A DNA stretch of 32,000 bases, taken from NCBI RefSeq assembly GCF_018398935.1, contig NZ_CP074694.1:1080001-1112000 (forward strand), in the 5' to 3' direction. Origin of the DNA: Telmatocola sphagniphila. Its GTDB lineage: Bacteria > Planctomycetota > Planctomycetia > Gemmatales > Gemmataceae. A program made the position numbers and the translations under genes. Every line of letters begins with the position of its first letter. The first letter of the stretch is position 1. A model generated the notes under the pieces. It did no database searches and was not told the origin of the DNA. It worked only from the letters and a program-made list of their open reading frames with translations. This document shows positions 1 through 32,000 of the stretch, piece by piece.

Positions 1-168
1 GAAGATTTGCAAAAAACCTTGCTTAGTTAGCTTATGACGATTTTGAATCCCTATGAAGTAGGGAGTGTAAAAAAAAGCCGCTTACCCTCACAGCCCAATT
101 CGGAAGAGGGATTTCTGTTAATAATATTTCAGCACTTAGAATCAATCAAAAACATAGCAGGAACCAGC

Positions 169-221
169 ATGATGTCACTCAAGCGATCCTATTACTCGAT
201 GTTCGCCAGTCTGCTTCTAGT
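169..221 (+). pseudogene. Severed 5' end (start codons plus first part of the signal peptide, MMSLKRSYYSMFASLLLV) of the large esterase/cytochrome c gene whose body resumes at 2076
   Basis: ATG ATG at 169/172 in frame 1. Hydrophobic leader reads straight into the IS left end at 222. Joining 221 to 2082 restores an uninterrupted frame-1 ORF. Confidence 0.7.
216..221. repeat. Target-site duplication TCTAGT (left copy)
   Basis: Identical hexamer abuts both IS termini (216-221 and 2076-2081). Confidence 0.8.
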
Positions 222-2075
222 CCTCAAACAAGCGAAGTTTTTGATGCCAATTCCGTGGGGAGTTTTAGCGAGATAGTTCGATGAGTCCTCCGCGCCGGAG
301 CTTTTCGCTCGGCCGAACGCATACTTCTATTTTTCAAACATTCTTCCTTTCCGCGAATAGCTCTCGGCGTTTTATCGGATCGGGACATCCGGATCCCGAC
401 TTCATTCGGTCGAACGATCAACACCTCAGTGCTTTCAGTAGCCGGAAGAAGATTGGCAAGTGCGGGTTCCAGCCGAGCAATCGATAGACGATGCGGCCGG
501 CCTTCCGGACGATCTGACAAGGCAGAAGCATGAAAGCATTGAGGAAGGTTTTGAATTCCATTTTCAAAACCGACTGCTTCTGGTCCCGATGCTTTTCCCG
601 CCAGCGACCAGGAGTTTCCGGCAACGTCAAGGCCCACCAGGCTTTCAAGTTCCAGGCCAGGGAGGCCATCACCATGTACGCCCAATTGCTTTCCAGATCG
701 TGCAGCGGCGCGTGCAAGGCCCGGCAACCGCCCTTGAGCTGCGCTATCAGATTTTCCTGATTGCAGCGATCGTTGGCTTCGTAGACGACTTCCGCGGCCG
801 TGCACTCCCGGTCGTTGGTGATGTAGAAGAAATAGCGTTCGTCCGGATACAGAACGGATTCGCCTTTTTCCACGGAAAGATTCTTGCGAATCACCACCAG
901 GCGATACGCCCTTCGGCAAGCGGTCGGTTGGTACTCGAACTCGGCCACCGCTTCGGAGATCAACTTCACATTTACGAATTCCCGCTCTTGGACGATCCGC
1001 TCCTTGGTGTTTTCCCGTCGGTGTCGCAACTTCGCTTTCGCCGAGTATTGCGCGGGACGCTCGAACTCGTGCCAGGCCGACTCCGGCAGGTTTTCCGCCA
1101 TTGCTTCGAGGTTTTGCTTCGAATCGTAGCCGAAATAAAAGCGTACTTTGGCGTTGGCATCCCAGCCGTCGAGGCGAGTGGTCTGCGAGAAATCGGTGTC
1201 GCCGCGAAAGACGATCCTGCGAAAGCCCGCTTGAAGGCACAGCAAAAGAGCCCGGTCGAGTTCGACCGCGGCCCCTTCGTGCGAAGGGCGATTGCCGGGA
1301 CGGTTGACGATGCTCAGCGTCTCACCGGTGTTGGCCAGGGTCACCGCCAGGGGGTGGTAACACCAGTCTCTGTTATAGTTGATGTCCATCCCCGCTTTAC
1401 GCTCGCCACGCGTTTGGGTAAAGCTGCCGTCGGCGTCGATCTTCGCGCATTCCCAAAAGGAATCGGGTTGCTTCGACCAGACGCGTAAACGGGTCTGGTT
1501 GAAAGCGTCGATCAAAGCCTGGATGCTGCCACTATCGAAGCGTCGACAAAAGTCGCCCGAAGTAGTCGGGTCGGGAAAACGCTGAGTGCCCAAGGCGTTG
1601 AGAAAGTTTTCGTCGCTGCGACGCAGTTCCATGTCTTGCAGGCAGGTACCCCCGCAAAGGGAATTGTAAGCGATGGCCAATACGTGGTCCGATTCCGAGT
1701 AAGGCTTTTGAAACTGGAGCAGATGCAGCTTCTCGTCGATGTCGTCGATCAGTCCGATACGCCGGGCCAGAAGGTGCATGGCCCCGAGGCCTCCGCAACT
1801 GATCGCCCCCACGCGTTCGGAGACTTCGTAATGAATGTTGGAGGCGTCGAAAGAAGGAGCGAAGGTCATCGCGGCCTCTCGCTTAGCCAGGCGACGTTCG
1901 ATTCGACTCTTGCATTTTTGAAACCAACGTCCGAAAATAACATTCACTCGAAACTCCTTTTTGCGACTGTCGATTTGTTAAGCGGTTACTTACACAAACC
2001 GCAGAAAACAAAAAGGATTTCGAGCTTTCTTCGATAAATCGAAACAATTCTCCAAAAAACTACGCTGTTTTAAGG
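222..2075 (-). mobile_element. Complete insertion sequence (1854 bp), IS1380-family-like
   Basis: Left end CCTCAAACAAGCGAAGTTTTT (222-242) matches the reverse complement of 2055-2075, CCTTAAAACAGCGTAGTTTTT, at 17/21 positions. Both ends start with CC. Flanked by 6-bp direct repeat TCTAGT. Contains a single 509-aa DDE transposase ORF. Confidence 0.85.
418..1947 (-). CDS. DDE transposase (IS1380 / 'DDE group 1' type)
   Basis: 509-aa ORF filling the IS. The N-terminal pattern GGLGAMHLLARRIGL...LRRSDENFLNALG...PDPTTSGDFCRRF resembles IS1380-family transposases from memory; not verified by search. Alternative start at Met27 (1869). Confidence 0.8.
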   Translation of the reverse strand: MNVIFGRWFQKCKSRIERRLAKREAAMTFAPSFDASNIHYEVSERVGAISCGGLGAMHLLARRIGLIDDIDEKLHLLQFQKPYSESDHVLAIAYNSLCGGTCLQDMELRRSDENFLNALGTQRFPDPTTSGDFCRRFDSGSIQALIDAFNQTRLRVWSKQPDSFWECAKIDADGSFTQTRGERKAGMDINYNRDWCYHPLAVTLANTGETLSIVNRPGNRPSHEGAAVELDRALLLCLQAGFRRIVFRGDTDFSQTTRLDGWDANAKVRFYFGYDSKQNLEAMAENLPESAWHEFERPAQYSAKAKLRHRRENTKERIVQEREFVNVKLISEAVAEFEYQPTACRRAYRLVVIRKNLSVEKGESVLYPDERYFFYITNDRECTAAEVVYEANDRCNQENLIAQLKGGCRALHAPLHDLESNWAYMVMASLAWNLKAWWALTLPETPGRWREKHRDQKQSVLKMEFKTFLNAFMLLPCQIVRKAGRIVYRLLGWNPHLPIFFRLLKALRC

Positions 2076-2081
2076 TCTAGT
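2076..2081. repeat. Target-site duplication TCTAGT (right copy)
   Basis: See 216-221. Confidence 0.8.
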
Positions 2082-2148
2082 TGCACTCGCTGATATCCAG
2101 ATTTCGGGTCAGGAGCCAAAATCCACTCCCATTGGGAACCAGCAAAAG

Positions 2149-5100
2149 TTGAAACCGTTGAAGGTTTTTATTCTCGCCGGACAATCCAACATGCAGGGGC
2201 ATGCACAAATATCCACCTTGGATTCCATGGCGGAAGATCCGAAAACGGCTCCTATTCTGAAAGAAATTCTAGGACCGGACGGCAAGCCTCGAGTCTGCGA
2301 TCAGGTGTGGATTTCCTCGGTGGGCTGTGCTGGAGATGGCTGGTCGGACGTCATTGAGCAAAAGGGCAAGTTGAAAGCCGGTTTTGGGGCCGGAACCGAC
2401 AAAATTGGCCCCGAATATACCTTTGGCCTCTACATGTCGAAATACTTGGGCGAGCCGATTCTGATCATCAAAACCTCCTGGGGGGGACGCAACCTTCACA
2501 CCGATTTTCGTCCGCCTAGCGCAGGGGCTAAAACTTACAACGACTACATCCTGGAACAATGGAAGAACCGCAAGCTCGACGCGGAGAAGGAAAAGGCCGA
2601 CATCAATAAAAAGGCCGGAGTCTTCTACCGTCACATGATCGATCATGTACGCAAAGTGCTAAAGGACATCAAAGCGGTTGTTCCCGACTACGATCCGAAG
2701 CAGGGTTACGAGATTGCCGGGTTCGTCTGGTTCCAGGGCTTCAATGATCTCGTGGATAGTTGGACTTATCACAGCCCATCCAAGAGCAAATCCAACCCCT
2801 ATGCGGAGTATTCGGAATTGCTCGCTCACTTCATCCACGATGTTCGTAAAGATCTCGCAGCACCAAAGTTGCCCTTCATCATTGGAGTTATGGGAATCGG
2901 AGGTTTGAAGGAAGATAAGCAAACACAACAGTCGAATTTTCGTTTAGCTCAAAAAGCTCCGACATCTTTACCGGAATTCCAAGGGAATGTTCGTGCGGTG
3001 GAGACTGCTGTTTTTTGGGATGAGGAACTGGACGCTTTGCATACAAGGATGGAAAAATATTGGCCGAAGGTGGACGCGAAGGTCGCCGAACAAAAGAAGA
3101 AAGATCCGAAGGCCGATGCCTGGGAGAACAAAATGAAACTCATGGCGGAGTATTTTTCGCCAGAGGAATGGAAGCGACTGAAAGGGGCCTCCAACGGGGG
3201 CTACCACTATCTCGGGGCCGCCAAAATCCTGGCACCCATCGGAAAAGCTTTCGCCGATGCGATGAAGGAAATGATTTCGGCAACTCCGAGTGAGAAAGCT
3301 CCAAATTCTCCAAATCTGACTGCAGAGCTGGCCCCCACCTTCACACAATTGCTGATGAAGGAATCCGTTTCTTCTTTGGCTAAAGCGGCTCGAGAGCAGG
3401 GTGATGCCAGTCGTGGAGCGATGATCTTTTACCGTTCGGATCTACTTTGCATTCAGTGCCACATCCCTGGTGACGAAACTCCGAAGCTTGGACCGGATAT
3501 TTCTCGGGCCGGGAAGGACGCCACCGATACTTACCTCGTTGAATCACTGCTTTTTCCCTCCAAGGTGATCAAAAAAGGATTCGAGACGATATCCGTAACG
3601 ACCACTGCCGGTAAAAAAATCACGGGACTTCTCGCTTCTGAAACGGCGGAGACTTTGACTCTACGCGACGCGTCGGACCTTGGAAGATTAATTAAGATCT
3701 CGAAAAAAGAGATCGAAGAACGTAAGACTTTGGCCTCATCATTGATGCCCGAAGGACTGATGAATGTCCTGGCAACTCGACAGGAATTTCTCGATCTCAC
3801 CCGCTATCTCATCCAAATTTCTGAGAAAGGGCCAGATCGTGCCCGTCAACTAAGGCCAGCCGCTTCCCTGATTGCTCCACCACCGATTCCCGAATACGAA
3901 CGAGATCTCGACCACGCCGGGTTGATTAGTTCTTGGGACGAACAGAGTCTCAAACGAGGTGAGACTATCTACACTCGAGTATGTGCCAATTGTCACGGAA
4001 CCAGGGATCGCCAGGGATCCCTGCCGACTTCCTTACGCTTTGCCGATGGCAAGTTCAAGAATGGTTCGGAACCGCTGCAAATGTACCGGACCTTAACGCA
4101 CGGCTACGGCATGATGTCGCCGCAAACCTGGATGGTCCCGCAACAAAAATATGATGTGATCCACTACATACGCGAAGTATATTTAAAACCTTTCAATCCT
4201 TCGAGTTATCGTTCAGTAGATGCCCCTTACCTGGCCAATCTACCCAAAGGGAAATCGCGTGGCCCAAAACCTTCTAACATCGAACCCTGGGTCAGTATGA
4301 ACTACGGCCCCAGTCTGATGGCCACACTAGAGATCGGCGACCAAGGAAATTATGCGTACAAGGGAATAGCGGTTCGACTCGATAATGGTCCCGGTGGCAT
4401 TTCGCGCGGTCGACATTGGATGCTCTTCGATCACGATACTATGCGCATGGCCGCGGGTTGGAGTGGCACGGGTTTTATTGATTGGAAGGGTATTAATTTC
4501 AATGGAGAGCATCAGGTACATCCCCGAATTGTGGGCAATCTGCATTTCAGCAATCCCGTGGGCCCGGGCTGGGCAAATCCTGAGACGGGTTCCTTTGAGG
4601 ACACTCGACTCACCGGTCGGGACGGGAAACATTATGGCCCTCTACCGCGCTCCTGGGCCCAGTATAAAGGGATCTATCATTATAATAATCAGGTAATAAT
4701 TTCTTATAGCATCGGCGGCACATCGATTCTCGAAATGCCGGCTTACGAATTCGCCGAGGGTGAGAAGGTGGTATTCACTCGCACACTGGATATTCGGAAA
4801 TCGACGAAAGATTTACTAGTGCGAGTTGCTCCTTCAAAGATCCATGTTGTGCAAGTTGGTTCCGGAGCCGTTCTGGAAAATGCGGGAGAATTCACCAACC
4901 TTCGTATCCCAGCACAGCAAACGCCTTTGACTATCAAACTCTTGCTAATAGAGGATGATATAAATAAGTATACGCAATTTATAAAGAATTCTCCATTACC
5001 TGTTAGTCTCGAACCGTTTACTAAAGGTGGGCCACCACGCTGGCCGGAAATTCTCACAACAGAAGCGATCATTGGAGACAGTTCTCAGGCTTATGCTGTC

Positions 5101-6411
5101 GATGTGCTCAATTATCCTGCAAGTAATCCCTTCAACAGTCAGATGCGGCTGACCGGCTTTGATTTTTACTCCGATGGCAAACGAGCCGCCGTCTGTAGTT
5201 GGGATGGAGATGTCTGGCTGGTGAGAGGGATCGACAATCCGGCGGGTGGTCTCACCTGGCAGCGAATTGCCTGCGGACTCTTTCAGCCTCTAGGATTGAA
5301 GATTGTGAAGGATAAAGTTCACGTTTGTTGTCGGGACCAGATTGTTGTCCTCCATGATCTCAACGGCGATGGGGAAACCGATTACTACGAATGCTTCAAT
5401 AACGACCATCAGGTCACTGACCATTTCCATGAGTTTGCTATGGGTTTGCAGACGGATGCGGAGGGCAACTTTTATTATGCAAAGGCCGCTCGACATGCAC
5501 TTATGGCGGTGGTGCCACAGCATGGTACTCTGTTGAAGGTTTCGAAAGACGGTAGCCAGACGGAAATTTTAGCAACGGGATTTCGCGCTCCAAACGGAGT
5601 GTGTCTCAATCCGGATGGGACTTACTTTCTGACCGATCAGGAAAGTTTCTGGGTTCCCAAGAATCGAATCGATCTCGTTGAAAAAGGGGGTTACTATGGA
5701 AATTTCTGGGGTTATCACGATGTGACCGATCCTTCGGACGCTGCCATGAAGAAGCCTCTCGTTTGGATTACTAATGCCTTCGACCGCTCACCATCGGAAC
5801 TCCTTTGGGTCAATTCCGACAAGTGGGGCCCGTTGAAAGGATCGCTTCTCAATTTCTCCTACGGTTATGGCAAGATTTATGTCGTACCCTTTGAAAAAGC
5901 GAACGGCCAGGTACAGGGCGGAATGTGTGAACTTCCCCTTCCGCAGTTTCCCACTGGGGTGATGCGCGGCCGTTTTCATCCGGAAAACGGTCAGCTTTAT
6001 TGTTGCGGAATGTTCGCCTGGGCCGGGAACCAGACGCAACCGGGGGGCTTCTATCGCGTACGTTACACTGGAAAATCTGTCTGTCTTCCCACGCAACTTA
6101 AAGCCAGCAAAACGGGCATGCAGATCACTTTCAGCGCCCCCTTAGATCCCAAGGTGGCAGGCGACCCCAAGACCTACGCAGTGAAGACCTGGTCGCTCAA
6201 GCGCAGTGAAAAGTACGGTTCACAACATTACGATGAAAAGCCCTCGGTCGTGAAGGCAGCAAGACTTTCGGAGGATGGTAAAACCGTTATCCTGGAGATT
6301 GAGGACATCAAACCGACTTGGAGTATGGAGATCAAATATCATCTGGTAGCTCAGGATGGTTCCCCTGCAAGCGGCTTTCTCCACAATACGATCCATCACT
6401 TGAATGATTAG
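2149..6411 (+). CDS. Multidomain protein, N-terminally truncated by the IS: SGNH/DUF303 sialate-O-acetylesterase-like domain + PVC-type heme-binding CxxCH domain + class-I cytochrome c + C-terminal beta-propeller (dehydrogenase-like)
   Basis: 1420-aa ORF. Esterase signature KVFILAGQSNMQG and WGG. Heme motifs CIQCH (with GPDISRAG...SLMPEGL context) and CANCHG with distal GMMSPQ. Propeller-like C-terminus (NGVCLNPDGTYFLTDQE). The only in-frame start after the IS is TTG 2149, with no leader peptide. Confidence 0.85.
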   Translation: MKPLKVFILAGQSNMQGHAQISTLDSMAEDPKTAPILKEILGPDGKPRVCDQVWISSVGCAGDGWSDVIEQKGKLKAGFGAGTDKIGPEYTFGLYMSKYLGEPILIIKTSWGGRNLHTDFRPPSAGAKTYNDYILEQWKNRKLDAEKEKADINKKAGVFYRHMIDHVRKVLKDIKAVVPDYDPKQGYEIAGFVWFQGFNDLVDSWTYHSPSKSKSNPYAEYSELLAHFIHDVRKDLAAPKLPFIIGVMGIGGLKEDKQTQQSNFRLAQKAPTSLPEFQGNVRAVETAVFWDEELDALHTRMEKYWPKVDAKVAEQKKKDPKADAWENKMKLMAEYFSPEEWKRLKGASNGGYHYLGAAKILAPIGKAFADAMKEMISATPSEKAPNSPNLTAELAPTFTQLLMKESVSSLAKAAREQGDASRGAMIFYRSDLLCIQCHIPGDETPKLGPDISRAGKDATDTYLVESLLFPSKVIKKGFETISVTTTAGKKITGLLASETAETLTLRDASDLGRLIKISKKEIEERKTLASSLMPEGLMNVLATRQEFLDLTRYLIQISEKGPDRARQLRPAASLIAPPPIPEYERDLDHAGLISSWDEQSLKRGETIYTRVCANCHGTRDRQGSLPTSLRFADGKFKNGSEPLQMYRTLTHGYGMMSPQTWMVPQQKYDVIHYIREVYLKPFNPSSYRSVDAPYLANLPKGKSRGPKPSNIEPWVSMNYGPSLMATLEIGDQGNYAYKGIAVRLDNGPGGISRGRHWMLFDHDTMRMAAGWSGTGFIDWKGINFNGEHQVHPRIVGNLHFSNPVGPGWANPETGSFEDTRLTGRDGKHYGPLPRSWAQYKGIYHYNNQVIISYSIGGTSILEMPAYEFAEGEKVVFTRTLDIRKSTKDLLVRVAPSKIHVVQVGSGAVLENAGEFTNLRIPAQQTPLTIKLLLIEDDINKYTQFIKNSPLPVSLEPFTKGGPPRWPEILTTEAIIGDSSQAYAVDVLNYPASNPFNSQMRLTGFDFYSDGKRAAVCSWDGDVWLVRGIDNPAGGLTWQRIACGLFQPLGLKIVKDKVHVCCRDQIVVLHDLNGDGETDYYECFNNDHQVTDHFHEFAMGLQTDAEGNFYYAKAARHALMAVVPQHGTLLKVSKDGSQTEILATGFRAPNGVCLNPDGTYFLTDQESFWVPKNRIDLVEKGGYYGNFWGYHDVTDPSDAAMKKPLVWITNAFDRSPSELLWVNSDKWGPLKGSLLNFSYGYGKIYVVPFEKANGQVQGGMCELPLPQFPTGVMRGRFHPENGQLYCCGMFAWAGNQTQPGGFYRVRYTGKSVCLPTQLKASKTGMQITFSAPLDPKVAGDPKTYAVKTWSLKRSEKYGSQHYDEKPSVVKAARLSEDGKTVILEIEDIKPTWSMEIKYHLVAQDGSPASGFLHNTIHHLND

Positions 6412-6496
6412 AAATCTATCGAAGGTTTAAATCGGAAGAGGTTATTGATCGTAATTTATAAGGAACTGAAAACATGACCTGTTGAGGAATTTCTTC

Positions 6497-6781
6497 ATGA
6501 TACCTAATTCGGATCCAGACGACCCGGTCAATTGGCCAGGAGGAACATTAATTGGGATCGCTTTGATAATTCTACTTCCGCAACTGATTTTTTTAATAAT
6601 TGGCTGGAATATCATAGTTCCGATTTGGGCGACCGCGGGAATTGCACTTTGGATCGTAATATCCACCAAGTCGTCCTATGAAGGGTTTCCGTTTTCTTTT
6701 GATTTCGTTGCGATGCAAATATTTTTAGGTTCGGTGTCGTTAACCATTTTGGCCGTTTTCAAGATGATACAACGCGAGTGA
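6497..6781 (+). CDS. Small hypothetical membrane protein (~3 predicted TM segments)
   Basis: ORF 6482-6781 (TTG) with internal ATG at 6497. Strongly hydrophobic stretches. Lies in an AT-rich spacer. No recognisable family. Confidence 0.3.
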   Translation: MIPNSDPDDPVNWPGGTLIGIALIILLPQLIFLIIGWNIIVPIWATAGIALWIVISTKSSYEGFPFSFDFVAMQIFLGSVSLTILAVFKMIQRE

Positions 6782-6964
6782 AATCTAGAAGAACGGTTTT
6801 AAGAGAAGTTACCGGTAGTAAATATTCATACCAGTCAAATTGATGTTTGATAAAAGTTTCAAAATCTTTACCGTTTTTTTCTTTAGAGAACGGTTTAACA
6901 AAACAGGCTTCTATTCCGAAAAATCGGAAAGATCCTGAAGATTTATGCATGAGGATCGAATATT

Positions 6965-8212
6965 ATGCAATCGCTTTTGGCGGCCAACATATCATTTTTG
7001 TTAGCGGTTGGATTGCTGACTGTCAGAAAGCCCGCCAAGTCAAACAGAGTTTATTTCCTCGCAGAGGATCCGGGTGACGACTATGTCGGTTGCAATAACC
7101 CGAAATCTAAAATTCCCACGCTGAATCGAGATAGACAGTCTTCGGAAAGAAAGCGATTTACCGATGCTGAGTCCCCCTCGGCGGTATCTACAACCAGTCG
7201 CCATGGGTTCCGGACGAGAAGATATGCCTTTCGAAATTGCTGGTGGCATTTCCTGGTGTTCTTAGCTATCCAGTCCGCGATGCACGTGCCGCTCATTGCG
7301 GGGGGTTCTAATCCACCTGATTCCCATACGAACGTGCGGCCGCTGAAAGTTTTCATTCTCGCAGGCCAGTCCAACATGGAGGGGGCGGGTTTTGTCAGAG
7401 CCGAGGAAAAACGAAACGGCGGTAAAGGAAGTTTGGAGTTTATCGTCCGTGATCCGGGCACGGCGAACAAGTATAAACATCTCGTCGATAAAGAAGGTCA
7501 GTGGCTAGTCAGCGATCATGTTTGGATTCACTTTTTGACCCGCAAAGGGAAATTGAGGCCGGGCTTTGGTGCCAAGGAAGACCAGATCGGACCGGAACTC
7601 GGCTTCGGCCAGGTTATCGGCGACTCTTATAAGGAGCCAGTACTTCTGATCAAGCTGGCCTGGGGTGGGAAGAGCCTGGCAAAAGATTTTCGACCGCCCA
7701 GTTCCGGGGGTGAGGTTGGCCCCTATTACAAAGAGATCATTGATCGCACGAAGACTCTGCTAGGCAACCTGAAGAAGGAATTTCCAGAGCTGGGTGATCG
7801 TTCCTATGAACTGGCTGGTTTCGGCTGGCATCAGGGTTGGAACGATCGCGTCAACCAGAGTTTCAACAATGAATACGAAAAGAATCTTGCTAATTTCATT
7901 CGCGATATCCGTAAAGATCTCGAAGTGAAAGATCTTCCTTTTGTGATCGCCGAAACGGGGATGAGCGGTACAGAAGAAAAACATCCTCGAGCGCTTTCTC
8001 TGATGAAGGCGCAAGCTGCTGTGGCCGAATACGAGGAATTCAAAGGAAATGTCGCTTTTGTGGGGACTCGTTCGTTCTGGCGAGATAAGGACGTTTCACC
8101 CAGCGGTCAGGCCTACCATTGGAACAACAATGCCGAATCCTATTACCTGATCGGCGAAGCCATGGGGAACGCCATGGTAAAGCTCTGCGCTGCGAGAAGT
8201 TCCTCGAAATGA
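6965..8212 (+). CDS. SGNH/DUF303 sialate-O-acetylesterase-like hydrolase (paralogue of the N-terminal domain of 2149-6411)
   Basis: PLKVFILAGQSNMEG, LIKLAWGGKSL and GFGWHQGWND are collinear with the first 380 aa of the large protein. Hydrophobic leader WWHFLVFLAIQSA lies upstream of the domain. True start is uncertain; the long N-terminal extension may not be translated. Confidence 0.8.
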   Translation: MQSLLAANISFLLAVGLLTVRKPAKSNRVYFLAEDPGDDYVGCNNPKSKIPTLNRDRQSSERKRFTDAESPSAVSTTSRHGFRTRRYAFRNCWWHFLVFLAIQSAMHVPLIAGGSNPPDSHTNVRPLKVFILAGQSNMEGAGFVRAEEKRNGGKGSLEFIVRDPGTANKYKHLVDKEGQWLVSDHVWIHFLTRKGKLRPGFGAKEDQIGPELGFGQVIGDSYKEPVLLIKLAWGGKSLAKDFRPPSSGGEVGPYYKEIIDRTKTLLGNLKKEFPELGDRSYELAGFGWHQGWNDRVNQSFNNEYEKNLANFIRDIRKDLEVKDLPFVIAETGMSGTEEKHPRALSLMKAQAAVAEYEEFKGNVAFVGTRSFWRDKDVSPSGQAYHWNNNAESYYLIGEAMGNAMVKLCAARSSSK

Positions 8213-8262
8213 TCCTTGGCCACAAAATTCTTATCCGATATCTCAACCCGAAAGGGCCTCTC

Positions 8263-9909
8263 ATGCCGGTTAGTGTCTTTCGTTTTCAAATTTTCATGAT
8301 CACTGCTGCTCTCCTCACAGCCCCTCCCTGTCACTCCCTGGCGACGGAACCTGCCCCGCAAAAAGCCGAGATGGCCGGATACCTGCTCATCCCCCACAGT
8401 AAGGTCGATGCGAAATACAATGCCGGTTTCTCGATGTATGTCGCGGCTTGGCCGCTCCTGAAGAATTATCCGGGCCAGGAGTTTCAATCCGGTCTGCCGG
8501 GCACCTGGATGTTCTCTCAGTACGAAGGGACAAAGCCGAAGGATATCTACTCGGACATTGAAGGTGGGCTCGGATGGTGGCGCGACACTCGGTTCGCCAC
8601 CGAAACTCCAAAATTTATTATGGGCGGCGTTGCATTAAACTTCGTCGAATGGGCCAATGGTCCCGGGGCCGGCAAAGGTCGCGATTGGAATAAGCCTGCA
8701 GGGCACTACGCGATCGCGCAGCTCAGCCCGTGGGTGCTCTGGCCTCCCGATGGTTTAAATTTGAAGCGGGGAACTTCGGGCGAATTGTTCGGCTACGGAT
8801 ATCTGCCCTTACCCCTGACCAATCCTAAGAAAACTACTGCAGGCAAGGATGTCCCCACCGGAAATCAATGCTGGACGCTTTTTTTAAACACGGGAAACTT
8901 CAAAGGCCCGGTCACGTTCTTTCTCCCTTATTTCTGGTCGAAGCCGACTCTTGATTATCCCAAACTGGCGGGTATGTTTCTCGACACCCGGCCCTCTGAA
9001 CCCAACAAAGCAGTGCAAATGGAAACTCAGCATATCCCCGCTTATATAGCTCAGGATGCGAAAGGGGTTACCTTCGCTCGCGTTGCCACTACTCAATTTC
9101 CCAGTCAGCGCGAAGGCAACGCTCCCTTGATTCACCGCATGACGGCCTACAGCCGGTCAGCACTCTGGGACAATGTCGAAGCCTGGTTCGGTGGCGGGCC
9201 AACCGCCTCGGGGAAAGTGGATGACAAGGCCGCTTCCATACACACTTTTGAGAGCAAAGGCGGCGCTACCTGGCAGATATATTCTGCCAAGACGCCCCGT
9301 GAAAAGAAGGTGCCCATCGCCTGGAATTCTTTTGCCAACCCTGCGGCCCTAGATGAGATTACCTATGGATACCAATGGTCCAAAGAAGCAGTGACAACCT
9401 CGGAAAATAGCTCGGATTCACTGATCCGCCTTCCCGAATACTATCGTCTGGAAAAGGACAAGAGGGATCGGGACAAATGGGTAGTTGTTAATGAAAAGGA
9501 TGTGCCTTCTGAGACCGGTTTAGCCAATGTTTCATTTCCGAAACGACGCGGCCCGGATCGTCGGCCCTACCTCACACCGGAGGGACCGGAAAGTTCCTGG
9601 AAAAAGCCCGGACCGGCAGCGGGGCCATTCGAAGCTAAGCTTGAGGATGGAAGTGTGGCAACCTATTACTGGTATCGCTTTGCGGATCAACCTGCTTTGT
9701 TGAACGCGGATCTGTCTGGGGAAGAACGGGAAATTCTTCAGAAGCGAGTGGAACTGCTCCACAGGAATTGGACGAAAGACCGCGAGTACCTGCCACCTCC
9801 CAAGATTGGCCGGCTGGCTCAGTTAGATCCGGGGGTGATCGTAATTCCGCCCAAAGGGCTGGAATACGGTTACGTTCCGATTGTAACCCGACAATCTGCT
9901 CAGGAATGA
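8263..9909 (+). CDS. Secreted hypothetical protein (~548 aa)
   Basis: Long ORF 8119-9909. Met at 8263 gives the signal-like MPVSVFRFQIFMITAALLTAPPCHSLA. An alternative start ATG 8209 overlaps the upstream stop as ATGA. No family recognised. Confidence 0.7.
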   Translation: MPVSVFRFQIFMITAALLTAPPCHSLATEPAPQKAEMAGYLLIPHSKVDAKYNAGFSMYVAAWPLLKNYPGQEFQSGLPGTWMFSQYEGTKPKDIYSDIEGGLGWWRDTRFATETPKFIMGGVALNFVEWANGPGAGKGRDWNKPAGHYAIAQLSPWVLWPPDGLNLKRGTSGELFGYGYLPLPLTNPKKTTAGKDVPTGNQCWTLFLNTGNFKGPVTFFLPYFWSKPTLDYPKLAGMFLDTRPSEPNKAVQMETQHIPAYIAQDAKGVTFARVATTQFPSQREGNAPLIHRMTAYSRSALWDNVEAWFGGGPTASGKVDDKAASIHTFESKGGATWQIYSAKTPREKKVPIAWNSFANPAALDEITYGYQWSKEAVTTSENSSDSLIRLPEYYRLEKDKRDRDKWVVVNEKDVPSETGLANVSFPKRRGPDRRPYLTPEGPESSWKKPGPAAGPFEAKLEDGSVATYYWYRFADQPALLNADLSGEEREILQKRVELLHRNWTKDREYLPPPKIGRLAQLDPGVIVIPPKGLEYGYVPIVTRQSAQE

Positions 9910-10711
9910 CCGGTTAAGGCTAACCCAAAACAAAACCACATTGAATTACTCGTTCTGATGACAATAATCGCCCTGCTAACCAAGGCACCCCGTTCGTTCT
10001 CTGTTCGCCCGCATGGACCTTTGGGACGACCAGTTTGGGGGCGCCGAACTAGTGTTTGCTGCATTTTTACGCATCTTTCAGATCTATCTCAAACACTCCC
10101 GCGATCTAAACTCGAAGTTGCGGAGGTGGATGGTTCCCGCCCAGGCTGCTGAAGCAGAGATGTGGGAAGCGTTGACTAACGCAATAGGACTGAAGACCAT
10201 TGGAGTCGGGCTGCGCTACGCATCGCCCGACGGTGTCCCGGCGATGGGTGGTGTAGTCGAGTATGTCAACTAAAGTCCGTATGACGGACTGCATCGGATC
10301 GACAAGTCGGGGCTCACCGTAGCTGCTTTGGGAGTCGTCGATGGCGGCGGCTCGATCATGGTCGAGCTGAATCTCTATCTGTACGGTGATCCGACGGCTG
10401 AAATAGTCACCCATCAGACCCGGCTCTGAGACGAATGTTCTCAAAAACACTTCCCAATGCCGACTGAGGCGGGTCAGAGCGAATGAGCGAATATTTTGAC
10501 TGCGGCCGTTCGTTGATGTTGGTTGCACGAATTGGCATAGCAGTTTCGTATCGCAAAAATGGTCTGACACTGCCTATGAAACGCTTGAGATTTGAACCAC
10601 TTTTCGCCACTCGAAATAAGGAGTTCCATCGCTTATTCCGTGAGTTTGAGCGTCATTAAATTCGACTTGAGCACGCTTGTTGATCAGTAACTCGCGTGAT
10701 CATAATGAGAA

Positions 10712-10739
10712 AGCCCTTCGACGATCTCGCCGAAGGGCT
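10712..10739 (-). terminator. Hairpin (AGCCCTTCG / CGAAGGGCT) followed on the minus strand by TTTCTC; probable original tRNA-Pro terminator, now displaced to the attL side
   Basis: 9-bp perfect stem at 10712-10720 / 10731-10739, 10-nt loop. Lies about 15 bp downstream (minus sense) of the partial tRNA copy. Confidence 0.4.
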
Positions 10740-10753
10740 CATTTTGAAACAGG

Positions 10754-10800
10754 ATCGGGCCGATAGGATTTGAACCTACGACTTCTTGGTCCCAAACCAA
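10754..10800 (-). repeat. attL: duplicated 3' half of tRNA-Pro (anticodon stem to acceptor end)
   Basis: 10756-10800 is identical over 45 bp to 24961-25005 (47 bp if the preceding AT is counted). Sequence diverges immediately beyond. Confidence 0.9.
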
Positions 10801-10856
10801 AACGCATCCAATCGGAAACGCTGGAAAAAGTCGGATGAAAGCGATGGTGCAAAATG

Positions 10857-10877
10857 GTTTGTACCCCTGTTTGTACC
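10857..10877 (+). promoter_or_regulatory. Tandem GTTTGTAC repeats (12-bp period), candidate integrase arm-type sites, attL side
   Basis: GTTTGTACCCCTGTTTGTACC here, GTTTGTACTCCCGTTTGTACT at 24786-24806. TGGTGAAAAT also shared (10891-10900 / 24724-24733). Confidence 0.45.
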
Positions 10878-10960
10878 AGATCCGCGGATTTGGTGAAAAT
10901 CGGGGCTATCGTTCTGATTGCCGTGCGAGATACACAGCGGACGAATAGACAGGGCAGGGC

Positions 10961-11139
10961 GGAACGGGCGGGGGTGGGTGGCCCTAACTCGACAACCGAT
11001 CTGGTGTTCGGATGGAGTTCGCTCCGGACGGCTCGCCCTGGTGAAGCTTTCGCGGTTGCTACTTTTACGAGCATCACTTTAATTTCAGTCCGACGATCTC
11101 GCCAGTTTCCGGATTGAGCTACCCACCCCCGCCCGTTCC
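10961..11139. repeat. GC-motif module 1: inverted pair GGAACGGGCGGGGGTGGGTGGCCC (10961-10984) / GAGCTACCCACCCCCGCCCGTTCC (11116-11139)
   Basis: Arms are reverse complements apart from the outermost bases. CGCCCTGGTG at 11034-11043 lies between them. Confidence 0.85.
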
Positions 11140-11220
11140 ATCGTTGCCTATTGCCTAATCGCCGCCTTCGTTTCACAATAAGTTCAGTTTCTTCTCAATC
11201 ACACTTTCAGAGGCCCAACG

Positions 11221-12003
11221 ATGAAACCGCTCGCAATCGCTTCCCCTTTGCTCTTCCTGTTCGCATCGCTCGCCAGCGCCGAGAATCCGCCCGAATTCAA
11301 TTACAAGCTTTGTGAGAAACCAAATTATCTCTCCGAGTCCCACGGCAAAGAGATGATCCTGAAAGCCAAATTCAGAATCGGCCAGCCCGGTATCATCGCG
11401 GTTTACGAACGCAAGAACAAGAAAACGAATCGAGAGGATTACCCGGCCGAGATCCCGGTGAAGTTCTACAGCCCGGAAGCTGAAAAGAACTTTCGGGAAT
11501 CGATCATCGCCAGCAACAAAAGGAAAAAGGATCTGGTGGCCGAGCTGGTAGCGAAAGCGGATTTTTGCAAAGAGGATGAAGTTCTTTCGAAAGACTATGT
11601 TGTTCCGGATGCCCTCTTGCCCAAAGCCAGCATTACGCCTCGGTTTCAATCGCTTCAAAGTGGCTGGATGCGAATGCAGGAAGGCGCGGCCGAGTCCGAT
11701 GCAATCATGGAAAAGATCTTGGCGGATGCCCGGAAAAAGGGACAGACCGAAAAGCGAAAGTACTACGGTGCATTCGGTTTCGTTGATGCAAAAGTGAACG
11801 CAATCGCGCCGGAGAAGGAAGATAAGCCGATTGAGATTCCCACCGAGACGGCCGCGAGTTCGAAACTGTTTCTCGCGAAAGCCAAATTGCGGAACGATGC
11901 TGATAAAGCTGAAGGAATCAAAATCTTGAAAATGATTTTGGATCAGTACCCGGGAACCAAGGCAGCTAAGGAGGCCGCTGAGATCTTCGACGATTCAAAA
12001 TAA
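11221..12003 (+). CDS. Secreted hypothetical protein (260 aa), helical/TPR-like C-terminus
   Basis: Signal peptide MKPLAIASPLLFLFASLASA. Lys/Glu-rich. No family recognised. Confidence 0.6.
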   Translation: MKPLAIASPLLFLFASLASAENPPEFNYKLCEKPNYLSESHGKEMILKAKFRIGQPGIIAVYERKNKKTNREDYPAEIPVKFYSPEAEKNFRESIIASNKRKKDLVAELVAKADFCKEDEVLSKDYVVPDALLPKASITPRFQSLQSGWMRMQEGAAESDAIMEKILADARKKGQTEKRKYYGAFGFVDAKVNAIAPEKEDKPIEIPTETAASSKLFLAKAKLRNDADKAEGIKILKMILDQYPGTKAAKEAAEIFDDSK

Positions 12004-12028
12004 CCGGAGCAGGTTTCCAGTCCAGGCA

Positions 12029-13327
12029 TCAGGGCCCAATCGCCCCGCCTTGTCGCGCCGCCGCTTGAACCGCTCCGCCCATCACTTGAACAGTGGCATT
12101 GATTTCATCAAGAGTTTTTTGCATCTGATCCTGCTTCATGTCCTCAGCGCCTAACGACTTGTTGAGTCTCATCCATGTATCACTCAAGCTTTCGAACTGA
12201 ACCGAGCCTACGCGAGTAAAACCTTTGTTCCCGCCGTTGTCTTGCCGAGCTTTTTCCCTCTCTTTAAGTCCTGCAAGATAATTCGAAATGTCACGCAGAG
12301 GATTTTTGGATGTATCTACTCCGATCCCGTTTGCAAATCGGTTGGCCATATCCCCTAATCCTTTGATGTGAGAGATCCCACCGCCCTGAAGATCGGCATC
12401 CCAATTCTTCATTACCAAATCGAGCGTTCCGGGTTTCATAATTCCTAGATTTTCTCCCATCGCGGCCATTGTTGCAGCAATCGCGTTGGTAGCTTGTTTG
12501 TACTGCCGGACCATCCAATTCAATTTATCGATGACGAAGTTGACCGCTTTAGTTGCCCAATCCATGAGATGATCGGTCCAAGACTTGTTAGCGTCGTCCA
12601 TCGCGTTTGAAGTTTTTTCGGATTCAGTGTCGAAGAATCCGAACATATAAGCGCCGGCCGCAACGAGCCCCCCAATAGACGCAACTGCCAAACCTACCGG
12701 ACCTAAGAAAGCTGAACCGATAGCAACAGCCATCCCCCCAATTCCTTCCACCACCGCGAAGATTGCAGATCCCAAACCAACGAAAGAGCCGATGACCGTT
12801 GCGACGACAGAAGCAACCCCAGCGGCCGCGACAACGAATCCGGAAACCGCTGTAGCCATCACCACCCATTCCGTTGCCGCTTCGACGGTTGCCTTATCTA
12901 AACTTTGGAACCACTTCACAAAATCAATAACGGCATCGGTTGCCATTCGCACATACGGTGCCAGTGAGTCTCCAACCACTCTTGCAGCATATTCGAGAGC
13001 TGCCCCCAATTGCTGCATTTCAACCGTGCCAGCGCCCGCCTGAGACAAGATCCCGCCGATACCTAAAGTCCCGCCGAGTGTGAATTTGGATGCTGCCGAA
13101 GTGATGCTCGATATCGACTTGGAAACCGATTCGATAACCTGATTCGCCGAACGGCTGAAGGAAGCAACGGCCGCTTGCGATCTCGCGATTGCAGCCGCAA
13201 AGAGGTCTGCCGCTTTACTCGACTTGCCGAGCTTGCCGCCAATGCCGTCGATATCCGATTGTACTTTCGAAACTCCGTTGGTTACGAAGTCGACAGTCAT
13301 TTCCGCAAGTTGCTCTGAAGTCGCCAT
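12029..13327 (-). CDS. Phage tail tape-measure-like protein (432 aa; function tentative)
   Basis: Ala/Ser-rich coiled N-terminus. Central Gly-zipper hydrophobic block (VVAAAGVASVVATVIGSFVGLGSAIFAVVEGIGGMAVAIGSAFLGPVGLAVASIGGLVAAGA) typical of TMPs. Strong SD (GGAGGG) 5 nt upstream of the ATG. Confidence 0.5.
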   Translation of the reverse strand: MATSEQLAEMTVDFVTNGVSKVQSDIDGIGGKLGKSSKAADLFAAAIARSQAAVASFSRSANQVIESVSKSISSITSAASKFTLGGTLGIGGILSQAGAGTVEMQQLGAALEYAARVVGDSLAPYVRMATDAVIDFVKWFQSLDKATVEAATEWVVMATAVSGFVVAAAGVASVVATVIGSFVGLGSAIFAVVEGIGGMAVAIGSAFLGPVGLAVASIGGLVAAGAYMFGFFDTESEKTSNAMDDANKSWTDHLMDWATKAVNFVIDKLNWMVRQYKQATNAIAATMAAMGENLGIMKPGTLDLVMKNWDADLQGGGISHIKGLGDMANRFANGIGVDTSKNPLRDISNYLAGLKEREKARQDNGGNKGFTRVGSVQFESLSDTWMRLNKSLGAEDMKQDQMQKTLDEINATVQVMGGAVQAAARQGGAIGP

Positions 13328-13487
13328 GATTCCCTCCGGTGATTCGAAGTCTCTTTCACATTGGTTCCAACTGTAACAAGTTCGCCATAAATCCCCAAAC
13401 CGCCCGCCTGGTCAACCGGCCAAGGCGAGAGCATTGGTTCAAGTTTCGCCGCGATCAGCCGCCCTTGCTAGTCACCAGCTCGCACGG

Positions 13488-13721
13488 TTACTCTTCCGCG
13501 TCGAGAACCGATCCCATGAATTCTTGAAGAGCTTTAATCGATTCGGCGTCATTCCCGAAAATGCTATTCAGAAAGCTCAACCAGCTTTTGGGTTTGCCGC
13601 CAGTGGGCTCGTTAATCGGTCTGCACATGCTACTTTCCTTTTTAAAGTTACTTGTTAAAAGTTCGAAGTTTCTATCCCATGCCGAGCATCGCAGTGCGAG
13701 ATCGGCCAGATGTTGATTCAA
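13488..13721 (-). pseudogene. Fragment of a P4/D5-type primase-helicase (region just upstream of the P-loop)
   Basis: KSWLSFLNSIFGNDAESIKALQEFMGS aligns with EWIKFLQSIWPKDPEAIDTLQEVSGY of the 634-aa protein. The ORF stops before any Walker A. No P-loop in other frames downstream. Confidence 0.6.
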
Positions 13722-13821
13722 TCCCGTTTGCCACTTTGTCGCCTATCGCATTTCTGAATCCCTCCCATCGGTTGCTAGGTTGCTTTGGTCGATCTTTCAC
13801 GCCGGCCGCAAGAGCAATTCA

Positions 13822-13965
13822 CCGCGGGCGGGGTGGGTTGCCCTGATGGTATCCAGTTCGGTCTACCGGTCGCCTGGTGGTCGCCTGGTGAAGATCCGAT
13901 CACTCGCCGCCCGCTTCCCCCGTTTCCCCTGGTGTCTGGAGTGGGCCACCCACCCCCGCCCGTTC
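13822..13965. repeat. GC-motif module 2: CCGCGGGCGGGGTGGGTTGCCC (13822-13843) / GGGCCACCCACCCCCGCCCGTTC (13943-13965)
   Basis: Inverted pair. Tandem CGCCTGGTG at 13871-13879 and 13882-13890 lies between the arms. The right arm lies inside the 3' end of CDS 13900-14394. Confidence 0.85.
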
Positions 13966-14394
13966 ATCCGCCGATGTTTCACCCGACACCGGTTTCTTTC
14001 GCTCATCCACAAGCCCTAAATACTCACGGATCCGCTCCAGAGGTGGCAAGTGGATCCGCAGCCCTAGTAAATCGTCAATCGCTCGCTGGGCCATAATTCG
14101 GTCACGTGGCTTCGAGTTCGGATCGGAAATCACGGATGTATAGACGGCCAGCGATTCCGCACGTTGTTCCCGCCGAGCTTTCTGGATCTCCAGGACATTC
14201 CAATCGCGGGCGGTTCTTATCCAGCCCTGAATTGTCGAAGAGAAAATATCAGTACCAAATTTTTCGCGCACCTCCCGCTTGATTTCCTCCGTGGTGAAGT
14301 GCCGGCCGAGCATCGTTTGAACGAACTCAACACGCTCGCGAACTTGCTCCTGGTGAACAGCTCGCCTAGTCTTTTGGCCGTTGTCTTTTGCCAT
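13900..14394 (-). CDS. HTH protein, possibly terminase-small-subunit-like (tentative)
   Basis: 164-aa ORF. The pattern TTEEIKREVREKFG...STIQGWIRTARDW...KARREQRAESL...DRIMAQRAIDDLLGL resembles TerS-type N-terminal HTH plus helical oligomerisation region. The C-terminal 22 aa are encoded by GC-motif module 2. Confidence 0.45.
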   Translation of the reverse strand: MAKDNGQKTRRAVHQEQVRERVEFVQTMLGRHFTTEEIKREVREKFGTDIFSSTIQGWIRTARDWNVLEIQKARREQRAESLAVYTSVISDPNSKPRDRIMAQRAIDDLLGLRIHLPPLERIREYLGLVDERKKPVSGETSADERAGVGGPLQTPGETGEAGGE

Positions 14395-14478
14395 AAATCG
14401 CCGCCTTCAATTACCCTTCGCGCGCGTGAGGTATTCTGATCACAGTTGAACCGTCGCAACTCTCTCGATCCCAGGCAG

Positions 14479-14773
14479 ATTTTCAGCCCGCCAGAAGGCC
14501 CATTTTCAGCCCTCACAGATTCGTTTTGGTCCCATGGGTCCCATGTGGCCCCATGAATCCGAAAACCAGCTCAAATCCTGTGGCCGAGCTTCTAAGTACC
14601 GCTGAAGACAACCAAGCTAGGTGTCTAACTAATTAATTTTTGTTTTTCTCTACTTCATGGGTCCCATAGGACCAAACCTCAAAAGAGCAATTCTAAGTAC
14701 TGAAATAATCGGGGTTTACGCATGGCTCCATGAAGATCGTTCCATGAGGCCAATCATGGGGCCAAAAACGGTT
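14479..14773. promoter_or_regulatory. Iteron-rich, AT-centred intergenic region: candidate replication origin for the adjacent primase-helicase
   Basis: GGTCCCATG x2 and GGCCCCATG in tandem (14528-14555), GGTCCCAT (14660-14667), GGCTCCATG (14724-14732), inverted CATGGGGCC (14755-14763). ATTTTCAGCCC x2 (14479, 14502). TTCTAAGTAC x2 (14590, 14691). AT-rich core 14626-14655. Confidence 0.45.
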
Positions 14774-16678
14774 TCATGAGTCCTCAGATGGTTTGGCTAC
14801 CGGCTTACGAAGTCTAATTCCCTTAAAAAATTTCTTTCGTGTCTTTCCCTCGTCTATGAAATCGCCGTTTTTGGCCCCATCACTTTCGGGATCTGGGGCG
14901 TAAGTATCGCGAATAGTTTTGATCGCGTTGAAACACGATTTTAAATTGCGGCTGAAAAGGTTTCTTGGAAGAGGTTTGAGACCGGTTTTAATCGCGTATT
15001 CTTGCCATCGTAGGTAAACGTCAGCACAAGTTTCCGTTGCTTCTTTGTCGTCAATAAAGCAGTACTCTTCCACGAATTCAACAATCGGATTGGAGAGTGC
15101 TCTGAAGTCATCCATGTCATCCTGACCCGAACTCGGTTGTAGAAAATCCTTACCTTGTTCAATTCGTTCCTGAAGTCGTTTTAAGCCGTCCAAACTCCAC
15201 CAGAAAATAGAAGGAAGTTCCTTCAAAAGTTTCTCAGTTAAATAACGATCTTCACGCCCTAAAAATGAGGTTGTAGTTCGAAGCACAATGAATCTCGAAG
15301 CCAGCGCCAACGCCGAGTCGGGAAGCCGCGGCAGTTCATTGCTTGCGACTAAAATTCTCGCACCCAATCGCACTTCTTCGAGCGTACTCAAATACTTCCG
15401 CTCGATATCAATCGGATCGTCGCCGCTGATTGCCAGCAAACGATTCGTGATCAACTTGTCGTCGTAACGTCCGGAGATCCGCATATCGGGAAAAATAGCA
15501 AGCTTTTTGCCGATCCAGCCACTAAGCCCGAACGGGTTTGACAATTGGCTCATGCTCGATGCCAGGCAGTTGGAATGCCCCATCAGTGCTTGCAAGACCC
15601 GGCAGATTGTACTCTTTCCACTTCGAGGCGGACCTAAAAGAAAAAAGATCTTGTGGCATCGCGTTTGCCCGGACAAGAGATAGCCAGACACTTCCTGAAG
15701 AGTGTCGATTGCTTCTGGGTCCTTCGGCCAAATGGATTGAAGAAACTTTATCCATTCCGTTGGGTGAGACGATTCGATTCTAAAGTCACCAGTGAGAGCG
15801 TAATCGAGTTTGTGAAGGTTGAAAAAATCGGGTGACAATGGGGCTGGCTTCACTTCCTGACTCTTTAACAAATCGCTCAGCTTTAATAGGCCGTTTGAGA
15901 ACACGACGCAATCCGACATGTCTTGACCAGCTTTGGGGCCGCGAAGATAGCAGGGTGGTTCAATTTCTGAAGGTACTCTGGTTTTCGCACTAAGGGCTTG
16001 CATGGCCGATGAAATGTTATTCGTCGTTACTGGCGGCGGGGTGGGTGGTTCACCGTTGCCGGACCATGCCGCGATTTTCTTCTTGTACTCGGCTTCAATT
16101 AGTTTGTTGGCAACTTCCGTCAGCCGTGGTCGAAGATCTGAAACGGGTGTCAGTTTGTACCTTTCATCGGAGTAAATGTAAAATTGCTCCCTCCAATAAA
16201 CGACTTTATCCGTTCTTAGAAACTCGTTCGCAATCCTCATCGGATCATTTGGCTTGCGAAAAATCCCCCCGTTCTCTTTGAGATCTCTCTGGGCTTCTTC
16301 TCGCTTTTCTAAGTCCCGCTTCAGCGGATCTAGTGAGGGAGTAGTTCCCGCGATGTGTCCAAGAGAGTCTTCCAAAGATTTCAACATGTTCTCGGAGTGG
16401 CCACCCACCCCCGCCCGTTCATCCGCCGAGCTGGTGTTGTGAGGTGTAAGCGAGATTCCGTCCCCGGCAGCCGTGAATTGGGCGGGTGGGTTGCCATTCC
16501 CAAAGTTCGCCGTCTGATTTATTTTGCTCAGCATTCGAGCTAGAACGCGAGATCTGAAAGCAGAATCCGGATCGCTGCTACTTGAATTTGAATTTGACTT
16601 TGACTTTGTGTGTTCATCATGTACCATTAAATCGTCCTTTCCGTAGTCCGCGTTTGTTTTTCCGACTTGGCCACACAT
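14774..16678 (-). CDS. Phage/plasmid primase-helicase, P4-family C-terminal / D5-like SF3 NTPase
   Basis: 634 aa. W-x-x-FL...LQE-x-x-GY-LLSG motif followed by Walker A GPPRSGKST, then AIFPD and ILVASNE (SF3 motifs B and C). No obvious Toprim/AEP catalytic domain recognised in the N-terminus. Confidence 0.85.
   Translation of the reverse strand: MCGQVGKTNADYGKDDLMVHDEHTKSKSNSNSSSSDPDSAFRSRVLARMLSKINQTANFGNGNPPAQFTAAGDGISLTPHNTSSADERAGVGGHSENMLKSLEDSLGHIAGTTPSLDPLKRDLEKREEAQRDLKENGGIFRKPNDPMRIANEFLRTDKVVYWREQFYIYSDERYKLTPVSDLRPRLTEVANKLIEAEYKKKIAAWSGNGEPPTPPPVTTNNISSAMQALSAKTRVPSEIEPPCYLRGPKAGQDMSDCVVFSNGLLKLSDLLKSQEVKPAPLSPDFFNLHKLDYALTGDFRIESSHPTEWIKFLQSIWPKDPEAIDTLQEVSGYLLSGQTRCHKIFFLLGPPRSGKSTICRVLQALMGHSNCLASSMSQLSNPFGLSGWIGKKLAIFPDMRISGRYDDKLITNRLLAISGDDPIDIERKYLSTLEEVRLGARILVASNELPRLPDSALALASRFIVLRTTTSFLGREDRYLTEKLLKELPSIFWWSLDGLKRLQERIEQGKDFLQPSSGQDDMDDFRALSNPIVEFVEEYCFIDDKEATETCADVYLRWQEYAIKTGLKPLPRNLFSRNLKSCFNAIKTIRDTYAPDPESDGAKNGDFIDEGKTRKKFFKGIRLRKPVAKPSEDS
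16032..16050. repeat. Degenerate GC-motif copy (GGCGGCGGGGTGGGTGGTT)
   Basis: Reverse complement AACCACCCACCCCGCCGCC. Encodes EPPTPPPV within the primase-helicase. Weaker match than the other copies. Confidence 0.4.
16399..16495. repeat. GC-motif module 3: GGCCACCCACCCCCGCCCGTTC (16399-16420) / GAATTGGGCGGGTGGGTTGCC (16475-16495), wholly inside the primase-helicase CDS
   Basis: Inverted pair about 55 bp apart. Translated as ADERAGVGG and GNPPAQF. Confidence 0.8.
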
Positions 16679-16708
16679 TTGACCGATGTGTGGCCTTTTT
16701 TCGTTTTC

Positions 16709-18016
16709 CTAGGTGTTCCTTACTACTGCTGCAGCTCTATCGAGTAATCTCGGCCGCCACGGTTCCGACGTTGCCAATGTTTCGATATTCTTGGACCTCC
16801 CGATAAAGCCCCCGCGGGATTGCAGCCGCGCATGACCAGCCAGGGCCCATGCGAGGACTGCTTCCCGTTCACTCACGAGCCGTTTCAACAGTGACGGATC
16901 GTCTGGTAGTTCTTTTGTCGTTTTCACATGCGTGAACTTGTTGCCGAGATCTTGGCCAGGGCGAAACGGCTTGGTAAGAGTTTCCGCCACGATGATCATC
17001 TTCGTGCTCGATTTCGAGTTGCGTATCGTCGGCTTTCTATCGCTACTCGGAAGCAACGGTTTTCTCTCGATGGTCATGGGCCGATTCATGGAAAATTTGA
17101 TCAGGTTGTTAATGATCCGATTTCGCAGTGAGAAACTTTTCGGCATGTAAAAGTATTTGCAAAAAACCGCCATGTGTGGCTGCATGAATTCAAAGATCCA
17201 CGACTTACCCAGTTGGTCAACGAAGGGATAGCAAGCGTTTTCGTCGCCAAGAAGTATTCGAAGCATTCGGCAAATCAAGTCTGTGCTTGATTCCGGGCCT
17301 GTTAAAACAAACATGTTTCCGTAGCTGGTGTCACTGGTCAAAACGTAGCTGAAAAGCTCTTGAACTGTTTCCGCTGTGTTGCCATCGACGACGTGGCCGA
17401 GGGCTTCGAGCCAGGCTGGACATCTGCCAGACTTCAAATCTGGACTAACCCGGATGCCGTTCAGATTGAAGAGCCGCGGCCGCGTCGGGTTATCATTGGA
17501 GCAACCCACCCCCGCCCGATTCCCCTTCGAACTGGTGAACCGGCCGGATTCGATAGCTTCCTTCAACTCGTGCGGGTCGAATAGACCTTCCGATGTGACG
17601 ATCTTTTTGGAAAGGTCTATCCTGCTTTTAGTGCCGAGAAAAAACGGGGGTTCAAAAGTCCCGTCAACGTACGTTCTGACCATCAACGCATTTTTGACGG
17701 CATCCACGAGCCGCCGTTGAACTATTGGCTTTGTGAATTGAAACTCTGGATGACACTTCAGCTTCAATTCGAATTCCGCCTCGATAACATTATTGCTACA
17801 TGACGCTATCAATCCGGCCGCTTCAGAGTTGAGCATTTCCCGGTATCCAACTCTGTCGGGTTCTTGGATCCAAAAACTTCCCCGCCAGTAAACAAGCTGT
17901 TTGAATTCCCGGATAAAGTCCGCAATCTTTCCGGGTGGGGACCATGTTTTAATTGCGATAATCTGTTCTTTTTCCGCCGCTGCCACTGTTCCGTTCGTTC
18001 GTTTGTTCCCGACCAT
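16709..18016 (-). CDS. Degenerate paralogue of the primase-helicase lacking Walker A
   Basis: 435 aa. Shares VYWR..F.I and IEAE(F/Y) N-terminal blocks and the AWLEALG...VQELFSYVLTS motif. Has GPESSTD where the neighbour has GPPRSGKST. Confidence 0.75.
   Translation of the reverse strand: MVGNKRTNGTVAAAEKEQIIAIKTWSPPGKIADFIREFKQLVYWRGSFWIQEPDRVGYREMLNSEAAGLIASCSNNVIEAEFELKLKCHPEFQFTKPIVQRRLVDAVKNALMVRTYVDGTFEPPFFLGTKSRIDLSKKIVTSEGLFDPHELKEAIESGRFTSSKGNRAGVGCSNDNPTRPRLFNLNGIRVSPDLKSGRCPAWLEALGHVVDGNTAETVQELFSYVLTSDTSYGNMFVLTGPESSTDLICRMLRILLGDENACYPFVDQLGKSWIFEFMQPHMAVFCKYFYMPKSFSLRNRIINNLIKFSMNRPMTIERKPLLPSSDRKPTIRNSKSSTKMIIVAETLTKPFRPGQDLGNKFTHVKTTKELPDDPSLLKRLVSEREAVLAWALAGHARLQSRGGFIGRSKNIETLATSEPWRPRLLDRAAAVVRNT
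17499..17522. repeat. GC-motif copy GAGCAACCCACCCCCGCCCGATTC (single, inside CDS 16709-18016)
   Basis: 31 bp (17500-17530) identical to 18989-19019. Translated as GNRAGVGCS. Confidence 0.85.
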
Positions 18017-18019
18017 GTT

Positions 18020-18292
18020 TCACGTTGCCCTTTCCCGTTTATTAGTCCTTCGATGTGAGGACTGAACCGGCTTGCATCCGCGTTCAATCCAGTTGTGGAT
18101 TTCAGAGACTCGCCATCGTCGCATTCTGCCGATGTGAATTCCCTTGGGCATTTTCCCGGTATTCGCCATAAGCAGCACATGACGCCAATGACACTTCAGA
18201 ATCTCGGCCACTCCCTTTACATCGACCATGGCCGGGGTTTGAACGGTTTGCATTTGCCACCTACCTTTCATTAAGCGGGAACACTCTAACAC
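18020..18292 (-). CDS. Excisionase/AlpA-like HTH DNA-binding protein
   Basis: VDVKGVAEILKCHWRHVLLMANTGKMPKGIHIGRMRRWRVSEIHNWI fits the MerR-superfamily excisionase/AlpA pattern. Stop is 3 bp before the next gene's ATG. Start may be Met14 (18253). Confidence 0.7.
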   Translation of the reverse strand: MLECSRLMKGRWQMQTVQTPAMVDVKGVAEILKCHWRHVLLMANTGKMPKGIHIGRMRRWRVSEIHNWIERGCKPVQSSHRRTNKRERAT

Positions 18293-18371
18293 ATTGCGCC
18301 GCGATCACCAAACGGCGCAGGGGGGTTATGAAGTCTGAAGGTTTTCGAGGAATTATTGAGGCTTAGTAATC

Positions 18372-18393
18372 GTGCGGGCGGGGTGGGTAGCCC
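18372..18393. repeat. GC-motif copy GTGCGGGCGGGGTGGGTAGCCC (intergenic, between two HTH genes)
   Basis: Reverse complement GGGCTACCCACCCCGCCCGCAC. Confidence 0.8.
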
Positions 18394-18428
18394 AAAGGAT
18401 ACCGCGACGGAAAGAACTTCAGGAGAGC

Positions 18429-18713
18429 TTACGCTTCGACTCGCCCGCGCTTTCGAGATCGGACTGGCTTCGCGCCGGCCGCAATCCATTCTTTGAATTC
18501 GCCTAGATGCCAACGTCTCAACCCGCCGATCTTCAATCCAAATGGGATCTTCCCTTCGTCTGCCATCCGATACACTGTTCGCCAAGTGCATCCAAGTAGT
18601 GCGGCTATGTCGTTCACAGTGACGAGCTCGCCTGTGGATTTGGGAACGTTCGTTTCATTTGCTTTGCGGGGTGCGCGCAGAACTGTCGTCGTGGTCATTC
18701 TCTTGGACCTCAT
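18429..18713 (-). CDS. Excisionase/AlpA-like HTH DNA-binding protein (paralogue)
   Basis: LVTVNDIAALLGCTWRTVYRMADEGKIPFGLKIGGLRRWHLGEFKEWI. Confidence 0.7.
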   Translation of the reverse strand: MRSKRMTTTTVLRAPRKANETNVPKSTGELVTVNDIAALLGCTWRTVYRMADEGKIPFGLKIGGLRRWHLGEFKEWIAAGAKPVRSRKRGRVEA

Positions 18714-18988
18714 AAAAGATTGAAAGCGTTAGTTTCTTGGTCTGAATGATGGATTAAGAAAGGAGTGTAACAAATGGGGATTGATTCCCAAGTGATCCGC
18801 TCTAACGCTTCAGGGGATTTGGCTTATATGACGCCTAGATGAAACGTTGGAAGTATTATGATTATGAAGCTGACACGAGTCAAGTTTAGTTGTCGCAAAT
18901 TGACAATTTTCCGCATAGCGGACTGGGACACCTGTGTGGTGAATTGCTCTGGATGCTACCAGTCTGATCGGTTTCCGGGCTCGATGAT

Positions 18989-19122
18989 AGCAACCCACCC
19001 CCGCCCGATTCCCCTTCGACGGCTCGCCCTGGTGGTATCGGGTTGGTTCTGATCATCGCCCTGGTGGACACTGCCGCCCGGGGTGAGAAGTCACCAGCGA
19101 CGAACGGGGCGGGTGGGTAGCC
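18989..19122. repeat. GC-motif module 6: AGCAACCCACCCCCGCCCGATTC (18989-19011) / GAACGGGGCGGGTGGGTAGCC (19102-19122)
   Basis: Inverted pair. CGCCCTGGTG at 19025-19034 and 19067-19076, plus an inverted TCACCAGCGA at 19091-19100, lie between the arms. Confidence 0.85.
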
Positions 19123-19168
19123 TTGGGTCATCGGCACATGCGCGGCGCACGCGGGGATATCTCGCCAG

Positions 19169-19393
19169 TTACTGGCTTTTGGGCTTAAGGAATGGGATAG
19201 GTCTACCGATCTCTTCCAGCTCTTTGATCGCGGCTTTTCGAAGTTTCTCCCGCACCCATGCCGATAGTTCGACACCGGACACTTCTGCCGCCGACACAAA
19301 AGTTTCTTTTTCTTCGGGAGTCAAGCGGACCTGGAGCACTTCCGCCCGAGTTCGAAAAACTTTTGGCTTCTTAGATTCCGTCTTTTTCTTCAT
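19169..19393 (-). CDS. Ribbon-helix-helix DNA-binding protein (CopG/DUF1778-antitoxin-like or MobC-like)
   Basis: 74 aa. VLQVRLTPEEKETFVSAAEVSGVELSAWVREKLRKAA matches the RHH beta-strand plus two-helix pattern. Confidence 0.65.
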   Translation of the reverse strand: MKKKTESKKPKVFRTRAEVLQVRLTPEEKETFVSAAEVSGVELSAWVREKLRKAAIKELEEIGRPIPFLKPKSQ

Positions 19394-19399
19394 GGAATC

Positions 19400-19466
19400 A
19401 TTGTACTGCCATTGAAATGACAGTACTTAGGAATTTTCTTGACTGTACTGACAATGGCAGTACAAT
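19400..19466. promoter_or_regulatory. Divergent promoter/operator region with nested palindromes
   Basis: Perfect 15-bp inverted repeat ATTGTACTGCCATTG (19400-19414) / CAATGGCAGTACAAT (19452-19466). Four GTACTG half-sites form palindromes at 19403-19426 and 19445-19463. Plus-strand TTGACT (19439-19444)-N16-TACAAT (19461-19466). A mirrored TACAAT on the minus strand lies 6 bp upstream of the RHH ATG. Confidence 0.55.
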
Positions 19467-19555
19467 ACCCATAGTTACTGAAAAGAGCGAAGCCAGCCGA
19501 AGATTGCACCCTTCGACTGGCTTCTAACCCAAAAACTTGTTAGGAGTTTTCGAGT

Positions 19556-19792
19556 ATGGTCAACATTTTATCAACCAAATCCGCTTCGAGTAAGCTTCCC
19601 GTGGTTCTTCGACCGATCACCGCCGGCGAATTCGCTGTAGCCGTCGCCAATGACCTTGAAATTGGCCGGGTATGCGAACGCTCAACCGGGTGGTCTGCAA
19701 TCGGTTTGAGGGGCTATATCGGCATGTTCTCGTGCCAAGCCGCGGCTGTTGCAGCACTGGCCCTGAAGATCTCCGTCGATTCCCCTTTCTAA
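19556..19792 (+). CDS. Hypothetical protein (78 aa)
   Basis: ORF downstream of the plus-strand promoter. No family recognised. Confidence 0.35.
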   Translation: MVNILSTKSASSKLPVVLRPITAGEFAVAVANDLEIGRVCERSTGWSAIGLRGYIGMFSCQAAAVAALALKISVDSPF

Positions 19793-19836
19793 TCAACCCA
19801 TCATTCGCCCACTCTTCTTAATCCACCGTACATCCA

Positions 19837-21141
19837 ATGAGAACCACAATGCATACTTACACTCGCACCAATTGGCTGAAAGAACCAACCGCACTTCTGC
19901 GTTACCTTACCCGCCAGAATGTTTTCCGGCTTCTCGATCCTTACGAGTTTGCCAAAGGTCGAACCGCTCAAGAATTTTGGGACGATGCGGAATACGAATA
20001 TCTTCTTACCGGTCTTTTGCGTGTCGCGGACGTTCGAAGGGAAGGCCCGTTGCCCTGGAAACACTACGCGGAAGCTTCCATAGCGGTCTGTGAGCTTGCC
20101 CTGACTTATTTCGCTAACGATCTGGTCCCGGGTGTCGAAACGCTCCAACTGGCGAAAAAATATCTTGTAACGCCTACTCGGGCTCTGGGTAAAAAGATTG
20201 CTCGTAACGCGGTTTTTTTGGCAGATTCCGACCATGACCACGGCGGAAAATTGCTTCTCAAATCGACTGCAAGCTTGCATGAGGCGATTGCGTATGCATC
20301 TTTCTGCACGCTCCGCAGTTCAATCCAACTCTCCCATGCGGAACGACGTTCGCTTTCCGAAGTGGAACAATTCAAACTGAATGAACTTCTCGGCAAGTCT
20401 TATGCATTATTACCCATTGAACGTCGTTCGACTTTGATCTGCCATGAGCCGGCATTCAATTTGCCAATCCAATTAATGAGCGAAGTTTTTGGATTCTGTA
20501 ATGATGCATTCGATGATCGATCCGCAATATTATTCGAATCAAAAGCATGCCAGATTATACGAGATTTAATCCCATGTCCCTGGCACGAAGACAGAGATCA
20601 AGAGGAATTTGAGAAACACAATCGATTTGTAAAGCATCTGGAATTCATAGATGTTAAAAAATCCACTATCGAAAAGCTCACGCGCACGATACCAGTAGTC
20701 ACATGGAATCAAGATGAGTCTTTAGCTCAGTTTCTGGAATGGTCCGTCAGATCGCTCTGGTATCAGGATTCCGATCTTTGCAAAAGCAAATTGAATGAAG
20801 CTTTCGAAGGATCGTTGAATTTCTTTAAAAAAAATCAGCATTTGTCTGACGAATGCATTTCCATTTGCAGATACATCGCTGAAGGCTTTTCGGAAGCAGA
20901 ATCAGTTGAATCTTTGTTGGCGAGTGCGGCCACGATCAAAAAGGTAATGGTCCCTGTCTACGAAAAACTGAAGCTCGAAACGACTGCTAGCAATGGTAAG
21001 TACGGTTACAAACCGGACTACAAAAAATGTTGCGAAAATCTCTTGGTTCGAACCTTGAGAAATCGCCTACCTATCCCGTGGACTGAATGCCCTATCCCAG
21101 CGTCCGCCGAAATCGAACAACTGAGAGAATTGGCGGCTTAA
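19837..21141 (+). CDS. Hypothetical protein (434 aa), island cargo of unknown function
   Basis: Long ORF, predicted mostly helical. Recurrent P-C/I-P-W motifs (LIPCPWHEDRD, LPIPWTECPIP). GC falls to about 37-43% over 20400-20640 by hand count. Confidence 0.7.
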   Translation: MRTTMHTYTRTNWLKEPTALLRYLTRQNVFRLLDPYEFAKGRTAQEFWDDAEYEYLLTGLLRVADVRREGPLPWKHYAEASIAVCELALTYFANDLVPGVETLQLAKKYLVTPTRALGKKIARNAVFLADSDHDHGGKLLLKSTASLHEAIAYASFCTLRSSIQLSHAERRSLSEVEQFKLNELLGKSYALLPIERRSTLICHEPAFNLPIQLMSEVFGFCNDAFDDRSAILFESKACQIIRDLIPCPWHEDRDQEEFEKHNRFVKHLEFIDVKKSTIEKLTRTIPVVTWNQDESLAQFLEWSVRSLWYQDSDLCKSKLNEAFEGSLNFFKKNQHLSDECISICRYIAEGFSEAESVESLLASAATIKKVMVPVYEKLKLETTASNGKYGYKPDYKKCCENLLVRTLRNRLPIPWTECPIPASAEIEQLRELAA

Positions 21142-21200
21142 TCGAGCCGATGCCTTCGTTTACTCGCCCGTTTTTTATTCAGAAAGTGAGATTAGATCCC

Positions 21201-21443
21201 ATGGCCAATGAATCGGAACCAAAGTACGTCACGGCGGCGGAAGTCGCCAAGCAACTGAAAGTGTCGGTAATCGCCGTTCATCGCTGGATGACCCACGGGA
21301 AAAAGGGGATAGTCCTACCCGCGATCAAGCCAGGAAGAGTTTGGTTGACCACTCAGAAATGGCTGGATGAATGGGCCAAGAAAGTTACGCCGGGGATGCC
21401 CATGCAATTTGGAAGTCGTACTGAGAGTTATCATGCCAGCTAA
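21201..21443 (+). CDS. Excisionase/AlpA-like HTH DNA-binding protein
   Basis: YVTAAEVAKQLKVSVIAVHRWMTHGKKGIVLPAIKPGRVWLTTQKWLDEW. Overlaps the integrase start by 11 bp. Confidence 0.65.
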   Translation: MANESEPKYVTAAEVAKQLKVSVIAVHRWMTHGKKGIVLPAIKPGRVWLTTQKWLDEWAKKVTPGMPMQFGSRTESYHAS

Positions 21444-22512
21444 AACGAACTTCCCAAAATTGAGGTTCTTGAAATCCCGTGGGGTGTACTCCTATTACCA
21501 CGACGGCCGGAGATTCTACCTAGGACGCGATTACGACAAAGCACTTGAACTGCACCGAGCCGCAATCCTTCGAATCAATTCCAACATTGCGAATCCTGCC
21601 CCCATACGAAAAACTGACCTGTTAATTTCGGAAGCGGTTCAGTTTTACTTGGAGGGCCCGGTAAGCAAAATGGGCAAATCCGATGCCCACCGCAATTTCT
21701 TTGCGATTAAGACACTGGTGTTGTACTGCGGAGCGATGCCCGCCGAGTCGTTCCGAGTCCAGCACGTTGAGCATATCACAAATGAATTCTGCAAAATGCG
21801 TGCTCGAACGCGAACCTACAAGAGCAACGTCTGTGACGGTCGCCCATACAGCCGACAGTACGTTACCAAACTTCTAGGCTGCATCCGGCAATGCTGGCGA
21901 TATCTGGCCCTGCATGATTACGTAAGTGCGGATTGTGCGGCGAAAGTCACTCTGGCCGTGCGAGCGGCGAAAAAGAACGCATCTCCGAGTTTGCCACCCA
22001 CCCGCCCCGTCTCAGCTGAAGCCGTGCGAGCTACTGTGCAATTTCTTCCGCCCGCGATCGCGGACATGGTAAGCGTTCAGATTGCTACCGGTATGCGAAC
22101 CGGCGAGCTGGTGAGCATGACTTGGGAAGCTATCGACAGTTCGGGCTCAACATGGATTTACGCCCCGCCAAAGCACAAGAACTCCTGGAGGGGACACCAG
22201 CGTCGAATCTACCTGCCTGATGAACTTCAGGAGATCTTGCGGAAGTATCCGAATGCTGGGGCAGGTCAAACACTTTGGGGAGTACCGTTTGATCGATACT
22301 ATCGGCACCTTCGAACGGCTCAAGAAAAGGCAGGGGTAGAACCTTGGAGACCGTACCAGCTCCGACACGCGGCCGCTACTGAGATCCTGAAACGGAAAGG
22401 GGCAGAAGCGGCGAAGTTTCTACTGGGACACGCGGGGGGTGGGTTGCTCAAGCTGTACACCGGGAGCGAACCGGAGAATATGTCACGTTCGGGCAAACTA
22501 AATGCCGTCTGA
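21433..22512 (+). CDS. Tyrosine recombinase / integrase 1 (~359 aa)
   Basis: GMRTGELVSMTW (Arg I), YQLRHAAATE (H-x-x-R), LLGHAGGGLLKLY (His/Tyr box). Start taken at Met 21433 rather than ORF start 21367. Confidence 0.85.
   Translation: MPAKTNFPKLRFLKSRGVYSYYHDGRRFYLGRDYDKALELHRAAILRINSNIANPAPIRKTDLLISEAVQFYLEGPVSKMGKSDAHRNFFAIKTLVLYCGAMPAESFRVQHVEHITNEFCKMRARTRTYKSNVCDGRPYSRQYVTKLLGCIRQCWRYLALHDYVSADCAAKVTLAVRAAKKNASPSLPPTRPVSAEAVRATVQFLPPAIADMVSVQIATGMRTGELVSMTWEAIDSSGSTWIYAPPKHKNSWRGHQRRIYLPDELQEILRKYPNAGAGQTLWGVPFDRYYRHLRTAQEKAGVEPWRPYQLRHAAATEILKRKGAEAAKFLLGHAGGGLLKLYTGSEPENMSRSGKLNAV
21991..22011. repeat. GC-motif variant TTGCCACCCACCCGCCCCGTC inside integrase 1
   Basis: Encodes LPPTRPV. 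Variant with CCCGCCCC order. Confidence 0.55.
22431..22449. repeat. GC-motif variant CGCGGGGGGTGGGTTGCTC inside integrase 1 (His/Tyr box)
   Basis: Reverse complement GAGCAACCCACCCCCCGCG. Encodes HAGGGLL. Confidence 0.5.
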
Positions 22513-22564
22513 TCACGGGCGGGTATCCACTTCGAACGAAGACAATCAACGAAAAGGAACCACG

Positions 22565-22855
22565 ATGGAAGAAAGATTAATTGAAGAGGGTTTGCTTTCA
22601 CTTCAGGAAGTTGCTCGGCGCTGTGGAGTATCGCCCGGGATGCTCTGGCGTCTCTGCAAGCAAGGGAAGCTGGAATGTGTACGAACATCAGCTAACGGCC
22701 GATGGTTGACCAGTTTGAAAGCAGTAACGCGGTACCTGGCAGGGGTAAAAGCAGACATGGCCTCCGTGAAGACTGCGAATGAAATGGATATCGAACAACG
22801 GGCGGCTATTGCAACTGCGAAAGCGCTGGCGATGTGTGAGCGGAAAAAACGTTGA
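22565..22855 (+). CDS. Excisionase/AlpA-like HTH DNA-binding protein
   Basis: LLSLQEVARRCGVSPGMLWRLCKQGKLECVRTSANGRWLTSLKAVTRYL. Start at Met 22565. Confidence 0.65.
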   Translation: MEERLIEEGLLSLQEVARRCGVSPGMLWRLCKQGKLECVRTSANGRWLTSLKAVTRYLAGVKADMASVKTANEMDIEQRAAIATAKALAMCERKKR

Positions 22856-22864
22856 CCAGCGGCA

Positions 22865-23157
22865 GACGGCGGGGCGGGGGTGGGTAGCTCAAAATCAACG
22901 CAATCGTCTCACATATCACCGGATCCGTCTCAATCTTCCTCCCCATCGTCTCAACAAGTCAATCGGATTGCACCGCACTTCAATGCGGCGGACGTTTGCC
23001 GAGCTGGTAGACGAACGGCAGCGAAGATCCTTTCTGGCTCATCAGCGTCGTTTATCGGGCGATTAGGGCGGGCTCGAGGGAATCCGCTTTCCTTGTTCCG
23101 TTCGCCTTCCCCCGGTCCGCCCTGGTGAGTTTTAGGGCTACCCACCCCCGCCCGTTC
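22865..23157. repeat. GC-motif module 8: GACGGCGGGGCGGGGGTGGGTAGCTC (22865-22890) / GGGCTACCCACCCCCGCCCGTTC (23135-23157)
   Basis: Inverted pair about 245 bp apart. CGCCCTGGTG at 23118-23127 is immediately inside the right arm. Confidence 0.85.
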
Positions 23158-23321
23158 ATCGCCATGCCTTTTTTCTCACTTCACCCTTTCAGCCGTCCAC
23201 CATTTCCACCCGCATTGATTAACTCAATCTGTGCAATTATAATTCCGATGACCTTTGGGCCGGGCGATGCGGGGAACTGGAAAGCCCCCTCGCCAGGTCC
23301 GCTTTCCAGAAAGGTCTCTGC

Positions 23322-24755
23322 ATGGGTTCCATTTTCAAACAGACTACGTGGAAGTCCGTTCCACCCGAAGCGAACATCATCACTCGCGACGGGAAGCGTT
23401 TCGCGGTCTGGATTCAGAACGGCAAAAAACGAAAAGAAGAAGTCCGAACGGTTCAGACTGGCAAAGACAAAGGCCAGTTTCGAATCTGCATTTTTTCAAA
23501 GCACTGGTACGCCAAATATCGAGACAGCTCCAATCTAGTCGTTGTTACGTGCACTGAATGCAAGGACGAAGCCAACGCGCGAAAGGAACTCGAAAAATAC
23601 GAACGGCAAGCGGAACGGGTTCGAAAAGGGATTATCACGCCGGCTGAAGAGAAGCTGGAGAAGCAAACGCCTAAGCCTATCGCCGAGCACTTCGACGCGT
23701 TTGAACACTATTTGAGATCCAAGGAAGTTACGAAGGTTCACCGCGAGAACTCCAGGCGGTATCTAAATCGGCTCGCGGAAGAATGCAGCTTTGTTACATT
23801 GCTCAGCATGCGGCGAGAATCCTTCGAGAAGTGGCTGGCCAATCGAATCGTCGACGGCATGTCGGCACGTTCGCGGAACGCCCACCGGGAAGCGCTGAAC
23901 GCGTTTTGCAACTGGTGTGTTGCTACTGAAAGGTTACTCGATAACCCTTTCCGATTGGTCCGGAAAGCTAACGAAGACGCGGATCCTCGAAGGCAGCGGC
24001 GAGCCATGACAGCGGAAGAGCTGCGGCGGTTGCTCCAGGTGGCGAAAGAGCGGCCGCTGAAGGAAGCTTTGATGATCCGCCGCGGCGAGCGAAAAGGGCA
24101 ACTGGCCGCGAATGTGTCTGACGAACTGAAAGTCAGGCTGGAGCAAATAGGACGGGAAAGGGCACTGATCTACAAAACTTTGGTTCTGACCGGTCTGCGC
24201 CGTGGCGAGCTGGCTTCTCTGACCGTGGCGAAATTGTCCCTGGCGGGTTCTTCCCCTCATGCCTACCTCGATGCGGCAGACGAAAAGAATCGAACAGGTA
24301 GTGTAATCCCCATTCGTGACGATCTGGCGGATGATCTGCGGCACTGGCTGGCGGACAAGCTTCGAGCCCTTCAAGATCTGGCCCGGGCCCGCGGCGAGTC
24401 AATCCCTCGCGAATTGCCTGCTCAGACGAAACTCTTTGCGGTACCAGCTCAGATGATCCGAACTTTCGACCGAGATTTAAAAGCAGCGGGCATCCCCAAA
24501 GTAGATGATCGCGGCCGGACCTTGGACGTTCATGCCATGCGTACCACGTTCGGAACTCTGCTCAGCAAGGCAGGGGTTTCCCCTCGAACGGCACAAGCGG
24601 CCATGCGTCACTCAGATATTTCTCTGACGATGAACACATACACCGATCCGAAATTGTTGGACGTTCGCGGAGCGCTGGACGGACTGCCGGAGCTTTCTTT
24701 GAGCAACCCACCCCCGCCCGTCCTGGTGAAAATTTCCGCCCGGGAAACGGCTTGA
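23322..24755 (+). CDS. Tyrosine recombinase / integrase 2 (477 aa), adjacent to attR
   Basis: LTGLRRGELASLTV (Arg I), HAMRTTFGTLL (H-x-x-R), AMRHSDISLTMNTYTD (His/Tyr). Long N-terminal arm-binding/SAM-like region. Confidence 0.9.
   Translation: MGSIFKQTTWKSVPPEANIITRDGKRFAVWIQNGKKRKEEVRTVQTGKDKGQFRICIFSKHWYAKYRDSSNLVVVTCTECKDEANARKELEKYERQAERVRKGIITPAEEKLEKQTPKPIAEHFDAFEHYLRSKEVTKVHRENSRRYLNRLAEECSFVTLLSMRRESFEKWLANRIVDGMSARSRNAHREALNAFCNWCVATERLLDNPFRLVRKANEDADPRRQRRAMTAEELRRLLQVAKERPLKEALMIRRGERKGQLAANVSDELKVRLEQIGRERALIYKTLVLTGLRRGELASLTVAKLSLAGSSPHAYLDAADEKNRTGSVIPIRDDLADDLRHWLADKLRALQDLARARGESIPRELPAQTKLFAVPAQMIRTFDRDLKAAGIPKVDDRGRTLDVHAMRTTFGTLLSKAGVSPRTAQAAMRHSDISLTMNTYTDPKLLDVRGALDGLPELSLSNPPPPVLVKISARETA
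24701..24723. repeat. GC-motif copy GAGCAACCCACCCCCGCCCGTCC at the 3' end of integrase 2
   Basis: Encodes LSNPPPPV. Runs directly into CGTCCTGGTG / TGGTGAAAAT. Confidence 0.85.
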
Positions 24756-24785
24756 AGGGGTCCGCCTGGAAAGGTCGAAATCTCC

Positions 24786-24806
24786 GTTTGTACTCCCGTT
24801 TGTACT
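24786..24806 (+). promoter_or_regulatory. Tandem GTTTGTAC repeats (12-bp period), candidate integrase arm-type sites, attR side
   Basis: GTTTGTACTCCCGTTTGTACT. Partner at 10857-10877. Confidence 0.45.
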
Positions 24807-24959
24807 AAAAGCGGACAGCGATAAGACAAATTAGACAACCAGAACGTCAAGGAAGGTAAACGGCCAAGCCGGGCTTACTGGGTGGGATGAGTGACGAAAA
24901 CCAAGGGATTCATAGAGTGAAACGGTTTTTTACTGGGCGAGAAGAACGGAAGAGAAAAA

Positions 24960-25033
24960 TCGGGCCGATAGGATTTGAACCTACGACTTCTTGGTCCCAA
25001 ACCAAGCGCTCTACCAAACTGAGCTACGGCCCG
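24960..25033 (-). tRNA. tRNA-Pro (anticodon UGG)
   Basis: Reverse complement folds as a cloverleaf: acceptor CGGGCCG/CGGCCCG, D stem GCTC/GAGC, anticodon stem CTTGG/CCAAG with loop TTTGGGA, T arm GTAGG-TTCAAAT-CCTAT, discriminator A. No encoded CCA. Confidence 0.95.
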
Positions 25034-25142
25034 TGAACGAATATTGTATGAAAAGGACTTCCGAGGAAAGGGGCAGGTTCACACTCTGATAAAATCGGAG
25101 AATCAGCGAAAGCCATTCGTTTTGGATCGAGCATCCCCGATC

Positions 25143-26432
25143 CTACTTTTTCTCGATCAAGGTCTTGCCCGAGAGCAGTACTTCAAGGTCCTTTCGCAAT
25201 TGTTGTTTCACCTCGAGTTTACTGCCCTTATAGATCCCCTGAAGAGTGCCGTCTTTACCGACCAGAATCGAAACCGGCAATGAAGTGAGATTCAATTGAG
25301 CGAGAGCGGCCCCCTTTTCGTCCCTCAAGATCGTGCCTTTGTAGCCATTTTTTTCATTCAACTTTTTGATGACGGCCACCGATTCCGCAACATTGATTGC
25401 GTACATTGCCGCCCCTTTTTTCGTGTAAGTGTCTATGAAACGGTTGACATTCGGCATATCTTCGGCGCTGGGGGCCGCCCAACTGGCATAGAAGTAAAGC
25501 ATGATTATCTGATCCTTATGATCCGAGATCTTCACTTCTTTCCCTTCCAGGTCCTTGAAAACCAGACTGGGTAGTTTCTGTCCGAGAAGTTCCGCCGCAT
25601 CCCCGAAACTGAGAAACTGAAGCAGATCGTCGACTTTTTTCAATCCTTGCGGGATTTTGACCGAGAACTGCTCGGGTTCCGCCTGTGCTTGAAAGTTCCA
25701 ATCCAGACTGGTAGTGATGGTCATCACAGCAGATTTCTTCTTGTCCAGAGGAAGTGTGTTGCTAGTGATCAATTTGATAATCCGAGCCTGGGCGCCGGTT
25801 TGAATGGAGATCGTCAACTCTTTCTTGTTATCCAGATGAACTTTGAAGTGCTCGATATTTGCCTCGCTCTTCTCAGGCGTATATTCTTCAATTCGATCGA
25901 TCATATCAAAAAAGGCGCCGCGCAGGTTGGGTCGAATCAGATGAGGAATATACGACCCCTCCAATACCTGATTGGTCATCGCATCATCAGGTAACTCTTC
26001 AAAGACCTTCACGGTTTCATCGATGGAATAAATCTTTCCCGCGGGAAGCAGACGAACGACTGATTTGCCATCCGAGATTACCGTAAAAGCATTTTCCGGC
26101 TTTTCTGCACTGTAGGCTTTGATCAAAAATTGATTCGGTTTGAGGACCAGAGTTTCGAATACGTTCTTGCCTTCTTTGGTTTGATCACCGAGTACAAAGC
26201 TCCAGGAACTTTCCTGTTTCAAGCTGAAAGCTTTGCTTTCCGCAAGAGTTTTGGCAGCGGCATCGAGAGCGGCTTCTAGTTTATTCTGAGCTTCGCTTTT
26301 CGCCACAGGGGGCTTGACACCTTGAGGAGCGTTTGCCGCGGGCGAAGCCGGCAAGGGATTAATCTGCACCGATTGAGCGGTTGCGTAACCGCAAACCCCT
26401 ATCAATAGAAGGCCCGCTAGAACTATTTTCAT
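25143..26432 (-). CDS. Secreted LolA-like + thioredoxin-fold (TlpA/redoxin-like) protein lacking the CxxC active site
   Basis: Signal peptide MKIVLAGLLLIGVCGYATA. The C-terminal redoxin-like block has YFYASWAAPS where TlpA-type proteins have W-C-x-x-C. Confidence 0.8.
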   Translation of the reverse strand: MKIVLAGLLLIGVCGYATAQSVQINPLPASPAANAPQGVKPPVAKSEAQNKLEAALDAAAKTLAESKAFSLKQESSWSFVLGDQTKEGKNVFETLVLKPNQFLIKAYSAEKPENAFTVISDGKSVVRLLPAGKIYSIDETVKVFEELPDDAMTNQVLEGSYIPHLIRPNLRGAFFDMIDRIEEYTPEKSEANIEHFKVHLDNKKELTISIQTGAQARIIKLITSNTLPLDKKKSAVMTITTSLDWNFQAQAEPEQFSVKIPQGLKKVDDLLQFLSFGDAAELLGQKLPSLVFKDLEGKEVKISDHKDQIIMLYFYASWAAPSAEDMPNVNRFIDTYTKKGAAMYAINVAESVAVIKKLNEKNGYKGTILRDEKGAALAQLNLTSLPVSILVGKDGTLQGIYKGSKLEVKQQLRKDLEVLLSGKTLIEKK

Positions 26433-26465
26433 AATTATCTCTACTTGGAGGGAGTATCGTTCTAT

Positions 26466-28043
26466 TTACCGCTGATAAATCTGCCGGCTGATTTGGGTCA
26501 GAAGACTATAGAGATTTCTCATTTCCTGAACGCTATTCTGTTTGGCGGTAATGCCTATCTGGTTATACAGCGTCTCCGCTCCTCGGAGAGAAGCATTCAG
26601 CTGTTCCACCCGTTGCGACAATAGAGTTGGGTTCATGCCACTGATGGCATCCGCTCGGAAGGAAACGAGAGAAGCTCGAAAGGACTTCATCTGGGCGAGA
26701 TATCGGGCGAGAGATGGGTATTGGAAAAGCAGGGCATTATTTGCTATCAGGATGGTGTCGGTCTGAGAAAGTGCCTGATCGATTAGCTCGATCACTTTAG
26801 ATCTCGGCGGCGCGGAATTATTCGGAACGACTTGATAGGGAAGCTGGTTAAACGTCGGAGAAATTACCGGTGTAGAGTTCGGGTTAATATAAGAGCCTCC
26901 ATTGAGGCCTGCCCGCTCGGCGATCTGGTTTAAAACCCGATTTGTAGCGTACCAGGTTTCAGTCACTCGAGAATCAACGATTCCCGCATTGAATCGTGAG
27001 TTGATGCTGTTTGCCTGTTTTCGCAAGGCTTGGATGTCTGCCTGAAATTGAAGGAGCGTGATGCCGTTTCGAAGTTTGTCGCGCGCCCGATCCACATTCG
27101 CAGAGAAATTTTCCATTTCGTTCAACAACTGGGTGTAAGTCAGGCTCCGCCCCAGAATCGTGCGAATCAGGTAAACCATCTGAGAGCTATCCCGCGCCAG
27201 CTCGGCCATCTGACGGCTGAAAAATTCATATCCCGGATTATCAAAGCCCGGACCGATAGGAGGCACGACTGGCGGCTGAATCACAACACCGCCGGTAAGT
27301 CCATTGCGAATCGCTTCCAGCAATTCGTTGGATTGCTGCAACCGTCTCCGGGACATTGGAGCTGAAACGGGAAGGTCATTTAAGGTCGTTCGAAAGGCAA
27401 TCAGCGCTCGTTCGCAGTTTACGAGAGATTGCTGAGCTAAAATCGGATTTGCAGCCGGATTCGTCAGAATGGGCTGGGAACTGATGCAAGTCTTCAAATA
27501 GTTATTAGCCTGCACCCGCGCGAGGTTGCTGAGTGCAGGCGGAATCTCACTTTGGACTGACTGATGCAATTGATGAGCGACGCTTACGAGTTTTGCAGGA
27601 ATATCCTCTACAATGGGAGGCGGGATGATGTTGCCAGAGATTCCGTTGGCTTCAGGAGTCGCTAAAAATTCTCGGGCAACCAGGAGCCGGTCGCCGTTAT
27701 TGACATTGATTCGATCCATCCACTGATTGATTTCGAACGGCTTACCATTTCTATTGAGGACTTTCGCGTAGAGCGAAGCTACCCAGAGGCGAGGATTATT
27801 CTGGCAGCGCTGATAAAATTCCTGAGAGGAAAGTATGGAAGCTTTAATATCGGATGGTGTGGTGCCATTACGTAGCTGCTGGACCAGATTGGCAACGCCC
27901 GCCGCATCCGGCTCGCGATCCAGATAACTTAAATAGACGGATCGCACGAACTGTGCGGCGTCGAACCGCGGATCGGTCGCTATTGTCGGACTCGTTGCCA
28001 GCACCGTCACCGCGACAAGACTGACCAGTGAAATTCGCATCAT
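26466..28043 (-). CDS. Secreted DUF4214 domain protein (525 aa)
   Basis: Start taken at MMRISLVSLVAVTVLATS (28043). FVRSVYLSYLDREPDAAGVANLVQQL...SILSSQEFYQR is the DUF4214 pattern. The rest is long and helical. Confidence 0.75.
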   Translation of the reverse strand: MMRISLVSLVAVTVLATSPTIATDPRFDAAQFVRSVYLSYLDREPDAAGVANLVQQLRNGTTPSDIKASILSSQEFYQRCQNNPRLWVASLYAKVLNRNGKPFEINQWMDRINVNNGDRLLVAREFLATPEANGISGNIIPPPIVEDIPAKLVSVAHQLHQSVQSEIPPALSNLARVQANNYLKTCISSQPILTNPAANPILAQQSLVNCERALIAFRTTLNDLPVSAPMSRRRLQQSNELLEAIRNGLTGGVVIQPPVVPPIGPGFDNPGYEFFSRQMAELARDSSQMVYLIRTILGRSLTYTQLLNEMENFSANVDRARDKLRNGITLLQFQADIQALRKQANSINSRFNAGIVDSRVTETWYATNRVLNQIAERAGLNGGSYINPNSTPVISPTFNQLPYQVVPNNSAPPRSKVIELIDQALSQTDTILIANNALLFQYPSLARYLAQMKSFRASLVSFRADAISGMNPTLLSQRVEQLNASLRGAETLYNQIGITAKQNSVQEMRNLYSLLTQISRQIYQR

Positions 28044-28130
28044 GTTGAGGCTCGCAAAGCGATTCGTTAACCCTATTCTTACAGAGTGCGATAATTTGGC
28101 AAGGGAATGAATTCCGGACGAGGAAACACG

Positions 28131-29954
28131 ATGTTGAACGAACAATTGAAGGAGAAAGTTCTTCTTCTGTTGCCAAAGGTTCAGACTCCCGCGGCCTATG
28201 CCGGCGGCGAGTTGAACGCCGTCGTGAAAGATCATCGAACGATTCGCGGCAAAATCTGCATGGCATTTCCTGACACGTACACGTTGGGGATGAGCCATCA
28301 TGGCCTTCAGGTTCTTTACAGTCTGCTGAACCGCGACCCTCAATGGGCTTGCGAAAGGGCCTTTACTCCCTGGAGTGACTGGGAAGCCCTTCTTCGGAAA
28401 AATAACCTGCCACTCTACTCGTTGGAAACATTTACCCCGCTGGGAGAGTTTGATGCCGTCGGTTTCAGCTTACAGTACGAAGTGAGCTATACGAACGTAC
28501 TGACCATGCTGGATCTGGGGCAAATACCCCATTTCAATAAAGATAGAAATTTCGATCATCCTCTGGTGATTGCTGGCGGCCCCGGAGCTCAGAACCCGGA
28601 ATTGCTCGCTCCCTTTATCGATCTTTTTATTATTGGCGATGGGGAAGAAAGTTTGCCCTGGGTCATGGAGCAATGGCTGAGCTTGAAGGAAGAAGCGCGG
28701 CAAGCAGGCGACATGAGCTACGAACGCCGCAGAGAGTCTCTCGCTCAATTGGTGAGCAAAGCCAGTTGGGCGTACGCCCCCGATTTTTATGAGCCCGAAT
28801 ATCATTCTGATGGCACTATTGCTGCGATGCATCGCACCCGCCCGGACGTGCCGCGGGAAATCACGTCCTGCACCATTCAGAAGGATTTCGATGATATTCC
28901 GCTCCCCACCAAGCCTGTGGTGCCCTACGTTCAGACTCCGCACGATCGCATCGCCATCGAGATCATGCGCGGCTGCCCGCATCAATGCCGGTTTTGCCAG
29001 TCGACGACGATCAAGAGACCGCTGCGCATGCGGAGCGTGGAAACGATTGTCCAGGCCGCACTCGAAAGCTATCGAAATACGGGAACCAATGAAATATCGC
29101 TACTGAGCCTCTCGAGCAGCGATTACCCCTACTTCGAAGAATTGGTGAAGCGCATGCAGGAAGTCTTCACTCCGCTCGGGGTGAATGTTTCGCTACCCAG
29201 CCTTCGGATTAATCATCAGTTACGCACTCTTCCCGGACTGATTCGAGGCGTAAGACGCGGTGGACTGACTCTGGCACCGGAAGTCGCCCGAGATGATATG
29301 CGGGAACAGATTCGCAAGAAAATTAAAAACGACGATCTCTACGAAGGATGCCGCGAGGCTTTTAAAAACGGCTGGGAGCGTGTGAAGTTATACTTCCTCT
29401 GTGGCTTGCCCGGCGAAAGACCAGTCGATCTCGATGGCATTATTGAAATGGCGGAGACAATTGCACGGATTGGCAAAGAAGTCCGAGGTCGATTTGCGGA
29501 CGTAACCGCTAGTGTTTCCAACTTCGTTCCCAAGCCGCATACGCCGTATCAATGGAATGGCATGCAGACTCGAGATTATTTCAAGTGGGCCGGGCAGTAT
29601 CTGCGAAGCAAGGTACGAATCCGCAGCGTGACGATCAAGCAGCACGACATCGAGACAAGCCTTCTGGAAGGAATTCTGACGCGGGGGGATCGGCGTGTAG
29701 CTCCGGGGCTGTACGAAGCCTGGAAACGGGGAGCCCGCCTCGATGGTTGGAAAGAAAAATTCAATCCCTGCCTATGGTGGGAAAGCTTCCGGGATTTAGG
29801 AATCGATGTCGATTTCTACTCGCACCGGCAAAGGTCCATCAGTGAAGTCTTGCCTTGGGACCACGTCAATGTGAAAAAAGGGCGGGCGTATCTGGAAAAA
29901 GAGCAGGGCCGGGCCACTATTCAGCTGGGCGTCATGGCGGAGGCCGTTCGGTAA
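28131..29954 (+). CDS. B12-binding-domain radical SAM protein (TIGR03960-like)
   Basis: MLNEQLKEKVLLLLPKVQTPAAYAGGELN N-terminus. The Cx3Cx2C cluster is MRGCPHQCRFCQS. GAGGA lies 7 nt upstream of ATG 28131. Confidence 0.9.
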   Translation: MLNEQLKEKVLLLLPKVQTPAAYAGGELNAVVKDHRTIRGKICMAFPDTYTLGMSHHGLQVLYSLLNRDPQWACERAFTPWSDWEALLRKNNLPLYSLETFTPLGEFDAVGFSLQYEVSYTNVLTMLDLGQIPHFNKDRNFDHPLVIAGGPGAQNPELLAPFIDLFIIGDGEESLPWVMEQWLSLKEEARQAGDMSYERRRESLAQLVSKASWAYAPDFYEPEYHSDGTIAAMHRTRPDVPREITSCTIQKDFDDIPLPTKPVVPYVQTPHDRIAIEIMRGCPHQCRFCQSTTIKRPLRMRSVETIVQAALESYRNTGTNEISLLSLSSSDYPYFEELVKRMQEVFTPLGVNVSLPSLRINHQLRTLPGLIRGVRRGGLTLAPEVARDDMREQIRKKIKNDDLYEGCREAFKNGWERVKLYFLCGLPGERPVDLDGIIEMAETIARIGKEVRGRFADVTASVSNFVPKPHTPYQWNGMQTRDYFKWAGQYLRSKVRIRSVTIKQHDIETSLLEGILTRGDRRVAPGLYEAWKRGARLDGWKEKFNPCLWWESFRDLGIDVDFYSHRQRSISEVLPWDHVNVKKGRAYLEKEQGRATIQLGVMAEAVR

Positions 29955-30069
29955 TTCAATTCGAGGCGAAAAATAGCCAAACTGTTATTGGCTCCGTGAG
30001 GGCGATAACTTCTTTTCGGTCGTATCGTACAATGAAGTTATGAAGAATATTTGCGAGGAGTAAGAATAG

Positions 30070-31380
30070 ATGCATCCTATGACGATGACGGAAAAGATAC
30101 TCGCTAAGGCGGCGGGCCGGGATTCGGTTTCTCCAGGCGACAATGTCTGGGTTAATGTCGATGTCTTGATGACTCATGATGTTTGCGGCCCCGGAACGAT
30201 AGGGATTTTCAAAAAGCATTTTGGCGGAGTCGAGGCCAAAGTGTGGGATCGAGAAAAGGTTGTGATCATTCCCGACCATTACATCTTCACCAAGGATGCA
30301 ATGGCTAACCGGAATGTCGACGTTCTGCGGGATTTCGCAAAAGAACAGAATCTGCCTTACTTCTACGATGTTGGCACCAACCGATACAAAGGCGTATGCC
30401 ATATCGCATTGCCCGAAGAAGGCCATACCCGTCCTGGCGAAGTGCTTCTGGGAACCGATAGCCATACCTGCACTGCCGGGGCTTTTGGCGAATTCGCCAC
30501 GGGTGTTGGTAATACCGATGCGGGTTTCACCATGGGAACCGGCAAAACCTGGCTGAAAGTTCCGCCCACCATGCGATTCGTATTTCATGGAAAGATGCCG
30601 CCCTATCTGATGGCCAAGGATTTGATTCTGGCTGTTATTGGCGATATTGGCTGTGATGGAGCCACCTATCGGGCGATGGAATTCGATGGCGATGGTGTTT
30701 ATGCTCTGAACATTGAAGAGCGAATGACCCTATGCAATATGGTCATCGAGGCAGGTGGCAAAAATGGGGTGATCTATCCCGATCAGCTGACACTCGATTA
30801 CGTGAACAAGCGAAATGCTGGAAACAGGCCGTATACGGTCTTTAAATCGGATAGTGATGCGAAATTCATTTTCGAAAAAGTCTACGATGTTTCCAAGCTG
30901 GAGCCGGTGATCGCCAAGCCGCATAGCCCGGACAATAAAGCCTTCGTGTCGCAAGTTCGGGGAACACACCTGGATCGCGCCTACATCGGCTCTTGCACCG
31001 GCGGCAAGATTACCGACTTCATCGCGGCCGCGAATATTCTCAAAGGTAAATCGGTTCGAATCGACACCTTCGTCGTGCCCGCGACTACCGAAGTCGCCAG
31101 TGCCTTGAAGACCGAAACCATCGGCGGCGTTTCCCTGGAAAATATATTCCTCAACGCTGGGGCGAAAATCGGAGAGGCTTCCTGTGCGGCTTGCCTCGGC
31201 GGACCTTCGGATACCTTTGGCCGATTGAATACGCCGATCAGTTGCATTAGCACAACGAATCGAAATTTCCCGGGCCGAATGGGACACAAAGAGGCAAAAG
31301 TTTTCCTGGCTTCACCCATGACTGTTGCAGCCAGCGCTCTGAAAGGGGAGATAACCGATCCCCGCGATCTGCTTGTCTAA
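30070..31380 (+). CDS. leuC: 3-isopropylmalate dehydratase large subunit (aconitase family; could be homoaconitase)
   Basis: MTEKILAKAAG...VDVLMTHDVCGP, GTDSHTCTAGAFG, IGSCTGG, ASCAACLGG (Fe-S ligand motifs). GAGGAG SD. No leuD follows. Confidence 0.85.
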   Translation: MHPMTMTEKILAKAAGRDSVSPGDNVWVNVDVLMTHDVCGPGTIGIFKKHFGGVEAKVWDREKVVIIPDHYIFTKDAMANRNVDVLRDFAKEQNLPYFYDVGTNRYKGVCHIALPEEGHTRPGEVLLGTDSHTCTAGAFGEFATGVGNTDAGFTMGTGKTWLKVPPTMRFVFHGKMPPYLMAKDLILAVIGDIGCDGATYRAMEFDGDGVYALNIEERMTLCNMVIEAGGKNGVIYPDQLTLDYVNKRNAGNRPYTVFKSDSDAKFIFEKVYDVSKLEPVIAKPHSPDNKAFVSQVRGTHLDRAYIGSCTGGKITDFIAAANILKGKSVRIDTFVVPATTEVASALKTETIGGVSLENIFLNAGAKIGEASCAACLGGPSDTFGRLNTPISCISTTNRNFPGRMGHKEAKVFLASPMTVAASALKGEITDPRDLLV

Positions 31381-31387
31381 TAAAAAA

Positions 31388-31412
31388 AGAGCCAGTGAGA
31401 TTCACTGGCTCT
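31388..31412. terminator. Bidirectional rho-independent terminator between convergent genes
   Basis: AGAGCCAGTGA-GAT-TCACTGGCTCT, a perfect 11-bp stem, preceded by AAAAAAA (a U-tract for the minus-strand gene). Confidence 0.7.
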
Positions 31413-31443
31413 ATCGCTTTCTAATTTCAAATCCGTCGCCCGA

Positions 31444-31998
31444 TCAATCCGCCGAGTAGCGATCAATCTGCTGGTGTGCGGTAAACTTCCAGACAATTTC
31501 GTTTGCCATCTTACGAATGAATTCGATCTGGAACTTCGAAGGGGTGATATCCGAAGCCTCGACTAGCCGGCCGTGCGGATAATCCAGATTCATCTCGGTC
31601 TTGTAGGCGGGCTCTTCGGTCGCCTTCGCCATCTCATAAGCGTTGATCGAGATGTTCGCCTGGCCCTTCATCAACTGACGGCCCGTTCGAGGTTCATAGA
31701 TTCGGAAATCCTTCTGGATTTCGATGTTGATCACGTAATCCGCGTTGAATTTCTGGCCGATTTCCACCGGCGAAAGCAACGACCAGCCGGTATTGTCTGA
31801 CTTCCATTTTTCAACTTGCTGAGCCGATACAACGGAGACTTTTTCCTTGTTTCGCTTCAGGTTTTCATCCAGAATTCGGACCACATCGATGCTCAACGAA
31901 CGATCGATGCCTATGAATTCCGAAGAGATGCCGGGTTGGGTCGAGACCAGCACAACGACCTTGGCATCTTCATGATCCTTGGTCCGTTTCGCCGGCAC
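31444..31998 (-). CDS. Hypothetical protein, 5' end beyond the window edge
   Basis: ORF open to the window end. No family recognised. Confidence 0.55.
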   Translation of the reverse strand: MPAKRTKDHEDAKVVVLVSTQPGISSEFIGIDRSLSIDVVRILDENLKRNKEKVSVVSAQQVEKWKSDNTGWSLLSPVEIGQKFNADYVINIEIQKDFRIYEPRTGRQLMKGQANISINAYEMAKATEEPAYKTEMNLDYPHGRLVEASDITPSKFQIEFIRKMANEIVWKFTAHQQIDRYSAD

Positions 31999-32000
31999 CT

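What the first reader, a model, noticed from the sequence alone, without database searches (positions are those of the whole stretch)
10961..24723. Island-restricted family of 15-16 GC-rich 20-24 bp repeats (RGCNACCCACCC(CC)GCCCG), mostly as inverted pairs
I read copies at these positions:
- 10961 and 11116
- 13822 and 13943
- 16399 and 16475, plus a degenerate copy at 16032
- 17499
- 18372
- 18989 and 19102
- 21991 and 22431
- 22865 and 23135
- 24701

Orientations largely alternate. Most copies form inverted pairs separated by about 55-440 bp. I saw none in the 17.7 kb of this window outside the island.

The copies fall into subfamilies with extended identical flanks. A 29-bp block, CCACCCACCCCCGCCCGTTCATCCGCCGA, is shared by 13948-13976 and 16401-16429. 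A 31-bp block, AGCAACCCACCCCCGCCCGATTCCCCTTCGA, is shared by 17500-17530 and 18989-19019. That pattern suggests duplication or recombination rather than independent binding-site evolution.

Copies sit in intergenic DNA, at gene ends and inside ORFs. I do not recognise the motif as any described repeat class. Candidate roles:
- recombination sites for one of the two island tyrosine recombinases, giving shufflon-like or deletion/inversion-prone architecture
- operator sites for the four AlpA/Xis-like HTH proteins
- a MITE/REP-like selfish repeat
- long GC-clamped RNA hairpins
Basis: partly seen in the sequence, partly recalled or inferred. Interest (0 to 1): 0.85.

Follow-up and report, generated by a model that had tools for sequence, protein, structure and literature searches.

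The report
Island-only GC-rich interspersed repeat family
A decayed 14-kb mobile island in the planctomycete Telmatocola sphagniphila holds about 16 copies of a short, very GC-rich sequence that occurs nowhere in the DNA around the island, appears to have been copied and pasted within it, and matches no described repeat class; its function is unknown.

Summary
A profile built from the copies finds 15 clear copies and 1 weak copy of (T)TGRGC-N-ACCCACCC(C0-2)GCCCG-(T/A)TC. All lie inside a tRNA-Pro island (10754-25005). None lies in 27 kb of flanking chromosome.

- **Host and island.** The organism is Telmatocola sphagniphila. The island is a mosaic of decayed satellite or prophage modules.
- **What the motif is not.** It is not the integrase arm site, which is GTTTGTAC x2 at both ends. 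It is not a self-folding REP unit, not a MITE, and not an Rfam RNA. It is absent from 80 related islands.
- **Evidence for copy-and-paste.** One copy sits in a 16-codon insertion unique to a primase pseudogene. It shares an identical 31-nt block with an unrelated intergenic site. Paralogous modules whose proteins are about 26-30% identical carry an identical 31-nt block.
- **Placement.** Copies favour intergenic DNA (10 of 16 in 21% of the island). They alternate in orientation (13 of 15 junctions). Four lie co-oriented 60-130 nt upstream of a gene start. Many carry a second motif, CTGGTG(A).

**Best reading (about 0.4):** an island-restricted interspersed repeat whose invariant core is a protein recognition site. 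Rivals: a dispersed operator regulon, recombination sites, RNA hairpins. Function is unproven, and genome-wide specificity could not be tested.

The parts
10754..10800 (.). attL: 47-bp direct repeat, identical to the 3' end of tRNA-Pro; left island boundary
   Evidence: (D7: 10754-10800 = 24959-25005, 100%)
24959..25033 (-). attR core (24959-25005) within tRNA-Pro(TGG) 24960-25033; right island boundary
10961..10987 (-). GC-core unit (perfect 15-mer at 10965-10979); left arm of inverted pair 1
   Evidence: (I11)
11112..11142 (+). GC-core unit (perfect, 11121-11135); right arm of pair 1; core ends 86 nt upstream of the 260-aa gene (ATG 11221) and is co-oriented with it
13817..13846 (-). GC-core unit, C4 variant (ACCCACCCCGCCCGC); left arm of pair 2; about 100 nt upstream of the primase remnant ORF (13488-13721, minus strand) and co-oriented with it
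13936..13976 (+). GC-core unit (perfect, 13948-13962); right arm of pair 2; 31-nt block 13944-13974 identical to 16399-16429; overlaps the 3' tail of the 164-aa ORF
   Evidence: (D4)
16028..16054 (-). Weak or doubtful copy inside the primase-helicase gene, encoding EPPTPPPV on a natively proline-rich conserved segment
   Evidence: (E 0.14)
16391..16429 (+). GC-core unit (perfect, 16403-16417); left arm of pair 3; 16 nt upstream of the probable primase start (ATG 16387-16385, minus strand)
16472..16499 (-). GC-core unit, C3 variant (ACCCACCCGCCCA); right arm of pair 3; about 92 nt upstream of the primase start and co-oriented with it
17496..17545 (+). GC-core unit (perfect, 17504-17518) followed by CTGGTGAA (17532); lies in a 16-codon insertion unique to the degenerate 435-aa primase paralogue; 31-nt block identical to 18989-19019
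18370..18396 (-). GC-core unit, C4 variant; about 83 nt upstream of the HTH_17 gene 18020-18292 (minus strand) and co-oriented with it
18922..18949 (-). Decayed extra copy (79% identical to 22422-22449)
   Evidence: D11
18985..19042 (+). GC-core unit (perfect, 18993-19007) with a tail and CTGGTGG (19029); left arm of pair 4; downstream of the NikA-like gene
19099..19124 (-). GC-core unit, C3 variant; right arm of pair 4
21988..22019 (+). Degenerate copy inside the 381-aa tyrosine recombinase gene (encodes LPPTRPVS in the inter-domain linker)
22423..22452 (-). Degenerate copy inside the 381-aa recombinase gene; replaces the His-x8-Tyr segment (HAGGGLLKLY) with no length change; a 17-nt stretch (22435-22451) is exactly complementary to 24699-24715
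   Evidence: (I24)
22866..22894 (-). GC-core unit (1 mismatch); left arm of pair 6; starts 11 nt after the HTH_17 gene stop
   Evidence: (I14)
23108..23160 (+). GC-core unit (perfect, 23140-23154), preceded by CCCTGGTGA (23122); right arm of pair 6; upstream of a promoter-like site (23215-23243) and of the integrase gene (ATG 23322)
24698..24733 (+). GC-core unit (perfect, 24706-24720) at the 3' tail of the 477-aa integrase gene, directly followed by CTGGTGAAAAT
11001..11045 (+). Second motif, CTGGTG(A/T), two copies (11001, 11038) inside pair 1. Further copies at 13874, 13885, 13929, 16431, 17532, 19029, 19061, 19092(-), 23122, 24723. Twelve lie within 60 nt of a core, 11 of them on the + strand

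Best explanation
The copies are a short, non-coding interspersed repeat. Each unit is about 25-50 bp and consists of:
- a 5' TTGRGC-N;
- an invariant C-rich core, ACCCACCCCCGCCCG;
- a loosely conserved tail, TTCATCCGCC;
- often a CTGGTG(A) box.

The repeat multiplied inside this decaying tRNA-Pro island by copy-and-paste, meaning discrete insertion or short-patch gene conversion. It was not inherited along with the island's genes.

The core stays invariant while the tails drift, so the core is the selected part. This implies it is the recognition site of a trans-acting protein, either the agent that copies it or an island DNA-binding protein.

Copies persist mainly between genes, where they are tolerated. 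They persist in alternating orientation because directly repeated neighbours would recombine and delete, whereas inverted neighbours only invert.

As a by-product or as a function, neighbouring inverted copies form 20-bp GC-clamped stems at gene ends and in 5' regions.

- *Shown:* the family is real and confined to the island within the DNA that could be read. At least one insertion occurred. There is identity without homologous context. Copies show intergenic bias and alternation. The repeat is not the integrase arm site.
- *Inferred:* protein recognition of the core, survivorship as the cause of alternation, and any function.
For: - **Family and distribution.** 15 clear copies and 1 weak copy in 14.2 kb of island, against 0 in 27 kb of flanks.
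- **Insertion.**
  - In a 12-sequence alignment, the prim435 segment SGRFTSSKGNRAGVGC (unit 17504 plus CTGGTGAA) aligns to a gap in prim634 and in all 10 homologues.
  - Its 31-nt block is identical to intergenic 18989-19019, and no similarity surrounds either copy.
- **Paralogous modules.**
  - The arrangement [p164-like gene]-core(+)-[primase] occurs twice.
  - The proteins are only 26-30% identical, yet 13944-13974 = 16399-16429 is 31 of 31 identical, with a sharp 3' boundary.
- **Patch-like copies in ORFs.** Int381 has HAGGGLLKLY aligned to XerD HSDLSTTQIY without any indel, although 17 nt there exactly match (as reverse complement) another copy (I24, 40).
- **Core versus flanks.** The core has full information content, while flanks fall into mixed subfamilies.
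- **Placement.** 10 of 16 copies lie in the 21% of the island that is intergenic (P=4e-4). Alternation is 13 of 15 (P=0.004).
- **No pair-specific co-variation.** Arms match non-partner copies as well as or better than their partners: I4, I8 and I16 are 100%, against I11 at 95% and I14 at 91%. This indicates copies drawn from a common pool.
- **Alternatives excluded.**
  - The Int477 arm sites are GTTTGTAC x2 at both ends, as in relatives L199, L203 and L217.
  - None of 80 related islands has the motif or an analogous dispersed family.
Against: - No transposase, RAYT or other obvious mobilising enzyme is encoded in the island.
- No target-site duplications are present, and pair interiors are not conserved. 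No known transposition mechanism therefore fits.
- Only one clean insertion is documented. Other intragenic copies are equal-length patches, and one (16046) may be native sequence.
- Four copies lie co-oriented 60-130 nt upstream of start codons (P about 0.003, window chosen post hoc). Together with perfect core conservation, this fits a regulatory operator family at least as well.
- Restriction to the island is odd for a selfish repeat, unless its mobilising factor is island-encoded or acts locally.
- The whole genome could not be searched.
Confidence: 0.4

Rival explanations
1. Dispersed operator or UAS regulon. The core is the asymmetric binding site of one island-encoded DNA-binding protein. 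Candidates are the four HTH_17/AlpA-Xis-like proteins, the NikA-like RHH protein, and the 434-aa protein with a weak LuxR-type HTH. The protein would co-ordinate most transcription units of the island, with inverted partners allowing looping. Occasional gene conversion would explain the shared flanks.
For: - 10 of 16 copies are intergenic (P=4e-4).
- 4 copies lie co-oriented 60-130 nt upstream of starts (P=0.003). Six of about 8 transcription units have a co-oriented upstream copy (gene map).
- The 15-nt core is perfect in 8 copies.
- The copy at 23140 lies about 60 nt upstream of a promoter-like site for the integrase.
- Four HTH_17 genes are present.
- A second motif, CTGGTG(A), sits next to the cores, and related TGGTG[AC]AAAAT boxes sit in both att arms. 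This suggests multi-protein sites.
Against: - 6 of 16 copies are inside ORFs, including one carried on an insertion.
- Identical 31-nt flanks in unrelated contexts are not explained by binding-site selection.
- No conserved promoter lies at a fixed distance from the core.
- Start codons are uncertain.
- The motif is absent from all related islands, so no co-variation with a protein could be shown.
Confidence: 0.27
2. Site-specific recombination sites for the internal 381-aa tyrosine recombinase. This would be shufflon-like inversion of gene-sized segments, or cassette accretion and deletion. The asymmetric site would allow inversion only.
For: - Orientation alternates, which is what is expected if directly repeated sites excise.
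- The site is an asymmetric unit of about 22 nt, like sfx sites (own knowledge of the R64 shufflon).
- Copies sit at boundaries between mosaic modules.
- A second recombinase gene lies inside the array.
- Flank subfamilies are mixed in a mosaic way.
Against: - The Logan assembly of the same strain is identical and colinear through 9 copies. It breaks only where a 31-mer is repeated, or at the att repeat.
- The unit has no dyad or spacer architecture of a recombinase core site.
- Two copies lie inverted inside the Int381 gene itself, and that gene is intact.
- Int381 has an odd His-x8-Tyr segment and may be inactive.
- The insertion in prim435 cannot be made by site-by-site exchange.
- 11 of 12 core-proximal CTGGTG motifs keep one strand, which argues against frequent inversion.
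Confidence: 0.12
3. Function at the RNA or single-strand level. Inverted pairs would act as GC-clamped hairpins that end or stabilise transcripts at gene 3' ends, or gate translation in 5' leaders. Alternatively they would act as hairpins on transferred or replicating single-stranded DNA, as priming sites or single-strand promoters for the island's primase and mobilisation functions.
For: - Pairs fold through about 20-bp arms: -46 kcal/mol with z -4.3 for pair 1 as DNA, and z -2.7 for pair 3.
- Pairs start 11-47 nt after the stops of the HTH117 and NikA-like genes. They overlap the 3' tails of the p164 and Int477 ORFs. One arm ends 12-16 nt before the primase ATG.
- Strand asymmetry is present: + copies are perfect, - copies are degenerate, and CTGGTG is almost always on the + strand.
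- A NikA-like gene and a palindrome at 19400-19466 suggest an oriT (I17, 10).
Against: - Interiors add no structure, and z-scores are modest for pairs 2 and 4.
- There is no compensatory change between partner arms.
- No U-tracts are present, and Rfam gives no match even at E<=5.
- Single copies (17504, 18375, 24706) have no partner.
- Both head-to-head and tail-to-tail pairs occur, so no single transcript logic holds.
Confidence: 0.13
4. Ordinary host-wide REP-like repeat that only looks island-specific because just 41 kb could be inspected.
For: - The rest of the 6.59-Mb genome was not readable with these tools.
- REP-type families occur in the PVC group (PMC3733652).
Against: - There are 0 copies in 27 kb of flanks against 16 in 14.2 kb.
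- Single units are not stem-loops.
- A host-wide family would not be expected at about 1.1 copies per kb inside a horizontally acquired island only.
Confidence: 0.06

Closest known systems
REPINs / REP-BIME elements (REP doublets mobilised by RAYT transposases)
   Same: - Short conserved units of about 20-35 nt, scattered mostly between genes.
- Typically found as inverted doublets with a less conserved spacer.
- Successive units alternate in orientation, with head-to-head and tail-to-tail junctions.
- Singlets occur as remnants.
- (PMC3337134, PMC3116915, PMC3733652; BIME details from own knowledge.)
   Different: - Here the single unit is not a palindrome or stem-loop.
- There is no conserved GTAG or CGTC tag.
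- No RAYT is in the window.
- Spacers are 60-420 bp and unrelated.
- Copies are confined to one 14-kb island rather than spread over the chromosome, as far as could be seen.
Mobile GC clusters of yeast mitochondrial DNA and Rickettsia palindromic elements
   Same: - Short GC-rich modules in a lower-GC background.
- They insert between genes and, in frame, into coding regions.
- They have no coding capacity and no known dedicated enzyme.
- (PMC4478555 for GC clusters; RPE from own knowledge.)
   Different: - Those elements are themselves hairpin-forming and occur genome-wide in their genomes.
- Here units are asymmetric and C-rich, and hairpins arise only between separate copies.
- Only one clean in-frame insertion is documented.
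R64-type shufflon sfx sites with Rci recombinase
   Same: - Asymmetric sites of about 19-22 bp in alternating orientation.
- A tyrosine recombinase gene lies beside or within the array.
- (Own knowledge.)
   Different: - Shufflon segments are 200-500 bp and swap C-terminal exons of one gene.
- Here segments are up to 2.9 kb and carry whole genes.
- No ORF-fusion logic and no sign of heterogeneity are present.
Dispersed operators of mobile-element global regulators (P1 C1 operators; RK2 KorB OB sites)
   Same: - A dozen or more near-identical sites confined to one mobile element.
- Sites are promoter-proximal, distal and intragenic.
- P1 operators are asymmetric and sometimes paired in inverted orientation.
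- (Own knowledge.)
   Different: - No binding protein has been identified here.
- Extended identical flanks and an insertion event are not features of operator families.
- The motif is 85% G+C and not palindromic.
Integron attC sites
   Same: Inverted conserved ends with a variable centre, placed between gene modules next to a tyrosine recombinase gene.
   Different: - attC sites have one fixed polarity (R''...R'), whereas both polarities occur here.
- Modules here are not promoterless single-gene cassettes in one orientation.
- Neither integrase scores as IntI: NCBIfam integron-integrase scores are 22-25 bits against cut-offs of 265-435.

Membership tests
REP / REPIN | Each unit is itself an imperfect palindrome (stem-loop) | tested here: not met
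   11 units of 40 nt were folded as DNA. MFE ranged from 0 to -5.6 kcal/mol and z-scores from -0.9 to +1.6, no better than shuffles.
REP / REPIN | Conserved GTAG or CGTC tetranucleotide tag at one end of the unit | tested here: not met
   GTAG is present only in the 5 copies that read GGGTAGC. The others read GGGTTGC or GGGTGGC.
REP / REPIN | Units organised as inverted doublets | tested here: met
   6 inverted pairs at 76-440 bp spacing. All five gaps under 300 bp are between inverted copies.
REP / REPIN | Cognate RAYT (Y1/HUH) transposase in the genome, and many extragenic copies genome-wide | tested here: inconclusive
   No Y1 transposase among the island or window proteins scanned. 0 copies in 27 kb of flanks.
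MITE | Terminal inverted repeats flanked by a target-site duplication | tested here: not met
   Arms of 22-26 nt exist for pairs 1, 2 and 6 (I11, I14). No direct repeat flanks them (sequences).
MITE | Copies share a conserved internal sequence and similar length | tested here: not met
   Pair interiors are 60-420 bp and do not align, except near the arms.
Arm-type sites of the tRNA-Pro integrase (Int477) | Repeated sites in both att arms, conserved in layout among related elements | tested here: not met
   - The arm sites are tandem GTTTGTAC(C/T) at 10857/10869 and 24786/24798.
- Relatives have CGCTTGCACCA, CGCTTGTACTC or CGTTGCACT x2 in the same places.
- None of 80 related loci has the GC core.
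Shufflon (sfx/Rci) | Structural heterogeneity (inversions) between the sites within a culture | tested here: inconclusive
   Logan contigs of the same strain (L002 = 18990-24988, L213 = 10771-13973) are identical to the window and run through 9 copies. Breaks occur only at repeated 31-mers or the att repeat. Raw reads could not be examined, and the reads may be the same data as the reference assembly.
Shufflon (sfx/Rci) | Sites lie within one gene so that inversion swaps alternative C-terminal segments | tested here: not met
   Segments carry whole, unrelated genes on both strands.
Integron attC / IntI | IntI-type integrase, and sites of a single polarity separating co-oriented cassettes | tested here: not met
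   - Integron-integrase models score 22-25 bits against cut-offs of 265-435.
- Both pair polarities (-/+ and +/-) occur.
- Genes lie on both strands.
Any Rfam RNA family | Match to a curated covariance model | tested here: not met
   Only tRNA-Pro and its att fragment were found, at the gathering threshold and at E<=5.

The most novel reading that the evidence does not exclude
The island carries its own self-contained repeat-propagation or rearrangement system. Two forms are possible:
- a new class of bacterial 'GC-cluster' mini-element, in which asymmetric units are copied locally in either orientation by an island-encoded factor or by templated repair;
- a gene-scale shufflon, in which the internal 381-aa tyrosine recombinase inverts or deletes whole modules at the 22-nt core.
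Probability: 0.15. Interest if true: 0.75.

Novelty: new variant of a known kind. Interest (0 to 1): 0.5.

Why it matters
- **If the repeat is mobile.** Short interspersed repeats in bacteria are known as chromosome-wide families served by a dedicated transposase (REPIN/RAYT) or as MITEs. A family that is confined to one small, decaying integrative island, is built from non-palindromic units, and has demonstrably been inserted into a gene would point to an unrecognised local copy mechanism, or to a cis-site that mobile islands use for their own regulation or rearrangement.
- **If it is an operator family.** It would define the regulon of an uncharacterised planctomycete satellite-like element. 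Almost nothing is known about gene regulation or mobile elements in this phylum.
- **Practical effect.** These repeats break short-read assemblies of the island at shared 31-mers. They also extend spurious ORFs, because the unit has no stop codon in any frame.

Tried and rejected
1. **Genome-collection scan** for GCNACCCACCCCCGCCCG. Their flanks are unrelated. The scan never reached Telmatocola and was uninformative. The same pattern in viral contigs gave 10 single chance hits.
2. **Comparative route.**
   - Integrase relatives are at most 60% identical. 80 metagenome loci and L217 lack the motif and any analogous dispersed family.
   - Primase relatives are at most about 40% identical.
   - The HTH94 search returned only the query's own protein.
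   - Viral-contig searches with three island proteins gave nothing usable.
   - No blastn hit was found in phage or plasmid collections, or in E. coli.
3. **Integrase arm-site idea.** Rejected: the arm sites are GTTTGTAC repeats.
4. **tRNA-derived origin.** The resemblance of GGGTAGCTCA to a tRNA 5' half, and of GCCCGTTCCA to an acceptor end, is present in only a few copies. There is no T-arm. Rejected.
5. **G-quadruplex or i-motif.** A fourth G-tract is present in only 5 copies. Rejected as a family property.
6. **Sigma-54 or ECF promoter readings of the motif.** Spacing fits only the shortest variant, and the most conserved part would be the spacer. Rejected.
7. **Chi-like reading of CTGGTG.** It occurs at chance frequency and without strong skew in the flanks. 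Rejected.
8. **Sigma-70 or terminator scan.** No enrichment and no fixed relation to the cores.
9. **Function of unknown island proteins** (p164, p434, p260). No informative family or structure match.

Full report
**Setting**

The window comes from Telmatocola sphagniphila (Planctomycetota, Gemmataceae). The 477-aa integrase, the primase-helicase and an HTH protein are 100% identical to NCBI proteins of that species, on a 6,592,641-bp record.

The repeats lie in a 14.2-kb island bounded by a perfect 47-bp direct repeat: 10754-10800 = 24959-25005. This repeat is the 3' end of tRNA-Pro(TGG) at 24960-25033.

The island is a mosaic of decayed satellite or prophage parts:
- a secreted 260-aa protein;
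- a 432-aa tape-measure fragment;
- a 77-aa primase remnant;
- a 164-aa protein;
- a D5/DUF5906 SF3 primase-helicase;
- a degenerate 435-aa paralogue of it, 26% identical, with the Walker A motif lost;
- four HTH_17 (AlpA/Xis-like) proteins;
- a NikA-like RHH protein;
- a 434-aa unknown protein;
- two unrelated tyrosine recombinases (381 and 477 aa).

ACCCACCCNNGCCCG with up to 2 mismatches gives 9 hits against 0.83 expected, all inside the island. GGGTGGGT occurs 16 times in the island, 8 per strand, and never outside it.

A profile HMM built from the units finds 15 copies at E <= 6e-3 and one weak copy (16028-16054). Nothing better than E = 14 appears in the remaining sequence. That sequence includes 9.4 kb beyond the window taken from a Logan contig of the same strain, so 27 kb of non-island DNA has no copy.

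Orientation runs - + - + (-) + - + - + - + - - + +. That is 13 of 15 alternations (P=0.004), or 11 of 14 (P=0.03) if the weak copy is dropped.

- The shared blocks are 31 nt in both cases. One of them reaches about 40 nt if two 1-nt indels are allowed.
- A further decayed copy lies at 18922-18949.
- Plus-strand copies are almost all perfect. Minus-strand copies mostly have a shortened C run.

**Anatomy of the unit**

Aligned in one orientation, the unit reads (T)TGRGC-N-ACCCACCC(C0-2)GCCCG-(T/A)TC, followed by a loosely conserved tail (TTCATCCGCC-like) of about 12 nt. Information content is maximal over the core and falls off quickly.

The unit is asymmetric. On its own it does not fold: z-scores are around 0 for 11 units.

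A second motif, CTGGTG(A/G/T), often appearing as YCGCCYTGGTGR, occurs 12 times within 60 nt of a core, where about 0.8 would be expected. Eleven of the 12 are on the + strand. It lies inside each inverted pair or just 3' of single + cores. Related TGGTG[AC]AAAAT boxes sit in both att arms.

**What it is not**

- *Not the integrase arm site.* The arm-type sites of the tRNA-Pro integrase are tandem GTTTGTAC(C/T) repeats at 10857/10869 and 24786/24798.
  - Related islands have the same layout with their own arm sequence: L199, L203 and L217.
  - The 'LAPTLAPT' found in over-extended homologous integrase ORFs is simply these arm repeats translated.
- *Not shared with related islands.* None of 80 metagenomic loci encoding relatives of this integrase (45-59% identity), nor L217, has the GC core or any comparable dispersed family.
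- *Not a known RNA.* Rfam gives nothing, even at E<=5.
- *Not found elsewhere.* There are no phage, plasmid or E. coli matches. The 120 matches to the 18-mer in other genomes are single chance hits in high-GC DNA with unrelated flanks.

**Evidence that the copies were pasted in rather than inherited**

1. In a 12-sequence alignment of the primase family, the 435-aa paralogue has a 16-residue segment, SGRFTSSKGNRAGVGC, opposite a gap in all 11 other sequences.
   - That segment is the unit at 17504 together with its CTGGTGAA box.
   - Its 31-nt block is identical to the intergenic copy at 18989-19019, and no similarity surrounds either copy.
2. The arrangement [p164-like gene]-core(+)-[primase] occurs twice.
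   - The ORF extension upstream of the primase (16618-16400) is a decayed paralogue of the C-terminal half of p164 (14169-13945; 30% identity, E=0.027).
   - The primases are 26% identical.
   - Even so, 13944-13974 and 16399-16429 are 31 of 31 identical, with a sharp 3' boundary.
   - Other copies carry different tails, so this identity cannot come from selection on a binding site. It must reflect recent copying or gene conversion.
3. Inside the 381-aa recombinase gene, a copy occupies the His-x8-Tyr segment: HAGGGLLKLY aligned to XerD HSDLSTTQIY, with no indel.
   - Seventeen nucleotides of it are exactly complementary to the copy at 24699-24715 (I24, 40).
   - This looks like patch replacement rather than insertion.
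4. The arms of a pair are no more alike than non-partner copies. Cross-pair matches reach 100% over 21-23 nt, whereas partners match at 91-95%. The hairpins therefore do not co-evolve, and copies appear to be drawn from a common pool.

**Evidence bearing on function**

- Ten of 16 copies lie in the 21% of the island that is intergenic (P=4e-4).
- Four copies lie co-oriented with the downstream gene, with centres 60-130 nt upstream of its start codon: 11121 with the 260-aa gene, 13838 with the primase remnant, 16491 with the primase, and 18388 with HTH90. The permutation P is 0.003, with the distance window chosen post hoc and several start codons uncertain.
- The same pairs also sit just after stop codons of the preceding co-directional genes.
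- Pairs fold through their arms of about 20 bp: pair 1 as DNA gives -46 kcal/mol with z -4.3, and the others give z from -1.2 to -2.7. Interiors contribute little.
- In the excised circle, 24706(+) and 10965(-) would bracket attP at a spacing of about 450 bp. This is an inference from the coordinates.
- An independent short-read assembly of the same strain is identical and colinear through nine copies. It breaks only at repeated 31-mers or at the att repeat. This gives no hint of ongoing inversion, but the test is weak.

**Interpretation**

The data best fit a short interspersed repeat that proliferated locally by copy-and-paste or patch conversion. Its invariant core is maintained because some protein recognises it.

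Alternating orientation is what survives if direct neighbours recombine and delete.

Whether the core's primary role is selfish (recognition by its copier), regulatory (an operator or UAS for an island HTH protein) or recombinational (a site for Int381) cannot be settled from sequence alone. I put these at roughly 0.40, 0.27 and 0.12. Hairpin-level roles get about 0.13, and a trivial host-wide repeat about 0.06.

The main weaknesses are:
- no mobilising enzyme and no target-site duplication;
- only one clean insertion;
- no close relatives of the island;
- no access to the rest of the genome.

**Comparison with known systems**

In behaviour the family most resembles REPIN/BIME repeats: inverted doublets, alternation, intergenic bias and singlet remnants. 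It also resembles organellar GC clusters and Rickettsia palindromic elements in its in-frame insertion into genes.

It fails the defining REP tests. The unit is not a stem-loop, has no GTAG or CGTC tag, and no RAYT was seen. It fails the MITE tests as well, lacking a target-site duplication and a conserved interior.

It shares asymmetric alternating sites with shufflons, and dispersed near-identical sites with the P1 C1 or RK2 KorB operator sets. It lacks the ORF-fusion logic of the former and an identified binding protein for the latter.

I therefore class it as a new variant of a known kind, short interspersed repeats, rather than as a member of any named family. Interest is moderate.

Noticed in passing
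window 10857-10876 and 24786-24805: Tandem GTTTGTAC(C/T) repeats with a 12-bp period at both island ends. These are the probable arm-type sites of the 477-aa tRNA-Pro integrase. Relatives carry their own arm sequence in the same layout (L199 CGCTTGCACCA, L203 CGCTTGTACTC, L217 CGTTGCACT).
   Followed up: yes
window 10844-10855, 10890-10900, 24723-24733: TGGTG[AC]AAAAT boxes, all on the + strand, flank the arm sites in both att arms. They could be binding sites for a directionality factor such as one of the HTH_17 proteins.
   Followed up: partly
proteins P0002-P0120 (alignment A3); L217 11300-11690: Called ORFs of homologous integrases run on for about 85 residues through the arm repeats ('LAPTLAPT') and into the tRNA gene ('GDWIRTSDLLNPI'). 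These C-terminal 'extensions' are probably annotation read-through of conserved att DNA.
   Followed up: partly
window 19400-19466: A 25-nt inverted repeat (84% complementary, 17-nt gap) lies between the divergent NikA-like gene and the 78-aa/434-aa genes, overlapping sigma-70-like hexamers. It is a candidate oriT or operator.
   Followed up: no
window 16669-16695: A strong 11-bp hairpin followed by a T run lies between the 435-aa gene and the primase. It overlaps the start of the longest primase ORF (ATG 16678). With homologues aligning only from residue 146 onward, it argues that the true primase start is further downstream, probably ATG 16387. The first roughly 100 codons of the longest ORF (the NCBI-annotated start lies 17 codons in) would then be a decayed p164-like gene plus two repeat copies.
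   Followed up: partly
window 16709-18016: The 435-aa primase paralogue has lost the Walker A motif (GPESSTDLIC against GPPRSGKSTIC) and its C-terminal domain. It is likely a pseudogene kept open because the GC-rich insert has no stop codon.
   Followed up: partly
window 12029-13327: The 432-aa ORF matches only an internal part of phage tape-measure proteins (PHROG 1272, profile positions 535-743 of 1606). It is a prophage tail-gene fragment inside a satellite-like island.
   Followed up: no
L002, L213, L216 (Logan SRR14506984): The k=31 assembly of the same strain breaks the island where 31-mers are shared between repeat copies (13944-13974/16399-16429 and 17500-17530/18989-19019) or at the att repeat. 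L216 is only 8,704 bp long, which implies a further break near window position 2050 that was not explained.
   Followed up: partly
L072 86-232 (Rhodococcus cerastii NZ_JAWLKF010000005.1): Three copies of GCTACCCACCCCCGCC(C/A)G-like sequence on one strand, at a spacing of about 72 bp. This is the only chance-hit locus with clustered copies. It is probably an unrelated tandem repeat.
   Followed up: no
L217 2272-2328: CTGGTGCCAGC occurs three times with a 23-bp period upstream of a ResIII helicase gene, in an island with a related integrase. The array looks like iterons.
   Followed up: no

Follow-up and report, generated by a model that had tools for sequence, protein, structure and literature searches.

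A tRNA-Pro-integrated, phage-derived element of Telmatocola sphagniphila with a probable small terminase, a short tape measure protein and an island-specific repeat: a possible phage satellite in Planctomycetota

Phage satellites have been catalogued almost wholly in Proteobacteria and Firmicutes, and these two groups account for more than 99.9% of detected PICIs (PMC10085698). A full-text literature search returned no paper with both "phage satellite" and "Planctomycet". Could a locus of the peat bog bacterium Telmatocola sphagniphila, which combines integration, replication and a few virion-related genes, nevertheless be such a satellite? We analyzed a 32,000-nt stretch of its genome (hereafter, the window; all coordinates refer to it). 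A first-pass annotation of the letters alone had proposed a satellite at 12029-18713 in a PVC-type genome. The host belongs to Planctomycetota, so the latter attribution is correct; the coordinates, however, cover one operon of an element that is considerably longer.

Indeed, a repeat search uncovered a perfect 47-nt direct repeat of the 3′ end of tRNA-Pro(tgg) at both edges of a 14.2-kb island (10,754-25,005) located in that tRNA gene. The left copy (attL, 10754..10800; repeat family D7) represents the 3′ part of the tRNA and is 100% identical to 24959-25005, i.e., the 3′ 47 nt of the minus-strand tRNA-Pro(tgg) gene (24960-25033), which form attR. Ordinary host genes flank the island on both sides, and an Rfam search matched only the tRNA. 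No leftover of the 47-nt att core was found inside the island, so the data do not support a simple tandem integration in which the cores were kept. The island is a phage-derived integrative element, and it is a mosaic, hosting three helicase versions and two integrases.

Both tyrosine integrases lie at the end opposite the minus-strand operon, as the first-pass annotation had it. The 381-aa protein (21367..22512, plus strand) and the 477-aa protein (23322..24755, plus strand, adjoining attR) both match Phage_integrase (the two matches have values of 1.6e-11 and 3.3e-13) and are unrelated to each other outside the catalytic domain; a promoter-like site (23215-23243) precedes the second. In addition, the island encodes five HTH_17 proteins and one ribbon-helix-helix (RHH) protein. 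The HTH_17 set includes a 94-aa protein (18429..18713, minus strand; E 2.5e-11) that also scores above the cut-off of the TIGR01764 excisionase family, a 90-aa DNA-binding protein (18020..18292, minus strand; E 2.6e-6), a 117-aa protein with a family match (22502..22855, plus strand), and a 118-aa HTH_17-like protein with a sub-threshold match (21087..21443, plus strand). The two minus-strand proteins had been described as AlpA-like. They are HTH proteins, but of the HTH_17/excisionase family, and Pfam Phage_AlpA reached only E 0.096 against the island HTH proteins, below its cut-off. The 74-aa NikA-like/TacA-like RHH protein (19169..19393, minus strand), whose gene diverges from the rightward operon and has palindromes nearby (19400-19466 and 19489-19524), is a candidate repressor; its NikA-like match scored 28.3 bits (cut-off, 27), and TacA-type antitoxin families fit equally well. 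Two proteins of 78 and 434 aa (19556..21141, plus strand) have no family matches, and the AF2 model of the larger one was unusable (pLDDT 35). A 260-aa protein (11221..12003, plus strand), with an N-terminal signal-like hydrophobic segment and no family match, is called a TPR protein by one source and is probably cargo.

The predicted gene order of the minus-strand operon was borne out: two HTH genes are followed by a helicase-like pair, a repeat-rich region, and the genes for the 164-aa and 432-aa proteins. The main replication protein is a 634-aa SF3 helicase of the P4-alpha C-terminal type (KIH39_04690, 14774..16678, minus strand; annotated as 617 aa). It matched DUF5906 at 2.6e-15, as well as Pox_D5, PHROG "DNA primase" families at 1e-51, and TIGR01613 ("phage/plasmid primase, P4 family, C-terminal domain") with 125.9 bits (cut-off, 108.7). 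We could detect neither an AEP nor a Toprim primase catalytic domain in this protein, and only the helicase part is recognizable; its N-terminal ~110 aa are not conserved. The upstream partner is a divergent 435-aa paralog (16709..18016, minus strand) with 26% identity to the helicase, and its Walker A motif has been lost (GPPRSGKS became GPESSTD). Thus, of the "SF3 primase-helicase pair" that had been proposed, the SF3 helicase stands, whereas a primase domain and a second intact ATPase do not. A third version survives as a 77-aa ORF (13488..13721, minus strand; BLASTP E 5e-8) that sits between the genes for the 164-aa and 432-aa proteins, matches residues 295-338 of the 634-aa helicase, ends just short of the ATPase domain, and shares 50% identity with the helicase of another planctomycete locus (L228).

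A repeat-rich intergenic region (14394-14774) separates the 164-aa gene from the helicase gene, and an origin-like region (14520..14780) was found directly 3′ of the latter. Here, tandem repeats occur, and an AT-rich stretch (14635-14714; GC 0.38 in the GC profile) lies between clusters of the palindromic unit GGNCCCATGGGNCC. Among the 40 CATGGRVCC matches in the window, 13 fall within 250 bp at this region. In SaPIs, the origin lies directly downstream of the replication protein gene.

The 164-aa protein (KIH39_04685, 13900..14394, minus strand) is a probable small terminase subunit (TerS), an assignment made from the context of its homolog together with a weak fold likeness. Its sole true homolog, P0123 (59% identity), is followed by a gene overlapping it by 25 nt, the N-terminus of whose product matches the PHROG_38 terminase large subunit (TerL) at 1.7e-16; this context consists of one 984-bp contig. 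Residues 10-110 of the AF2 model reach a pLDDT of about 90. Small terminases were its top PDB structure matches, albeit non-significant, and at least 10 named TerS proteins were among the top BFVD structure matches. Profile-HMM searches with the 164-aa protein gave no match, a comparison of its profile with PDB sequences gave nothing meaningful, and alignment searches found no relatives in IMG/VR or the JGI metagenomes. Homology to P0123 ends at about residue 130, and beyond it the sequence is repeat-derived, encoding a disordered C-terminal tail.

The 432-aa protein (KIH39_04675, 12029..13327, minus strand) is a member of a short tape measure protein (TMP) family. It matched the PHROG_1272 TMP family at 1.1e-13 and, partially, TIGR01760. 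HMMER returned 163 matches, of which about 45 are full-length relatives (350-470 aa), and the family profile matched the solved TMPs 9d93 (1e-5) and 6v8i (8e-4). The relatives yielded four distinct genomic contexts, from five contigs of which two are near-duplicates. Each context is a phage-like string of genes, with small genes before and a conserved ~320-aa gene after the TMP gene; the longest contig (L096) also carries a Mu-F-like head gene. This tail-module synteny, i.e., a position after chaperones and before a distal tail gene, holds in the relatives, whereas the island's TMP gene stands alone, with no tail assembly chaperone beside it. Neither the TMP nor TerS had a tblastn match among 50,697 cultured phage records. 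The first-pass annotation had guessed both identities from sequence patterns, and the homolog upstream of a TerL gene and the tail-module relatives now speak for them.

Together, the probable TerS and the full-length short TMP are the only two virion-related genes of the island. It had been noted earlier that capsid, portal, large terminase, other tail, and lysis genes were missing, and our searches agree: no capsid, portal, TerL, tail-tube, or lysis protein was detectable among the island ORFs, and a tblastx comparison with related phage contigs turned up no remnants of further structural or lysis genes. Similarly, Pfam, PHROGs, NCBIfam, and PADLOC gave no match to a capsid-size, capsid-morphogenesis, or helper-interference gene in any island ORF, PADLOC identified no defense system, and no relaxase, coupling protein, or oriT was recognizable. 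Because it retains genes for its own integration and replication, and just two for virus particles, the island should be either a phage parasite or a heavily deleted prophage.

The island also hosts a 15-nt repeat of its own, ACCCACCCCCGCCCG, with 16 copies in the island and none elsewhere in the window. Of the eight perfect copies, seven have the same absolute orientation, in operons that are transcribed in opposite directions. Stretches of 31-56 nt flanking the copies are duplicated, and some copies form in-frame insertions within ORFs. Inverted pairs occur in noncoding DNA 165-335 nt inside attL (10965..11135; 10965-10979 minus, 11121-11135 plus), across the end of the 164-aa gene, where the pair encodes the TerS tail (13825..13962; 13825-13838 minus, 13948-13962 plus), in the divergent control region (18993..19118; 18993-19007 plus, 19105-19118 minus), and upstream of the second integrase gene (22871..23154; 22871-22885 minus, 23140-23154 plus). 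Two copies lie within the nonconserved N-terminal part of the helicase, at the 5′ end of its ORF (16403-16417, plus; 16479-16491, minus and degenerate), and a weaker one lies further into that ORF (16037-16050, minus). Another (17504-17518) falls within a 13-aa insertion of the 435-aa protein relative to its paralog, and one (18375..18388, minus) separates the two minus-strand HTH genes. The first integrase gene has degenerate copies at 21996 (plus) and 22431 (minus), and the C-terminal tail of the second is encoded in part by a copy at 24706-24720.

One metagenome contig shows a deletion junction exactly at this repeat, and a metagenome relative may have undergone a helicase-TerS deletion with its junction at a 37-nt direct repeat. 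The 15-nt repeat appears to mark recombination junctions. It could act in cis as recombinase arm or recombination sites at which modules are shuffled and deleted, so that prophages become satellites; another possibility is that the element's repressor, or its TerS, recognizes the repeat throughout the island. Folding the repeat pairs as single strands gave no clear improvement over shuffled sequences (z of -0.7 to -2.1). An origin of the repeat from the 5′ part of a tRNA was considered and dropped, given that ARAGORN and Rfam found tRNA-Pro alone. Two Logan contigs (L226 and L227) were rejected as independent copies of the island because both derive from the same strain; L227 matches with 100% identity and breaks solely at the 31-nt repeats, and it is therefore neither an independent relative nor evidence of inversion. 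No comparable dispersed repeat was present in the loci of four relatives (L228, L229, L095, and L096).

With the aim of placing the island among related elements, we scanned GTDB representatives, JGI metagenomes, and IMG/VR, and found no second island with its gene set; the pairing of TerS and TMP therefore stands as a single case. A helicase-based search for related loci in GTDB representative genome contigs returned nothing. Motif scans gave at least 120 single chance matches in GTDB representative contigs, from high-GC genomes and with no Telmatocola among the matches listed, 89 single chance matches in IMG/VR, and 9 single, unrelated matches in JGI metagenomes.

Our best reading, which we put forward tentatively, is that the island is most likely a helper-dependent phage satellite. 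Upon infection by, or induction of, a helper siphovirus, the island would be excised by Int and an HTH_17 protein, its helicase would replicate it from its own origin, its TerS would steer the helper's TerL so that island DNA is packaged, and its TMP would take the place of the helper's. As a result, we propose, island particles would bear chimeric tails, as shown for PLE11. The intact att sites, integrase, excisionase-type HTH protein, helicase with origin-like region, and TerS match PICI/P4 logic, nothing else from the virion is present, and 14.2 kb is inside the satellite size range of roughly 10-18 kb (PMC10085698); the TMPs of PLE11 and EPIPs are precedents for a satellite that encodes its own TMP. 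On the other hand, the island is a single instance, TerS lacks a profile-HMM match and draws its context from one short contig, the TMP comes without a chaperone, and no capsid-size or interference gene is recognizable in the island. When the rules of SatelliteFinder for PICIs are applied, the integrase and a primase-replicase (via TIGR01613 and the PHROG primase families, with the helicase part alone recognizable) are found, but a capsid or interference gene is missing and a tail-protein match is a "forbidden" component, although an element with just one such match can be recovered in the tool's post-processing (PMC10085698). The satellite layout that the first-pass annotation had recognized thus stands in part: signs of accretion and decay, namely the helicase fragment, the Walker-A-less paralog, the two integrases, and the TerS C-terminus replaced by repeat sequence, fit a composite or a remnant equally well, and the possible deletion in the metagenome relative also counts against a satellite.

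It is quite possible that the island is what remains of a defective prophage, or else a composite of several related temperate elements, with TerS and TMP as leftovers and not hijacking tools. Recombination would have lost the block from TerL to the tail chaperone, along with the tail and lysis block after the TMP gene. The order of integrase module, early HTH regulators, replication genes, TerS, and TMP is indeed colinear with a temperate siphovirus minus these two blocks. The neighbors of the TMP homologs (the ~320-aa gene, the small genes, and the head gene of the long contig) are absent from the island, and where TerL follows TerS in the homolog, the island's similarity stops and repeat-derived sequence takes over. 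The degenerate helicase copies, the unrelated integrases, and the putative deletion at the 37-nt repeat point the same way. Between the att sites, none of the TerL, portal, capsid, tail-tube, and lysis genes expected of an intact prophage was detected. Nevertheless, no fragment of a further structural gene is left, neither att repeat has a mismatch, the origin-like region has been preserved, and the ORFs for the integrase, the helicase, the TerS core, and the TMP run their full length; moreover, a simple internal prophage deletion would not leave a helicase fragment between TerS and TMP. A non-phage integrative element (a mobilizable genomic island or a tycheposon-like element) that captured TerS-like and TMP genes incidentally and moves by another route, such as conjugative mobilization or vesicles, seems improbable to us. 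The NikA-like RHH protein, the secreted cargo protein, and HTH_17 plus D5-like helicase pairs with no phage genes nearby in other planctomycete genomes (e.g., L228) would agree with it, but the RHH fold is generic and fits TacA-type antitoxins as well, conjugation genes are not recognizable, and the captured genes are both virion/packaging genes placed in the replication operon.

Satellites that remodel tails as well as capsids are a recent discovery (PMC12987554). Should the satellite reading be true, a minimal TerS plus TMP element would carry tail remodeling into a far-removed phylum and to helpers of the siphovirus type; were the island a remnant only, it would be a clean example of prophage reduction toward a satellite-like gene set. 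That it represents the first satellite lineage described in Planctomycetota, hijacking its helper with TerS and a substitute TMP and bearing a cis-acting 15-nt signature repeat, is a broader proposition that we consider doubtful. The repeat offers a specific case in which one could test whether short repeats promote the recombination of modules, or regulation, within a mobile element. With strain SP2 of T. sphagniphila in culture and its reads publicly available, direct tests of excision and packaging are feasible.

Among known systems, P4-like satellites share with the island a TIGR01613-passing helicase and integration into a tRNA gene by a tyrosine integrase, and the island helicase would likewise be expected to bind iteron-type origin repeats. 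P4 is packaged by its helper's terminase at cos and is not known to have a terS or tmp of its own. In contrast to P4, the island has no homologs of psu, delta, sid (the psu-delta-sid operon), or epsilon, no alpA match above the cut-off, and no primase domain; an alpha-like helicase domain is all that Pfam and PHROGs recover. PICIs (SaPIs and Gram-negative ones such as EcCICFT073) are closer, being about 10-15 kb long and site-specifically integrated, with an integrase, a small HTH regulator/excisionase, a replication protein, and then terS, and without lysis or tail-tube genes (PMC10085698). The origin-like region of the island, directly downstream of its replication gene, is placed as in SaPIs. 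The island differs from them in lacking a recognizable capsid-morphogenesis/interference gene, in its HTH_17 instead of AlpA regulator, in its tape measure gene and two integrases, and in its host phylum. Satellites encoding their own TMP include PLE11 of Vibrio cholerae, whose TMP replaces that of the helper to yield chimeric, shorter tails (PMC12987554), and the EPIPs of Mycolicibacterium, which combine TerS, TMP, and integrase (PMC12822802); putative tmp genes are also present in cf-PICIs (PMC12987554). We found no sequence relationship of PLE11 or EPIPs to the island, and PLE features a tail assembly chaperone, a baseplate hub, and a large serine recombinase, whereas EPIPs feature capsid, scaffold, and adaptor genes and a serine integrase. 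Finally, the 16 dispersed copies of the island-confined 15-mer resemble the stoperators of L5 and other Cluster A mycobacteriophages, an asymmetric 13-mer with >20 copies found element-wide, including at non-promoter positions (PMC9283540). Stoperator orientation tracks transcription, whereas the perfect island copies largely keep one absolute orientation, carry duplicated flanks, and in some cases are inserted in frame into ORFs.

The 634-, 432-, and 164-aa proteins of the island are identical to KIH39_04690, KIH39_04675, and KIH39_04685, respectively, of the 6.59-Mb chromosome of Telmatocola sphagniphila (Planctomycetota, Gemmataceae). The only tRNA found in the window by ARAGORN and Rfam is a tRNA-Pro(tgg) at 24960-25033 on the minus strand, and the 47-nt 3' part of this tRNA (24959-25005) has a perfect copy at 10754-10800. 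Since this perfect repeat marks both ends (attL and attR), the element measures ~14.2 kb (10,754-25,005). The first-pass annotation had placed it at 12029-18713; the genes described there are real, but the element is more than twice that length. No internal relic of the 47-nt att core was found inside the island, whose GC content is 51.3% vs 50.8% for the flanks. The flanking genes are ordinary host genes encoding an IS1380 transposase, SASA esterases, a cytochrome-c/DUF6797 protein, a thioredoxin-like protein, a radical SAM enzyme, and an aconitase. The IS1380-family transposase gene lies at 418-1947 (minus strand), and the same genome is annotated with at least six near-identical variants of it, some of them multi-copy, which suggests an IS that is active or has recently spread.

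The 432-aa protein (12029-13327, minus strand) found only itself in a word-index search, whereas a HMMER scan of 1.84 billion representatives yielded 163 matches. About 45 of these are full-length relatives of 350-470 aa with 30-35% identity, and the remainder include weaker matches to long tape measure proteins (TMPs). Four distinct genomic contexts of relatives were recovered, on five contigs that include one near-duplicate pair, and each is a phage-like string of genes. In the 40-kb contig L096, the order is a Mu-F-like head protein, small genes, a 179-aa and 46-aa pair, a 427-aa homolog, and a conserved ~320-aa gene; the pairing of the TMP with the ~320-aa gene is also common to contigs L092, L093/L094, and L095. 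The family profile matched solved TMPs (9d93 at 1e-5, 80alpha gp57 [6v8i] at 8e-4, and 9h4p at 2e-3), and the protein itself matched PHROG TMP families at 1e-13 and TIGR01760 over the conserved core. Taken together, the homology, the phage synteny of the relatives, and the profile matches identify the predicted product as a full-length short TMP, which upholds the earlier guess. In the island, its gene stands alone and is convergent with that of a 260-aa signal-peptide protein at the left end.

The 164-aa protein (13900-14394, minus strand) has no match in profile libraries, and a search of 5.8 billion proteins revealed one real homolog, P0123 (59% identity), encoded on a 984-bp metagenome contig. 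The gene that follows overlaps P0123 by 25 nt, and its first 135 residues match PHROG_38 "terminase large subunit" (1.7e-16); judged by this gene order, P0123 occupies the canonical position of a small terminase (TerS), just before a TerL-like gene. The AF2 model of the 164-aa protein has a pLDDT of ~90 at residues 10-110, with predicted helices at 10-30, 35-46, 52-90, and 96-110, and a disordered tail from 133. Its best PDB match was the PaP3 small terminase (E 0.5, nonsignificant), and four further TerS structures, none significant, were among the top 20. A BFVD search gave three matches at E < 1e-3, with at least 10 named small terminases in the top 50. This single genomic context and the weak fold resemblance suggest that the protein is probably a TerS, as had been guessed. 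Beyond the TMP gene, and in agreement with the first-pass annotation, the island contains no capsid, portal, TerL, tail-tube, chaperone, or lysis genes, and a tblastx comparison with related phage contigs detected no fragments of them.

The leftward operon begins with two HTH_17/excisionase-family proteins (18429-18713 and 18020-18292), which are followed by what had been described as an SF3 primase-helicase pair. The 634-aa protein (14774-16678, minus strand) is indeed an SF3 helicase that matches DUF5906 and Pox_D5, PHROG primase families at 1e-51, and TIGR01613 ("P4-family primase C-terminal domain") above cut-off. Its 435-aa partner (16709-18016, minus strand) is a paralog with 26% identity and a destroyed Walker A motif. 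An AEP or Toprim primase domain was undetectable in both proteins, and the term "primase-helicase pair" is therefore overstated. The 164-aa and 432-aa proteins belong to the same operon. Codons 1 to ~97 of the 634-aa ORF (16385-16678, minus strand) are of low complexity, unconserved among homologs, and contain two copies of the 15-nt repeat described below; the true start may be Met98, giving ~537 aa. The closest relatives of the helicase reach 36% identity at best. The nearest of them is encoded in metagenome locus L229 (4558-17117), which also has small genes and genes for a large serine recombinase and a small terminase of the Terminase_2 family. In the stretch left on the contig, this terminase is followed by a PKD-domain protein in place of TerL; possibly, the locus is a further small element of satellite type.

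Directly 3' of the helicase gene, the previously proposed iteron region proved real, comprising repeat clusters and an AT-rich stretch. The window has 40 matches to CATGGRVCC, of which 13 fall within 14528-14778, as do five of the six exact ones. The repeat unit is the palindrome GGNCCCATGGGNCC, which clusters on both sides of a stretch with a GC content of 0.38; tandem repeats are also present. In SaPI and PICI origins, iterons surround an AT-rich region adjoining the initiator gene, and this origin-like sequence of the island has the same layout.

The rightward module is preceded by a divergent gene for a 74-aa RHH protein (NikA-like/TacA-like). Two strong palindromes lie between this gene and the rightward operon: one (19400-19466) overlaps a promoter-like site, TTGACT-16-TACAAT, and the other (19489-19524) resembles a bidirectional terminator or operator; the pair probably constitutes the element's genetic switch. 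The module encodes 78-aa and 434-aa proteins without an assigned function, an HTH_17-like protein, a 381-aa tyrosine integrase, an HTH_17 protein, and, adjoining attR, a 477-aa tyrosine integrase; the two integrases show no relationship beyond the catalytic region. Compared with window positions 19286-22619, Logan contig L226 (run SRR14506983) carries two single-base indels that alter the ORF calls of the 434-aa protein and the 381-aa integrase, whereas L227 (SRR14506984) is an exact match. Given these indels and a PGAP model of 307 aa for the 434-aa ORF, the gene models of this interval are uncertain.

The most unusual feature of the island is a 15-nt repeat, ACCCACCCCCGCCCG, which accounts for the window's most repeated 11-mer. 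It occurs in 9 copies at ≤1 mismatch (0.06 expected) and in 16 copies at ≤3 edits, all within 10965-24720; the 17.8 kb of flanks hold one marginal 3-edit match, at 26704. Regardless of gene direction, all but one of the eight perfect copies are on the plus strand; the minus strand holds all but one of the eight imperfect ones. Twelve copies are arranged as inverted pairs with a spacing of 61-421 nt, located at the left end, the TerS 3' end, the helicase 5' end, and the divergent control region, inside the first integrase gene, and upstream of the second. Their flanks fall into subfamilies (a 37-nt match between 13938-13974 and 16394-16430, a 31-nt identity between 17500-17530 and 18989-19019, and 80% likeness over 56 nt between 13914-13968 and 23106-23160), which implies that the copies arose by duplication or recombination and not solely by convergent selection. 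Within genes, the unit, whose core has zero stop codons in all six frames, behaves as an in-frame insertion: it adds 13 aa to the 435-aa protein compared with its paralog, encodes the unconserved C-terminal tail of the TerS-like protein, and is present as a pair in the unconserved N-terminal extension of the helicase. Should the helicase start at Met98, this last pair would be intergenic, like the others.

No match to the repeat was found in Rfam, no enrichment among the contigs listed from IMG/VR, GTDB representatives, and JGI metagenomes, and no copy in the loci of relatives; a Logan contig built from reads of the strain itself spans five copies and shows no inversion. Near the island's ends, copies are found 165-320 nt inward of attL and 239 nt inward of attR, and the junctions fall at copies; from these positions, they may serve the integrases as arm-type or recombination sites. 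Alternatively, they may be an element-wide operator akin to the L5 stoperators (PMC9283540), although the orientation of ACCCACCCCCGCCCG is independent of transcription direction. They may also be TerS/pac recognition sites or a tiny MITE-like repeat.

One junction was found in L002, a 459-bp contig (JANFBR010882146.1) from the independent metagenome assembly GCA_024510185.1; it stems from a near-identical relative, with three SNPs relative to the window. It covers 16763-16394 and 13974-13850, whose ends at 16394 and 13974 are joined precisely over the 37-nt repeat, and the predicted product is an in-frame fusion of helicase and TerS with 107 aa (P0124; helicase 5' end and TerS 3' end). The contig reflects either a natural deletion of 2.46 kb or a chimera assembled at low coverage. 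The island itself shows signs of mosaicism. The C-terminal part of a 77-aa ORF between TerS and TMP (13488-13721, minus strand) matches helicase residues 295-338 (E 5e-8) and is closer to the helicase of another planctomycete (L228, 50% identity) than to that of the island; by sequence, the ORF carries a piece of a third SF3 helicase gene that breaks off immediately ahead of the ATPase domain. The 164-aa protein is homologous to P0123 as far as about residue 130, and the tail beyond is encoded by repeat sequence. Collectively, the helicase fragment, the repeat-coded TerS tail, the degenerate paralog, and the second integrase indicate that several recombination events assembled or reduced the island.

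We tentatively interpret the island as a phage satellite, a reading that falls slightly short of an even chance. It would account for the intact att sites, the integrase, and an autonomous replication module, and the only two virion functions carried, TerS and TMP, both have precedents for satellite use. In PICIs, TerS redirects packaging (PMC10085698); in PLE11, the satellite TMP takes the place of the helper's and builds chimeric tails, and putative tmp genes are known from cf-PICIs and PLE-like elements (PMC12987554); EPIPs encode both TerS and TMP (PMC12822802). The gene order is also colinear with that of a temperate siphovirus, the TMP gene is in an orphan position, TerL is missing right after TerS, and the island bears signs of decay, all of which speak for a remnant or composite, an explanation that we doubt somewhat but take seriously. 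That the island is another kind of integrative element is improbable. No second island with the same gene set was found in scans of GTDB representatives, JGI metagenomes, and IMG/VR.

The literature searched described no satellites in Planctomycetota, and "Planctomycet" appears nowhere in PMC10085698; if the island is a satellite, the phylum would be new to satellites in that literature. Such an element would combine a logic similar to that of PICIs with a tail substitution similar to that of PLEs, without recognizable capsid interference.

Follow-up and report, generated by a model that had tools for sequence, protein, structure and literature searches.

Why should one short G-rich DNA sequence be read as the same peptide in three different genes? 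In the 32,000-nucleotide stretch of the Telmatocola sphagniphila chromosome analysed here (the window), CGGGCGGGGGTGGGT encodes RAGVG in minus-strand ORFs of 164, 634 and 435 aa and its complement encodes proline runs, as the original prediction had it and as the six-frame ORF list bears out. The three contexts are ...SADERAGVGGPLQ (13900-14394), ...SADERAGVGGHSE (14774-16678) and ...GNRAGVGCSND (16709-18016). The 634-aa ORF also has GNPPAQF and EPPTPPPV, LSNPPPPV is found in integrase 2 and LPPTRPV in integrase 1, and the inverted pair at 16399-16495 does lie within the open 634-aa frame. The shared RAGVG frame itself is not statistically notable and is weak evidence. The motif lacks a stop codon in all six frames, only two frames are open for copies 4 and 6 (Table 1) because one frame of the extended repeat TCGGCGGATGAACGGG... 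contains a TGA, and an identical frame in all three RAGVG copies would arise by chance with a probability of about 1/6. A fourth sense-strand G-rich copy (HAGGGLL, integrase 1) is read in a different frame, and of the four C-rich copies, two use one frame and two another.

In the window, the core GGGTGGGTDGC occurs in 16 genuine copies, with 0.92 expected, and the 15-mer CGGGCGGGGGTGGGT has 10 matches at ≤3 mismatches, with 0.87 expected; the full form is GAACGGGCGGGGGTGGGTDGCYC. One further match at 29192, outside the element described below, has one mismatch to the core and is regarded as chance. The site is asymmetric, with GGGTGGGT-D-GC as its invariant core: G at position 10 is kept in 16/16 copies and C at position 11 in 15/16, position 9 is variable (G/A/T) and the flanks are divergent. 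Since none of the 16 copies scores below 20.2 bits in a PWM scan and the next independent match reaches 13.5 bits, there are no decayed intermediates. Subfamilies have stretches of up to 31-45 nt in common; 20-31 nt are shared within families D3 and D8 and also in the pairs I3 and I19. All copies fall within 10962-24723, between the att repeats of a mobile element (binomial P=2.4e-6), and a scan of the whole window found none in the 17.7 kb of flanking chromosome; this restriction holds for the window, in a source genome of 6.59 Mb. Eight of the 16 are strictly intergenic, compared with 22% non-ORF DNA (P=0.013), and another four fall in ORF termini that are not conserved. Strands are near-alternating (runs test, P=0.009), and most copies form inverted pairs at gene boundaries with spacers of 81-262 nt; the interiors are mostly unrelated in sequence, the conserved part being only 11-31 nt, and six copies lack a partner within 360 nt. 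Orientation is independent of the direction of transcription. In the block of minus-strand genes, copies 4, 6, 8 and 10, which are G-rich and full-length, strictly alternate with the shortened copies 3, 5, 7, 9 and 11, which read C-rich in RNA (chance of a strict split, 1/126); the split by strand fails in the remaining part of the element. Inspection of the copies revealed no target-site duplications.

The copies are carried by a 14.2-kb P4-like, satellite-like mobile element integrated at a tRNA-Pro gene, the 3' end of which is duplicated as a 47-nt direct repeat with 100% identity (10754-10800 and 24959-25005). GTTTGTAC doublets are present in both att arms, and GGNCCCATG iterons with an AT-rich stretch lie immediately 3' of the primase gene, where related loci also have clustered repeats. 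Like P4-like and PICI-like satellites, the element combines a tyrosine integrase of the tRNA-site type and AlpA-like HTH genes with a TerS-like gene and a P4-family primase-helicase that has iterons behind it; unlike them, it has an element-wide dispersed motif, which 80 related primase-helicase loci lack, and additionally holds decayed duplicate modules. The 164-aa protein is called TerS-like because a TerL ORF (phrog_38, E=1.7e-16) follows its closest homologue, P0122 (55-59% identity). For the 435-aa paralogue, no homologue was found besides the 634-aa protein. A hairpin at 16669-16695 contains the first ATG of the 634-aa ORF, and the public gene call begins at M18 (P0001, 617 aa); residues ~1-116 lack conservation and, apart from one helix (38-56), have low model confidence. 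Candidate DNA-binding products are four HTH_17/AlpA-like proteins and a 434-aa protein showing a weak LuxR-type HTH. The element also encodes two tyrosine recombinases, both scoring far under every specific family cut-off, and integrase 1 lacks its own att site. A primase fragment (13494-13658) and two paralogous, duplicated HTH_17 genes adjoin motif copies. No transposase or RAYT gene was found in the element, the tRNA was the sole Rfam match, and promoter-like matches were fewer (6) than in shuffles (10.2), with no motif-promoter link demonstrable.

Table 1. Motif copies, host genes and boundaries of the element (window coordinates).
Feature	Position	Strand	Remarks
attL	10754..10800		47-nt copy of tRNA-Pro 3' end; left limit of integrated element; 100% direct repeat
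Copy 1, full form	10962..10984	+	intergenic; inverted pair with copy 2; PWM 34.1 bits
Copy 2, full form	11116..11138	-	intergenic; 82 nt upstream of 260-aa gene; PWM 34.0 bits
Copy 3, short G-run variant	13821..13843	+	intergenic; inverted pair with copy 4; PWM 26.0 bits
TerS-like protein, 164 aa	13900..14394	-	TerS-like by synteny of closest homologue; family of 360
Copy 4, full form	13943..13965	-	ERAGVGGP, C-terminal tail of 164-aa TerS-like protein; right end of 2455-bp polymorphic segment; L120 junction
Segment missing from L120	13975..16429		2455 bp; 31-nt identical direct repeats at both ends (13944-13974, 16399-16429)
P4-family primase-helicase ORF, 634 aa	14774..16678	-	DUF5906, Pox_D5, TIGR01613
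Copy 5, variant	16029..16051	+	EPPTPPPV; primase-helicase linker, confidently modelled; no insertion
Copy 6, full form	16398..16420	-	ERAGVGGH, disordered N-terminal extension of 634-aa ORF; left end of polymorphic segment; L120
Copy 7, short variant	16474..16496	+	GNPPAQF, N-terminal extension of 634-aa ORF; inverted pair with copy 6
Degenerate primase-helicase paralogue, 435 aa	16709..18016	-	Walker A lost: GPESSTD instead of GPPRSGKS
Copy 8, full form	17499..17521	-	NRAGVGC, in ~22-aa insertion, variable loop of 435-aa paralogue; 31 nt identical to copy 10
Copy 9, short variant	18371..18393	+	intergenic, between two paralogous HTH_17 genes
Copy 10, full form	18988..19010	-	intergenic; inverted pair with copy 11
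Copy 11, short variant	19101..19123	+	intergenic
Copy 12, short variant	21991..22013	-	LPPTRPV, interdomain linker of integrase 1
Copy 13, variant	22427..22449	+	HAGGGLLKL between conserved His and catalytic Tyr of integrase 1; next HTH gene 53 nt downstream
Copy 14, full form	22868..22890	+	intergenic; inverted pair with copy 15
Copy 15, full form	23135..23157	-	intergenic; 165 nt upstream of integrase 2
Copy 16, full form	24701..24723	-	SNPPPPV, C-terminal tail of integrase 2, past catalytic Tyr
tRNA-Pro(tgg)	24960..25033	-	3' 47 nt = attR, right limit; ARAGORN; Rfam tRNA 72 bits

In-frame colonisation of genes, as known from Rickettsia palindromic elements (RPEs), had been proposed, and it fits only the copy in the 435-aa paralogue. 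There, ~22 residues (ESGRFTSSKGNRAGVGCSNDN) are extra relative to both the 634-aa protein and a 16-sequence family profile, in a loop of variable length across the family. The other testable copies show no insertion: EPPTPPPV aligns column for column with GEPPRVKPVT of the closest homologues, LPPTRPV forms the ordinary linker between the domains of integrase 1, HAGGGLLKL occupies the usual 8-residue His-to-Tyr spacer of that protein (aligned to XerD), and the 164-aa tail belongs to a Gly/Pro/Ala/Glu-rich C-terminal region that is variable in 29/29 aligned homologues. At these four, homologous residues are replaced, and in one case the motif overwrites normally conserved residues without an indel. 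Copies inside ORFs fall in a tail of variable sequence, in an N-terminal extension that is disordered, in linkers rich in proline and at the C-terminus of an integrase. Disorder of the motif-encoded segments applies to copies 6 and 7, in the low-confidence N-terminal extension, and not to the confidently modelled linker of copy 5. The protein view of the motif is secondary to the DNA view.

Direct repeats of about 36 bp had been noted at 13943 and 16399; 13944-13974 and 16399-16429 are indeed identical over 31 nt (family D3), the shared stretch being 37 nt with one indel. A deletion between them, suggested as a check, was detected exactly there in contig L120 (459 bp, from another assembly, ~99% identical), in which 16763-16394 (98.9% identity, 3 SNPs) is joined directly to 13974-13850 (100%) through the 31-nt repeat; L120 is a single short contig of a very fragmented assembly. 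The missing segment contains most of the 164-aa gene, an ori-like region and the primase-helicase core, and the junction leaves an in-frame 107-aa fusion ORF (P0123). Judging from this junction, recombination between copies 4 and 6 apparently removed the replication module in another sample. The idea that the motifs are recombination joints gains direct support from the deletion, which does not demonstrate a productive exchange of gene segments.

Several explanations compete for these observations. Ordinary protein sequence, with the common residues arising by chance or as conserved protein motifs, is scarcely credible: EPPTPPPV and LPPTRPV do stand where homologues also have Pro-rich linkers, and Gly and Pro generally abound in the tails of the 164-aa family, but identities of 15-31 nt between unrelated positions go far beyond chance, and RAGVG, AGVGG or GVGGP recurs, besides the window proteins and P0123, in only one retrieved protein, P0216, a match taken as chance in a low-complexity tail. 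This reading is effectively refuted by the intergenic half of the copies. It is unlikely that the motif is a short repeat, selfish or neutral, of the MITE, REPIN or RPE type that spreads inside the element through transposition, illegitimate recombination or gene conversion and persists where harmless, even in frame. Such a repeat would account for the inverted pairs, the subfamilies with 20-31 nt in common (D3, D8, I3, I19), the intergenic enrichment and the ~66-nt unit in frame in the length-variable loop of the 435-aa paralogue, with its 31 nt identical to copy 10, and in-frame RPE insertions without gene breakage are a known precedent (PMC10969869). However, RPEs are ~150-bp units, conserved from end to end, that have inserted into numerous unrelated chromosomal genes (PMC10969869), whereas here 11-31 nt are conserved within a single 14-kb element, half of the copies are intergenic, four ORF copies are replacements and pair interiors vary in length and sequence. 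REPINs/BIMEs and MITEs (reviewed in PMC10969869) are likewise inverted short-repeat doublets with a spacer, mostly intergenic. Here, within the 32-kb window, neither a palindromic repeat nor copies in the hundreds were seen, nor a RAYT in the element, and the missing target-site duplications, transposase, flanking copies and decayed copies also speak against such spread. REPs are reportedly palindromic, present in hundreds of copies genome-wide and dependent on a RAYT transposase (Bertels and Rainey 2011).

We consider it rather improbable that the copies are dedicated site-specific recombination sites, shufflon- or cassette-like, used by one of the two tyrosine recombinases. Integrase 1 would be a plausible user, the second integrase has no obvious role, and in-frame sites would permit inversion, deletion or insertion of modules without ORF breakage. 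The copies are asymmetric, near-alternating and in part within ORFs in a common frame, gene remnants and paralogues adjoin them, the 2455-bp presence/absence polymorphism ends exactly at two direct copies with its fusion ORF in frame, and Rci works on asymmetric sfx sites (PMC11852207). Yet this single variant is a deletion between direct repeats, explicable by short-homology recombination, and Rci-type systems prefer inversion (reverse-oriented sites) over deletion (same-oriented sites) (PMC11850598). Same-strain Logan contigs are unbroken through copies 11-16 (L121) and 12-13 (L122), the motif has no dyad-symmetric core, both integrases fall far under the family cut-offs and the predicted fusions have no evident function. 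The R64-type shufflon (Rci, sfx; PMC11852207, PMC5430464) shares short asymmetric opposed repeats, some in frames, and an adjoining tyrosine recombinase gene. It differs in that here there are no alternative exon segments, no inversion heterogeneity is visible in same-strain assemblies, the sole variant is a deletion and the sites are element-wide rather than at one locus. Very unlikely is an RNA-level role modelled on the seqA/B/C pairing of P4 CI-RNA immunity, in which G-rich and C-rich copies would pair mutually or with a processed small RNA, or form long hairpins for processing or termination. The strict full/short alternation in the minus-strand block, the base-paired arms of close pairs in minimum-energy folds and the P4-family primase are in its favour; against it, fold z-scores are modest (-1.0 to -2.95), no Rfam family matches except tRNA, absolute sequence is conserved with no covariation between arms, six copies are unpartnered and the strand split is absent elsewhere in the element.

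As the best explanation we tentatively propose a selected, element-specific site recognised by a putative trans-acting factor, with the copies doubling as recombination substrates. Element restriction, core constraint, indel-free placement, boundary bias, near-alternating strands and the L120 junction between two copies support it, as does the fact that other cis functions are already served by repeats of their own (the GTTTGTAC doublets and GGNCCCATG iterons). A conserved core is expected equally for the ends of a transposase- or recombinase-mobilised repeat. Against the selected site stand the lack of a promoter link, the transcription-independent orientation and the want of comparative support, because 0/80 related loci have a comparable motif and no other clustered motif locus was found in genome, viral and metagenome collections. 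Phage P1, with its dispersed asymmetric C1 operators, likewise has many copies of one short asymmetric site across a mobile genome. A precedent is found in the stoperators of cluster A mycobacteriophages (L5 repressor), short asymmetric sites dispersed genome-wide between and within genes, which a monomeric two-domain repressor is able to read (PMC9283540). Stoperator orientation, however, tracks transcription, and here strands are near-alternating with many inverted pairs, the site is G-rich and longer (11-23 nt) and the factor is only putative.

For the selected site, we infer protein binding, the identity of the protein and the effect of binding. Selection would keep the site for recognition by a sequence-specific factor, most likely a DNA-binding protein encoded by the element; this could be one of the four HTH_17/AlpA-like proteins, the 434-aa protein, the TerS-like protein or the second integrase. 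Dispersed over the element, the copies may function as operators, roadblocks or architectural sites bracketing the attP, rep-ori, regulator and int modules, and those in coding DNA would survive only at places that can accommodate a peptide rich in Gly or Pro. As a side effect, copies would serve as recombination substrates, direct copies 4 and 6 yielding the deletion and its in-frame fusion ORF, and the RAGVG and proline-run peptides would be by-products of a feature that acts at the level of DNA.

We found 16 occurrences of the core GGGTGGGT in a scan of the window, eight on each strand, numbered here from left to right as copies 1 to 16. All lie within an integrated mobile element of 14.2 kb, whose ends are marked by two identical 47-nt copies, in direct orientation, of the tRNA-Pro(tgg) 3' end; the 17.7 kb of flanking DNA in the window contains no copy (P=2.4e-6). 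Alignment of the copies gives the consensus GAACGGGCGGGGGTGGGT-D-GCYC, in which GGGTGGGT and the next G-C are essentially invariant while the intervening base varies (G, A or T, never C). The 5' half is complete in nine copies (the full form), and in the other seven (the short form) the G-run differs by one or two bases, being either shorter or altered. When the full window was scanned with a position-weight matrix, the 16 copies scored 20.2-34.1 bits and the next independent match 13.5 bits, with no decayed copies, and the 15-mer CGGGCGGGGGTGGGT has 10 matches at three or fewer mismatches against 0.87 expected. Strand order nearly alternates (14 runs in 16 sites, permutation P=0.009), and five close inverted pairs (1/2, 3/4, 6/7, 10/11 and 14/15) are separated by spacers of 81-262 nt. 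These spacers are mostly unrelated in sequence, the conserved stretch among copies being only 11-31 nt. Half of the copies (8/16) are strictly intergenic, against a non-ORF share of 22% of the DNA (P=0.013), and copies 16 and 1 would bracket attP in the excised circle. Two successive spacings of exactly 441 nt separate copies 12, 13 and 14, which may be coincidence. A general canonical G-quadruplex was rejected on inspection of the sequence, since most copies have only three G3 tracts.

Coordinates within the window of the motif copies, the ORFs that contain them and the other repeats of the element
Feature	Position	Strand	Remark
Motif core, copies 1-8	10972, 11121, 13831, 13948, 16039, 16403, 16484, 17504	+, -, +, -, +, -, +, -	GGGTGGGT
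Motif core, copies 9-16	18381, 18993, 19111, 21996, 22437, 22878, 23140, 24706	+, -, +, -, +, +, -, -	GGGTGGGT
att repeats	10754-10800; 24959-25005		47 nt
tRNA-Pro(tgg)	24960-25033	-	
164-aa ORF	13900-14394	-	C-terminal end ...GETSADERAGVGGPLQTPGETGEAGGE
634-aa ORF	14774-16678	-	contains ...FGNGNPPAQFTAAG..., ...NTSSADERAGVGGHSEN..., ...NGEPPTPPPVTT...
435-aa ORF	16709-18016	-	contains ...SSKGNRAGVGCSNDN...
Integrase 1			contains SLPPTRPVS
Integrase 2			C-terminal end ...LSLSNPPPPVLVKISARETA
Third primase-helicase remnant	13494-13658	-	matches 634-aa residues 295-338, E=1.6e-4
Direct repeats, copies 4 and 6	13944-13974; 16399-16429		31 nt
Direct repeats, copies 8 and 10	17500-17530; 18989-19019		31 nt
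GTTTGTAC doublets	10857/10869 (10857-10876); 24786/24798 (24786-24805)		likely arm-type sites
Ori-like region	14528-14763		GGNCCCATG repeats
(CG)CCCTGGTG	11037, 13873, 13884, 13928, 14349, 19028, 19060, 23121, 24722	+	
Hairpin then T6	16669-16695	+	overlaps first ATG of 634-aa ORF
Inverted repeat	19400-19466		likely operator

The motif has no stop codon in any of its six frames and encodes flexible, Gly- or Pro-rich peptides. Every peptide quoted in the original prediction, RAGVG in three ORFs as well as the proline runs, was reproduced in our ORF list, so that the observation of motif and peptides is confirmed and the feature is real and element-specific within the window. Of the sense-strand G-rich copies inside ORFs, three are read in the RAGVG frame and one in the GGG frame, and the frames of the C-rich copies split 2/2; given a TGA in one frame of the extended repeat of copies 4 and 6, the three-fold coincidence of frame has a chance of about 1/6.

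Homologues of the 634-aa primase-helicase reach 36% identity at best and begin to align at about residue 140, and none was found for its N-terminal extension in the homologue alignment. An AlphaFold2 model built from 72 sequences (mean pLDDT 82.7) gives pLDDT below 50 at residues 1-37, 58-99 and 106-116. Both GNPPAQF and SADERAGVGG fall within this unstructured, unconserved extension. By contrast with an insertion, EPPTPPPV (residues 210-217) appears from its alignment to be a replacement: it forms a confidently modelled coil between two helices and aligns gap-free to W-x-G-x-G-x-P-P-x-V-[RK]-P-V-T of the nearest homologues. Codon usage gives slight support to the extension being translated (log-likelihood +0.04 in the ORF frame against -0.19 to -0.33 in the other frames, which is not decisive). 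The public gene call starts at M18. The ORF's first ATG is overlapped by a GC-rich hairpin of 11 bp with T6 after it, an observation that speaks against this codon being the real start.

The 435-aa paralogue carries about 22 extra residues, including NRAGVGC, relative to the 634-aa protein and the family profile, and they lie in a loop of variable length. This protein has lost Walker A (GPESSTD) as well as the conserved D/R of the following motif, has no homologue except its neighbour among 5.8 billion proteins, and is probably an inactive or decaying copy. In integrase 1, alignment to XerD places LPPTRPV at the usual interdomain linker and AGGGLLKL at the standard 8-residue spacer from LLGH to the catalytic Tyr. 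The 164-aa protein shares residues ~15-120 with 360 homologues, and beyond ~120 all of the 29 aligned homologues have variable Gly/Pro/Ala/Glu-rich tails. Its closest homologue, P0122 (55-59% identity; phmmer 55%, BLASTP 59%), is followed by a terminase large-subunit ORF, making the 164-aa protein TerS-like by synteny. RAGVG, AGVGG or GVGGP occurred elsewhere in one retrieved protein only (P0216), which we take as a chance match in a low-complexity tail. The suggestion of in-frame insertion in the manner of Rickettsia palindromic elements (RPEs) thus holds for the 435-aa copy and fails for EPPTPPPV, LPPTRPV, HAGGGLL and the tail of the 164-aa protein.

The element houses two tyrosine integrases, four HTH_17/AlpA-like proteins (two being paralogues), a NikA-like ribbon-helix-helix protein, a P4-family primase-helicase (DUF5906, Pox_D5, TIGR01613), the 435-aa degenerate paralogue, a tape-measure-like fragment and the 164-aa protein, and it resembles a composite satellite or island in partial decay. 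A third primase-helicase remnant sits between motif copy 3 and the tape-measure-like gene. A tandem-element boundary was rejected, as a check for a third att copy found none. Within the 443-nt divergent region between the NikA-like and 434-aa genes, a 25-nt inverted repeat (84% complementary, 17-nt spacer) overlaps a promoter-like match and is a likely operator for the switch region. Another motif, (CG)CCCTGGTG, similar in sequence to E. coli Chi, occurs nine times on the plus strand and never on the minus strand inside the element, mostly within or adjoining the G-motif pairs whatever the gene direction.

Two other cis functions appear to be served by repeats of their own. Doublets of GTTTGTAC with 12-nt spacing are present in both att arms (six window matches against 0.36 expected) and likely serve integrase 2 as arm-type binding sites. 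Immediately 3' of the primase-helicase gene, GGNCCCATG repeats flank an AT-rich stretch, giving an ori-like region of seven GGNCC(N)CATG-type repeats around 62% A+T; among 80 related primase loci, several carry different clustered repeats at this position (e.g. ATCYTGTGCCA). Since these places are taken, the G-rich motif was rejected both as an integrase arm-type site, for which the GTTTGTAC doublets are the better candidate, and as a replication-origin iteron. Moreover, 13 of its copies lie far from att rather than being confined to the attP arms.

Scans for the motif elsewhere yielded 26 single matches in genome contigs, all from high-GC genomes and at chance level, only single matches in viral contigs and two in metagenomes, and no related clustered locus was found in the genome, viral or metagenome collections. 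One contig (L051) has seven GGGTGGGT without extended similarity to the window. The dispersed motif is absent from the 80 primase loci and from L118, from a genome with a 36%-identical primase homologue, and integrase 2 has no homologue in the viral contigs. A GC-rich inverted repeat of 50 nt, 92% complementary and with a 39-nt spacer, is present in L118 at 19984-20122, but its sequence has no relation to the window's motif. Three short contigs of the Actinomycetota MAG JALYMU01 (L006, L011 and L026) each end at the 19-nt ACGGGCGGGGGTGGGTDGC; this unrelated high-GC MAG seems to have its own repeat containing ACGGGCGGGGGTGGGTDGC, breaking the assembly.

The original prediction had also considered that the motifs are recombination joints, and the direct repeats it noted at copies 4 and 6 are indeed identical over 31 nt. 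A search with the 164-aa protein found a 107-aa fusion ORF (P0123) on a 459-bp contig (L120) of assembly GCA_024510185.1, consisting of the N-terminal 92 residues of the 634-aa ORF, with one L-to-F change, and the last 15 of the 164-aa protein. Positions 1-371 of this contig correspond to window 16763-16394 (98.9% identity, 3 SNPs) and 335-459 to window 13974-13850 (100%), the overlap of both matches being the shared repeat. Recombination of direct copy 6 with direct copy 4 would give this junction. Missing from it are 2455 bp that comprise the core of the primase-helicase, the ori-like region and the greater part of the TerS-like gene, and the event was either a deletion or an insertion. The SNPs indicate a different strain, known here from one short contig of a very fragmented assembly, and a search found no other parts of that strain's element on record. 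A second 31-nt identical pair, with the same boundaries relative to the motif, is formed by copies 8 and 10; the 1489 bp in between hold the two small HTH genes and an N-terminal portion of the 435-aa ORF. A corresponding deletion is predicted, but none was found.

Several known systems resemble this arrangement in part. RPEs conserve a unit of ~100-150 bp throughout and are scattered over unrelated chromosomal genes, whereas the copies here share 11-31 nt and, within the window, keep to one element. MITEs and REPINs have target-site duplications and a conserved interior, neither of which was seen on inspection around or within the pairs, and the window has no transposase or RAYT. A purely selfish repeat is argued against, though not decisively, by the short conserved unit with unrelated pair interiors, by the element's lack of target duplications and transposase, and by the motif-free flanking chromosome. 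Integron attC sites go with an IntI-type integrase, are uniformly oriented and have RYYYAAC/GTTRRRY cores; they were rejected, with integron-integrase models at 22-25 bits against cut-offs of 265-435 and pair ends reading ...CCCGTTC, which do not match GTTRRRY. A shufflon would have a dedicated Rci-type recombinase; integrase 1 scores as a generic tyrosine recombinase, its best NCBIfam model giving 31.6 bits where the cut-off is 220. A shufflon would also show inversions in a clonal population, but across copies 11-16 the Logan contigs L121 and L122 of the same strain follow the order of the window and reveal no inversion heterogeneity. The L120 junction is the sole support for a dedicated shufflon-like or cassette system and lends the recombination-joint reading direct but limited support, as short homology also explains it.

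It is quite unlikely, in our estimation, that the repeat is a translation-neutral recombination linker, placed in a common frame in several genes for frame-preserving swap, deletion or insertion of modules. Stop-free in all six frames and kept in a common one, copies could recombine and leave reading frames intact, perhaps by the action of the second integrase. The 2455-bp rep-ori-TerS module, which lies between 31-nt copies of identical sequence and is missing from another sample, would be a mobile cassette. If true, this would be a mobile-element analogue, in bacteria, of exon shuffling. An RNA-pairing role has little support: full and shortened copies strictly alternate in the minus-strand block (chance 1/126), which is suggestive, but the folds are only modestly better than those of shuffles and no Rfam family except tRNA was matched, so that a known RNA family was rejected.

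Four observations suggest that selection maintains the motif as a site which a trans-acting factor recognises, the simplest candidate being a DNA-binding protein encoded by the element: the invariant core beside a freely varying base, the absence of decayed copies, the indel-free placement in linkers, even in the integrase His-to-Tyr spacer, and the bias of copies towards gene boundaries. Stoperator-type operators are likewise many asymmetric sites spread over a mobile genome and enriched between genes, as are the 16 copies here with eight intergenic. Cluster A mycobacteriophages have such dispersed asymmetric repressor sites (PMC9283540), and these are the nearest precedent. Their defining rule is that orientation follows transcription, whereas strands nearly alternate here and co-orientation with transcription holds for all full-form copies of the minus-strand block and for no other group.

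Short motifs dispersed over a mobile element usually mark control circuitry. To our knowledge, such cases are few and come mostly from well-studied phages; the present case would come from a poorly studied element that, from the organisms of its primase homologues, is probably planctomycetal. Its unusual features are the inverted-pair layout, the copies placed in the linker-encoding parts of genes, and an apparent natural deletion between copies, recorded in another strain, by which the replication module is lost. For annotation, the RAGVG and proline-run peptides should not be taken as a protein motif. If a binding protein is found, the element would offer a compact model of a cis-acting DNA code and coding constraint sharing the same bases, and would also illustrate the repeat-driven modular rearrangement of satellites.
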